Of a DNA stretch of 64,000 nt, positions 1-64,000 are shown one piece after another. The DNA comes from Lingula anatina (taxonomy: Eukaryota; Animalia; Brachiopoda), in contig CM120645.1 in NCBI GenBank assembly GCA_051362555.1, positions 20,212,001 through 20,276,000 of the forward strand. Reading direction: 5' to 3'. Every line of letters starts with the position of its first letter. Position 1 is the stretch's first letter. The translations under genes and the position numbers were made by a program. Under the pieces are notes generated by a model. That model was not told the origin of the DNA. It did not search any database and was given only the letters and a program-made list of their open reading frames with translations.

Positions 1-270
1 AATCTAGCCGAAAGAAAACCGTCTTCTTGATTGGACGTCTTTTAATAAAAAGTGCCCCGGTGCACTTGTTTTCTTTGCGAAGGAGAACCATCAGTGATCA
101 GGACTGTCCAAAACATAATAAATGAAGATCATCTGAATATTCAATAACCGCGATGGACTAGATTTCCTTGCGAAGAAGAAATGCGGGAGTGATGTGAACT
201 ACTTAAATGGACCAACTGGGTCAATTTCGTAACCTTTAAAATTGATCGTCACGTTGACTGATCAAGAAGC
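1..270 (+). promoter_or_regulatory. Conserved proximal promoter/5' UTR of paralog A
   Basis: Homologous to the reverse complement of 32121-32390 and 42371-42635; TATA-like tacttaaa about 70 bp before the ATG. Confidence 0.6.
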
Positions 271-1476
271 ATGAAGACGCTGGGATTCCTCTTGTGTTGT
301 GTAGCTTTAACACGTGGTGATTTATACATCACTAATCCAAGGTAAGGCAGTAATTATATCAGGTGCATATTATTATTGGTCTTAGGTACAAGTTTCGACA
401 TTCTTGTGATTAGAACGAGTGCAATATTCCATTCAATTAGATAACTACTGATAACTCTAATCTAAAAACTTAGACATTTGCAACAAGTACAAATTGTGAT
501 TAAAGTTACTAACAGCAACAAGAATGAAAACGATTCTCTTTAAATATCTCTATCGTTTTATGTTTCCATATTCATATTTATGTAAGTATCGCTAAGACGC
601 ACGAGAAGTGCAATATTTTCAGAAATCAATCAGTTGTAATTACCATCATTATATTGTCGTGTGTTACACATGTAGAAACACATCTTTGCACCATTTCTTT
701 ATCACTCCGAGCGCTATAGAAAATATTATTTTGTCTGTTATTTCTATTTTGCTATTTTGTGTTTGACATTGCTTTAACAGATAGTACTGTTACTCCGTAT
801 CATCTGGTATGTCGTATCTGGTAAGTCACAAGAAATAATGTAACTTTATCAGTCCTCCGACCAGTCCTCCAATTCACGACGTTTTCGCAGGTGCAGGTGT
901 ACTTATAATTAATATTCAAACAGGCATAAAAATTGAGCATGATGTTAGTCTCCTTAGGTAACTTATAGATGAGTCTCGAGATAAGGATTTAGATTTGCGT
1001 GCGCATTAGAATCGTGACACGGAGTACAAAGCCCAGAAGAGCTTAAATCTTTCTGTAATAGAATCCATTTTAATAACTTTTGCTCCTTTATGTCGTTCTT
1101 TACACAGGCACCCAAGTGCGTCATTGGGTTGATAATGTGCTGTAGGGCGTTTGAATGCAGGCTGTTGGTTGATTTGAGGCATTATAACTCTTTGTGCCTT
1201 CTGTCATGTACTTTCTGATCCTTGAAATGTCTAGAGTGTCACTAAATGTTTTCCGACTTTCGCTCAATTTTGAATAATAGGTTTACGTGTGTATTGGATG
1301 TTGGGCGTGATGTTCAATTTAATGAGATATGTACATTGAGGGTTAAGCATTTATATACTGTAGCAAAAAAGTATAAAAATAAGAAAAAAGTTTTAAAATA
1401 TAAAAAAACCGAAGAGGCCGTTATTGTGAGTGACGCAAACACATATTTACATCCATATCCAAATTTACACACACAA

Positions 1477-1523
<47 letters not shown>

Positions 1524-3867
1524 GCATGTATAAATGTTTATTTATTCTTTCCAGGGGAAGTAATAATAGGCTCAATTGGTTTACCCGGGATGTGAGAAAT
1601 AACAAAAGGTAACAGTTATTTTTGCAAAAGAATTATTTTTTATAATAAAATGGTTATCATTATTCTGTCGAAACGAGAAAAATAATTAACCCTGTCACAT
1701 CCAGAATCATCTGTTTGCATAGAAATACACTGGAGGGGGCACATGTTTTTCGAGGAAAACGCATCTAATTAAAAATAGCCCACAAAAGTAATTTTACTGT
1801 GAAATATAGGACCAGAGATGGAAATGCGCTTGGTTTTGTCTCATTATGCTTGTTTAATTGCATTTTTCCCAGGGAGAAGGGGTAACCTCAAAGCCAAGGA
1901 GTGTGTGTGTGCGGGAGGGGGGGGGGGAAGGGGCGTTGAACATGGCCTGCTGTATCCGCCATTGTTAAAGTGTCAGAGAAGATATGCAGAATAAACAAAA
2001 TAGATTTTAATCTATTAAAATCTATTTTGTTTATTTTGCATATTTCACACTTAAAAGTGCTTGAGAGATCAAGCTTATGGTCTATGAAAGAATAAAGATG
2101 AAAATCATAATTTAATAAATAGTAAATAAACAGTTTTATTTTGTCTATAATCTTTTCAGGTTGTTCGATTCCCAAAATAACAACCGCGGTGGATACAATG
2201 TGGGAGACCCTATGTACTACTACGAGGGATCTACACTTAGCATAGAGTGGTACGTTGTTTTTTTTCTTAACCTCACTAACAGATGAAGGGACACGGACAT
2301 CCGCCGTTTTTTCTTTTACTAGCATATTTTCTTTGGATAATTACGGCATTTTTTCTTTCGTCCGTTGTTCACAGGCCTATGTTGTGTTTTATCCATTGTT
2401 CACGACGCTATTTTTCTATCCGTTTTCATGAAGTTACTTATTTCTATTGTCCGTTCATCGGGCCAGAAGCTTAATAAAGATAATATTTTATTGTTTTGAT
2501 ATATACCGATGATATATACCATAGAGATATTTTTCATTCCATCTGTTGATGAAAAGATCAAAGTTGAGAGCACTTCACTTAAATTCTAATAAACTTCTGA
2601 AGTATTTGGTGTTTTTATGATTAAAAGTCAATTTTACTTCAAACATCGATGACATTTATACTTAAGTTTAAACCAAAAGCACGTATGCAATTTTGATTTC
2701 AACTAAATTAATTGATCCTTATACAAGTCATTGGATGTAGCAAATAATGTGTTGTATTTAACAAAGTTTCATCATTCTTAGTAGTAGAAGCAGTTTGAGT
2801 ATCATTATTTTAATTATCAACAACGAAATTGTCTCACTTATTCTTCTTTCTATCATACTCAGGGCTAACCAGCACAGCTGCGCGGACCAGAACGCTAACT
2901 GCGAGCTTATATTGCAGTACATGTGTGATGACAAGATCAGAGACGGGGCAACGTCTTTTTCAATTGTTGACAACCAGGACCTAAATCCTGGTTTTGGAAT
3001 GCATGAGGAATGGAACCACTATTTGTACTGTCGCACTAGGCAAAGAAACAAAGGGCTTTTCTTAGCGGATCAGGTAGCATGTATAACGGAGGCTCATATT
3101 GCAGTTGTATTCTTTTTATTCTTCCGTAAATACAAGTCATGATCTCCATTAGTTTAACAGTGAAAACGTTGATGTCTATACCCTTTACTGTAATCCTGTA
3201 ATAATAAACAAATATAGTACTTAGGCTTCGTTCGTTATTGTTTTACCTTTCGTTGCGTTACAATCTAAGTATACTCATTAACTTGTTATACAGTTTTTCT
3301 AATAAGGGCTTTCGCTTACACGCTTTCGCTTACACACTTAAGTTATAAGACTTACTTCTAGATTTGGACATTATTATTACTTTTGCATTTTAAATTATTA
3401 GCCTTTAACTATTGTTATATAATAAAAAAGATAGAATAAATTACCTTGACTTAAGAAATATCTGTTAAATGTGAAGCGCTCTTTTGCATGAAACCACATG
3501 GTTTCGGACATCTTATAACAAAAAAAATAGTACCGGAAGAACAAAAATGACTGCGTTTTAACAATGTAAAAAATATATATATGTTTAACTGCAAAAATGT
3601 AAATAATGAAAACCAAAAGACAATAATAATTTAAAGAAACACAATCACAAAGTGTAAAACATAAGTAAAGTAAGCTATCTTCGTGCAGAACTTATTTCCC
3701 GCGTAGTAAAATAAACGCAAACAAAAAAATGCATACTTCCGTCGCAATCTTGTGAGAGCATCTATCGCAATCACTAACTAACATTACTGGCTGCAGTTAC
3801 ACACCCCCCCAAAATCTATCTAAGATTTTTAACAACATTAAGAGTGCATTAAATTAAATATAATACC

Positions 3868-3898
<31 letters not shown>

Positions 3899-6800
3899 TT
3901 CCAATGTAAAACTGGATTCAAAGATCAAGGAGTAAATGATAAACACAAAATAAACACTATTTGCTATCAATACATTAACCGCTGCATGTAAAGGTTATAT
4001 GTTCTACCTTAATTTCCTTTATAACTTGTTGCTTAAGGTAAATCCACATGTCACCTTAATATAGTACACTGACATACTTTCTTACACCCATAACTCACCG
4101 TTCACACCCTAGACCTATTGTGAAACTAGCTTTGTCTATTTTCCAAGTCACCGTGAAGACTGAGAACTAAAAATGAAATTACATTTTTTAAAGGACTCAT
4201 GATCTAAGTTACCAACTTAAACAGTGGGAATGAATCCAAAAAATCTATATCCTACCTTAAACAATAAAACTCACAACATCAACATTCAAACTTAACTACC
4301 AGTTTTAAACAGTTAGTCATTGAGCAACTCACTCACTTACAGTCCTAATTACATTCAGAGAGTACTAACAACTTTCAATCAAAAGCACTAACTTCTGAAT
4401 TGGTCTTTCTAAAATAACTGGCTTGGTTTCGCGTTTTCCCAGTGAATTTAAGTCATCAGTTCCTACACAAATCTTGGCCTTGCGCACTAATTTATCCTTG
4501 CTGGGAATACATTCAACCACTCTGCCTAGTGACCAACTGTTTCGCGCTACATTAGGTTCCACAACAAGAACAATATCTCCCACTGTGATATTTCTCTTAC
4601 ATCTTGTCCAGCACTGTCTCTTGTTAAGATTCTGAAGATACTCTTTCCTCCATCTGCTCCAGAACTGTTGTGTGAGAAACTGAACTCTTCTCCATCTTTT
4701 CCTGAGATACATGTCCTGAGAAACAAAATTTCCTGGGGGTGGTAGTGGCACACTGGATTTCATTGTAAGAATGTGATTAGGTGTCAGGGGCTCTGCACAC
4801 TCAGGATCATTGATATTGGCTATTGATAGAGGACGGCTGTTTACGATTGCCATTGCTTCATAAAACAGTGTGCGTAAAGATGAATCATCCAATCTACCTG
4901 GGCAGAGATTAATCACTCCTGCTAATACATTCCTTATAGTACGAATCTGTCGCTCCCATACTCCACCAACATGACTAGAATGAGGTGCATTCATAAGAAA
5001 ATCACAATCTTGATTGGCTAGGTAACAAGCTACCTTCTGAGCATCCATTTCCTTTAATGCAGCTGTGAATTCATTCTTTGCACCTACAAAATTGCTCCCT
5101 TGATCTGATCTGATCTGGCGAACTTTTCCTCTAATAGAAATGAAACATCTAAGAGCATTTATAAACGCATCTGATGACATGTCGTCCAGCATTTCAACAT
5201 GCACTGCTCTAGAACATAAACAGGTAAATAACAGACCATAGCGTTTGAACTCCTTCCTATTCTGTTTCACAATGAAAGGACCAAAGCAATCCATGGCACT
5301 ATATTCAAATGGACATGATGCTTCCACACGATCAGAAGGCAAATCTGCCATTTTCTGCTCTTCCACTGGTTTTCTCATTTTCCTGCATGTAACACATCTG
5401 TGAATAATTTCAGATGTCAGCTTCCCTCCAGCAAGGATCCAAAATCCATTGGCTCTGACTTCATTTAGAGTCATACCACGGCCCATATGACCAATGCGTT
5501 TATGAAAATGAGATACAATCAATTTTGAAACATAGCTATCCTTGGATAATATTACTGGATGCTGAACAGAAAAGGCAAAACTTGATTGTCCTAGCCTTCC
5601 TCCCACACGAATTACTCCTTTATTGTCTTTAAAGGGGTTCAATGTTGAACTAGGAGGTTTTCCCTCGAACTTCTGTTCTTGAGCTAATTTTATCAAGAAT
5701 GTGGTCGTTTCTTGCCTTTCCTCTTCTGAAGTGAGACTTGCATTTTTGATACCTCTTGCTCTTCTTTTGAGCCTTGCAATTGCTCTGACTGCTCTAGACC
5801 AATCTGAAAATTTCTCGAGTCTTTCTATCATGGATTTCTTTTCTACTGTCTGTGTACTCCTTACAGAAGACATTTTGATCTCTGGGTCCATTTCTGGTAA
5901 CTGTACATCATTGTGGGGCATGTCAGCCATCTCTAAATCAGGATTCCAAAGAAATCTTGGTCCTGTAAACCAGGTGGAGTCTCTCAACTTCTCCACTGAC
6001 AAACCTCTTGATGCGTGATCTGCAGGGTTGTCTTCACTTCTTACATAGTGCCATTGCTGTGGGGAAGTTGCTTCTTTGATCAACTCTACTCTGTTGGCTA
6101 CATATATTTTAAATCTGCGTGTGTCATTGTTTATGTAACCTAGCACAATCCTTGAATCTGTCCAAAAATAATGACGGTACTTCTCTGTCATCTCAGATTC
6201 AAGAACTTTGCTCATTTTGAGAGAGACTACTGCAGCATTGAGCTCCAATCTTGGTAGGGTGATAACCTTCAATGGAGTTACTCTGGCCTTTGACATGACA
6301 AGAGAACAATGTACTTCGTTTTTCTCGTTCACAAGTCGTATATAAGAACATTGTCCATATCCAGATAAACTCGCATCAGAGAAATGATGAAGTTCTCTTC
6401 GCGTTACTGTTCCAAAGTTCTTTGGTATAAAACACCGGGCCACCTTGATAGTTTGAATATCCTTCAATTCTTCAGACCATTTTTCCCACTGTGGCATAAG
6501 ATCATTGGAAAGTTCTTCATCCCATGCAGAATTCTCTTTACACATTTGTTGCAATATCTGCTTCCCAATAAGAATAAATGGGGATAGAAAGCCTTGAGGA
6601 TCATACACGGATGCCACTGTAGATAGCACTCCCCTGCGTGTTTTTGCCTTGACTTCACTGGTAAAAGCTCTGTACTGAAAAACATCATCTTCTACATTCC
6701 ACTGTAATCCCAATGCAGTGGAAACTGGCAATCTGTCTTTATTCAAATCCACACCATTCACCTCTGTAGCACGCTCAGACTCTGGGACCGTTTCTAATAC

Positions 6801-9800
6801 CTCCCTGCTATTGGACAAGAACTTGTGCAATCGTATGCCTCCACTGGCACACAATTTCCTTGCCTGATCGATAATCTGAATGGCGGTATCTGCGTCATCA
6901 GAGCTGGTCAAACCATCATCAACATAGAAGTGATGCTTAATAAATTCTGCTGCCAATGGGTATTCATTCTCATAACTTTTAGCAAGATATTTCAAACCAA
7001 AATTGGCACAACCAGGCGATGAAGTAGCCCCAAAAAGATGTACTTTCATCCTGAATACCGTTGGCTCCTTGGTAATGTCACCATTTTTCCACCACAGAAA
7101 TCGCAGGTAATTTCTGTCGTTATCTTGCACTAGGAATTGATGAAACATTTTTTCAATATCACATGCTACTGCCACTGGGTGTTCTCTAAATCTAATCAAA
7201 ACTCCTAGAAGGCTACTTGTTAAGTCGGGACCACTTAGTAAATGTTGATTAAGTAAGTTTGTTTGTAAGTTGCAGAGCAATCAAATACCACACGAAGTTT
7301 TCCTTTCTGTGGATGATAAACTCCATGATGTGGCAAGTACCATACTTCTCCTTTAATGGTATCATCTGGAGCTTCTTCAGCCTCACCTCGGTCTATAATA
7401 CCTTGCACCATGCTCGTGTACGATTCACGATAACTTGGATCTCGCTCAAACTTGCGTCTCAGATGATCAAGGCGTTGGAGTGCCTGGGACTTGTTATCAG
7501 GGAGAGCTGGTCGTCTTCTGAATGGCAATGGCATCTGAATGTGACCATTATTCAACTGCTGTATATTGGTTTCTTGTACTCTCAAAAACTGCAAATCTTC
7601 TTGAGACATCTCAACTTCGGTCTTGTCGTGAACAAAATCCTTTTCTAAGGCATTAATAACGTCTCTTGGCATACAAGGAAACACCTCCTTTGTCGTCACA
7701 CGGTGACAAACTGAAGCTAAGTTATCTCTTGAAGAGCAACCAACAATACTCCACCCAAGTATAGTCTGCACTGCATATGGCTCGCTATTTCCACCAACTA
7801 GGGTCTCTCTAGGTAGCAATGCTTGTGGACAATTAAAACCAATGAGTAAACCCACATCACAAGTCTGTAGGGGAGGAATCTTGTTCAAAAGAGGCTTTAG
7901 ATGTTGCCAGTCTGATACAGTTTTTCTCGTAGGAATTTGTGTTCTGTCAGCTGGTATAAACTCCCTAGTGAATGCTTGATCAATCTCCAATGTCTCAGTA
8001 GACTTGAATCCTCTTACTCGCAATCTTCTGATTTTCTTGCTGTCTATGAGGGACTTTTGACTTGACATTGTTGATAAACTAAGTGTGGCATGCTCTGTTT
8101 CAGCATTTAAAGCAGCAGCCGTATCTTCTAATAAAAATGTAGTGTCACTCTGTGTATCTAAAAGTGCATAGGTCAACACCTCATGTTCTGGATTTTCCTG
8201 TGTAGACACCCAAACAGGCACTATCATGGTAGTGCTACTCTGACGGTGATGCTGATTGACTTTGAGAGAATTTACGCTTTGGGTTTCTCTGCTGGTAGGT
8301 GGCTGCCGTTCTTCGTGCATGCAGGTTGGATGCTTGCCCTTACAGGTACCACATACATGTTTTCTTCTGCAGTCACTGTTTCTGTGTCCCTGTCCTAAAC
8401 ATCCAAAGCACAAATTCTTTTTCACCACAAACTCCCTTTTCTTGGATATCGTTAAAGCGCCAAAGTCATGACATCTAGAGATATAATGACCTTCTTTCTC
8501 ACAATATGTGCACAATTTTTTCTCTGCTACACCAGCATTAACATTTAGAGCTCTGACCGTATCATGCACCTTGTTCACCAATGGAGAGGTAATGGGATTG
8601 CAAGCCACTTCTGATTCTTCTGACAGGAAAGCACAAAAGTCACGAAAGGAGGGGTAGCCTTCAGTCTTCATAGACCTTGTCACTTGACGATTCCATCTGT
8701 GTGATACAAACTGTGGTAGCTTGTTAACCATTTTCCTGTTTTCACTATAATCGTTCAAAACTGTGAGTCCCTTGACGTGCGGCATGGCATCACATACAGC
8801 ATTCAGAAAGTCTGAGTAGTCTCTGAGTGCATTTCCATCTTTTTCTGGAATCTTTGGCCATTTATCTAGCTTTTCTCTGAAAGACTTCTGTATCAGGAAC
8901 TCATCTCCAAACCTTTCGTTCAGCTTTCTCCAGGCATCATCAAATGCTGCTTCATCTGTTCTTAAGAAAGCTCCCTGAATCATTTTAGCAGCAGGCCCTG
9001 CTGTATACTTCCTAAGAAAAAAGAGTTTCTCAGTAGCATTGAGGGCTTTCCTTCCAATTAAGACAGAGAAGGAGTTCTTCCATTCAGGAAACAGCAATGG
9101 ATTACCTGCAAATACCTTTGGTTCTGGAACAGGTAGGCGTCCTAAAGACAAACTCTGTTGAAGAGCTTCTGTTAAACCATCGAGGGAAACTGCTGGCGTG
9201 TGATCAGTTGTGGCCATAGGCGTAGAGACTGCATGCATGTGTGCAGTTGTAGCTATGGGCACGGAAACATCAGGTGCAGACAGGGAAACTGAGGGTACAC
9301 GCACAGCTGCAGTCACAGGTAGGGAAGCAGCTGGAGTATAGACAGATGCAGTCGCAGGCACGGACATCACATGTGCATGAACAGCCGTAGTCGCTGACAC
9401 GGGAACCTCTGATGTATAAACAGCTGTAGTCGCTGACAGGGGAACCTCTGGTGGTAAGACAGTTGTAGTCACAGGCACAGAAACCTCGGGTGTATAAGCA
9501 GCTGTAGTCGCAGGCACGGACAACATATGTGCATGAATAGCTGTAGATGCTGACACGGGAACCTCTGATGTTGAAGCAACTGCAGTCACAGACACGGGAA
9601 CCTCTGATGATGAGACAGTTGCAGTCACAGGCACGGAAACCTCGGGCGTATAAACAGCTGTAGTCACAGGCAGGGAAACTGAGGGCACGCGCACAGCTGC
9701 AGTCACAGGCACGGGAACCTCAGGTGTTGTGGCAGCTGCAGACACAGGCACGGAAACCTCAGGCGTGTAAACAGCTGTAGTCACAGGCAGGGAAGCTGAG

Positions 9801-12800
9801 GGCATGTGTATCTTGTCAAACTCATTTAAAGCATCAATTTTAGCCTGAGATACACGTAAACTAGTCTGCATTTCTAAATCCTCCTCTTTAAATTTCAATT
9901 CTAACCTTGCTCGCTCCAATTCCTGCTTGACTTTCATGGCTGATGCACGAATGCTCAACTCGGCTTGTTTCTGTGCTTCCTCCAATTTCAAAAGACTTGA
10001 CGTTGAGGAGCCACGAGAACTGGTTCTTGATCTGGTACTGACTGATTTAGAGTCTTCAGTGTGCTCAGTAACTGATGATAAATTCTGCTCCATAATTCTC
10101 TTGAATTCCAATAATATTTTTCTGCGAGGCTCATCAATAACTGCTGAGTCAGAATGGCTTTGTAATTTCAACAAATTATCTTCAATTTCAAAATATTGGT
10201 CACAATTCTGCAACCATTCTGCATATTCTTCTCTGAGTAATGTCTTGCTGCCACCTTCTTTAATTATGGCATTGCACCGTTCCATAATTTTTGACAGTTC
10301 TCCAAAGAGTCGCTTACATCTTTTACCTTGTATCTCAACAGAATATTCCTTTCCCTTTTCTGTCATCGTTACAGTTCTTTTCTTCGTTAGGGAATTGGTT
10401 GACTCGTTTTCACTATAACGGAGGCTCATATTGCAGTTGTATTCTTTTTATTCTTCCGTAAATACAAGTCATGATCTCCATTAGTTTAACAGTGAAAACG
10501 TTGATGTCTATACCCTTTACTGTAATCCTGTAATAATAAACAAATATAGTACTTAGGCTTCGTTCGTTATTGTTTTACCTTTCGTTGCGTTACAATCTAA
10601 GTATACTCATTAACTTGTTATACAGTTTTTCTAATAAGGGCTTTCGCTTACACGCTTTCGCTTACACACTTAAGTTATAAGACTTACTTCTAGATTTGGA
10701 CATTATTATTACTTTTGCATTTTAAATTATTAGCCTTTAACTATTGTTATATAATAAAAAAGATAGAATAAATTACCTTGACTTAAGAAATATCTGTTAA
10801 ATGTGAAGCGCTCTTTTGCATGAAACCACATGGTTTCGGACATCTTATAACAAAAAAAATAGTACCGGAAGAACAAAAATGACTGCGTTTTAACAATGTA
10901 AAAAATATATATATGTTTAACTGCAAAAATGTAAATAATGAAAACCAAAAGACAATAATAATTTAAAGAAACACAATCACAAAGTGTAAAACATAAGTAA
11001 AGTAAGCTATCTTCGTGCAGAACTTATTTCCCGCGTAGTAAAATAAACGCAAACAAAAAAATGCATACTTCCGTCGCAATCTTGTGAGAGCATCTATCGC
11101 AATCACTAACTAACATTACTGGCTGCAGTTACAGCATGCGCTTGTATTTATCCTGGATGCAGTAACGCGCGTTTTTTTTTCTTTTCATTAAAAATAATTT
11201 TGCCATCATGTGAGGCAAGAATATGTTCCTTCTCTCATTTTCTTGCATACCCCGTCTACCGATACATTATTCAATATCGCTTTCGCGTGCAAAACTTTCA
11301 CCCTTTGTATTTTTTTCTTGCATGTCGCACGAATGCAAAGCATCACGATTTTTTTTGACATAATTTAATGTGCTTCATAAAATTTCGCATAAGAATATTT
11401 TAACTATCAATAGATACGTACGTTAATGCTTTAATTGCTTCGTCAGCTTAAGTACCGAAAGTCTTGGTCCCAAAAAATGTATGTGTCGTCTGAAAAACGT
11501 TCACGAAATATTGACATGAACTCATGCGCATGCAATGTTGAAGTACATGCTGCAGTGGATATTCAAGGAATAATACAGCTCACACCAGACGTGGTTATGA
11601 ATTTTAAACATCCAAAGTAATGTAAGATTCTTTTTTTTTTACTAAAGAATCTTAGGTTCAACGATGCTAGATTCACTCGACAGAATAATGGCGGCACCAA
11701 AAGCGGTTACGAATGCCCAGAAGAGAGAGACTACTATCCCTATTGGTACCATTCCCCTTGGAAGGTACGTATACATCGAGGTTATTTGCATATTGGGCTA
11801 AACTAGTTGTACTCGTGTTTAATTCAATATGTCCTAGCTTTGTTGTTCAAATAGAACCAAATTCGAGACCTTAAATCGCCTATACTGGTGACTCAGGTCC
11901 TTTATAATGTGGTTACTCTCCACCAGGGGTCTCTTCAGTCGTCTCTACAGCCATGTCAATATTAGACTGCATTCCTCTAACCCTATCGTACCAGCACGAT
12001 CGATTTAACACAAAGCGGATTATCGCTAATTTGCATTCAGTTTAAGCGGCTTATTTATCTACCACGCCTACTGAAGCTGCTGGCTGTAATTAACTTTCGT
12101 GCACGCTTAAATTGAATGCGATTTAGCGAAAATCCCCTCGGAACTAGATCGATCCTGCTACTACGATAGGGAATGGTCCCTTAGATGAACAACGCTCTCC
12201 ACCTTGAACACCTTGAATCCCATACGGGTCTTTTGTCCAGTTGCGTTACGAGAGAGAACCCCTGGCAGAGTGTAGGCAGTGATGCCCTCATTGCGACAAC
12301 GGCTGGATTTCAGTACCAGTTATCTTAGCTTTGTCTCGATTTTCATATTATTCCTTTTCCTTTTTGTTGGGAAAACAAGGGGTATCTCATAAGCTAAGGA
12401 GGGGAGGAACACCTGGTCCACTGCCTCCCCCCCCCCCCCCCGGGGCCGTCAATGTTCTCTTGTTTTAATATAATTATGATATTTAACTCTCCTTAAGGAC
12501 ATCGTCGTCATGACTAATAACGTTGAACGCTGCGACTATTACCAAAAAGAGAGCAACAACGTGAAGTCCAGGTGGGGGTGTGTCGTCGACAGAAACAAGC
12601 TGAATCGATTTTATCGCTGGCCTCTTTTTATCATTCCTGACAATAAAGAGGATTGTGAGGTAAGTGCCATTCATATGCCAGGAGGCAAAATTGAGGGAAG
12701 CTCAAGAAAGCTACTTATGAAATACATTTGAAACAAAACAATTTACAAGCCTATTTTATATTAATTTTCTTTCATGTTTGATCTACACTGTACAGTCATT

Positions 12801-13519
12801 TGCAATTTATTATCTTTCCTTGTATTTTAGAATTTCGAAATATTCAGACAGCCAGTAAGTGCAAATTGGACTGAATTTCCCGCTCACGACATTCCGCCGC
12901 CAAAGTGTATCAAGGCCCCCTGGTCACGTGACAACCACAACGGCAACGGGATTGGAGGAAATTTCAATACATACGATTGGGTAATTCCGGAGGGTATTGC
13001 TCATGAGAAATGCGTCTTACGGATGAGGTAATTAGCTTGTCCAATAATTAAAAATTACATGAAATAATCTACTCTACAAATATTATATCCGGCAAATAAA
13101 AGAGATTTAGCATATAGTACATCTACAGGTAGTTTCTACAAAACATCGACTAAAATGGTGCATTCCAGTATTTTTGTAGTCTAATTCTTTTTTAAAAAAA
13201 GCAGCTTTAAGCTGCTGTTTTGCAATTGAAGAAACTATTATTGTAACTGTGGCTCTTGCCACGTCGATCAGTATTACTCAATGAATGTGAAAACAGAATC
13301 TTTTATAACCGCAATTGTCATTTGTGTAATAGGTAATCAAATTCGCCTTGACTGAGAATTTGGAATATGCAATTGGAAGTCTGTTGATATGTTTTAGAAT
13401 TTTAAGTGTTATATATTATATATTATTTATTTGTGCATAGCGTTGATGCGTTTTTTTTTTCAGGACAATTTAAAGGAATTCTTAATAATAATAATAATAA
13501 TAATAAATATTATTATTAA

Positions 13520-13550
<31 letters not shown>

Positions 13551-15452
13551 TTTGCAGATACAACATTTCTACCAACGATTTCGACTCATGGAACACAGAC
13601 GCGTCTTCCAACACTGATAGCGACACAGACGGTTCCAAAATTGACCTTTCAAAGACCTTCAAACTTCCCAACAAGGAAACTGCTGAAGCACGCGGCTATG
13701 TCTTCAAGAATAACCCGGATGTTCAGATGTTTCCGGGCCTCGATGTGAAGCTTACATTGGCCATCAACACGGCTCAGTTTGGTCGCACTTTCCAGGACAG
13801 GTGGGCTTTCCACTAAAATAGTATTCTGAAAAAATCATGCTGCTGATATGACAAAGTATCACGAATGATGTGCTTGTATTCGTCTCTGTAACATTATAAA
13901 TGAACGTTACCATACAGTGCGTCACATATCAAATAATGAGGAAATAAAATTATCAGTAAATGGTACGTAAATTTACATGACTATCATTGGTGGCAGTAGA
14001 AAAAAAAACATACCAGTCAGCGTTCTCAATGAAAATAACCAGAAAATAACAAGCAAAGATAAAGTAAATGTAATTATTAATTAATGAATGGTGAATTTTT
14101 AATTTATTTGTTTTTTCGTAGGTCCCATGTGTTTGAAATTAGGCAGAGACCCGCCGATCTGAAAGATGCCACTATCCACAATTTGAACGTGAGGGGAAAA
14201 CGCGGGAACAACCAACAGGTGTACCCAGCAGTGGAGTACGACTTTGTCCCCAACACCTTGGAGATAAACACTAACGACTATGTACATGTTCAGTAAGTTG
14301 GCTGTATCTTTATATATCACAACATAACGTGTGGCTCACACGAGCTCAGTTGTTGCCAAGTAAAGGTAACAATTATTAAAAAAAAAAGCAATTGGACAGT
14401 TTAATTCGCAGTGCAACGTGATATATGCTCCAAGTTTTGTATAAGAAACTGACGATCTTGAGCATTCTTTACAGACATTATGATGATTATTTTCAAAACT
14501 CTCTCCGTTTGCCTCAACCGCACTTAAATTTACGTAAAAAATAGTACCTGGGTAGTCAAACAACATAGTTTAATTACTTCTAAACAATACTGATAATAAC
14601 ATGATAGTGTACTTACAATTTATGTGCTTTCCAGTCAGTTTTACACAAGACAGTATCATATTTTGTGGTTTTAGGATAGCTTATAATAAAATGAAAAATG
14701 AATAGGAAGTGGAATAGAAAAAAACCACGTCAGAACAAACAGATAAACCGATAAATGAATGATGACTACACAGATATTTTTTCTTACCAGATGGACAGGG
14801 TCGGATAGAAACCCCCACAACAACGCCGGAAATGGCCGAAGGGGAACTGACCGTAACAACATGGTCATGCTTAAGAACAAGGTGTACCCAGAAGGAACGA
14901 CCGGTCTGGCTTACGGTGGACTGGATGTCCTTGGCCAGTATGGAGCTAACTATCCCATGCACTTGGATAACGTGACCCGTCTGATCGGGGCATCGACAGA
15001 AACGAGAGCTGTCCTCCAGAAGATGGCGCTGTTGGCACCCCGTAAGTGCGCTGACTCAAAATAGGAATCGATTGAGCTGTTTCTATTTTAAATTAAACAT
15101 TGAATGCTGAAATAATTTCATGATAATTAAGAATTTAATAATATCTAAGATATAAAAACTTTAGGGTTTTTATACTTCAAACCGCTAGAGGTCCGAAACT
15201 GAAAAAAAAAAAAAATGCAAATTTCTTTGAGCAATGTATGATGAAAATAGATGAAAAAATTTTTTTTCATATATTTTAGCCCGATACAGTGGCAGCATGG
15301 TTCTGCTGGACAATGCCAAAGCCTACTATGACGTAGGTCCTCTTCAGTTCGCTAAGGAGGGCGTGTTCCACTACATGTGTACTAGAAACAACGCCTTCAC
15401 CAACAGAAGCCAGAAGGGGAGAATCATCGTTCGTGACGCTTCAAAAAAATAA
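271..15452 (+). CDS. DD3-3: DD3-3-like protein, paralog A (11 exons, 579 aa, signal peptide, no C-terminal TM); intron 4 interrupted by a BEL/Pao element
   Basis: Exons 271-341, 1555-1608, 2160-2249, 2863-3073, 11648-11764, 12498-12659, 12831-13027, 13558-13800, 14122-14292, 14791-15041, 15280-15452. All introns GT-AG; total 1740 nt in frame. Protein [30 protein letters not shown]...[14 protein letters not shown]...[14 protein letters not shown]...[10 protein letters not shown]...[16 protein letters not shown] matches motifs I recognise from the Dictyostelium DD3-3 family. Confidence 0.9.
1486..1520. repeat. (CA)n microsatellite
   Basis: Seen directly. Other simple repeats: (AG)n 31618-31670, 31755-31792, 42033-42070; (TG)n 33252-33284, 40969-41012, 55228-55256, 63777-63810; (AAT)n 23863-23903. 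Confidence 0.95.
3082..3801 (-). repeat. 3' LTR (720 bp), preceded on the element strand by a polypurine tract at 3804-3810
   Basis: Direct repeat of 10414-11133. The ORF track gives identical spurious ORFs at 3398-3616 and 10730-10948. The element strand reads ttttgggggggtg|TGTAAC. Confidence 0.95.
4365..7280 (-). CDS. pol: BEL/Pao pol: RT, RNase H, integrase (3' part of frameshifted polyprotein)
   Basis: [30 protein letters not shown] (RT); [22 protein letters not shown] (RNase H region); HHCC zinc finger plus DCFGP, SDQGSNF, WER (DDE integrase); C-terminal [17 protein letters not shown]. Confidence 0.93.
7235..10429 (-). CDS. gag: BEL/Pao gag-protease plus start of RT (5' part of frameshifted polyprotein)
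   Basis: Coiled-coil N-terminus and a capsid-like region. Three Cys/His knuckles (CTYC..H....C, CFGC....H....C, CGTC...H....H), aspartic protease [10 protein letters not shown] start [19 protein letters not shown]. Confidence 0.9.
9183..9805 (-). repeat. In-frame 39-bp (13-aa) tandem repeat in gag, about 16 degenerate units
   Basis: Protein repeats such as [13 protein letters not shown] and [13 protein letters not shown]; DNA motif ggaaacctc..gtcacaggcac recurs every 39 bp. Confidence 0.85.
10414..11133 (-). repeat. 5' LTR (720 bp, TGTAAC...GTTATA)
   Basis: Direct repeat of 3082-3801; I saw no differences by eye. AATAAA on the element strand at 10447-10452. Confidence 0.95.
11914..12274. 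mobile_element. Nested fold-back/MITE insertion in intron 5 of paralog A
   Basis: Inner imperfect inverted arms of ~70-90 bp spanning 11981-12171 (ccctatcgta..tcgctaa..gcattca.tttaagcg). Outer inverted pair at 11914-11936 and 12252-12274. The intron is ~400 bp longer than the same intron in B and C. Confidence 0.65.
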
Positions 15453-16484
15453 ATAAAATATTTGCTTGCATGAAAGTGCTTTCTTTCTTTTGATATGAAT
15501 TATAGATGGTAAATAAGGATGGTATTTTTGTTGATATTCTAAATTGTAATTTGATGGAAATATAAGAAAAAAGGGAAATATGGATTTGAAATACTACGAA
15601 CTCATTTCTTACTTGTTAGTCTCGCAGAAATTTAGAATATTGACATTCTGAATGGAGAGGTTGACTTGTAAAAAATAATTAAAAAACAAAAAAAGTAGTA
15701 TTTTATGAGAAATAAAATCGACTTTTTGTTTACCACAGAAAAGTTTGGCAAGATGTGTATTGAACAAAAGTTCAACAAGAACTATTCGCAATTTCCATTC
15801 GAAAGATTTGATTTGAATAAAGAAAAAAATCTCACTCGTTTTTGTTCCATTTTATTTAATACCAATACAGTACATACTACAGGAAGTTTGAAACAGACAC
15901 ACATTTCGCACACATTGTGAGCGGGTTGGAAAACATTACTATACTCCAAATATTATCTTTCATTTACAATTAAATAGCATATGAATGCCAAGAAACATGC
16001 AGGAAAATACGCAGAATACACATAAATACGTACAGTGGGTCAAGGCATCACGTCATGCAATATTTACTAGTTAAACTCTTTTCAGCTTTTCAACGTTGCC
16101 ATTGAAAAATATGTGATATCTTTTTCCATGACGATTTCTTCAATAAACCGTGCTCAAGTGGGTTTAGTGAGGGGGGAGGGGGGGGTGTTCGCCAACCCTA
16201 TTACACACCCCAACCCACCCCAACACACACTTCTACTTGCCGTGCATAGTCTTCAACAGATGTGCTTTATCGTACAATAGGGCACTACAACAGACCTGGT
16301 ATACGTCATCAAGAAAGTGGGCTATAATGTCACCGAAAATGTTGCCATGGTGATGGCTATACAACTGGTTTGACTCGCTCAGTTTAATGGATTTCATTTC
16401 TTCCGCTGTCACCTACATGTACCAAGTACGCTGATACATAAAGTTCTGTATGTGACGTTTTTATGCGAGATTTTTTCCGCACAA

Positions 16485-17290
16485 CAGTATATAACTACCA
16501 TACTACATGGTTCGAACGCTCATCGTTCTCTTTTTCTATCCTTCTCTATCTTCCATGGTGGATTGGTTAAGATAATACAAATTGCAATATATTATTTTAT
16601 CATATCTAAAACCTTTTCAAAATGTAAAATTAGAATACGTCAGCGAGACTACAACAGTAACTACCACACTACCCCTGTGGATGGCTTGGACGCTCATCGC
16701 TCTTATCCTCCATTACTCTCTAGCTTCCATGGTGGATTTGTTAAAACTCTCTTTTCAAAATGGTATTCTTATCAAAATACGTCAGCGAGACTACAACAGT
16801 AACTACCATGCTAGATGGTTTTGACGCTCATCGCTCTCTTTCTCCATCACTCTCTATCTTCCACGGTGGATTGGTTGAAACTCTCTTTTCAACATGTGAT
16901 TCTTTATTAAAATACGTCAGCGAGACTACAACAGTAACTACCATGCTAGATGGTTTGGACGTTCATCGCTCTCTTTCTCCATCCCTCTCTATCTTCCATG
17001 GTGGACTGATAAAATTATCTTTTCAAAATGTGATTTTTATTGGAATACGTCAGCGAGACTACAACAGTATCACCCATACTGGATGCCTTGGACGCTCATC
17101 GCTCTCTTTCTCCATCACTCTCTATTTTCCATGGTGGATTGGTTAAAACTCTCTTTTCAAAATGTGATTTTTATTAGAATACGTCAGCAAAACTACAACA
17201 GTAACTACCACACTAGATGGTTTGGACGATCATCGCTCTCCTTCTCCATTTCTCTGTATCTTTCATGGCGGATTGGTTAAAACTCTCTTG
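16485..17290. repeat. Minisatellite, ~134-bp unit, about 6 copies
   Basis: Motif aatacgtcagc(g/a)a starts at 16634, 16776, 16911, 17044, 17178, with a partial unit upstream; whole units are similar to each other. Confidence 0.93.
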
Positions 17291-17800
17291 GGATTCTCGT
17301 GGGAGGTGTTGGTCTACCCAGGAGTTCTATTTAACGCTGTTTGGATGCACCTGTGGCCCATAATTCTATCCCTTGGCCTAAATCACAAATTTATTACTCT
17401 GCTCGAGATCATCCTGGAATCAAAATTTAAAATGTGTGGTCATGCCCATCTCCTTTTCTCATTTAATGACAAATCCAAGTTTTTGTGGTATTATTTAAAG
17501 ATAAAAATCAAGTGTGGCACCTTTAAACTCATTTTTGAAAGTGGTGTCTCAAAAATGACAAATATGGTGTCACTAAAACTTTAAAGTTATTTAAAAATGA
17601 CTTTTCATCTAAATGAAATAGAATTCAAGTTTAAAAGGTTATTCATAGTCAAACATATAGCTATCTTTGACTTAAATCTCAAGCTTAATTAGAAAAAAAA
17701 CTAGCCTGATTAGAAAAAAGATCATTTGTGGACCCTGTTTTACACAATCCATTACCTTATGGGCGTGAAAGAAATTGGACGAGGCGATTTTGGGATGAAT

Positions 17801-19577
17801 TCACTCGCTCACGTCATCTGCTTCTTTTACATAGATGATTTTTGCCCCTCCATCGTCATTCTCCATCTCCCCTTCTTCTTTGCTTCCAGCTTCCTCTGAT
17901 TCTTCGCCTTCGAAATTTACGAAATTAATAGTAATGCTGCTGTCGCGCACAGGTTTGCGCAATGCAACTTCCTTTCCATAGCTGGAGCTGTCTGAAGCTG
18001 CGCTAGATGGCTCTACTGTCGCACCCTCCTCTGCCAAGAAAAGCTTATTCAGGCGTTCGTCTCTCGAGTCCTCTGACTCTGCAGAGGCATCAGGTGAAAC
18101 AACGTAGTTCTGCTCGTTTGAACGCCGAGGCTGCTTTGCTGAGATGGAAGGCTCGACCTGTATAAGTGTTACACGATGAAAAGTTAAAATATACAAATTG
18201 CAATACAAATTTTATCACACTTATTTAAAAACTTCAAAATGTGATTTTTATTAGAATTCGTTAGCGAGGCCAAAGGCCTACATGGATTTTAGCCTACCTT
18301 TGAAGCACAACAGCAAAATATTGCCTTGAAGGCTTGCCATTTGGATTTCGTTTTCTTTTCCTCCTCTTTCCTTGTCTTTTCTTCAAAAGCCTTCAATTCT
18401 TCAATTGTTTTCAAATATGCTGCTCTCTCTGAGGAGGTACTTGAATCCGGACTTTTCCTAAAATATCGTTTATAGAAGGCCCTATTGTCATTGTTTGTGT
18501 AGAGAGGAGACTTGATGCGTAATAATAAAAATAATGAATAATGAATAAGGTTGTCTATTGTCTTTTGTGTGATGATAATAAAAAAGTAAATCTTTGCCTC
18601 TTGGGTAGAAAAACACATACATTCCGCTTTGAACGATTTACGTTATTATTAATAGTGATAAAAATTTTAACAACAATGAAAATAATTTTACCAATTACTA
18701 TGTAAAGTGCACATTTGAAATTAATTTGCGTTTGTGCTCGTAAGATAATTTAATAAGTGTTTGTCAAATGCATTTTAAGGGTATAAATATAGTGAATGAT
18801 TTAAAACATCAAATTACAAGTAAGAATTAAAGTTGCAATACTTAAACGGAAGAAACACCCTAAAAGTCGGTTACAGTTTACCTCTGTTAAAAACAGCACA
18901 AGTTGTAGTTGTGCTACGGACTTTTTCAACACTCCGAGTAGGGTAAACAAAGTAAAACGATTTTAAATACATATAATTTAAACAAAACATTAAAGCTTAC
19001 CGGTCAACCACAGTCCTTGCATCGTCAATGTCCACACTCGTGCAGCCAGTGTCTTTGATCTTAATAATAAAATAACAGAAAAATATAGAATAAAGGTTTT
19101 CAGTGACATTCAGAGAATAAACAAAATCGCAACCTTGAAACATCAACTGAATAAATAATTACAACACATATTTGAGTGATGAATTATAAATGTAACTATT
19201 TAGGTAGGAGTCATCTCTTGCAGGTACAGTCACGGTGTGAGTCAAATGTTGACTAAAGGCATGCATGTAAACACATTATATTTAATTACTTTTTAATCTG
19301 TGAGTCAGAAGATACCAGAAGCATTAGCAGAGAAATGGTTGAATGTCGTGACATCGAGGCCCGGATATTCCACCGAAACAAATCATAACTTGTGTTAAGC
19401 CAACACCTGTTGTCTGTCAAATAGGTCGACCAGAAATTATCATTAAAAAGTTCTTAATTTTGCATGCGTGAAGCTAGTAAAAAATTCATTTTCCAATAAT
19501 GAGCGTACTGTCGGTGCTGAGCTCACTAATGCGCCGATTCTAGTGGTATAATCGGACGGCATAAATGACTTCAGCAT
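17801..19577 (-). CDS. Putative small orphan protein (~214 aa) with charged coil, WxxFKxIFCCC motif and acidic disordered tail
   Basis: Candidate exons 19509-19577, 19001-19059, 18298-18457, 17801-18157 join in frame via GT-AG sites (645 nt). The last two exons are GC-richer than their flanks and look protein-like. The 5' exons are tentative and I recognise no homolog. Confidence 0.55.
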
Positions 19578-19879
19578 GCACTTGAACTATATTTTATGGG
19601 CAAATTGTAGGCGACAAAAGTCATGAAATGCTGCTTCTTTGTGCACATTTTTTTCTTCGTGTGCTGTGTGTCAAAGAGACAAAATTCAAGAATTATCTCC
19701 GTGCTAAACGTACTTTGGACTTTGGACACCCTTTCTGAATAAGTGCTCCCTTTGATCGAGGATCAATATGACTTGGTAGAAAAAATATGGCCGGACTTTT
19801 GGAAATGGGTGAAGACATATCAGTCACGTACCTGACCGAGCTAGGGCGCCTGCGTTGTAACTATCAAATTTTGTTATTC

Positions 19880-19919
<40 letters not shown>

Positions 19920-20652
19920 TGGGTCTTTTTGTTTTGTTCACTTATGAGTGTTTGCATGCACTGTCCTCCTTACAATGTACACACCATAAGATATCTTGCC
20001 CTTAGGCATTCTGTCTTTCGTAGGGTGTTGTATGGTTTATAAAATATTACAAAACCAAAATGAACACATCTTCCTTAGTTTCCAGGCCAGTTTCTTTACA
20101 GACCTACAACGTGCGTTAGACCTTTGCATAGCAATAAATTTTCCCATAATTTTTGCATTCATGTTCAACGTATGCAAATATAATCGCGATGAGACCTTTA
20201 AAAACATATTTACATGAAATGTTAGGCAAAACCCAAACTTGTTTTGACGTACAAATCAACATAGCTGACGGCCATATTCTCGCAAAACCGGTAGCTGAGC
20301 TCGAACCTTTCAGTGCGCAGAGTGCCCCATAAACGTTCATGTTTGTCCTAGCGGATGGCTACTCTTCACATACGAACGCATCGCGTGATATCGCAAGTTA
20401 TAATTTCTTTGCACTGACATCATTGACCTTGGCATCAATGTGAAAAACGAATCGAACTAGACAAAGGGACGCCATCGCTGAAGAAAGCAGTTGATGAATT
20501 CCTTACTTTTGTGCGTGCCAAGGGGACTGCAAAACCGCACTTTGCTCTGGACAGACATTTTGGCACCAAGCGCTATGTTGTTGCAGTCGAAGCAATAGGA
20601 CAGCGTATGGTGCTGTAACCTATTACTAGCCTACAAATACCTCACCAGTATC

Positions 20653-22935
20653 ATGGGTTCTTCGGAGATATACATGAGATGTTACCTACGTGGTTTATTG
20701 CGTCACTGGAAGATGGTAACCGTGTTAACTCTGTACGTCGTGGCAAACTACTTTCTTTTTAGAACAGATACCACAGGTAACACATGTAGATTGACTTTAC
20801 TTCATATGTTTAAGAGTAATTGATGCAATATTTGGCCATTGTATATGCCTCCGTTTTGTCAGCAATCCGTTAGGGAGATTCCGATTGTGTGTACGCAGAT
20901 ACGTATGTAGAAGGGTATATGGCGGAACCTTGTATGCACTGTGTTAGATCAAGAAGTTATCTCTTTATAACTTCTTGGTTAGGTTGGCAGATACCTGCTT
21001 TTGTCAGTAGTCCATATTACTCTATGTGGTCTATCAGTCTTAATCTACAAAACGAGTTTTAAAATTCTTCTCTCGCTGGATTCTCTGGTGTCTTGAAAAC
21101 AGTGTATTTACAATTACAATCTAAAGTGATCATGATTTTATTTTACATGGTATGCTATATGAAGAAAATAGACGACGTAAACAAAAACTATCTGCTAACG
21201 TTATCGTAACATAAGCAATGATAAATTACATGTTCCAACATCTGACGCGAGTACACGTTATACGGGTAGGTTAATAGAACAGCAGAACACGGAGGCGGCC
21301 CATAATTGTGTTATCAAACATTTACATCCCATTTCCATAGATTTTTAGATCGATCTATCCCTGTGGGGAGTCTCACTAGATTACTGTCAGCTTGGCCGGC
21401 TTAAGCGTCTGTCCCGCCTACTAAAAGCTGTAAGGTGGTAATTAACTATGGTGTCCGCTCCGCTGACTGCAATTTAGCCTGAACCCCCAGGGAGTTAGGT
21501 CGATCTAAATCTCTGGGAAAGCACCCTTTGAGTCATTACTGTCCATCTATTCTTGCACAATTGTGAATTGCTTTGTTCCAGAGAAAGATTTCATGCGGTC
21601 TGTTTCCGGCGTGTTTGTTACTGCAGCTATAAGCCGAGGAAACGCGTCGGGAATGAACGGCGCCGCCTATGCCACTGTGGCCGGTGAAGTAAGTTAACCG
21701 AGATATATTTTACTTTTTCATTTGAGGTGTCTAATCTGCCATGCATGCAGTTTGGTTAGCGAAGGAAATCTTATAGCTTAATTATCTCACCACGTGCGCG
21801 CCAGACAAGGAATTTCATCCTTTCTTTTGTCCCGCCAACATGTAGTCGCTTCTCAATTTATAAAATCAATATTTTATATGTACTTATATGTGTACATGTA
21901 TTAATTCACATATTAAAGATCAGTCAATTTTTGTTTTTCCTCTCAGTTATTGCACTTGTTTCTCTTTTACTTCAGTTGGCCATGAGTAATGTACCAACGC
22001 AATGGAGAGAAAAAATCAAATTCAGACGCCAACATGTTAAAGACGTTTGTCGGAAGTTTAATCTTTCTTACAGCCTTGATGGCAGAGACCCCAACTTTAT
22101 GAACCGCATTGCTGGCTCGTTGGGTAACTTACTGGTGGTAGAAAAATCAAAGTTTGCATTTTGCTACGTCCCGAAAATCGCCAATACGAACTGGAAGCGC
22201 ACGTTGCTTGCGCTGGCGGGTGCACTTAGTGCGAATGACATCAGGAGAGTACAAGCAAAGGACGTCCATTATGATCTGGCAGCGAAATACATAAAGCCAT
22301 TGAATCAATATTCAGTGGCCGACAGAAAACATATTTTGGAAAATTACAAAACAGCTATGTTTTTTAGAAATCCTCTTGAGCGTTTGCTCTCGGTGTACAG
22401 GAACAAGATTGAAAACAAGCCGTATGAACACCCCGAAATATTGTCACTCGTGGGTAACTATGTCATGTCGCGCTTTTTGGGTTTAAAACCTGGATTTCCG
22501 ATAAGGATAGAACGCCAGAAAGAAAAAATACTAGGCCAGATGCCATCGGGGGAAACATTTGAGGCCGACCTGAAAAATATTCCAGATTTATTTCCAAATA
22601 TAGACATACGATTTGATGAATTTTTGCGTTATATTATTGAACATCCCAGCAAGATAAATTCCCATTGGGCGCCTCCCTATACCGCGTGCTTTCCTTGTCA
22701 AATAGATTATGACTTCATTGGGAGCTTTGACACTTTGGCTGAGGACGCAGAGAATATATTAAGAATTTTGAATGCCGATCCAGGGCTGAAATTCCCGCAA
22801 GAAGCTGAAGGAAAGCTAAGGACCGTCTCTTTAATGCAGGACTACTATCATAACATATCGAAGTCTACATTAGCTCAGCTGCAGCAGCAGTATCGCATAG
22901 ATATTGAAATGTCGAATTTTACCGATATCCAGTAA
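20653..22935 (+). CDS. Golgi carbohydrate sulfotransferase, Sulfotransfer_2 / CHST11-CHST14-like (3 coding exons, ~396 aa, type II membrane)
   Basis: Exons 20653-20776 (hydrophobic anchor MVTVLTLYVVANYFLF), 21582-21688, 21976-22935 join in frame. 5'-PSB motif CYVPKIANTNWK, 3'-PB motif FRNPLERLLSVYRNK, HW.P...C.PC..DYDFIG..TL.EDA. The catalytic exon is certain; the first two exons are predicted. Confidence 0.88.
21325..21526 (-). mobile_element. ~200-bp MITE family, copy 1 (sulfotransferase intron 1)
   Basis: Imperfect TIRs (ccatt.cca.agattt.agatcgatc); reverse complement of 50097-50311. Confidence 0.8.
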
Positions 22936-23350
22936 ATCACTGGTAAATGTGGTGCAAAGTCCATTTATCTGGCCTTGGAGAAAAATAAACTGTGGTACAT
23001 TCAGGGGCAGTTTTACTCCCATTGTGCATGCCTTATATAACTCGTGAGATCATTTTACATGAGATATGTGACAATATATGTCACCCTCATTAATCCAATC
23101 AAAAAAAAAAATAAATAAAATTGGCCACTTATGTGAAAGTAGCGATGCTATAAGGATATAAGGATAAGTAAGTATTTACATGAAAGGTTCCACTGACAAA
23201 TTAATAGTGCGGAATACTTCTGTTTAAGGGGTTTTAATGACAGTCTCGCTGTTTCTCTAGATGCCCAATGTCTACCCGTATATTTCTAATCTATCCAAAT
23301 CTATTATCCAATGTTAAAACGTATCAGGTAAAAATTATGCGATTCACTAA

Positions 23351-23799
23351 AGCCTAGGTTGCATTTGCCAAGGGCACCGTAAAATAAAACAGGTGTCGGT
23401 GCATCGCTAACGTTTGTTTGGTTAAAACAATTTTTCTTAGAATTGCGGTCACTAATCATTTTCAGTCACATATTTTGTCTTGATTGTTCCAATTTTTATC
23501 GTTTATTAAATTCTTAACTATTATAAATTTAAGATTAGCCTGACCTAAGTGGGTCAAAATCTAGGGCGAGTACAAATAAATGGGACTCTCTATCATGGGG
23601 AATTCCTGTCACGTTATACACCGGGCTTACGTTTTTGGAAATAGTTTCAGATTGACATAATAGGGTAGGCTACAGAGGGAGCGAATCCGGACGATTTCGT
23701 ACGGCCACCTCTGCCTCTGCACGGTCGTCGTACGAAAGTGATATAATGGCAGTGTACAGACACTGTATGGGTATCGCAAAGCAAAATGTAACCAAGGCT
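23351..23799. mobile_element. Putative PIF/Harbinger-like MITE
   Basis: Imperfect TIRs agcctaggttgcatttgc / gcaaaatgtaaccaaggct, flanked by TAA and TTA. Confidence 0.45.
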
Positions 23800-23861
23800 T
23801 TAGTTTGAAATTTTCGGTACATTGTGTGCATCTGTAGTCGGAAGCTGTGCGAACGCCCCTA

Positions 23862-23905
<44 letters not shown>

Positions 23906-24767
23906 GTAAATGATGTATTGTACCGTTTCTAACGAGGTCAGCTCTTCACTTGCGCCTGAGGTCACAGCCTGCGCCGGAGATGCTCTTGCGGTAATTCTTC
24001 CCCTGCGCCGTCGAATGCTATTTAATGCCTGCACAGCAGCCCTATGAAGTCGTGTCTGAATACGTGCGATTCGGGCCACACCCGATTCAACCTCATCCAT
24101 ACTAAATTATTCCTTTAACAATATCAATACTTGAGACTCTACACGAAGGTCGTGTACCAAAGCTACAGTTATTGTAACTAATTACGTTACAGCAACTGCG
24201 GCAGTGCATGACGTCATTGGTTCTTATGACGTCACAACGTTAGCGTTATAGCGGAGTAAACGTGCAACAATGAGGCGCTTCATTGTTGATGCAGATTTCA
24301 GGTTTTCAGTGTCAAGATTTATGTACAGTATGCACAGTGTATACTATGTATAGAGTTAATTGATATTTAATGTTATGAAACAGAAAATCGCCAGCTGGTT
24401 TGGTAGCTATGTTTATTGTAACAAAAACTTTCTATACCGATAGAATCAAGCGTATTTCTTGTTCAACTTTTGGATGAGGCATACCCACACAGGTAATTCC
24501 ATATCACTGCAATCTTTTTCTTACATGTCGCTTTAGCAGAATCTTTAGCAGAATCTTACTTTCTTCTTTTTTATGATTTTCGACCTCAATTTAAGTTCTA
24601 TATCACAAATTTCTCTCAGACTAAGAAACTACTTAAAAGTTCGACGTATGTCAAAAACGCATTTTACTTTTTCAAAGCGTCAGATATAAATGTAGAGATT
24701 ATATATATTGCTGCCCTCAATTCATATCGAAAGAAAGGAAGCACTCTCATTCAAACAAAGTGGTGAC

Positions 24768-27700
24768 CTATTTTGAAGAAGCGTCACGAACAATGATTCT
24801 CCCCTTCTGGCTTCTGTTGGTGAAGGCGTTGTTTCTGGTACACATATAGTGGAACACGCCCTCCTTACCAAACTGAAGAGGACCTACGTCATAGTAAGCT
24901 TTGGCATTGTCCAGCAGAACCATGCTGCCACTGTATCGGGCTAAAATATATGGAAAAAAAACAAACCTTTTATAATTAGCGTACTTTTTGCGGTGAACCC
25001 AATGTTTACAAATATATGTGCTTTCAAAATGCTCACGCTCTCCAATTAAAAATGAACTATAACCCTTGATCCTTGAACGACCAATTTTGCTTACCAAAAA
25101 GAGGAATCGATTTGTGTGCAAATATCATACATTGATAACATTTTCTAACTTTTTAAATAGTTTCCCGCCTATAGGGTTAGAGATTGAACCCAAACTGACA
25201 ATCTACACGCATGACAATAATTTACAATTTGCGCCTTAATTATCAACTGGCACCTCATTAACATTTCAATTACACGGGTTCTTACAACGCTATTGTTCGA
25301 ACCCGTGACTGAATACTTATTATAAGTCAGTGCACTTACGGGGTGCCAACAGCGCCATCTTCTGGAGGACAGCTCTCGTTTCTGTCGATGCTCCGATCAG
25401 ACGGGTCACGTTATCCAAGTGCATGGGATAGTTAGCTCCATACTGGCCAAGGACATCCAGTCCACCGTACGCCAGACCGGGCGTTCCTTCTGGGTAGACC
25501 TTGTTCTTAAGCACGACCATGTTGTTACGGTCAGTGCCCCTTCGTCCATTCCCGGCGTTGTTGCGTGGATTTCTGTCCGATCCTGTCCATCTGGTAGGAA
25601 CAAGAAATTATTTATCTACCTATTTCTCAATTCATTCACTTAATGATAGCAATAACCGTAATTTTTGCTTTTAAGTCTGTATTTGATCTTTTAAACTACC
25701 CATTTTGCATTTTATCACGAACTATACCCTTAACAGCCAGAAAAAAACATAGAAAAATGAATTTTCCCGTTGTAAAACCGACTGAAAAGCTACAAGGTGC
25801 AACATCATGTCATCATCAGTTCTGTTGGTAATAAACTGTTTGTTTCGGTGGTATAAGTTTTCCGTTAATGTCAATGTTCGAAGAAATTATACAAAAGAAT
25901 GATCACAATGGCTATAAAAATGTTCAATAGGAACAGGAATATATCTATTATTTTGCGAGTTATGTTCCACCGCCACTTAAACTATCCAAATGTTTTTTTC
26001 ACAAATACTTATTTTAATTGGCAAAAATTAATTGACATCGTGTGAGCCAAATATAGTTTTGCGGTGTACAGAACTACAGCCAACTTACTGAATATGTACG
26101 TAGTCGTTTGTGTTGATCTCCAAGGTGTTGGGGACAAAGTCGTACTCCACTGCTGGGTACACCTGTTGGTTGTTCCCGCGTTTTCCCCTCACGTTCAAAT
26201 TGTGGATGGTGGCGCCTTGCAGCTCGGTAGGTCTCTGCCTAATTTCAAACACATGGGACCTGCATAATAAAAAAAAACATTGTCCATTCAACAGATGTAC
26301 CGTTTGTATCTCTGTATTAACTTATTAAGAACAGCAATTCATAGGATGCACTGTCCACAGAGGGTACATTAAGAGAGTGGTGGATCATGAATAATACAGG
26401 AAAAATTGCCCTTATTTGTGATGAGGAGCAGCATGATTTCTTCAGAATATTATTTTGATTGAAGCCTACCTGTCCTGGAAAGTACGTCCAAACTGGGCTG
26501 TGTTGATGGCCAATGTAAGCTTCACATCGAGGCCCGGAAACACCCGAACATCCGGGTTATTCTTGAAGACATAGCCGCGTGCTTCAGCAGTTTCCTTGTT
26601 GGGAAAATTGAAGGTCCTTGAAAGGTCAATTTTGGAACCGTCTGTGTCGCTATCAGTGTTGAAAGACGCGTCTGTGTTCCATGAGTCGTAATCATTAGTG
26701 GAGATATTATATCTGAAAAGTTAGTTATAAGAATGTAAATAGCATACCGAGTAGTAGCCAAGGTATGAGTTGTCAATCACTCTACTAGAGCAGCTAAAGA
26801 ATACTGAGCGGTGAGAAAAGAGTCAGATTACAATGATATTTTTTTTCATTTGCGAAACAAAAGCTTAAATCGGAGTCCCCGTGTTAAGGGAATGAAAGTA
26901 CACAAATATTGGAATGCAATTTGTTCTGATTTTAGCTGTATTAAAATTGTTTTGTAGGAACTACTGGTACTGTAGTTGCTAGTGCATTCCCTTTATTTTC
27001 TGGATACCATATTGATAAAATCAATTATTTTATGCCACTCTCTATTGTTTCAAGAACCAATTACCTCATCCGTAAGACGCATTTCTCATGAGCAATACCC
27101 TCTGGAATTACCCAATCGTATGTATTGAAATTTCCTCCGATCCCGTTGCCGTTGTGGTTGTCACGTGACCAGGGAGCCTTGATACACTTTGGCGGTGGAA
27201 GACCATGTGCAGGAAACTCAGTCCACTGTGCACCTACCGCTCTTCCGCGTATTTTGAAATTCTAAAATGCCAAGAAAGAAAAATGAATTGCATACCTGTA
27301 TGTCGTGTATCAAAAATACAGTAAAAAAAGTCTCGTAAAAATCGTATCTTATTTGAAATGTGCACATCACATGCAACGTGCTTCATTCCTCCCCCCCCCC
27401 CCCCTTCACCTAATATCATTGACACTTACCTCACAATCCTCTCTGTTGTCCGGTATGACAATATTCCTGCGATAAAATCTATTCAGCTGGTTTCTGTCGA
27501 TGACACACGACCATCTTGACTTAACGTTGTTGCTCTCTGCTTGGTAATAGTTGCAGCGTTCAACGTCATTGGTCATGACGACGATGTCCTAAAGGAGAGT
27601 TAACTACATATGTATTAAAAGACGAGATCGATGGTGAACTCGGAAAGAGGCACCGAAGAACACGTGCACTCCTGGGTTCGGAAATACACCGCCTCCCTCA

Positions 27701-30700
27701 ACAAAAAGTATAACAAGAAAAACGCTGCAAAGCCAAAATAAATAGTATTTGAATTCAGGCATTGATGCTCCAAGGGATACCACTACTTACCACAATATCA
27801 GATCGGCCCCTACATGATTCAACGATTAGGTCTCAAATCCGTTTCCCGTTTGAAAACAACTAAACACATTAAGTTCAACGCTGAACCTTAGTCTCATATG
27901 GAAATGAGAGAAATCTATACTTACCTTCCAAGGGGAGTGGTGCCAATAGGGATAGTAGTCTCTCTCTTCTGGACATTCGTAACCACGTTTGGTGCCGCCA
28001 GCGTTCTGTCTTGTGTATCTAGCATCGTTGCGGCCAAGGTTCTTCAGAAAAAATACATAAATTTAAAATTGATTACATTTGGTGTTAAATACCCATAATC
28101 ATGTTGGGTGCAGTTCGTATTCCGTCTTGTATAAAGTTACCATGTGTGTGTCTGAGCTAGGACCCAACAGCAAGCTTCGGTAGTAACCTGTATTTCAGAT
28201 ATACTGTAGATACATGCATATTTATTGACTTTTGATTCAGATAATATTGGGTGAATTAAACAAATTAAGCACAATAATCCTAGTTCAGTAAAACACTGCG
28301 AAACAGACGCGTCTCTCAGTACACCCTTTTCCCCCCAATTCTCCCTTCTTCAAAACTTTATAATGAGTAAAACGAGACAAAAACAAAACAAGTAATTTCT
28401 CATCCCTGTTTCCCACGTATAGGCCCTACCCTACATCCCACTGTAAAATGTTTTCGTTTAATTCGCTCGGCATAATTTCGTTGTGCATCTCCCTCCCAAA
28501 ATTCTGGATCCGCGAATGTCTCATGATGGCCTTCTTCCTTTAAGTTTTCCAGACGACATTTCCATTTTTCAGGACAAGGATTTTCAGTGCCCATGCCAGT
28601 GACCAATTAAAGCAAAAACGTTTCAGGGGTATAATCGTGGAAAGAGCTGCATAATATTTCATAAACGGCAATAAAAAATTATCTTAAAAACAAAAAAAAA
28701 AAAAAAAAATTATCCAGGGATGTTCCCGAATCTATGCAGTATGAAACTGCACAAGAAATCGTTAAAAAGGGTGACTTGTGTGCGTGTATGAGAGAGAGAG
28801 AGAGATTGAATACTCTACAGATTTACAAAAATATTCAAGAAATCAAATGAAGAAACATATTCTAGCATCACATGTCGTTATTCACAATGAAAAGGACAAA
28901 CGTGCGCAACTGCATCAGCGATAAAAAGAAGCACGTGCCTACCTGATCCGCCAAGAAAAGACCTTGGTTCCTTTGCCTAGTACGACAGTACAGATAGTGT
29001 TTCCATTCCTCGTGCATCCCAAAAGCTGTATTGCTGTCCTGGTTGTCCCGAATCGTCCCTGTCGTTCTTCCGTCTCTGATTTTGTCATCGCACATGTACT
29101 GCAATATAAGCTCGCAGTTTGAGTTCTGGTCCGCGCAGCTATGCTGGTTCGCCCTGTGTAATGTAATTTCAATTAACACAAATAGGAATAAGAATGAGAA
29201 AGATGACAACGGCGACACTGATAATAATATTCAAACTCTTTCTACATGCCGTACCACCAATAATGATAATACATGTTATTGCGGCAATTCTTCATCCATG
29301 ATGTGATGATAATAAAGTTTATCAGAGGCAAGTGAGGTTAGATGAACACATTACATAACTTCCAGCTAAAACGTATTATAAAAAATGAAATACATTTATT
29401 TACTGACATTAGTTAAATTGGCATCTGATAAAAAAGCTGTAAAATATTTTAGAGGTTAGAAACAGCCGTTACTGAGTGCCTTCGACCTTGACCTTATATC
29501 AGCAGATGGAAGGAAAAAATGTTCATGAACAAAAAACAAAAAACAAAAAACAAAAACTATGTTTTTCATCGGTATATTAAAATAATAAAAGTAAGCCCTT
29601 TTGCGCCAATAGGACAGTTAACAGATAAAATAAAAAACCTATGTACAACGGATGGAATTAAAATAAGCCCTTTGTACAATGACAAAAATAGGGAGGAGAA
29701 AAGAGAAAAGGCCAAAAGAAGAACGAATTAAATACAAAAAAAGCTCTGTCAATGATTGTTTTAACAATTTAAAAGAATAAAGCCCCACAAAAAACAGATG
29801 AAATACAAAAAGTCCTTTAGAGAAATGATGAAAAAAAATCAGATTAAGAAAAAGGATTACCAAATAAAGCCCCGTAAACGACGTATTGAAAAAAATCATT
29901 TGCGTGACCTTTAATTTATAAGTTAGGGATAATAAAACAACGTACCATTCTATGCTGAGTGTAGATCCCTCGTAGTAGTACATAGGCTCTCCCACATTGT
30001 ATCCACCGCGGTTGTTATTTTGGGAATCGAACAACCTGAAATATTTGACAAATGCAATTTACTATTAATTATACCTAAAATTGTTATTGTAGGATGAACC
30101 ATATGCTGAGCTCTAAAAAATTAAATTACTGGATTAGCAAAACTAGATAAATAAGGCTATTTTTATCCCTTTTTGCTGTATATTGTGGTGAAATTGTCCC
30201 GTCTTCTACTTTTCACTACTTTGTTCAAGCTCAGTAAAACATATTTTTATGCACACACATTTAACTATACCCCCGTATCTGCTAGTTAACACCCACGCAA
30301 CATGACATGGTTAAGTAGACTGTTTCTAAATTTGCCAATCTGAACATAAAAAAAAAAAAATACAATTTTACCAAAAAAAGTTGACCATTACCTCTTGTTA
30401 TTTCTCACTTCCCGACCATTACCATTCAGTCTGTTATTACTTCCTCTGAAAAGAATCAAAAATATATGTAATTATATAAATGTCTGTGTGTGATTGTGTG
30501 TATGAATATATATACACACATGGTTGTGTTACATGTATGTGCATTATTGTGTGTATCTATGCGTGTTTAAATTTTCTGTGCATGTATCTCCGTGTATATG
30601 AAAAATTTGTTTGTGTGGGCGTAAAATATATGTGCATGCGTGGATGTACTTGTTTATGTGTGGTTGTGGACGTGAGTATATATCTAGATACTAGTAGGCC

Positions 30701-31633
30701 TATGTTACTCACAAAAACGGCCTCAACAGCCTATTGCTATAAAGACAGCATGACTCACGCTTTTACTACAGTCAAGTCCTATTTAAAACGCGTTTCCAAA
30801 CATGGTGTTTAGTGGTGCTGCTACAATCGTAGGGTTAATGGTGCAAAAAATTCGATTTTCCCGCGGTCTTCAAGAATTGCTTTTACATGTACATCGTGCT
30901 TATACAGACCACTGATAGTCGCATTGTATCCTTTTCTCTTTCACGTCACGCCCGAAATCAAACACCACACGCAGCCTTTTTCTTATTCAAAATGGACATC
31001 AGTGAAAGTCACAATACATTTGGTGTCACCTTAGACATCTCAAGGGTCAGAAAGTTCATGCCGGAAGACACAAAGAGACATAATACCTTAAATCAACCAA
31101 CTGCCCCATTCAAACGCCCTACAGCATATTATCAACCCAATGACGCGCATGGATGCCTGTGTAAAGCTCGCCGTCAATACACAAAAAAGTATTGGATATA
31201 AAGAGAGAGATTCAGTCTCTTTGTGTGCATTGTTCTCACTGTCACGATTCCGATGTTTGCGTATATCAAGGCATCTCGAGCCATATCATTAAGTAATACG
31301 ATAGTGCTTTAATTTTTTCCTCTGTTAATAAAGTCTTAAATGAAATTGCGCCTACACCTGTTCTCATGCCCTTTCTTGGGACCAAAAAAATGATAGAGAT
31401 CTTTTCCTATTCTGTTAAATTTATTCACTTCCCCCGTAAAAGCTTCATAAAAACAAAAATGTGGGGGGGGGGGGGGGATAATAAAGACAGGCCTACAATA
31501 CATGCAGTCTGATTATTTGTACCACCTGTGGGTTCTATTTTAGACAGACTGATATTTAAACATCCTCAAAAATATATTTTCTAACTATTTGTGGAGGCAT
31601 GTTTCAAATACTCTTTAGGCCAAAGATTCTAGC

Positions 31634-31673
<40 letters not shown>

Positions 31674-31749
31674 GGGGTGGAGAGGGAGAGAGAGATGGTC
31701 CGACGTGTCAGATAGAGACATAGGGTTCTTTCATGAAACCGATTCCAGC

Positions 31750-31795
<46 letters not shown>

Positions 31796-32120
31796 GGTGC
31801 AACGTTTCACGTAGCGATAGGGTCATCGAAACAAATCATGCGTCTCCCTCTGTCACTGCACTAGAATCATAGGGAGCAGGAACAAAAGAGGTGGATTTCC
31901 GTCAAGCAACAAAGATGTTCTCAAACTTTTGGGTTTGCAAGCGTTGATTGAAGAGATAGGAATTGGCTTTGGATAACCCGTTCATATTTACAAGCGCTAA
32001 TTAGAGAAAAGAGCACCAAAAAGAAACCCCATATTTGACGATATCTTACCTTGGATTAGTGATGTATAAATCACCATGTGTTAAAACCACGCAACACAGG
32101 AGGAATCCCAGCGTCTTCAT
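24768..32120 (-). CDS. DD3-3: DD3-3-like protein, paralog B (11 exons, 578 aa, signal peptide)
   Basis: Exons 32050-32120, 30392-30445, 29946-30035, 28943-29153, 27925-28041, 27430-27588, 27065-27261, 26470-26712, 26089-26259, 25340-25590, 24768-24940. GT-AG, same phases as paralog A, 1737 nt in frame, ends [10 protein letters not shown]. Confidence 0.92.
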
Positions 32121-32390
32121 TTTTCCCTGTTGGCCGGCCAAAGTAACGATAAAATTTAAATGTTGCGAAACAAACCCCAGCGGTCGATTTAAATAGTTCC
32201 CATCACTCCGCATTCCTTTTCGCCAGAAAATCTAGTCCATCATACTTAATGAATATTCAGATTTTTTTTAAATTTTGTTTTCAATAATCCTGATCACTGA
32301 CGGTTCACCCTCGCGAAAAAAACAAGTGCAAGGGGACTACTTTGATTAAAGGACGCCCACGTATGGAGACGGCTGTCTTTGGTCTAGATT
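32121..32390 (-). promoter_or_regulatory. Conserved proximal promoter/5' UTR of paralog B
   Basis: Homologous to the upstream regions of A and C; TATTTAAA near 32188-32195. Confidence 0.6.
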
Positions 32391-33015
32391 AGATGTTTAC
32401 CAGTAGCGACTGACGTGATTCAATGATCTGATCCCTTGAATGGGTAGAAATGAGAAACGTTTGGCATTATTTTGCATTCATTCACGGCACAGACGGGATC
32501 TAATCTTATAACCAATAGTAAGCACTTTAAGAGCTACGTTATACAGACGTTATTTGACAATCTTTTTGTACTGTATGTTCTTGTTGAATGCAGAGGTAAT
32601 ATGACATTCCTTTCTATTGTTAAAAAGGCTTTTTCTCCCCTCCGGCAGTTAAAAGAGAGATGAATATGATCATTATATAAATAAATATGTCAGTCAATCA
32701 ATATCTAATAAGATAAATCAACCCTGGGTTGAAGTTTGTGCCTGTTGCAAAGATGATACAAGTATATTTGTATGTTCCGTCTCTATTCGTCAATACTTCA
32801 TCGAGTCCCAAAAAAGCAACGACCGAAGGAACGAGACAAAACAACTGTTAAAATTGATTGAAAAATTCCTTATTAGAAAATCGTTTTTTTTTTCACGATA
32901 TGTCTATTTTAAGCTGCTTTTGATTCGTATGAATAACATTTCTATCCGTAAAAAATTATTTGAAAAAAATGTATGGGAGGATTAGGCAGAGATTTCGCTG
33001 TCATCAAAAATATCC

Positions 33016-33248
33016 ACATTGTGTACTTACTGAAAGTGAACGAACTCTTTTGTGTTTATCTCCAAGGTGTTGGGGACAAAGTCGTACTCCACCCCTGGGT
33101 ACACCTGTTACTGCGTTTTCCTCTCCCCTTCAAATAATAGATAGTAATGGGTCTTTCTCTAATACGAAACGAGTGAGACCTACGTCGAATGATATAATAC
33201 AATGCGAATATCAAAAGGCACCTCTGCAAGCCTTCCAGTTGGTGTGTT

Positions 33249-33285
<37 letters not shown>

Positions 33286-33340
33286 ATGTGTGCCCGCGCA
33301 CCCGTGTGTGTACTGAAATGGACGTAATCCATGACTAAGT
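33016..33340 (-). pseudogene. Relic exon 9 plus flanking intron of a lost paralog-D-type DD3-3 gene
   Basis: Aligns by eye to 46864-47218 (acattgtgtacttactgaa..atctccaaggtgttggggaca.agtcgtactccac..gggtctttctctaat..tgcgaatatcaa.aggca..tactgaaatggacg) with internal deletions. Confidence 0.85.
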
Positions 33341-34058
33341 TGAAAACGTGTTAATGCAAAGCTCAACATCGCGTTAACTGGCCAGCATTGTGGATCAAGC
33401 AAAACAGTTTAACGAGTAAATATAGCATATCGTGATGTGTAGACGTACTGCTCACATGAGTATGTATTCTAGTAACGGTTACTTTGCCTTAATATTCTAT
33501 TGTGTTCTAAATGAAAAAGTTAACATTTGGAGTATTGTTATGTCAGACGTCCTTTTCACAATGACTAATTGTTTCAAATTTGCTGCAGTATACATGTATA
33601 TGCACAGTATATACTATGTATAAATTGTATTGGTATTTGATTCTAATGAAACGGAAAATCGTGGGCTGGTTTTTGCAGTTCTGTTTATTATAACTAGAAC
33701 TTACTTTACCGATGGAAATCAAGCCTATTTCTTGTTCCACATTTGAATCAGGAATGCCCGCACCGGTTAATTTATATCATTGCAAACTTTTCTTGGCATT
33801 ACCAAACCACACTAGCAGAATATTACCTTCCGTTCTTGTAATAATTTTCGATAAGGCTGTCAAGTCATAGTTTCCATATTCCAAAATTTCTGACAGACTA
33901 AGATATTACTTATGAGCCAGTCGGACTTCAAAACCGCATTTAATTTATTTCAAAGAGTGTTTTTAAATATTCTGAAATATCTACGTGGATCATTGCTGTC
34001 CTTAATTCATATCAAAAGAAAGAAAGCACTCTAGATCTCATGCAAGCGAAGTTGTGAC

Positions 34059-37000
34059 CTATTTTGAAGAAGCGTCACGAACGATGATTCTCCCCTTCTG
34101 GCTTCTGTTGGTGAAGGCGTTATTTCTGGTACACATGAAGTGGAACACGCCCTCCTTAGCGAACTGAAGAGGACCTACGTCATAGTAGGCTTTGGCATTG
34201 TCCAGCAGAACCATGCTGCCACTGTATCGGGCTAAAATATATGAAAAAAAAACAAAACAAACTTTTCATAATTAGCGTAATTTTAGTACTGCACAGCACC
34301 CCTCTCCAATTTGAAATGAACTATAAGCCTTGATTCGTGAACGAAGTACTGTGCTACCCCCGCCCAATAAATAAATTAATAATTAATTAATTAATAACTA
34401 AATATATAAATAAACATAAATAAAAAAGAGAAGAAAAACCGTGAACAGTTTTATGATAAAATATCACCTACTGGTAAAGTTTTCTGATTTATTTGTAAGT
34501 AGTTCCCGTCCTAAGTTATAAGTCAAAATTTAAATGTACAATAGCAGTTTACAGTTTTATATTTTAAATGTCAATTGATTCTAAATAACAATTGTAAGAG
34601 CACTTTGCTAAGAGCTCCTGACGCTAATTGACTTCTTTAAAATACAAGTCAGTGCACTTACGGGGTGCCAACAGCGCCATCTTCTGGAGGACAGCTCTCG
34701 TTTCTGTCGAGGCCCCGATCAGGCGGGTCACGTTGTCCAAGTGCATGGGATAGTTAGCTCCATACTGCCCAAGGACATCCAGTCCACCGTAAGCAAGTCC
34801 GGGCGTTCCTTCAGGGTAGACCTTGTTCTTAAGCATGACCATGTTGTTACGGTCAGTGCCCCTTCGTCCATTTCCGGCGTTGTTGCGGGGATTTCTATCT
34901 GATCCTGTCCATCTGGTAGGAACACAAAATTATATATATTTATCAATTCATTCATTTATTGATTGAAAAGGTATCAGTTTCCGTACATTGCAATGCAGTT
35001 AAGAAAACTGTTCAAAATAATTATCACAATGGTTAAAAATTAATCAAAATCTACTCCTATAAAGTATAATAATTATTTTACGTATCCAAATATTTTTCAA
35101 AAATACCCCTTTTATTGGCAAAAGCTGAGCTCGTACGAACCAAATGTAGTTCGGTAGTATATAAAATTACGGGTAACGTACTGAATATGCACAAAGTCAT
35201 TAGTGTTTATCTCCAAAGTGTTGGGGACAAAGTCGTATTCCACTGCTGGGTACACCTGTTGGTTGTTACCACGTTTTCCTCTCACGTTCAAATTGTGGAT
35301 GGTGACGTCTTTCAGCTCTGCGGGTCTCTGTCTAATTTCGAACACATGGGACCTACGAAAAAACCATTGGAGTGAAAATTCACCAATAATTTATTGATTA
35401 TTATATTTTGCCGAGTCTTCACTTTCTTGTGGTTATTGTCATTGAGAACGCTGACTGTTATGTATTTTTTCTATTGTCACGCATCAGAGTTACCCAAACA
35501 AAAATAACATTTCTATGAGCAATATTTAATAACTGTATAATTGCTACGTTAAATATTATATTCATTTTCAATAATGATATAATTTGAGACCATATCATAG
35601 AATTATTTACATTCTTTTGCCTCCATTATATGACTATTTATTTTGCTGCTTTAATTTATTTATATGCTGCTCATAGGCCTTCGTGCAAGTACCAAAGAGA
35701 TGTTTAAAACGATAAAATAAAATCATAATATTGTTGGATAAAGAAGAAAAAACGATATGGTGCTTAATACAAATAGCATATTTTAAGACAGATTATCGTT
35801 CCAACATAGGTACCATTCACATCTCTGTATTATCTTATCAAGAGAAGCAATTCATAGGATGTGCTGTTCGCAGAGGACGCCTCTAAAAGGTGGTGTCCTA
35901 TGAATATCGCATGCACAATTTGTCCTTATTTGTTATACTTAGTCATATCAGCAGCATGATTTTTCAGAATGTAATTTAAATGGTATGTCTACCTGTCCTG
36001 AAAAGTACGTCCAAACTGAGCCGTGTTGATGGCCAATGCAAGATTCACATCGAGGTCCGGAAACACCTCAACATCCGGGTTATTCTGGAAGACATAGCCG
36101 CGTGCTTCAGCAGTCTCTTGGTCGGGAAAATTGAAGGTCTTTAAAAGGTCAATTTTGGAACCGTCTGTGTCGCTATCAGTGTTGGAAGACGCGTCTGTGT
36201 TCCATGAGTCGTAATCGTTAGTAGAAATGTTGTATCTGCAAAGTTAATATTTATAATGATATAAAAATGATAATTAGAATATTATTTTGAAGAGGAATTT
36301 CCTTTAACTGTTCTCCACAAACACCTCAGCGCTATGTTCATATAAATTATTTAAAAAATTCTAAGACCGATCAACAAAAAATTCTAACTGCATATACTAA
36401 ATTCTCAAACAAGGCAAGTTAAGGGTACTATAACGGATAAAAAAAATTCGCAAAAATTATTCTCGTGACTATTATTTGTGTTTTATTTGCTGAATAGCAT
36501 CAAATAAATCATTTCATGCTTTTTTTCAATTATTTCAAGAACCAATTACCTCATCCGTAAGACGCATTTCTCATGAGCAATACCCTCCGGAATTACCCAA
36601 TCGTATGTATTGAAATTTCCTCCAATCCCGTTGCCGTTGTGGTTGTCACGTGACCAGGGAGCCTTGATACACTGTGGCGGCGGAAGACCATGTGCAGGAA
36701 ACTCAGTCCACTGTGCACCTACCGATCTTCCGCGTATTTTGAAGTTCTAAAGTGCCAAGAAAGAAGAACGAATTACGTATGTCGTATATCAAAAATTAAA
36801 GCCAAAAAATGTTCCTTTTACATGTGGCGTGCTTCACACACACCCCCCCCCCCCGGAAATGATTGACACTTACCTCACAATCCTCTTTGTTGTCTGGGAT
36901 GACAATATTCCTGCGATAATATCTATTCAGCTGGTTTCTGTCGATGACACACGACCATCTGGACTTCACATTGAAACTCTCTTGCTGGTAATAGTCGCAG

Positions 37001-40000
37001 CGTTCAACGTCATTGGTCAAGACGGCAATGTCCTAAATATATTAAAACATGAGATCGATGGTGAAGCCGAAAAGGGGCACAGAAGGTCACGTGCACCCCC
37101 CCCCCCCCCCCCCCCCCGTTCGAACGTACACCGCCTCCCTCAGCAAAAAGAGTATACCGAGAAATTCAAGACAAAACCAAAATTGATATTAGTATAAATA
37201 AAGAGCCCATGCTCTAAGGGAAGCATGTAAGTGACTCAACTATTTGGGCGATTTACGGCCTCGAGTTTGTTCCCAGTTTGGACACAGTGTGTTGTTACAT
37301 CAAAGCTGAAGTTAATTATAATAAACATGAACATGTAGGCCTACCTTCCAAGGGGAGTGGTGCCAATAGGGATAGTAGTCTCTCTCTTCTGGACATTCGT
37401 AACCACGTTTAGTGCCACCTGCGTTCTGTCTTGTGTATCTAGCATCATTGCGCCCAAGGTTCTTAGAAAAATGCATATATTGAAATTAGATTAGATTTGG
37501 TGGTTAAAATCCATAACAAGGTTTGGTGCGATCCGTATTCTCTCTTGTACGCGTATTTTAAGTATGTGTGTGTCTGAGCTAAGACCCACCAACAAGCTAC
37601 CCTGCATTTGAAATATACCAAAGATATAGTCACATTTTATTTAGGTTCCAGAGGTTAAATAAAACAAACTTAGCACAAAAACCTTAGTTCAGTGGCGTAT
37701 TGTCGAGCAGAAACGTCTCGCTGTTTCCATCAGCACGGAAGGTACATACGTACCTCTCCGCCATATTCTTTACCTTCGTACATGTATATATAAACCCTTT
37801 CCCCATGCTCTCTCTCCAAAAATGAGCACAAAGAGACAAAAATAATTTCTTATCCCAGTGCCCTACCCGACAAGTCATAGTAAAATGTGCTCATCTAATT
37901 TATTCGGCAAGATTTTCCTTGTGAACTCAGCAGCATCACATTATTCCCAATGAAAAGGAAAAACGCGCGCAACTGCATCAGCGATAAAAAGAAGCCCTTG
38001 CCTACCTGATCTGCCAAGAAAAGCCCCTGGTTTCTACGCCTAGTGCGACAGTACAGATAGTGTTCCCATTCTTCGTGCATCCCAAAGCCTGTATTGCTGT
38101 CCTGGTTGTCCCGAATCGTCCGAGTCGTTCTTCCGTCTCTGATTTTGTCATCGCACATGTACTGCAATATCAGCTCGCAGTTAGCGTTCTGGTCCGCGCA
38201 GCTGTGCTGGTTAGCCCTTAAAAGAATGAGAAGAATACCCATGACGAAGACGCAGATGATGATGATGATGATATTCCAACTATTTCTACTACCATTAACG
38301 ATATCAAATAACGATAAAAATTACAACAAAAAGGGCGTAATTCTACATCCATATTGTAATAGAAATAAAAGTGATAAATCATTCAAAGACATGTAAGGAA
38401 CAATGAACTTTTTACATATAAAAATTTCCTTCTGTTACGTATTTCAACTTTTAGATCATTTACTGATATTCAGCAAATTTGATTTTTTTATTTAAAAAAC
38501 TGCTGAGGTTCGAAAAAATGTTAGTGGGTGCACTGTAAAAACAGTGTTTAGCATTTAAATACATACAACACACGTTAGGCACCTATACGCACTTAGAAAT
38601 CTGTGTAAATGCTAAACGCGTATAGCTTTTCAAACGTTTCACAGAAGAAAAAGCTAGACACGTTGGCATTGTTACACGTTTAGCTATGTGTTTAGCTTCA
38701 CCGGAATACGATTCTATAACAAGTCTATCACAAGCTTAGCACATTGGCTAAGCACTTCCCTGCTAAGCGCGTGAGGCTGCTAAACATATGGAGCTGCTAT
38801 AGGTGTGGAATTCCTTAACGCGTGGAGCTGCTAAACAACATGTTTAGCTTTTCAAGTTCGTCACAGAAAAAAATGCTTCACAATCCCATATATACGATCC
38901 CATAACAAGTTTATTACAAGACTCAACAATTTTGCTTAACACTTCCCTTTGTAAACATATGGAGCTGTTGGAGGCGAGAAGCAGCCTGCTCGAACGCGTT
39001 GTGTCCTTCCTTGCAGTAACGTGTGATTATTTAAAATAGGCATATTAAGTAATAATCCAAATAACAAATAACGTTTTCACGACGTTATCAGCTGGTTTCA
39101 TGATGGTGATGGTATAGAATAACGTCATGGTAACGTTATGGGTGTTTTTAATTCCATGCAAAATGATGCACTTGCAGTTTTATTAGCGTTTTATAACATT
39201 CTGGAAAAACATTATATAATGTTTTGAAAACTTTTTTAATTAATCACCAAAACACGTCTTATGCTGTATGAACTACAGTTAGCGGTTAATTCCAAAATGG
39301 GCTTGGGTTAGTCGGCGACTAGAGCGGTGCGATTTGCAAAATATTCGGACTATCTTTACCAAAATAACCAGCATGTGATGAAAGCTTAAATAAACCATTA
39401 TAATGAATACCCCACCATCATCCTGATGTTCTATTGTTCATTACTTCCGGAAAAAATAAATGAACATCAATACCTTAACGCATTTTATCAAAATATGAAA
39501 AAAATGTTTTAAAGTAAAAGTGGTAGTTGTTTCCGTGGTTGTTTCGTGTCTTTAGTAAGCTAGTGAATTTTCCTAACTTGTTTTTCAGAAATATATTCCA
39601 ATTAACTTCCTCGCAAGGTCAGCTAACACAAGGATGAATAAGTCCCGCTGTAAAGATGATGGTGTGAATCAACTATGTTGACAGTTCACGGTACCCTGTT
39701 ATAGATAGAGATAGCTATAGCAGTTAAAGGTGACCGTGACTTCGCGCGCGCGCGCGCGCGCGTGTGTGTAGTGACTGAAACAGTTGAAAACGTTACAACC
39801 TTAAAGTTAAACAAATACACCCTACGTTTATTAGGCGTCAAGCACGTCAAAGCGTGTAACATGTTAATAGGCTAAACGTGCTTAGGTGCTAAACGCGTGG
39901 AAAAAAAGAGACAAAACAGGCGCTTAGAAATGTGTCTCGGAGCTAAACACTGTTTTTACAGTGTGCTTTCGACCTTGACCTCCTTATCAACAGATACAAT

Positions 40001-40966
40001 GAAAAATATCCCTTTGACCGAGTCAACTTTTTTCACCGGTATACATGAACATGTTAAAATAAAATGTAAGCTCGGATAAAAGAAAAAAAATGACCTTTGC
40101 ACAATGAATGAAATTTAGATAAGCCCATAGAACAACTATCAAGAAAAAAAGAAAAAAAGAGAAAAAAAAACACATGAACATCCAATCAAAAACGAAAATA
40201 GCTCTACTTAAAACTGTTAAAAATATAACATCATGAAACAGAAATAGCATTGAAGAAAAAAGATGAATGAAACTAATTGGCCCGATGAGCCAAGGGTGAC
40301 CGTAAAATACAGCCCCATCTACTACGATTAAAATGAATAAATAGCAGGTGCTTGGCCTTTATTAGTAAGGAATAGAAAAAACAACGTACCACTCTATGCT
40401 AAGTGTAGATCCCTCGTAGTAGTACATAGGGTCTCCCACATTGTATCCACCGCGGTTGTTATTTTGGGAATCGAATAACCTGAAATAATATTTGAAAAAA
40501 TGCGATTGCCTATTGATTTCTCAAAAACGCATTTACTTTTGTTCATTTTGCAGATTAAGAATTTTGCAGCTCATCTTCTCTGACCCTTTAACAATGTCGA
40601 ATACAGCTGGACATTACCATTTCTCCCTCTGTCAAAAATAAATTTGATAAGCAAAACGAGACAAAAAAAACAAGCTATTTTTCATCCCTGTATCTTACAA
40701 ATCGTGGTTAAATCGCCCCGTCTACAACATTTTATTAGAATTGTTTCGCTTAGCAAAATATACATGTAGATTCTTGCGGATGCGCACACACATTGCATCA
40801 CGGTTAAGTACACTGATTTCTCGTCTTTCTAGCTAGAGACAAAAAAGTACAATTTTGCAAAAAAAAAAAAAAAAAAGTTAACCGTTACCTCTTGTTATTT
40901 CTCACTTCCCGACCATTACCATTCAGTCTGTTATTGCTTCCTCTGGAAAGAGTAAATAAAATACGT

Positions 40967-41027
<61 letters not shown>

Positions 41028-42029
41028 GTTGTGTGAATATACACCAACTGTAATAATCCCGTTTAGAGGTACTGTAACAAGCACAGGATTAATTACGAAA
41101 GATTATAATTTACGAATTTTTCTGAGGTCCTCAAGTATATGTCACACCTAATGACTTATATCTTATCGAAATTCAAAACTTAAAAAATCGGTAGATATGC
41201 ACTTTAAAGTAATGTCTTCCTCAACTGTAGTAAGTAAGATTTATTTATTGATTGATTGATTTATAAGATTGATTGATTTATTTATCTATTTATTGCTATA
41301 TAAAGGTGTAATAAACATTGCATCCCTTTGTGTTGCGCCTCACGGACGAATCATGCAAACACGAAGGCCTGCGCTTCTTTTTAAAAATGACCACAAGTGA
41401 AAGTTGGGAGGCTTTGATATCTGCAGACATTTCAAGGTTCAGAAAACACAAGAAGGAAGGCACAAAGAGTTATAATACCTTAAAATCAACCAACTGTCCG
41501 CATCAAACGTCCTGAAATCCTTTACCAAATTAATGACGCACATGACTGCTTAAGTAAAGAACGACGTAAATAAGCAGAGGGCACTGGATATGGATTATGT
41601 AACAGAATGATTCGGGATCTATATGCCTATTGTCCTCACTGTCACGATTCTGATGTCAGTGTAGGCCTATATGAAAATCTGTAAGTTATCTTTATTAATT
41701 TATTTAATTTTTTTCTATTGACTAAGTTCCAAGCATCGATTATTATTTGTTTTTCATTTTCTATATATGCTCCATAAAAAGGAAATTATGGAGAAAAACA
41801 CTTAGGGACAGACCTATAGTGTATGCAAGCTGGTGATAATATTTGCACCGCCTGTCGTACTTATTAAAAAACTTACTTAAAGAAACTGTTAACAAACTAT
41901 TAAGATCCTCGATTCCTTTTAATATCTCTGTAGGGGAACGTTAATACCACTCTTTGGGTTAAATTCCCTGTATGAAACCAACCTCAGCAATGAGAGATGT
42001 AGAATAGGATTGATCAGAGAGTCAGATGT

Positions 42030-42075
<46 letters not shown>

Positions 42076-42370
42076 GGTGCTGAGATACGCCCATCTCTGA
42101 CATAATTCTAAAATCGTGGCGCTTACATGAATATCAGGAACAAAAACGAAGATTTCAGATTAAAAACTAAAAACGCCCTTAAAGTTTGGGGCTCCACAAG
42201 CGATGGTTAAAGATATAGGCAGTGGATAACATGTTCATATATACGATCAATTATTAGGAAAAAGCACCAAAAAGAAACACCAAATTGAAAATGTCTTACC
42301 TTGGATTGGTGATATACAAATCACCATGTGTCAAAACCACACAGCACAGAATGAAGCCCAGCCTCTTCAT
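34059..42370 (-). CDS. DD3-3: DD3-3-like protein, paralog C (11 exons, 578 aa, signal peptide)
   Basis: Exons 42300-42370, 40889-40942, 40390-40479, 38006-38216, 37345-37461, 36874-37032, 36550-36746, 35993-36235, 35182-35352, 34662-34912, 34059-34231. Exon lengths identical to paralog B; starts [24 protein letters not shown]. Confidence 0.92.
38531..39963. mobile_element. Non-autonomous CACTG-terminus (CMC/EnSpm-like) DNA transposon in intron 3 of paralog C
   Basis: Perfect 22-bp TIRs cactgtaaaaacagtgtttagc / gctaaacactgtttttacagtg; 2-bp TSD TG; repeated gctaaac subterminal motifs. The empty site is visible in paralog B at ~29468-29495 (gttactgagtgccttcgaccttgacc). Confidence 0.88.
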
Positions 42371-42635
42371 TTTTCTTGCTGATCGTTCAAAGTGAAATTT
42401 AAAGGTTGCGAAATTAATCCCAATGATCCATTTAAATAGTTCCTATCACTCCAGCATTCCGTCTTCGCACGAAAATCTAGTCCATCAGGCTTTTTGCATA
42501 GTCAGATAATCTTTATTCATTTTATTACAATAAACCGGATTACTGACGGTTCTTTTCGCAAGAAAAACGAGTGCTGGGGTACGCCTTTGATTAAAGGACG
42601 TCCACTCAAGAAGACGGCTTTCTTTGGTCTAGACT
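42371..42635 (-). promoter_or_regulatory. Conserved proximal promoter/5' UTR of paralog C
   Basis: Homologous to the upstream regions of A and B; TATTTAAA near 42431-42438. Confidence 0.6.
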
Positions 42636-44476
42636 GTGATTGGATGACAACCAAAAGTGACTCAAGCGGTCGTTGCCTTTCACTTGACTTGGTGAAAATC
42701 AGGAACGTTTCACACACTTTTGCATTTAGTGTATTATTTTTCAGACAAATCGTAAAGACTTTAGAAACTGGGACATAAGCCTTATATGTTGGCTATTCTG
42801 TGCTTTATTTTCTTAATGAATACAGAGGAACGGTGAAATATGACATACCTCTCTATCGTTAAAAAGACAGCTTCTTACCCCACGGACAGTTAACACCGAC
42901 CTGACGCAAGAGAACGACAAATATAACTGATATATCAATATATATGTCAACCAACAAATATTAAACGCATGAATTAACCCTGAATTAAAATCTGTGACTT
43001 TAGCGATAGTGATGTGTGTGTGTGTCTTACGTCTTTATTTTTGTCTTTTTATTTTCAAACGCACTGTGCTGTGTACGTCTTTTGCTCCGATAAGCTTGCA
43101 CGCATTTGGGCCTTAATGTTCTAGGTGACGTTGGATGACAAAATCGAATTTTTATTTCTCTTCCATGCATTATCCTGCTGATGCAGTGCACTCTACTTGC
43201 CTATGGCACAGATAAATATAAGGCATAATAACCACCAACGATCCATGCACGGAGTAAAGTGGTTTAACTAAATAAAGTGCGGCTTCTCATGTATATGCAA
43301 TCAGTGCAATGTGCTCTCTCTCTCTCTCTCTCTCTCTCTCGTTGTGATAGTCCAGAAGACTCAAAACACATTAAAAAGTGCACTAATGCACTAACTAGTA
43401 TCATAGAACAGTTGTGCAGTTGAATGTGCTTTTTTGTATTGTTTTTGAAAAAGGTCCGCATCACGCCTCAGTAGAAAAAAACGTTAAATCTTTGCTGAAA
43501 TCTGCATCATCATGCTGAGAAAGCTGAAGCTTTGAGAGTGATTCAGAAGAGCATGTGCGGTTTCTTAAAATCACGCCCCATGTGCATAGCACGTCCTATG
43601 AGATAGGAAAAACAAAAACACATTACAACAAGCTAAACGAGGACGAACAAAGCCAATTTTTTTCTATTTCGGTGACCTGCAAAGCTCAGTAAATTTTACT
43701 AATCTGTTATTTCACATTTGCACATAGCTTCGCTTAGAAAAAAAGGTTCTACCCTTGTGCCCTCCCCTCCCCTTCAAGAAATTATTCTGAATCCACAGAG
43801 GAAAGCTCCAAGCAGCCAAGTGCCTGTAGCGGTCAGACATGACACACAGGAGGAAGTGAAGGGGCACATACAGGTTGGTTTTTATGGAGAAAAATCTGTA
43901 ACTAAGAATGATGCAATTCTGACTCATATCCGAATTATTTCACTGTGGTCAGGACTAGTCGTGATGAAAATTTGCTGTTTTGCCTATGATAAAAATATTT
44001 GCTGGACCAAGACCAATGCCAACGTGAATTACCTCAAGTTCCGGCACTCTTCGTTGACGCACGTATGCACTCGTTCTCAATATATAGGACCATTTAATTT
44101 TTTATTTCATTAAAAGTAAGCAAGTGGAAGAATTATTTGTCGAGGTAGAGCTTAATCAAGGTGAGTCTAGCAACTTACAAAGTAAAATTATAATTAGCAC
44201 ATTTATCTGTTCTCACACAAACAACATAAAAGGGTTTAATTTGAAATCTTCCTTACAATCGCTCGCAGAATCATCTGTCATCCGCCAATCGATCTAGTTC
44301 ATTTTTACTAAAGTAGAAAATCTGCAACTTTTCAGGAAGCGAGTATGGTGTGTAAAGACCAGTAAACGCCTTGTATGTTTATTTTTTAGTAGCTCGATAA
44401 ATAGCTTGAGGCTAAAAACTGAAAGCCCTTCGTTGCGGTTTTTGGTGCACCACGTCATTATTTTTAGTTGCTTGAT

Positions 44477-44529
<53 letters not shown>

Positions 44530-45808
44530 TATTTATACCCATAAATAAAATCATCAATTTAGTTTCATCCATTATTCGCAAGAGAATATAGTGATAGGAC
44601 ACAGCTGTAATAGAGGAAACACGGCAAAACTGCATTCACATAGAAAATAATTTGCAAACCTTCGTTACCTGGCATTGTGAAAATATATTTTTGAGCTTGA
44701 GGACAAAATGTGCAAGTAAAATAAATATGCATCTCGTAATACCCCTTCAGCGCGGTCTAATTGTTAGTATTTTAATATTAAAATATCGTGCGAATATTAT
44801 CCAAAAGGGTTATTTTTAACACTTTCGTTACCAAAATAGACTAAACCTTCGTTACTTCATCCCCACACTAGCAAGGCACGAATCTTTAGGATTTAAGAAA
44901 ATCCTAGATTTAGCATTTTCTGTCATCATAGATTTAGAAAAGAGTAGAATCCATGACTATCTTTAATTTCATATTTTACTTTTCCGTTTTCTTCAAATGG
45001 ATCTATACACTGAGAATAAGTGTTAATGTATGACAAGTTGGAATTATTTGAATTTGCAGGTTTTAAGCAGTAAACAGTGCGGTAAAGGACAGTAATTTTT
45101 ATCCATTTCTGTTATTTTTTTCACAACAAAAAAGCATATCATAGGCAGTACTCCAGAACATTATAATCTCTCATTATAATCTTTCGTGTGAAAACCATTT
45201 AAGCCAGTATTTATCATTATAATCGATTTTCGATTTTTATATTTAGGGTCTAAAGAGTAAGATAAAGTAGAAAGAAATCCGTCTGTGTTGTCACTTTTCC
45301 AATTACTTCTCAACTGATGCTTCTAAAATGAATATGCGAACACGAATCTTAAAAACAAAAAAAGGAAAAATGCTGTCTGGTACTCCAATTTCTTCATTTA
45401 CGTAGTCTGTCATTGATTTGGCACCCAAAATCACGAAAAAGGCCAACCCCCTTGCCCTTGGGGAAACAGACTGTAAACGGACCTAGATACAAACATCCAG
45501 GCTATATAGATATGTCGACGTCACTATTTTACGGTACTGAACATATTCAATCTACTACATTCTACTAAAAACAAATACTCCACATAAAAGCTAAAGTCCT
45601 TTTATTTCGTCACAAGTAATACGTCATAAAAGATCAACCAAAATTAAGAAAAAAATCTTTGGATGCCATTACATAAAACCATTTTTTCTAAGACAAATGT
45701 TTGTGGTAACTGGATAATTCGAAACAAAAATTCCCCTGCTGCGCGTTGGGTGTTCGTAGAGGCTACAGATATAAGAACAGCCCATATTTTATCAGAGCGC
45801 CATTACAT

Positions 45809-48732
45809 CTACTTCGCAGGTGCATCCCTAGTGATGATTCTTCCCTTCTGGCTTCTGTTAGTGAAGGCATTGTTTCTGGTGCACATAAAGTTAAGTACAC
45901 CGGCTTTACTAAACTGCAGTGGCCCTGTGTCAAAGTATGTACCAGCGTCGTCCAACTGAGACATCTCTCCGCCATATTGGGCTAAAAAGAATGAATTTTT
46001 CAAAATGGTGTTTATTTTTGCGAATATTAAAAACGTATTAGATTGAATAATATAACTGTTTTCAATCTTTGAAGCGTTGTTGCCATAGAAAGCTTTAAAG
46101 GGAGTGGTAACAGTTCATTAGTTTAAAGTGTATTCATGTAAAAGCATGGCATATATTAAAAACATGTACTAGGGTTTCAGTAATGCCAAATAATAATGTT
46201 CCCTAGGTGTCAGCAGTGTCAAATAACAGTACTAACTAGGTGGCAGCAGTGTCAAAAGATAATACTCACTAGGTGTCAGAAGTGCCAAACTTTGTAAGAG
46301 TTCCATAGATGCCCCAGTAAGGTCAGAAACATTTGTCAGGTGCATGGGATAGTTGTTGCCCCATTGACCGACAACGTCAAGTCCACCGAAAGCGGCGCCG
46401 GGCGTTCCCTCGGGGTAGTTTTTGTTCCTCAACATGACCAGGTTGTTGCGGTCAGTACCGGCAAGCCCATTTCCGGCGTTGTTTCGCGGGTTCCTGTTGG
46501 ACCCGGTCCACCTGTTGAGAAATACATATTAATGTCACAATCCTTCATTGTCTGTGATACATTTTATTTCATTTTATTTTATATAATCAAAATAAAGACA
46601 GAAGTGTAAATTTTCGTTTCACACTTAAATAATTGCTAATGAAAATATTAATAAATCAAGCACAGGTAAAATAGTGGAAATATAAAAAGTAGAACAGAAA
46701 TGAAAAAGCACTCCCCTTTTCAATACCAATACCAAACAATGTACCACTGCGAAAAAATACCTTATTAAAAACATGGGCCTTTTACGATTAAGCTGCGTTT
46801 GAGACCTTGCGTATGGAGTGTGTGGCGGGGATTTCAATGTCATCAGTGACTTTACATGAGACTACATTGTGTACTTACTGAATATGTATGTAGTCGTTTG
46901 TGTTGATCTCCAAGGTGTTGGGGACATAGTCGTACTCCACTGCCGGGTACACCTGTTGGTTGTTACCACGTTTTCCTCTCACGTTCAAATTATGGATAGT
47001 AACGCCTTTGAGTTCATCGGGTCTTTCTCTAATGGCGAAAACGTGTGACCTAAGTTGAATAAGAAATAAAAATTGGTTTAGTTAGGACAATTAAATATTT
47101 TGCGAATATCAAGAGGCAAATCTCCTTAGCTGGTGTGTGTGCGTTCGTGCGTGCGTGCGTGTGTGTGTGTGTGTGTGAGCACTCGGCCTACTGAAATGGA
47201 CGAAATCTATGCCTAAGAAAAAAGAACGCACACGTAACTATCATAGTAATATTTGAAGAGATATAAAGAGAGATTTAGATTTTCGTTGTATTTCTGTTGT
47301 AGAAGAAGAACACAAAGAGCCATTCACTCCTCTTGCCTATATACTAGAACAAAAAAGGAAAAAATTCGGCAACGAGGAGTGAGTTAACGTCCCAATGGGG
47401 ATTCCCTACCTTTTAGAATGTGTCATCATTTTATTTTATAAGTTTAGTAATCTTGACCAGATATTTTACCTGTCCTGGAAGGTACGTCCAAATTGTGCGG
47501 TGTTGATGGCTAGCGCTAAATTCACACCGAGGTCGGGAAAGATCTGCACTGTTGGGTTATTCTGGAAGATGTAGCCTCTATTCCTCGCGGCGGCCTCGTT
47601 TGCGAAACCGAATCTCTCTGAATAGTCGATGGTGGAGCCCTCTACCTCATCATTTTCGTTGGAAGATGCGTCAGTGTTCCAAGGATCGTAGTCGTCGGTT
47701 GAAATGTTGTATCTTAGAAACAGAAATACATCCATATCAAATATGTAATATTTCAACCAAAGGAAATATTCTGTCGGTATCATATTATATTATCATTAAT
47801 GGACTACTATCGAGATGGGCTGATGGGCCACTTTTTCCCCTTCCTGAATCTATCAATGTGATATTACCCCAACTCCAAAACAAACCCAGTATTGAATACC
47901 TCACTTACCTCATTCTTAATATACATCTTTCATGTGCAATGCCCTCGGGAATGACCCAATCGTAGGTGTTGAAATACCCTCCAATACCGTTGCCATTGTG
48001 GTTGTCACGTGACCAAGGAGCCAGACGACAATCTGGCGCGGGAAGGTTGTGAGCCGGAAATTCGGTCCATCTGCCTACTTTCTCGCCTTCGTATTCGAAT
48101 TCCTGAAAACCCCAAATTCAGATGATCAGTGCCAGGTGTAACAAAAAAGGACCCGCAGAATGCTAATGATACTTGGTGAGGACCGCCAAAAATAACGTAT
48201 ATACATTATTATTAAGATACATTATTATATTGTTACTTAAGCCGGTAAAAATGCGCCTAAAAACTTATGGTGACATTTCTTTTAAATCAGCAGGTCCAAA
48301 GGAATGGAATCTATTACCACTGGAAATCCGATCAATTGAGTCTACCAAACATTTTAAAAAATAATTGAAGACATACCTCTTCAGGAAATTGTTTGATTAA
48401 TCGACTTTTAAATTGATTTTTCAAATTTTATAGTAATTGCATTTTGCACTGTAAGAAATAAGGCTGTTCTAACTATAATCTTTTCTGTGTGCATATAAGG
48501 CTGTTTTTTTTTATTTAGAAATGATTATTTTTTCTTAACGAACATATTTTAGTTATGTACTGTAAGTGATTTTATGTGAGAATCCGTATGTTTTATCTAG
48601 AATACTCTTAAATATTTTGTCTTTAAGCTCCGTAATTTTTCATTTATCTATTCCTAATAATTGATTCCTGGATTAATTGTTTTATGTATATGTAAAGTCT
48701 TCTGAACATGTTATAATGGATTTAAGACTCAA

Positions 48733-48777
<45 letters not shown>

Positions 48778-51700
48778 AAGCAGACCCCCCCCCCCCCGAA
48801 CCCATCAGTAAATAACTTACGGCACAATCTTCCGCGTTGTTAGGCACAATGATGTTCCTCAGATATCTTTCCATCAAAATCTCTCTGGGTATGACACAGG
48901 CCCATCTTGATTTGACGTTAGCGCTCTCTGTCTTGTAATATTGGCATCTCTCCTCGTCATTGGTCATAACTGCAATGTCCTAAAATATCAAGTTTGCATC
49001 AAATACGATGTTTTTGAGATATGAAATCTGTCGCCATGCCAGGAGCACGCCAAACGGTTTATTTGTGTCAATGCACGAACGGCATCTACGTGAAAAATTC
49101 ACCGATAAATAAAGCAGGTTTTCCCCGCAAGGGTGCGTATTTTCGAAAAGGTAAATTTCACAATTAACAAAATTTATACAAGGAAAAAAATTAACAAATA
49201 CGTCAATTATGTTAGAGAAAAAGTTCGTGGTTTCATTGATTTCAAGATTTACTCATCTGATTTACACTGATCAAGTTTTAAACGCAGTTTTTAATCTTCA
49301 AAGTACCTTCCATGGGGTCGGATGCCAGTATGGGTAGTAATCTTTCTCTTCTGGGCATTCGTAGCCTCTTCTCTGGCCATTGTTGTTCTGACGGGTACGT
49401 CTGGCATCGTTACGGTTCAGGTTCTGTTCAATGATAAAATCAACTTTCTTTGTCACAAATTGTATAAGAACATTTAGTTTTATTGGGAGTTCTTAGCAAT
49501 TCTTAATAGTTTGCATAATACCACTAGATATCTTGATATCAACGCGCTCAGTCAGTGCATGTGCACTGACTGTGTGCACACGTGCCTGTGCGTGCGTGCG
49601 TGCGTGCGAGAGAGAGAGAAAGAGACAGAGAAGAGAAAAAGACGAACTTGTGTCCGTGACGAAAAAAAAAACATTTGTAACATGCAAAATCAACTACTGT
49701 ATACCCACCCTGTCGGCAATAAAAAGTCCCTTGTTTCTCTCCCTGGTGCGGCAGTTCAAATAGTAGTCAAAATCCTCCTGCATGCCAAACTTCATGTCAG
49801 TGTTACAGTCGAAGTTCTCGCACCTGTCATGGCGATCTGGAATGGTGGTGGTGGTAGTACCATCCCTGATCTTGTCGTCACACATGTACTGCAGAACCAG
49901 CTCACAGTGGGCATTCTGGTCTGCACAGGTGTGTTGATTAGTCCTGAAAGCAATAATAATAATAATAATGGAAAACAATAATAAAAGATAATAAAGAAAA
50001 GGTTTTAAAAACAACAATGCAGAGTACACAGGCACACAAGTTTATACCCTAACATGTGCATTACGTGAGAAGATCATTTTAGCGTCCAAAATCTATGAGT
50101 GCATTCCCAGAGATTTAGATCGATCCATCCGGCCCGAACTAACTCCCTGGTGGTTCACACTAAATTGCAGTCAGCCGAGCGCGCACGGTAGTTAATTTCT
50201 CCCTTACAGCTTTTAGTAGGCGGGACAGACGCTTAAGCCGGCTAAGCTGACAGTAATCTAGTGAGACTCCCCACAGGGATAGATCGATCTAAAATCTGTG
50301 GGAATGGGGTCTATGACTCAAAATTCATGTAGCACTCCTATTCTCGGTTTCTGTGCAGTACATATAAGAAAGCGTAAATAGGAGATCTAATGCTTGAATT
50401 TTGTGCTACAAAAACTAAAACTGACAATATGACATTTGCGACTGCATTTAAATGAACGGGAAGGACATCACTTTTGTTATATTTACTAATGTGATTAAAT
50501 ATTGTGGCATTCTTATTTATTAGTTTACTGAACATGACTACAGATAAAGAATGACAATCATTTGGCTAATTTCAAAACATTAATAGCAGGATTGAAATAA
50601 AGGCAAAAACATTGGTAAATGTTTTAGCTATCATAACTTACCATTCGATCGAAAGTTTTGTTCCTTCGTAATAGTACAGGTTTCCCACGTTGTACCCACC
50701 CCGGTTGTTGTTCTGCGAATCGTACAGTCTAAAAAGAAAAAAATGTTTATAAACATAAATAAAATAAAGTTAAAAAGATACAGTGACTATGGAATTGCCG
50801 GCCGCCATACATGAAAACTACGATAAACAAAAATGTGCTACACAAAATGCACAAATTTTAGGGTAATGTTTGGTTCCCCAGTGAAATTATTTCACCCACT
50901 TTTAATTTTTCGAGGGGAAAAGCCGCTCAAAGTTGATTAATATCGCTGGACAGTCATTAAAAGATTGAAGGTCGACCATTTTTGGTGAGTTTGCAAGGAA
51001 CCGGTGTGACGGGAATGGCAGACCGCTAGAATCTGTGGTCCGTTGCCCGTGGGCAGGTGACGTTCGTCTCATATACTAATCCCAGTACTTCGACTAACCC
51101 TAACTTGTACTAATCATACGGGACCGCGGACTTCAAACCTCTACCAGGGCCACAGTTTGACTTTTCACAGGATATTCACAGATATGTATTTAGATAAATA
51201 GACGGTCATTTAACTATCTCTTTGGCTTTCCCATTTTTCTCTTATACAACCTGCCACCCTGGTAGAGGGTAGCGGATCTCCACTTCTTGGATAACCATTT
51301 CAGCCACACCGGTTTCCTTGTCACGTGTTTGCTTTGCCTGAACAACTCCATATATCAGTAGGAAAAACATAGGCCAACCAAATGTTTAAAATGCAATTAC
51401 CAATATTATCAAGTGAATTTAGAAATGGAAATGGCCAGTTGAACAACGTAGTGTTTGCTGGTAGTGCGGGTCGATCTGATATACTTGAAAGTCAATTTAG
51501 AGAAGCAGATTACAAATTGCTTGAAATGATCTGTTAAGACCCTCATTTTAAATACGTTTGTAAATATACCAGCACATACTCTTCAGTGGCTGCAATCATT
51601 GACATCCAACAGTTATAATATATGAGTGGGCGATGGTATGTCCCTTATTACATTTAAAATAAGAATAGAAACTTTTAATTACGTCAAAATCTGTCAACAT

Positions 51701-53287
51701 TATTATCTTAAATGGATGAACGTTTGGTTTCATTATAAATCAGCCCACGATATTTTTAAGGGTTACCCAGGGCTTTGAAGTTGGGCGAGGTACCTTTTGC
51801 TTGTCAATTCCCCTATGTGGGCCCCATGGCGCTAATTTACAAGAAAACCCACATCCAACTCTGAAGTTCATGCAGTAGCACACAATAAAAGAAACAATTC
51901 AAAGGATGAATAAAATGAAAAAAATTATAAAAAATGCCTACCTTGCGTTATTTCTTACGTCACGACCTTCTCCATCCAGTCGATTATTACTACCTCTGAA
52001 ATTTAAGACAAAAAATAAATGTTCATGTTTGTAGAATTATAATAAGCACAATAAGCAGAGCGCAAAAATGTGCTTCTCTTACAATCAAGAAAAATAACAA
52101 ATAGTAGGCATTCTGCTGATACCAGTGGAAGATGAGAATGGTTGCTTAGTTCAGAACCTATGAGTGAATTCCAGATACTTTAAACAATGTTATATCTAAA
52201 TTAACGCAAAAGTACTTAAGTTTTATTACAAATTTGGATTTCGGTGATACAGTGCAAATTCCAAGCCACTTGAATAGACAAACAGGGACAAGCGAGCAAT
52301 CTCCAAAATCACACACGCCCCCCCCCCCAACTGACCCCTTTGATAAGTTGGGCCTTGAACGTGGAAAACCAGTTTGGTGTGCATACTACGTGACTATTGA
52401 ATAAGCCACAAGCGAAAACTACTAGTACTCACATTCCCATTCAATTCAAGAGCTCTTTGTTCTTTGCACCTTGGCCCTTTCTCCTTATGCTAAATACAAA
52501 GTCATGTGCAAATATTTTATTCTCAATATTTTAAGATACCTCCAAAAAAATGCAAAATGTTTCTCGTCAAATGTCATCAAATTTTGTTCGATGGGTAACA
52601 CGCGTGCTTTTATTTTAAACTTAGTTTTTTAAAACCCCAGTTATTTTCTAAATAATCTCCCAATTTCTTTGTTCCGTATTTCATTTATTTCGCTTCTCCT
52701 TCTTTAGCCCCGGCCAATTTCTACAAGGTCTTATGTCGAATGCTATTTGAATATGTACTTTAATTTGTCCTTAAAAAGGTATTCACACCGTCGAGTAATT
52801 TGAGCTTGGCTACTTATCTTACTTCTCTACTCTATTCTCTGCTATTCTATTCCATTTGATAAGCTCATAAACCTTATCATATTGGCTTTCGAAGGTAAAT
52901 ATATATTAGTAATTTCGCCACTGATCTTTTGCAGGGATTTAGATCTCTGCCACGCTCCAATGACAATGTAAATAGTGGTCAATTTAATAATATCGCATAT
53001 CAGACGAGATCTTTACATGCCAATCACCGTAGATGGAGGATGAAAATATCGATTATATTTATTCTTATAATTTTGTACCTCAAGGCCATATACTTGTGCA
53101 CACGGGTGCCATGCCAGATAAGCGAATTCCGAGGTTGGTGAATACTTTTCCACAATAAATGATACCGACGGCAACACGTAAGAGAAAATGTCAGTAAGTT
53201 TCAGAAAAAAACTTACCTTGGATTATGAAGGTAGATATCGGCTTGAGCTAAAACCACACAGCTCAGAATGACGCCCAAGGTCTTCAT
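45809..53287 (-). CDS. DD3-3: DD3-3-like protein, paralog D (11 exons, 581 aa, signal peptide; more diverged from A-C)
   Basis: Exons 53217-53287, 51942-51995, 50642-50728, 49709-49943, 49307-49423, 48821-48979, 47909-48102, 47470-47712, 46879-47049, 46270-46511, 45809-45981. 1746 nt in frame, same intron positions as A-C. Starts [24 protein letters not shown] and ends [10 protein letters not shown]. Confidence 0.92.
46168..46292 (-). repeat. 33-bp tandem repeat (about 4 copies) of the exon 10 end and donor site of paralog D
   Basis: Unit tttg(g/a)cact(t/g)ctg(a/c)cacctag..agta recurs at 33-nt spacing. Confidence 0.8.
48235..48775 (+). mobile_element. 5'-truncated L2/CR1-group LINE tail in intron 6 of paralog D
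   Basis: Translates to [41 protein letters not shown], the typical ORF2 C-terminus (GDRAFS.A.P.LWN.LP..IR...FK..LKTYLF). Followed by an AT-rich 3' UTR and a (TTA)n tail. Confidence 0.8.
50097..50311 (+). mobile_element. ~200-bp MITE family, copy 2 (paralog D intron 3)
   Basis: cattcccagagatttagatcgatc ... gatcgatctaaaatctgtgggaatg; shared core tagtaggcggga..cttaag..ctgacagtaatctagtgagactcccc. Confidence 0.82.
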
Positions 53288-54216
53288 CTTTCTTCTGAGT
53301 CTGTTAGAATCACGCTTGCAAAGACACAAGTTGAAATTTTAATATTTGTCAGTCGTTCTAGTCACTGCCTATTCGCGTGAGCTCAACAAAATAGTTCCCC
53401 GCACTGCCCAAGAGAGCGTCCCGTCATGCTTTGGTTTGACGCAGGTAGGCTAATTATAATTATCACCCATCTTTATCTGATGAATTGCCTTTTGGGGTCC
53501 CCGCCAAGCCCTTTTGTAACGGTCTGCGTGAAATCAGATAGATGATCACGATGGTAAGACAGATGTATATCTGTCACGTAATAGTTGTCACTCATCCACA
53601 AACCGTTACGACAGGGAAAAATGACTTATTATGAATTATTATTATCTTATCGGGCGAAAAAAAGCCACAAAAAACACTAATTTTTCAAACTAAATTTGTG
53701 TCCAAGGGAGTAATCGGATAGGGGAGTGTTCGCGCCACCACCTTTATTTGCATTGATTTTACGTCAAGCGCAGTAATATGGGGTATCTCCATTTATGGAT
53801 GAACATTTGCCTTTCAAAAACTGAGTAAGAATATGAACGATGTGCCAAAGTGCTTGGGATTTATAAAGAAAAGAAGTATTCCCACGAACACTGAAACCAG
53901 CCAGTGGCTAGACGAAAAACTTAAGTGTACCTGTTTTTAAGGTAGGTTTTCTACGACTATGTTATTCAGTGGACCAGGGGCGATATCAGCCGTTTTATCG
54001 ACATAGAGGACTGTTTTTCTGATGTGTCTGATTGGGGTCTTGTGTTTTCAGTTCACTGAGGTGCAGGCGCTTCTCCGAAAACTGTCTCTCGATTATGTCA
54101 TCTCTCTGTTGCGTGAAAGATGCCCTCATCATACATAGTGTTTTTGTTTTCACGTAGCTTTCAGCGTGGACAATTAATCATGTTATCTCACAATATCTTT
54201 TCGCTTTTTAGCCAAG
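53288..54216. promoter_or_regulatory. Short divergent intergenic region between paralogs D and E (candidate bidirectional promoter)
   Basis: The ATGs are ~930 bp apart on opposite strands. An acceptor-like cttttt-ag at ~54204-54211, just before the E start codon, implies a 5' UTR exon still closer to D. Confidence 0.5.
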
Positions 54217-55224
54217 ATGCTGCTGAAGGTGGCGTGTTGCGCCCTAGCGCTAGCATGTGTCAGCGCCGACATCTACTTACACAACCCTCGAGGATCAAAT
54301 AACCGGTTGAACGAAAAATCCGCCAACCGTAAAAATGCTAACAGGGGGTTCGATTCACAGGTACGCTATATATTTCAACGATTTGACGTTTAGTTTTTTT
54401 ATGCTTGTAGCCATTAGCAACCCTTACAAAGCGACTCTAGATCTTAACTGTCTAATTATGTTGTTATTGATTGCAATATGATTATTAGTTTTAATGAAAA
54501 TGATTAATTGGCTAATTGCTAAGTGCATTTTTAAGTGGTCAAAATAAAGACTTAAAGTCTATTTTAAGACATCCACTCATAAAAAATCGTGTCCATTAAC
54601 ATTGATAAAGGTGCGGATCTCAGTTGACAGTTACCGAGAGCCAAACCTCAGTAAATGTGACTAACTTTAGTAAACCTAAGGATTGGCCTTAGATTTTTAG
54701 AAGACCTCCGGTCATTGCACCCGTGGCTCCTTTTTCTTCCGGGCAGAAACTAGTACTGTAAGAAGATAATTACCTAGTTAATTTCATGTTTTGTGAATAA
54801 ATTATTTCCATTCCGTTGCAAATTCACGGTGTATTGGCCTGGCGAACATTCGAATAAACGGGTGGCTTGGAAAATGGCGGCCGCACACATGAACGCTACA
54901 GAACGCGGAAATGAACAGTGGCAATGACCCAGAGATGCGTACATGTTTATCTTTGTTTTTCCAAATAAATTATCTCCTCTTCGTTTTGACTCAGTGACGG
55001 ACAGATATAATCTGAACAAAGTTCGGAAAGGTGGCTCTTCACACTTTGTGCATTCGTCACTCAGCGCGCCGTGCAATCTCTCCCATCTTATCGAGCTACC
55101 GAGCCTAGGACGGGTTTGTGGTCTGCTCACTGTCATTTTTCACTCCAGAAATCAGTTTATGGGACGTCAAAATCAAACTCTTGGAGCCCGCTGCATTCTT
55201 TTATTGGTTTCCGTATTTTATCAT

Positions 55225-55260
<36 letters not shown>

Positions 55261-56058
55261 CGTGTACATTTGCATATGTGCGTGTGTGTCTGTTACTTTT
55301 TCTTCACATTATCTTTCTCGTACAAAGACAGAACAGATACTGCTCAGATTTAAAAAAAATATTTGTGCACGGAAATGAACTTACTCAAGTGATTTAATAG
55401 TTTATCATTTAAATTTTTATATCTTTGGACTGGCCAGGACACTCATAATTTGTTCACAATGCTATTTACCCACTGAAAATAAAATTCGATCGTTTAAAGC
55501 CCAAGGAATAAATTATTATTATCATTATATAAACGTGAATATTTACCGAAGGGAAGTTTCACTCCCGAATTCCCTACTTGCAAATCTACCACAAGTTCGC
55601 GATTGACAACTAACCAATGACTGCAATTAACTTTTCAGTACATCTCTATTATGGTGTAAATAGCCACCATACCACCTTCTCCTTGCGCAATGCTTTCTTG
55701 TTAAAGCGATGAGCACCTGCGTCATTACGACATCGGGTTGTTTATATCTTGTTCTGATAACAGTTTACTTCTGCAAAATTCGTGCGTGAATTGGCAATTT
55801 CCCAAAGGTTGCATAGGAGGTTGCAACTTGTGACCGTTGTATAACAGTTTATATCATTGTATTACCTTTGTCAGTGCAAGTAGAATCAGTATCGATCGGT
55901 ATTCGTTATATTAGATCAAAGCAATAGGTGTGTTTGCTGTAGCACGTGCATCGCCTGACAGCGAAATGTTTACCTCATCTCTGGGGGCATTTTATTGTGA
56001 TTAATTGTTCGAACACGTGTACTAGTAGTTACAGCCACCTTTTCTTTAAAAACACAAA

Positions 56059-56089
<31 letters not shown>

Positions 56090-59000
56090 AATGAGAAAAT
56101 GTGATTAGAAAAACGAAATATATTAAAGAGTGAATACGGCATTGCCCAAAATGACCCCTCCCCCCCCCCCCCCGGCCCACACTGGATTATTATTAAAGCA
56201 AAAAGAGTTGTTGGCACACTGCGTCAAACCTTGACATCCCACATAATCGGCGAGCATTGCTTAAATCACATTTCTAAATAAGATTTCGATTTTGCAAGCA
56301 CACCTATAATTTGTGTTTACTGAAGCGGCAGATTTCGTGACCGAAGGAAAATGGACCTTCTTACAGATATTTGGGGTTGGCATGATCGGTGAAAGATTAC
56401 CCCTTTTTTTCATCCAAGGACAATCTATTGGTTCGAATAAATGGTGCGGTTCAAGGGTGTCTCCCGAGTTATTTTCATTATGTGTTAGGTTACTCTAGGC
56501 CAGTACCTTTGTAGAGAAACCACATAAGCCGCATTATGAATAGTAGTTCATTCATCACTGCTGGTTAACACCAAGCGCCCCCTCTTTTTTGAGGATTTGT
56601 ATTAAGCAATGCACATTATTGATAGCAACATCACGACTTCATTTCAAGTCAATACAAAGGTCTAGTCACGAAAGTTTGAGTTTCACCAAGTTTTCAAGGT
56701 TAAGAAGACGATGATTTAATGCTTTACTAGTCGCATAGAAATGAAAAAGCTTTTATTTTCATAGGTTGTTGGGATTGCACGCAATTAGATCTTTTGGTTG
56801 AGAAAGGGTGCAGATTTAACGAATTATGAAATCACGAACCACCACGAAATAGTAAAGACCTGGAAAAACCACAGAGATTTTTCAAATTGTAACCAAGGGG
56901 GTGCTCCGAATGAGTTGGTTTTAACACTGCCTATTTTACAATATCATGGTGCATTTTCTTATGTGTCCTGAAAAATGAAAAAGCACTGGGCACTTGATTT
57001 TAGTTATTAGATAGCCTCTGCCCCAGGCACCCTTTTGAACAAACAACAACAGGACACGACAAAAATATAACACCTCGGGTTTTGGTAAATAAAAAGGAGT
57101 TTACTATCCTGGGGAGGTGTTTAATGAAAGCGAGGGGCGATAAACCCCAAGGTCTAGACAAATATTCACGACACGAACCAATTTTATAGTACAATAGTCT
57201 GAAAGATAATCCGAATCCAGAGAGTATTAAAGGAGACCAAATCACAACGACGGGGCATGACATTTACTTTTATTAGATTTGATATGACACGAAATGTTGT
57301 CACTGAAGGCCAAATGACAAAGGGAATAATACAATGCGCAAAATGGAATCGGGAATAGAATATTATTATACGGGTCACGTATTTTTTATAAGCTTGTAGG
57401 GCTCTACGGTCTAGAAACCATCATTATTATTGATCGGTGGATCAATTGGTGGTTCAATTTGTAGACCTTTTTGCTTCTAAAACGAAATTTACTATCTTTC
57501 GTCAGTTACAAAGGTAAATTTAATTGAAATTTAATGTGTAATATGATAAATCCCCTTTTGTGAAATGAGACATTGACAATATATATTTAGACCAAAATAG
57601 TAGCGTCACAATCCTAATCTTACTCCAAATAATGACACCAATATACCCGATGACGGGGTACTTGAGAGGTGATATCAAATTGACGCAATTATCATCCCAC
57701 CATTGTATTAAAACATTATTTCCCGACCAGTTACTTTGCATCTTGGCACGTACAACAAGGGGATTTGCCCCTATTGTACACACGAAAAGAATGCCCATTA
57801 TCCAAAGGTGGTGACCTTATGACGTAGGTAAATCTAAGTGACAGTGAGGGCATGACTTTAAATGTTTGCACTCTATTATATTTACCCCTTGGGCCTTTTA
57901 AACGTGTTCACCCTGCCGAATAAACATTGGAAATAAATGGAAAAAATTGGTGCGTAGGTATGTAAGAAGAGCTGGACAAGGTGTGGAGGGCGTGCGTTAA
58001 TAAAGGCTCTGTCAAATTCAATCGTAACAGCGACAGATAAGGCCCTTAAAGAAGTTGGCAACATTATACGATATCAAGCTCTCTATTTCCGTATGACTCC
58101 CATAGTTTGTTACTTGGTGCTAGGCACGATCATTTAAAATCAATGGAATAAATGGAAGCATCTGAGATAGCATTAAATGAGCCATTTGGCACTGCAAGAC
58201 TAAAGAATACGTGCTAGAATCTTTCCAATTATTTTTTTATAACAAATGCACGTTTGATAAGATTCTTTCACTACAATATTGCTTTGCTCTGTGAAGAATA
58301 TCCATCATCTGTTTGTTTCCATATTCAGATAGATTTCCATACATTTCTTAATTTTTCCACACCTTAACTTAAACAACCAGCAACAAATAATCTTTAAACG
58401 ATGTCCCTGTTATTTAACAACTCAAAACCCCAAACATTTAAATATTTTCACACACTGACACAAAGAAAGAAAAGAATAGACTTTTAAAATAACGTCTCTG
58501 CAAATATTTCAAAATAATGCAATATACACTTTTCAATTATTTCAGAACAATAACAGAGGAGGTTATAACGTTGGGGACAAGACAAGCCAAGCGTTCGCCA
58601 CCGAGGATGATCAATATCAAATGGTAGGCCTACGTATTTTATGTGGAAACCTGCAGAGATACACATTCCACTTACAAAACCAATTCTTCAAATCTTTAAT
58701 CATCCCCTGAATTTCAGAAAATTGTACTGGAGCTTTAATAGGAAAATGAATCAATAAATAAAGTAGTTTTACTAACTCAATCGACCATGTTTTACAGAAA
58801 TATTTCCAAAGTGGAGACGACCCAGAGGCGTCACCTAGCAACCTGGTCGTGGAATGGACCAATCAGCACGGTTGTGGCGGAAGCGAGGACGATGACCCTC
58901 ACAAGGTCAACTGTAACCTCGTGCTACAGTACATGTGTCAGCCAGCTGACGTAGAACAAGGTAAATAAAATGAACTTGTTTTTTTTTTTCTTTTGTTTTT

Positions 59001-60973
59001 GTGATGTAATGCCGCAGGTAATGATTCTTTGGTCCCTTTTTGTGATCGTAGTTTTATCTTTCGGTAAACATATGCCTAGCCAGTATTTGGATACTTCATT
59101 ACTAGATCAGATGATAATAATAATAATTTTATTATGCTAATTATTATAATAGTATAGAATTTTTAGGTGCAATTCATAAAATTCTCAATGAACCTTGCAT
59201 AATATCTAGATTTATTAAAACTAACTGCCAATAAAACAATTCAAAATCACTTTCAATATACAGAACGCAATAAACTTTAATTAAGCAACAATATTATACG
59301 AAACTACTCATGCTACATAAGTAAACAGTTTACAAAATATATTGATAACGTAAGGCGTTTTCAATGCTCACCCTTAATCACTGCAGGCGAACTTCACAGG
59401 ATCAGGGACGGGCTTACCACGAACACGCAAGGTTACACCCGCCCAACATCACTTACCGAGGACCGCGCCACTTTCGAAGCTCGCAGAGCAGGGCAAGTGA
59501 AAGAAGATCGATTTCTTCAAGAGCCATTTGAGTGGTACGACAAGTGTTTTGTTCGGGAGAGAAATAAAGGTATTTTGAAATCAGAGAAGACGCAGTGTAT
59601 AATGTTGACACTGGCCCTAAATGCGAGAAAAAACTGAAATCCTGTCAGTACATTCTGTAGTTGCTACTTCTGCTCTGAACCGTAGGGTTTATGGACCAAG
59701 CTGTTCCAATGGGCCAGAAGGCTATTTTGTGCATAAAAGCTGGGTACCTATTGTGGTCTCATAATCTATTCAATAATTCATTTAAAGGTATTTTTTGTCT
59801 GTTATAATAAAGTTTGGGATATATTATAGTTCATATATAGTTACCTCACATGCCTGGTTTGTAATTATAGAGACGAAACTGAGACAGCGGTTTCAGTCAT
59901 TGAAGCACATTTTGTATGCATATTCCCTTTCACTGTCAGTGACTTTTCAAAACAAAATTTGAGTTTTGAAATATATTTTCCTATTTTCATTATTAGCATG
60001 GAAATAAAAAAACAACGGTTACATTAACATATACATATATCTCATCGTTTTGTCTAGGTCTTTTCACCGCTGATCAGAACCTGCGCAGAAACAACGGTCT
60101 GCGTGTCAGCAGCGCCATCTACACAAGACAGAACAGAAATGGCCAAAGAAGAGGCTACGAGTGCCCCGAGGAGAGAGATTACTACCCATACTGGCATCCG
60201 ACTCCATGGAAGGATATCGTTGTCTTGGCAGAAAACGCTAGCCTGTGCGATACGTGAGTGTCACATATACTATTCACAATACCTTTCTAGTTTAACGTGA
60301 CGATTAGATGATTAAAGTTATTTGAATAGTGTTAAGTGAATAAAGTCAGACGAAAATGAAATTTTACACATGACTCTGATAAGTTTTGATTTCATTCTCA
60401 TTCAACTGGTCTGTCTTAATCCCACTATTGTAATGTATAGATAGAAATGTTTTATGATAGTAGCTTTTAACTAATTTGAAAGGTGGAGTATGCCTCTTAA
60501 AATTGTACAAGTTAAATTGAAAGCCCCGCCAAAAAAACTTTCGGTCCAAGGACTTTTAAAGCCCACTGTAAAAAGATACGCACGATGTCATTACTTAACT
60601 GTAGGTGCATTTCATTTCTTACCTATCAAAACTCAAAAAACAAATCTTGGGTACAGCTTAGCCCAAAGATAAATAGATACATGTACCAAAAATTCATAAA
60701 TATTGATAAAACATTATTTGATTATTTCTATTTCCAGACATTACAGAAGCAAGAGTTTCAACACCCATAAATACGGAGAGTGTGTTGAGGGCGGCCGCCA
60801 TTTTTCCAAATATAACAACCCCGATGCTTGTACGGAGGCTGGGCACCAGTGGGTAGAATTCTCCAACTATCTAGAAATCTCCACTGGTGAGTGGACATTA
60901 AAAATGATAATTTTCATTTGCCTCTCCAAAATTTTATTCACCTTTGGGTCTAGACTATTTTAAGCTTATCCAT

Positions 60974-61025
<52 letters not shown>

Positions 61026-61696
61026 TTAAAATGATAACTATTATTTGCCTCTCCAAAATTTCATTCACCTTTGGGTCTAGACTATTTTAAGCTAACCAAT
61101 ATTTATTTGCATATTTAGGATTTTTAATGTCTTTGAATATGGATATTTCAGAGGATAACCGGGCAGACTGTGAAGAGGCGGGTCGCGTGTGGGCAGTACC
61201 ATACGATGCAGTCACTGGGACTACGGAACAGAAATGTCTCGTCCCTCTACCGGAAGTGGACTGCATGGAGGCGCCATGGTCAAGGTGGGTATGAGTACAG
61301 CGGCGTCATTAATGTGTGCTACGCAGAAAACGCGATAGGGATGTTGACGTTACTATTCACACGGGCAGTGCTGTACGAGTTGCGCCAGTCTTTTTTTTCT
61401 TCATTTTCCTTTTCTTGTAATTTGTTGATTATTTTGTATTCTATACAGTTACTAATTCAAACAAGGTTGGATGATGATATTTTTTTACTCGATAACGTTA
61501 GGTCCACTGTACAGAGAATCAACAAAATTTAAAAGGAAAAGATTAAATCCGTAGGAGTAACTTCGACAACTGTTTCACATTATCGCGATGCGATTATCAT
61601 ATTCGAAATCATTATGAACAGTACTTCGACATGTAAATCAATCATATACGTAGACTGAAAATAAATGCGCATATCTACTGAATTATATTTATTCCC

Positions 61697-61727
<31 letters not shown>

Positions 61728-63712
61728 GAATGATGCTAAATACATCTCCGGTGCATAAAAAAAGAAGCAATGAAAGTTATGTATTTGGCTCAATTGTAAC
61801 ACTGTTTGCCAGCATTTATTTCCAATGACTTTTTTCTTTATCTTTCTCTGTCATAAGTGGAAATTCTTATTTTTGCTCTGGATTGTATCATTTGTACTCA
61901 GCCATGTTTATTTTAATATACTATTACACCAATGCTTTTAACATATTTTAGAGTTAATCATAATGGCAACGGCAAAGACGGCGTGCCTCTCAACTATACT
62001 TGGGTTTTGCCTTACTTTCCTTCCGGGCAAGATCAAAAATGTGTTTTCAGAATAAGGTGGGTATTGGAACCATGATACATTTATCATTACTTAATTAACC
62101 AGTTTACTATTTTAATTATTAATTAGGTATTTCATTAAATTCTTTGATTTTGACAGTTAGAAGTTGTCAGAAATAATAATAATAGGAAGTTTCGTGTTGA
62201 GCAATGCCAGAACTTTGCGATGGTAAAAGGGCAAAATCAACAGTTTCTGTGGGTTGGTTTAGGTACAACATCACCACTGACGATTACGACCCCTACAACA
62301 CCGACTCGACAGAGAACGGCGCCGCAAATTCTCCGGTCACCAACAACCCCAATGTGGACATCGGCGCCGACCTTTCGCCTCTCCGCCTGAATATAAACAC
62401 CGCCCAGTTCGGCAGGGTGTTCCAGGACCGTTCACACGCCTTCATCCTCAGATCTCGCCCAGCAGAAATACAAGGGACGCTGCACAACCTCAACGTCCGC
62501 GGAAAGAGGGGAAACATCGTGCAAACGTACCCGGCTGTGGAGTACGATTTTATTCCCACCGAACTTCACATGACTGAAAACGACTTGGTGCACGTTCAGT
62601 GGACAGGTATTAAAAAAGAATTATTGAAACTATTAGTAACAGTAATAGTCAAATACAAAATGATGATTCGGATGATTAATTTTTCCTATATTTTGATATT
62701 CTAATATGAAACTTTTTTTCGACAATGTAGGTTGTAACATTGCATAAATTTTGACGATGTACTTTGCTTGCCTTCTTGTGGTAAGAAAGCGTATTATATG
62801 CATTGACACTATTTGGGATTCACATCCCTTTATCTATTATTTTTGTTGGTTATTAAAAAAAAACCAAATTATCGTTTGTAAATTCTTAAATATCTATCTT
62901 TATTCAACAGTTGAATCATTTATTCATCATTCTTGTTTGCTTTTTTTCATACTGCTTTTCATTCTAAACAAATTTTCCAGGCTCTAACACACACAACAAT
63001 GGCGCCCCTGGCGGCGACGGCCAGACGGGTGATGCGGGACAGGGCAAAGCCGGTAAGTACTTGCCTTCTACCAGGGTCATACACCCCATTCTCATAGATT
63101 AGATCGACCTACATTGGATCGACCTAACTCCCTGGGGGTTCACGCTAAATAGCTGTCAGCCGGGCGGACACGAAAGTTAATTACCCCTTAAAGCTTGTAG
63201 TAGGCGGGGACGGACACTTAAGGGGGATTATCTGACAGTAATCTAGTGAGACTCCCCGCGGTGATAGATCGATCTAAAAGTTGTGAGAACAGAGTCATAG
63301 AGAGATATATCGTTGTCACTAGATATTCACAAACATTTTAGATATTCACAAACAATTATAGCTAATTCTGGGCACGTTATATATATATATATATAGCTTT
63401 GTAAGTTACATTTAATTTATATTAAAACCTTTTTTCTCCACATAAACATTCCCTGACTTAAACTTTAAGATTATAAAATTTACTTCACGCAAAAGTTGTT
63501 TTAACTTTTCTAATTTTTGTCATATTACTATCATACTTAGGCACAGACAGACATAACTTTGTCGAACTTTTGGACCGGAACCACAACTTTCCCAAGCCGT
63601 TCGAGCAGTCGACCTTCTGGCAGAATGCAGAAGTAAAATGGATATACTATGGCAGCACGGCATCAACAGCTAAAGGTCTTGCCTTGAATATGGCTACTTC
63701 TGGATATTATGA
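54217..63712 (+). CDS. DD3-3: DD3-3-like protein, divergent paralog E (partial; continues beyond window end)
   Basis: Exons 54217-54360, 58546-58623, 58798-58960, 59387-59569, 60058-60253, 60738-60886, 61152-61284, 61952-62056, 62263-62606, 62981-63052, 63541-63712; phases join in frame. [116 protein letters not shown]. No stop is reached inside the window. Confidence 0.9.
60900..61095. repeat. Local ~65-bp direct duplication separated by (TTTA)n in a paralog E intron
   Basis: aaaatgataa..atttgcctctccaaaattt.attcacctttgggtctagactattttaagct occurs twice. Confidence 0.85.
63081..63295 (+). mobile_element. ~200-bp MITE family, copy 3 (paralog E intron), more diverged
   Basis: Same core ctaactccctgg..gttcac.ctaaat..ctgacagtaatctagtgagactcccc and gatcgatctaaa termini. 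Confidence 0.78.
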
Positions 63713-63771
63713 GTATGTATTTTCTCTCTCTCTCTCTCCGTCTCCCTCTCTTCCTCTCTCCTTTTTTTTTT

Positions 63772-63811
<40 letters not shown>

Positions 63812-64000
63812 ATGGAAATAAAAATATGTGGAGAAAAGAGACTATTGAGATTAACGGTGGATTAATATAGTAGCCACCTAAGTATTTTGACGCTTCTGTC
63901 GACAATAATACATGTATTTGATCATAAATTTTTGAGATCATATCTGAAAATATTTATTTGTCCAGTATTAGCACTCGTAAATCCGTTTCAATAGTCACAG

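Follow-up and report, generated by a model that had tools for sequence, protein, structure and literature searches.

A DD3-3 gene cluster in Lingula anatina encodes predicted anchorless proteins with a putative LPMO-like first domain

DD3-3 proteins, which have no assigned biochemical function, recur in data sets on immunity, allorecognition and metamorphosis. What, then, might a local cluster of such genes in a brachiopod encode? We analyzed a 64,000-nt stretch of Lingula anatina DNA (GCA_051362555.1, CM120645.1: 20,212,001-20,276,000, forward strand), referred to here as the window. The family to which its genes belong is large (4209 representatives at E <= 0.001). DD3-3 homologs are described as absent from vertebrates and present from amoebae to ascidians (PMC6916515), and Dictyostelium DD3-3 is regarded as a single-pass protein (PMC10022678). 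A sponge homolog is upregulated after exposure to microbial patterns (PMC6208332), and the ascidian homolog HrSMLP1 is found on haemocyte membranes and tied to allorecognition (PMC6916515). By analogy, an immune or surface role for the window proteins is possible. None of the papers listed by our literature searches, which covered the original description of DD3-3 (Sakuragi 2005) through citations of it, connects DD3-3 with the LPMO fold, the cupredoxin fold or NOX, and 'DD3' was not found in one supplement of the Lingula genome paper.

Animals possess two old types of DD3-3, an anchorless protein of ~660 aa (S-type, as gene E) and a protein of ~770 aa whose tail holds a ZU5-like domain plus a membrane helix (M-type). 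The window contains the following features:

Gene A, 271..15452, + strand: anchorless M-type DD3-3, 579 aa, 567/579 identical to XP_013393237; exons 271-341, 1555-1608, 2160-2249, 2863-3073, 11648-11764, 12498-12659, 12831-13027, 13558-13800, 14122-14292, 14791-15041, 15280-15452
BEL/Pao LTR retrotransposon, 3082..11133, - strand: in gene A intron 4 (PF05380, PF00078, PF00665, PF18701, PF03564)
Gene B, 24768..32120, - strand: anchorless M-type DD3-3, 578 aa, 572/578 identical to XP_013392100; exons 32120-32050, 30445-30392, 30035-29946, 29153-28943, 28041-27925, 27588-27430, 27261-27065, 26712-26470, 26259-26089, 25590-25340, 24940-24768
Decayed orphan exon, 33030..33193, - strand: closest to gene D exon 9, with deletions and a stop
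Gene C, 34059..42370, - strand: anchorless M-type DD3-3, 578 aa, 575/578 identical to XP_013392086; exons 42370-42300, 40942-40889, 40479-40390, 38216-38006, 37461-37345, 37032-36874, 36746-36550, 36235-35993, 35352-35182, 34912-34662, 34231-34059
Gene D, 45809..53287, - strand: anchorless M-type DD3-3 of 581 aa, an older paralog that is 70-73% identical to A-C; exons 53287-53217, 51995-51942, 50728-50642, 49943-49709, 49423-49307, 48979-48821, 48102-47909, 47712-47470, 47049-46879, 46511-46270, 45981-45809
D-E intergenic segment, 53288..54216: 929 bp separating the two start codons, genes arranged head to head
Gene E, 54217..beyond 63716, + strand: S-type DD3-3, truncated by the window end, 402/575 identical to L. 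anatina P0003; exons 54217-54360, 58546-58623, 58798-58960, 59387-59569, 60058-60253, 60738-60886, 61152-61284, 61952-62056, 62263-62606, 62981-63052, 63541-63716 (last border least certain)

Full-length similarity to proteins named DD3-3 was found, which places the genes in that family. Genes A-D each consist of 11 exons, with AG/GT borders at corresponding positions and zero internal stops, and their proteins share a C-terminal ending (a 12-residue motif, [12 protein letters not shown]). Gene E comprises 11 open exons (581 codons) within the window, with ~60 residues missing at the window end. The first-pass annotation had proposed five intact paralogs. This holds for A-D; for gene E, intactness is established for the in-window part, and its exon structure differs from that of A-D, as it belongs to another subfamily. 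The orphan exon aligned best with gene D (score 228, compared to 177 for B and 174 for C) and is the remnant of a lost sixth copy. The ~8 kb retrotransposon, with two identical 720-bp LTRs and a 5-bp target duplication, had inserted 8 bases into intron 4 of gene A, preserving the splice donor. The segment between D and E is a possible shared promoter.

Raw RNA reads from runs labelled with this species were aligned to the B and C loci. All 10 introns of gene B were spliced in run X6, and for gene C two introns were among those listed as spliced, at low depth (runs X4 and X6). In run X1, 1145 reads on the paralogous exon 9 of B ran on into the letters of gene D exon 10; these reads are indirect evidence for expression of gene D. 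Usage of the copies seems to vary between samples, with B seen in X6, C in X4 and D in X1.

In A-D, the sole 19-residue hydrophobic peak is N-terminal (KD 1.32-1.55), with values of at most 1.03 past residue 25. A six-frame scan of the window with a profile of the M-type tail found no match (best E 2.5), while all five control pieces scored at E < 1e-9, and no TM or anchor exon was found in the window. The first-pass annotation had named unexpressed copies and downstream TM-encoding exons as grounds against its reading; B and C are spliced in RNA reads and no such exon is present. Its view of A-D as anchorless was borne out, and secretion of A-D, which it had also suggested, is likely, with an N-terminal hydrophobic stretch in each protein.

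How did the anchor come to be missing? S- and M-type genes lie on one scaffold in 18 of 20 species, suggesting that their clustering is ancient. A tree of 109 sequences placed A-D within the M-type half and E-like proteins in the other half. The M-type tail resembles ZU5 (TM-score 0.77-0.78 against UNC5B/ZU5 models), and judged by sequence A-D are M-type proteins minus the ZU5-like domain and the membrane helix. The same tail loss recurs in limpets, Hydra and anemones. On a quick LG+G4 tree of 20 of the 109 rows, grouping every anchorless M-type form into one clade was rejected (p-AU 1.6e-5 with 7 rows; 4 changes); as sister of A-D, Lingula's own TM gene (p-AU 0.44) and the limpet short forms (p-AU 0.15) were both candidates. 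The linked old gene pair and the recurrent anchor loss are results in their own right. Separately, an Asp-to-Ala change at position 450 and changes at 261-279 co-vary with anchor loss among sequences that are not independent of each other.

We next consider the domains themselves. The AlphaFold model had a pLDDT of 86.8 overall and 92.3 over residues 17-391, the first domain. In VIA-align, LPMO-fold proteins accounted for 12 of the top 13 and 15 of the top 20 matches to this domain. The best match was AA15 (Z 6.7, rmsd 4.2, 147 residues aligned), and all fold scores were below 8, a range that may reflect merely a common arrangement. AA10, AA13, X325 (Z 5.8), AA16, AA11 and fusolin were also among the matches listed, as was the fungal effector NIS1 (Z 6.2). 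LPMO-fold proteins aligned over 115-147 residues, compared to ~90 for the plain FnIII modules listed, which likewise start at residue 1. The top Foldseek match was again an LPMO (E 0.44), with zero matches at E <= 0.001. A sequence search of the PDB gave no match to the core at E <= 10, Pfam and profile searches gave no family for it, and the ESM Atlas returned only unnamed or DD3-3 clusters. The label 'SOD domains' given to a coral DD3-3 (PMC12960093) was reproduced by no search in this analysis. Based on the model, the first domain is predicted to adopt an LPMO-like fold.

The first residue after the signal peptide was Asp in A-E and in 272 of the 277 sequences with the motif (from a set of 395). 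His1, the copper ligand that defines LPMOs, is therefore absent, and the protein is by definition not an LPMO. His76, Arg376, Phe378 and Asp380 had a conservation of 1.00 in 150 sequences. The order of these residues along the strands would fit the LPMO pattern of second His and axial aromatic residue. The invariant Arg376 could pair with Asp1, filling the site.

Residues 397-574 matched cupredoxins (Z 6.9, rmsd 3.1, 93 of 95 residues aligned; Foldseek E 1.3e-3, probability 0.97). By motif analogy in 346 sequences, the type-1 His/Cys/His/Met set is not kept: the Cys position is Cys in 229 and Ser in 100, and the His and Met positions are Asn and Gln in 329. The model thus predicts a cupredoxin-like domain devoid of the type-1 copper ligands.

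A ferric-reductase/NOX core was fused to DD3-3 in 10 of 17 new representatives of at least 1000 aa, from an amoebozoan, a diplonemid and dinoflagellates; the fused cores carry FAD and NADPH domains, except that P0323 is cut short ahead of the NADPH domain and P0387 shows a match that is weak and partial. Using signature residues from PMC3591440, we found all four haem His, together with the extra TM3 His typical of NOX, in 10/10 and Thr-Gly in 9/10 (one Ser-Gly). The fused cores thus bear the NOX (ROS-making) signature, not the metal-reductase signature. In the same source, the remaining extracellular domains that partner this core (DOMON, peroxidase-like) are classed as electron-transfer domains. 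There is no NOX gene in the window, and the Lingula DD3-3 proteins are unfused. In other relatives the fusion partners are lectin-type domains (SUEL, C-type, WSC).

Taken together, we tentatively favor, with somewhat less than even confidence, the explanation that A-D are extracellular metal-site proteins tied to surface ROS chemistry on glycans. In this view a metal would sit at the free N-terminal Asp1 and at His76 of the predicted LPMO-like domain, and A-D would likely bind or oxidize surface glycans with ROS from cell-surface NADPH oxidases. With the anchor lost, the activity would leave the cell membrane for mucus, body fluid or matrix. Copy A has an altered first domain.

The lectin fusions fit binding without chemistry equally well, and we regard as possible but doubtful a pseudo-enzyme in which an LPMO-like or FnIII-like scaffold serves as a glycan-binding or recognition module with no metal. 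A-D would then act in solution as pattern-recognition, opsonin or decoy versions of a surface receptor. Such a role agrees with the missing His1 and type-1 ligands, with the haemocyte and sponge data cited above, and with copy A, which gained 7 aromatic residues among its 45 private changes. However, it leaves the near-invariant Asp1 and the conserved NOX fusions unexplained, the family shows little sequence diversification, and the antibody of the ascidian study recognizes sugar chains, not protein (PMC6916515).

X325, which uses an Asp ligand and is implicated in Cu transport (PMC10952591), raises the prospect of a metal-capture protein or chaperone like X325/Bim1 that gathers extracellular Cu or Fe and passes it to a reductase or transporter, and the fused core does belong to the ferric-reductase superfamily. 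We consider this quite unlikely, as X325 retains His1 and the fused cores carry the NOX signature.

The first-pass annotation had read the cluster as a pattern of recent duplication, inversion and loss typical of immune, adhesive/mucus or toxin effectors. Local duplication, inversion and the orphan exon support local birth and death, but only A, B and C appear to be young (dS 0.27-0.34); D is older, with a saturated dS above 2, and E represents a separate old subfamily. A-D are true paralogs. Pairwise Nei-Gojobori dN/dS was 0.09-0.20 for all six pairs, and this purifying selection argues against a toxin or arms-race family. Domain 1 on branch A had 33 replacement and 30 silent codon changes, compared to 19 and 40 on B plus C (Fisher p 0.03, a single uncorrected test), a replacement excess that would suit rapid evolution. 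Core identity of 44-59% across animals and protists, the ancient clustering and the absence of repeats, low-complexity regions and any motif of a toxin or adhesive make a fast-evolving toxin, adhesive or immune effector family very improbable. That the copies are assembly or haplotype duplicates, a concern raised by near-identical RefSeq twins on two scaffolds, is practically negligible for the five window genes given the dS values, the widely differing introns and the distinct RefSeq matches of A, B and C (each 97-99%, three on one scaffold). Copy numbers beyond the window come from database proteins, and because of these twins are probably inflated for L. anatina.

Returning to the favored metal-site reading, a bolder extension, which we place on the unlikely side, would make DD3-3 proteins unrecognized pan-eukaryotic 'aspartate-brace' metalloenzymes. 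An LPMO-derived domain with an Asp1/His76 metal site would use NOX-made superoxide/H2O2 to act on glycans at the cell surface. In protists it would be joined to the oxidase as a DUOX analogue, in invertebrates it would be split into a linked anchored/soluble gene pair, and its release from the membrane would have recurred, including in A-D. An N-terminal Asp brace is raised as a possibility, with no example, in PMC12537917; if metal is bound, the histidine-brace concept would extend to an N-terminal Asp. The fold assignment, residues Asp1/His76/Arg376/Phe378 and the NOX link point to direct assays on DD3-3, for which the predicted soluble Lingula forms are convenient constructs.

Among known systems, DD3-3 resembles LPMOs (AA10, AA15, AA13), X325/Bim1 and fusolin in a predicted beta-sandwich beginning at the first mature residue, an invariant His after the third strand, an invariant Phe near the domain end, and predicted secretion. 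Compared to LPMOs, it has Asp in place of His1, a domain of double the length (375 aa) that is rich in disulfides, an attached cupredoxin-like domain and 8-12% identity, the likeness resting on a predicted fold with Z under 8. The likeness to cupredoxins (plastocyanin, auracyanin, nitrosocyanin) is likewise in the predicted fold of residues 397-574, which differ by the missing ligand set and a large insert. The protist relatives share with DUOX and DOMON-ferric reductases a layout of signal peptide, ectodomain, extra helix and NOX core. In contrast to DUOX, their ectodomain is DD3-3, Pfam reports no EF-hand, and the window genes are free-standing. Closest is the DD3-3 family itself (Dictyostelium DD3-3, HrSMLP1 and RefSeq 'protein DD3-3-like'), of which the window genes are clear members; A-D derive from M-type DD3-3 and lack its ZU5-like domain and helix. 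HrSMLP1 is described as a membrane-bound protein of ~74 kDa with no TM segment mentioned (PMC6916515), and its Edman sequence begins with Asp, i.e. cleavage occurs before Asp. The window proteins share this start, a predicted signal peptide followed by Asp; HrSMLP1 is encoded by one gene, compared to five genes in the Lingula window.

Self-comparison and translated search revealed five related genes in the window, bearing out the five DD3-3 paralogs proposed in the first-pass annotation:

Gene A: 271-15452, + strand
Gene B: 24768-32120, - strand
Gene C: 34059-42370, - strand
Gene D: 45809-53287, - strand
Gene E: 54217 to beyond 63716, + strand, head to head with D (start codons 929 bp apart)

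A-D each have 11 exons with AG/GT borders, no internal stops and a C-terminal end common to all (12 residues, letters not shown). E has 11 open exons inside the window, at intron positions unlike those of A-D, and extends past the end of the window. Protein identity is 88-94% among A-C and 70-73% for D. One exon of A matched a Lingula anatina protein at 98%, and RefSeq contains a separate match for each of A, B and C (567/579, 572/578 and 575/578 identical, respectively); no database protein at least 90% identical to D or E was returned. All three RefSeq models lie on one scaffold, and a second scaffold carries near-identical twins of A and B, so haplotypes have probably inflated the copy number in the database. 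Within the window, haplotype copies, raised earlier as a possible explanation, were rejected for A-D and E because dS is 0.27-0.34 among A, B and C and >2 to D. The locus is a real DD3-3 cluster, annotated before this analysis. Between B and C lies a decayed exon resembling one of D, and the sequences upstream of B and C are similar to each other; together these suggest that a D-C unit was duplicated in tandem and that the second D was then lost.

Four coded RNA-seq runs were mapped on 24300-43000 (B and C region), with 6-25% of each run sampled. In run X6, 10/10 introns of B were spliced, and reads covered the stop codon and at least 54 bases further. C had low read depth, with at least 2 spliced introns among the joints listed. 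In run X1, 1145 reads on B exon 9 ran on into letters matching D exon 10, which points indirectly to a spliced D transcript of high abundance in that run. The earlier concern that the copies might be unexpressed is thus removed for B and, at low depth, for C, and is answered indirectly for D. Another paralog, P0003, lies outside the window; 206 X1 reads continued with letters hand-translated as its C-terminus. B-C exon joins in some X6 reads fit an allelic difference or gene conversion.

The window also contains the following elements:

3082-11133: very young BEL/Pao LTR element in intron 4 of A, 8 bases in
16481-17289: 134-bp tandem repeat downstream of A, ~5 copies, 85% matches
17804-18642, - strand: acidic/lysine-rich open stretches between A and the sulfotransferase
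21328-21524, 50099-50308 and 63087-63289: dispersed ~200-bp repeat, 3 copies, 82-86% alike
21982-22932, + strand: Sulfotransferase_2 (PF03567) open frame between A and B, E 1.9e-40
38531-39963: element of 1.43 kb within intron 3 of C; its 22-bp terminal inverted repeats are perfect and start CACTG

The BEL/Pao element has 100% identical LTRs, a 5-bp target duplication and a coding region spanning two frames (10447-7238 and 7280-4368). Among RefSeq models of the A type, one begins at exon 6 and has only 394 aa, perhaps because of a disruption of this kind or a gap in the assembly. The 38531-39963 element, covered by X6 reads, is presumably a non-autonomous CACTA-type transposon. The 17804-18642 stretches, lacking a Pfam match in the part scanned, are probably exons of a small gene. 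The sulfotransferase frame, possibly with a further upstream exon, is a glycan-modifying neighbour of A and B; there is no evidence for a link to DD3-3.

Relatives of E (~650-680 aa) stop directly after the final motif and carry no anchor, the usual state for this type. The relatives that match A-D best are ~770 aa long and belong to a type with a ZU5-like tail. Of the 119 such relatives listed, 88 carry a tail with a membrane helix, 13 have a long tail but no helix, and 16 share the short form of A-D; 2 sequences lack the motif. Searching the window with a profile built from the 88 tails gave no hit (best E 2.5, against E < 1e-9 for the controls), which speaks against a membrane-anchor exon downstream. 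In L. anatina an anchored gene (P0130) persists on a different scaffold, which it shares with an E-type gene. By matching scaffold sizes, from which co-location was inferred, 18/20 species listing both types have them on a same-size scaffold (6 such scaffolds < 3 Mb), and in Patella and Potamilus the locus tags of the two types are adjacent. On these genomic records the two types are an old linked pair, mirrored by D-E; this ancient gene pair is a new result. In the phylogeny called for earlier, limpet and Hydra short forms group with anchored genes of their own lineage; a single clade of all short forms was rejected (p-AU 1.6e-5). In the same test, on 20 of 109 sequences, two placements of A-D stayed compatible with the data: next to Lingula's own anchored gene (p-AU 0.44) or next to limpet short forms (p-AU 0.15). 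That A-D are derived by anchor loss is likewise new. Alignment A1 positions 261-263, 271, 279 and 450 are conserved in anchored forms and altered in most short forms (e.g. Asp450 in 79/88 anchored forms, Ala in 12/15 short forms), making them a candidate site of contact with the ZU5-like tail or with a partner. Four DD3-3 relatives of 1329-1458 aa (P0263, P0264, P0266 and P0270) carry large Cys-rich core inserts and gave no match in a Pfam scan.

Profile search yielded 4209 representatives. A Pfam scan of 29/147 new ones, selected by length, identified a ferric-reductase/NADPH oxidase (NOX) core in 10 and no Pfam match in 13; the remainder had SUEL, C-type lectin, WSC, FN3, SH3 or methyltransferase-like domains. 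Searching all collected proteins with a profile built from the fused parts recovered the same 10 (10/17 of those of at least 1000 aa). The 10 are 31-54% identical, with a helix directly after the core and the NOX signature present; named examples are from Ceratiomyxa, Artemidia and dinoflagellates. Neither a NOX fusion nor an LPMO (lytic polysaccharide monooxygenase)-like or cupredoxin fold was found for DD3-3 in the openly accessible literature searched. Related literature comprised PMC6208332, PMC10022678, PMC8495957, PMC12960093, PMC6805232, 10.1101/2022.02.28.482349, PMC12537917, PMC3591440, PMC10952591 and PMC4595640. The available passages of PMC13425148 and PMC9524095 do not contain 'DD3'; those of 10.64898/2026.09.20.752982 describe dd3-3 as marking the anterior epidermis of sea-star larvae.

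The C-type protein was modelled from a 150-sequence alignment (pLDDT 86.8, pTM 0.89), and residues 17-391 were also folded alone (pLDDT 92.3). In structure comparison, cupredoxins came up as matches to residues 397-574 (Z 6.9; Foldseek E 1.3e-3), with the type-1 copper ligand set absent as judged by motif analogy. For residues 17-391, LPMO-fold proteins filled 12/13 top rows, the best match being AA15 (Z 6.7, rmsd 4.2, 147 aligned). Because every Z is < 8, NIS1 reaches 6.2 and Foldseek gave no significant match for this region, the predicted LPMO-like fold counts as a consistent lead that falls short of proof. It is compatible with the FnIII-like description given before (PMC6916515). Ihog FnIII appeared at row 48 (Z 4.3). 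His76, Arg376, Phe378 and Asp380 are invariant; on a motif reading, they would supply the counterparts of the second His and the axial residue of LPMOs. The position of the N-terminal copper ligand His1 is Asp in 272/277 sequences, and the ascidian homolog, whose N-terminus has been sequenced, likewise begins with Asp (PMC6916515).

We tentatively favour a reading in which DD3-3 would be a secreted module with a putative metal site, coupled to surface reactive oxygen and acting on glycans. A metal-free recognition protein is a close second and a real possibility. Metal capture, ranked third, is unlikely. A toxin or arms-race effector, ranked below metal capture, is highly improbable: dN/dS is 0.09-0.20 in all six A-D pairs, at odds with such an effector. 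The changes in copy A hint at an altered binding surface, not an arms race. Private changes number 45 in A, against 12 in B and 18 in C; 7 of the 45 introduce aromatic residues (excess p 0.03, uncorrected). In domain 1 the replacement:silent ratio is 33:30 for A vs 19:40 for B plus C (p 0.03, uncorrected).

The fold-based, residue-level hypothesis for the DD3-3 family, which builds on the predicted model, is new. DD3-3 differs from LPMOs in having Asp in place of their defining His1, and from blue copper proteins in lacking their defining ligand residues. Judged by those residues, DD3-3 is neither an LPMO nor a blue copper protein, but may work like one.

Follow-up and report, generated by a model that had tools for sequence, protein, structure and literature searches.

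A young BEL/Pao retrotransposon of Lingula anatina that probably primes reverse transcription with RNA from its own LTR

The window, which is the whole 64-kb stretch of Lingula anatina DNA analysed here, contains a full-length LTR retrotransposon (Table 1). Its translated frames match the Pfam entries DUF1759 (4.8e-10), Peptidase_A17 (5.5e-46), DUF5641 (9.6e-25), rve and RVT_1, which identifies it as BEL/Pao, and the domain order (Gag, PR, RT, RH, IN) is of the Pao type. Acidic motifs that we take to be those of RNase H are present, and no Pfam match to a chromodomain was found in the element. It is a young BEL/Pao retrotransposon, filed under BEL/Pao by its proteins, and is flanked on both sides by the 5-bp duplication GCATG.

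Table 1. Features of the BEL/Pao element and its predicted priming region (window coordinates)
Feature	Position	Strand	Basis or remark
Full-length BEL/Pao LTR retrotransposon, 8,052 bp	3082..11133	-	LTR pair and target-site duplication; Pfam domains
5′ LTR, 720 bp, begins TG, ends TA instead of CA	10414..11133	-	
3′ LTR, 720 bp, 100% identical to 5′ LTR	3082..3801	-	
Target-site duplication, left copy	3077..3081	+	Paralogous empty sites
Target-site duplication, right copy	11134..11138	+	
Polyadenylation signal AATAAA	10447..10452	-	3′ LTR copy at 3115-3120
Polypurine tract (G run) preceding 3′ LTR	3802..3810	-	
ORF1: Gag (three zinc knuckles), protease, RT start	7235..10447	-	
ORF2: RT, RNase H, integrase; frame differs from ORF1 in this copy	4365..7280	-	
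39-bp tandem repeat in gag, Pro/Thr/Ser/Val/Ala-rich	9264..9809	-	
Primer-binding site (PBS) position, 9 nt directly after LTR, without TGG	10405..10413	-	
Predicted 11-nt self-primer (putative primer role)	10492..10502	-	10500-10492 pair with PBS; 10502-10501 unpaired
Initiator-like TCA; its A (10502) is 11 nt before predicted primer 3′ end	10502..10504	-	Candidate start site, from sequence
Predicted inner R-U5 stem (10482-10476 with 10423-10417), adjoins primer duplex	10417..10482	-	Minimum-energy fold only
Splice-acceptor-like site, pyrimidine tract and CAG, first exon base 10527	10527..10547	-	Motif only
Donor-like sites in the LTR	10578, 10687, 10776	-	Motif only

Near 7235-7280 the reading frame changes, so that the coding region falls into two parts. 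These are 99.4% and 99.6% identical to a database protein that carries the label Lingula anatina, and the next protein relatives are fish and mollusc elements at ~50-59% identity. The database protein P0003 (>99% identical) is continuous where the window copy changes frame; either this copy is mutated or misassembled, or the gene model was corrected. The long gag insert produced by the 39-bp repeat is absent from the aligned relatives. ORF1 is open from an ATG at 10429, inside U5, through the PBS, and its next ATG is at 10366.

Two paralogous empty sites, near 38002 and 28939, hold the target site in single copy and so confirm the 5-bp duplication. The insertion point lies 8 nt past a splice donor, in an intron-like stretch of a plus-strand host gene copy. 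This multi-exon gene is present in at least four copies, one inverted (~2100-15500 on the plus strand, 24700-29200, 34000-38300, and 45800-50000 on the minus strand). Four of its exon frames gave no Pfam match, and its motifs recall what we take to be DD3-3-like proteins. Both LTRs end in TA (10414-10415 and 3082-3083) and not CA, yet the duplication is clean. Three reads of RNA run X4, at least 99% alike, exit the LTR at 10414 into a different flank; the TA end is therefore probably common to another insertion. Both known downstream flanks start with CA on the element strand. The window also holds a single-ORF sulfotransferase (21760-22935; Sulfotransfer_2, 3.6e-40) and a ~134-bp tandem repeat in six copies (16492-17289). 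No tRNA genes were found in the 64 kb.

According to the ICTV profile of the Belpaoviridae, these elements are primed by host tRNA at an 18-nt PBS complementary to tRNA-Arg or tRNA-Gly (PMC8742986), in line with an earlier note on this locus, which had described BEL/Pao elements as tRNA-primed; the profile describes the replication of BEL/Pao as poorly understood. The window's element resembles the profile in LTR length (0.2-1.2 kb), genome size (4-10 kb), Gag-PR-RT-RH-IN order, polypurine tract and metazoan host, but differs from it in that neither the element nor its relatives carry a PBS of 18 nt complementary to the 3′ end of a tRNA, and in the TA end of its LTR (PMC8742986). The earlier note was right that no tRNA-type TGG follows the LTR directly: the first TGG on the element strand lies 109 nt downstream of the LTR end.

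PBS bases 10413-10405 are perfectly complementary to LTR positions 10500-10492, 78 nt upstream, and the coordinates and letters given for this complement in the earlier note are correct. Its length of 10 nt holds if the last A of the LTR is counted; the PBS side alone contributes 9 nt. In 20,000 dinucleotide shuffles, a 9-mer complement arose by chance in 0.31% (whole LTR) or 0.07% (last 150 nt), and a 10-mer in 0.07% or 0.02%, respectively. Only 2 of 1363 decoy positions within the element reach nine pairs. The 9-pair duplex has an energy of −9.9 kcal/mol, and the minimum-energy fold contains 12 consecutive pairs including a G-U, with a further 7-bp stem inside them. The AATAAA (10452-10447) sits 40 nt downstream of the paired segment, as had been estimated. 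The complement was also said to follow a TCA directly; the TCA is present (10504-10502), but one extra A precedes the paired segment at 10500. No TATA box was found ~30 nt before 10502.

Related elements were collected with a Gag alignment, which gave 18 loci in metagenome contigs, and a Pol alignment, which gave 10 loci in prokaryotic genome bins (28 in total). The latter ten BEL/Pao loci (L019-L028) come from prokaryotic GTDB bins and point to animal DNA in those bins. Scans of viral contigs gave no related loci, and the Gag alignment found no match in genome contigs. Ten of the 28 loci serve as family representatives, with a readable LTR end and upstream LTR present. Three near-duplicates (L007, L011, L014) are not counted as families, and 15 loci were left out: eleven without a readable LTR end (L004-L006, L010, L013, L015-L018, L026, L028), L019 (PBS without the matching LTR part), L027 (LTR without PBS), and L022 and L024, in which the LTR end could not be fixed. 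Gag identity to the window's element is 42-48% for six nearer families (L001, L002, L003, L008, L009, L012) and 26-36% for four farther ones (L020, L021, L023, L025). The LTR end is fixed by a second LTR only in the window's element, L003 and L023. A motif rule blind to the complement recovers the ends of L001, L002, L003, L008 and L009. Since the L012 end was found via the complement itself and those of L020, L021 and L025 were placed by eye, part of the count of positive families is circular.

The earlier note had proposed a search for covariation between PBS and LTR. In nine of ten related families, 10 or more of the 11 bases pair with the family's own LTR-derived RNA, with different letters in each; all 11 PBS 11-mers differ, and each tracks its own LTR. 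Contiguous pairs counted from the LTR edge number 10 in L001, L002 and L012, 9 in L009, 8 in L003 and 3 in L008; for L001 and L002, none of 1351 decoys was as good. When PBS and LTR were reshuffled against each other, own-family contiguous pairing was matched by 4 of 5040 arrangements. With either the contiguous or the splice-junction form (described below) allowed, none of 200,000 permutations reached the own-family score. These statistics overstate certainty, since the families share ancestry and the complement was in sight when some of the ends were chosen. A C-to-T change in L014 leaves a G-U pair. The 10-nt PBS of L001 occurs twice, at 623 and 650, 27 nt apart. By these sequence comparisons the feature is genuine and its pairing conserved; since the PBS lies upstream of the ORF in L001, L002, L003 and L009, where the reading frame starts downstream of it, coding does not explain it.

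The boundaries of the pairing are also shared. In eight of nine positive relatives it starts with the base that directly follows the LTR (L025 is offset by 1 nt), and an unbroken run never exceeds 11 in any family. At base 12, Watson-Crick pairing is absent from 9 of 10 families, the exception being L001, after a mismatch at 11. In all nine relatives the base after the complement is G or C, which cannot pair with the last A of the LTR. The extension of the pairing to 10-12 bp into the LTR end, seen by the earlier note as 12 nt with one G-U, is borne out by the minimum-energy fold but is therefore peculiar to the window's copy. A functional role for the TA end as wobble partner was discarded for lack of conservation. 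L008 departs from the pattern, with an intact ORF, only three paired bases (equalled by 1259 of 1351 decoys) and only 194 nt of LTR on its contig; its own LTR fragment has no match, and its PBS fits the L009 junction at 11 of 11 bases.

In seven of the nine positive families the best match spans a predicted GT-AG junction inside the LTR. The contiguous match of L003 ends where an AG follows a pyrimidine tract, and joining a GT donor 119 nt upstream lifts it from 8 to 11. Across the junction L003, L020 and L021 reach 11 of 11 (0 of 453 decoys each), compared with 9, 7 and 7 of 11 in contiguous form; L012 reaches 11 (0/151 decoys), L025 11 with its 1-nt offset (1/100) and L009 10 (1/453), and L023 reaches a weak 10 (9/151). 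L001 too attains 11 across a junction with a weak donor, which makes its form ambiguous. These junctions are predicted from motifs and were chosen after inspection of the data, and the acceptor filters were relaxed to include L012 and L023, with equal freedom allowed to the decoys. The four farther families were collected after the junction idea had arisen from L003, and served as its test. At the predicted LTR intron, L020 (60-459) and L027 (~13409-13797; a locus without its 5′ end) have the same donor-side and acceptor-side letters. In L024 (~145-160), an 11-nt match to a predicted LTR junction, found by eye, seems to straddle the likely LTR end instead of following it. In L021 a TGG-starting, tRNA-type primer site that may come from a nested element lies beside an assembly gap (~3115-3135), in the stretch from the end of the integrase to the polypurine tract. 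We take this site to be of the His type.

The LTR of the window's element lacks an AG at the acceptor position of L003, and no junction improves its match. A splice-made primer for this LTR was accordingly discarded: the best junction gives 8 of 11, equalled by 117 of 153 decoys. The L003 PBS shares its first 9 bases with that of the window's element and pairs over 10 nt with the window's LTR, which therefore reads like the spliced form of L003. In the midpoint-rooted Gag tree, built from a reference-free set of loci and with long branches for L024 and L025, the window's element groups with L001, L002 and L019 (83/83), nested among junction-type families, the node of intron loss itself not being starred. 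Since the window's element and its nearest relatives pair without splicing, the simplest reading suggests that their lineage lost an LTR intron. The older form of the system would have been an 11-nt primer built across an intron inside the LTR, and the intron could have been lost through splicing of the 3′ LTR copy ahead of reverse transcription. In LTR elements the 3′ LTR of the RNA is the template for the upstream part of R, so such a loss would be mechanistically easy in this lineage. It is possible, though we hold it only tentatively, that a wide aquatic BEL/Pao lineage primes with the first 11 bases of its RNA, spliced from a 3-9-nt exon and the next LTR exon. Replication would in that case be licensed by host splicing of the 5′ LTR copy, the 3′ copy staying unspliced, and the brachiopod element would be a processed, intronless descendant that carries its primer ready-made and has escaped this control.

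What is observed directly is that the PBS pairs with the LTR, that this pairing abuts the LTR end, and that related families retain it while the letters themselves differ. The covariation lends support to the self-priming proposed in the earlier note, with a mechanism predicted from sequence: the window's element probably self-primes with its own LTR-derived RNA, as Tf1 does, and not with a tRNA. Transcription would start at the A at 10502, and the 5′ end would fold onto the PBS so as to close off ~78 nt as an R-U5 loop. The RNase H of the element would cut after base 11 (10492/10491), and RT would extend the new 3′ end into the U5 end. About two thirds of our confidence in self-priming falls on this start. 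It is indirectly supported by a pyrimidine-A step at −12/−11 in 7 of 10 families (background 0.137; binomial 8e-5, for families that are not independent). In the junction families a start at −11 implies an unusual first exon of only 3-9 nt. Against self-priming stand the failure of L008, with its intact ORF, and the nine pairs of this copy, which fall below the self-primer rule of at least 10 bp complementarity found in the accessible text of PMC6317226.

Part of the same confidence goes to a minority version, rather less probable than a start at 10502, in which the chemistry is the same and transcription starts further up the LTR. The transcript might be spliced to the acceptor at 10527 from one of the donors (10776, 10687 or 10578), and the primer freed by RNase H would then be longer and capped, pairing through its last 9 bases. 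Acceptor-like and donor-like sites do exist in the window's LTR, and LTR introns are predicted in most relatives; splice motifs are, however, common in AT-rich LTRs. Eight of nine same-species RNA runs were compared (36 and 224 reads). At a depth of 0-4 per bin the reads are too few to settle start or splicing, and neither start pile-ups nor splice joints are listed among them. In run X3, eight reads cover 10439-10462 and four still cover 10485-10488, and hand arithmetic on the bin depths suggests that some, of unknown strand and possibly from one molecule, may reach ~10520-10540, upstream of 10502. The end of the pairing at 11 and the shared pyrimidine-A step fit base −11 as the 5′ end and weigh against an upstream start. 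The earlier note had held that a start far from 10500 would refute self-priming. This does not hold as put, because most relatives span a splice junction and the window's LTR has its own acceptor-like site.

The closest known systems are Tf1 and Tf2 (Schizosaccharomyces pombe), Tj1 (S. japonicus) and the Tf1/sushi group, for which the accessible parts of PMC4600332, PMC7175516 and PMC11042837 describe self-priming from a PBS directly after the LTR and complementary to the element's own LTR. The window's element has the same arrangement: its PBS abuts the LTR end and is complementary to RNA of its own LTR. Pairing in Tf1 involves the first 11 bases, and the RNase H cut falls between positions 11 and 12 (PMC7175516 and PMC4600332, in their accessible text); the 11-base length is a likeness, and the predicted R-U5 fold may be another. 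R-U5 stem structures appear in the predicted folds and differ from family to family (minimum-energy folds only). Differences from Tf1/sushi, which are Ty3/gypsy, are the BEL/Pao domains, the pairing of only 9 of 11 bases in this copy, and the complement formed across a predicted splice junction in most relatives. In Tf1 the cleavage and the start site are demonstrated, as far as the accessible text goes, whereas in the window's element they are predicted. The element is not a member of Tf1/sushi, as its domains are Pao-type and not the RT and integrase of a Ty3/gypsy chromovirus; it is likely that it works like Tf1 at the priming step without belonging to that group. For plant Tcn1 (gypsy) and TAR/Houba/Osr-1 (copia), self-priming was likewise predicted from PBS-LTR complementarity alone, also outside Ty3/gypsy (PMC6317226, accessible text). 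These plant elements belong to other superfamilies, and the 10 bp required of them are reached here only by counting the last base of the LTR. No report of BEL/Pao self-priming was found in the searchable literature, to which subscription papers and Repbase/GyDB entries do not belong. Term searches of the accessible text of three BEL/Pao surveys (PMC554778, PMC3118150, PMC6238403) found no discussion of PBS or tRNA, and the accessible parts of PMC3601003, PMC8220671, PMC6934838, PMC12440569 and PMC3286476 contain nothing on BEL priming. For Tf1-type elements, the literature search found no description of a complement formed across a splice junction.

Covariation demonstrates pairing and not priming, and the duplex could be a conserved RNA switch acting in packaging, dimer formation or translation control, or as a mark of spliced RNA, with another RNA priming in trans. 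The ORF1 ATG at 10429 lies inside the predicted fold, and 9 bp is short for a primer. We nevertheless consider such a switch unlikely, because pairing starts from the first post-LTR base in eight of nine positive families, exactly where the 3′ end of a primer must define the LTR end, and because no alternative primer site is visible. Priming by a host tRNA half or fragment appears more improbable still. The anticodon loop of tRNA-Glu(UUC), presumably U-UUC-A if the general rule for tRNAs applies, would be complementary to PBS bases 2-6. However, the 11 distinct PBS 11-mers track their own LTRs and one tRNA cannot fit all of them, and tRNA priming would leave the LTR match unexplained. Half-tRNA priming is nonetheless known in Copia lineages (PMC6317226, accessible text), and tRNA priming is the ICTV description of the family (PMC8742986). 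Chance complementarity in an AT-rich LTR, to which the mere 9 bp here and the unpaired L008 might point, is disfavoured to the point of being hardly credible by the shuffles, decoys, permutations and junction results.

If self-priming of the window's element is true, a mechanism proven only for Tf1 would extend to a third LTR superfamily, and the reason why tRNA-based annotation finds no primer site in such elements would be explained. The elements would also escape tRNA-fragment silencing directed at the PBS. The coexistence of spliced and intronless forms would offer a natural comparison for asking whether splicing can build a reverse-transcription primer.
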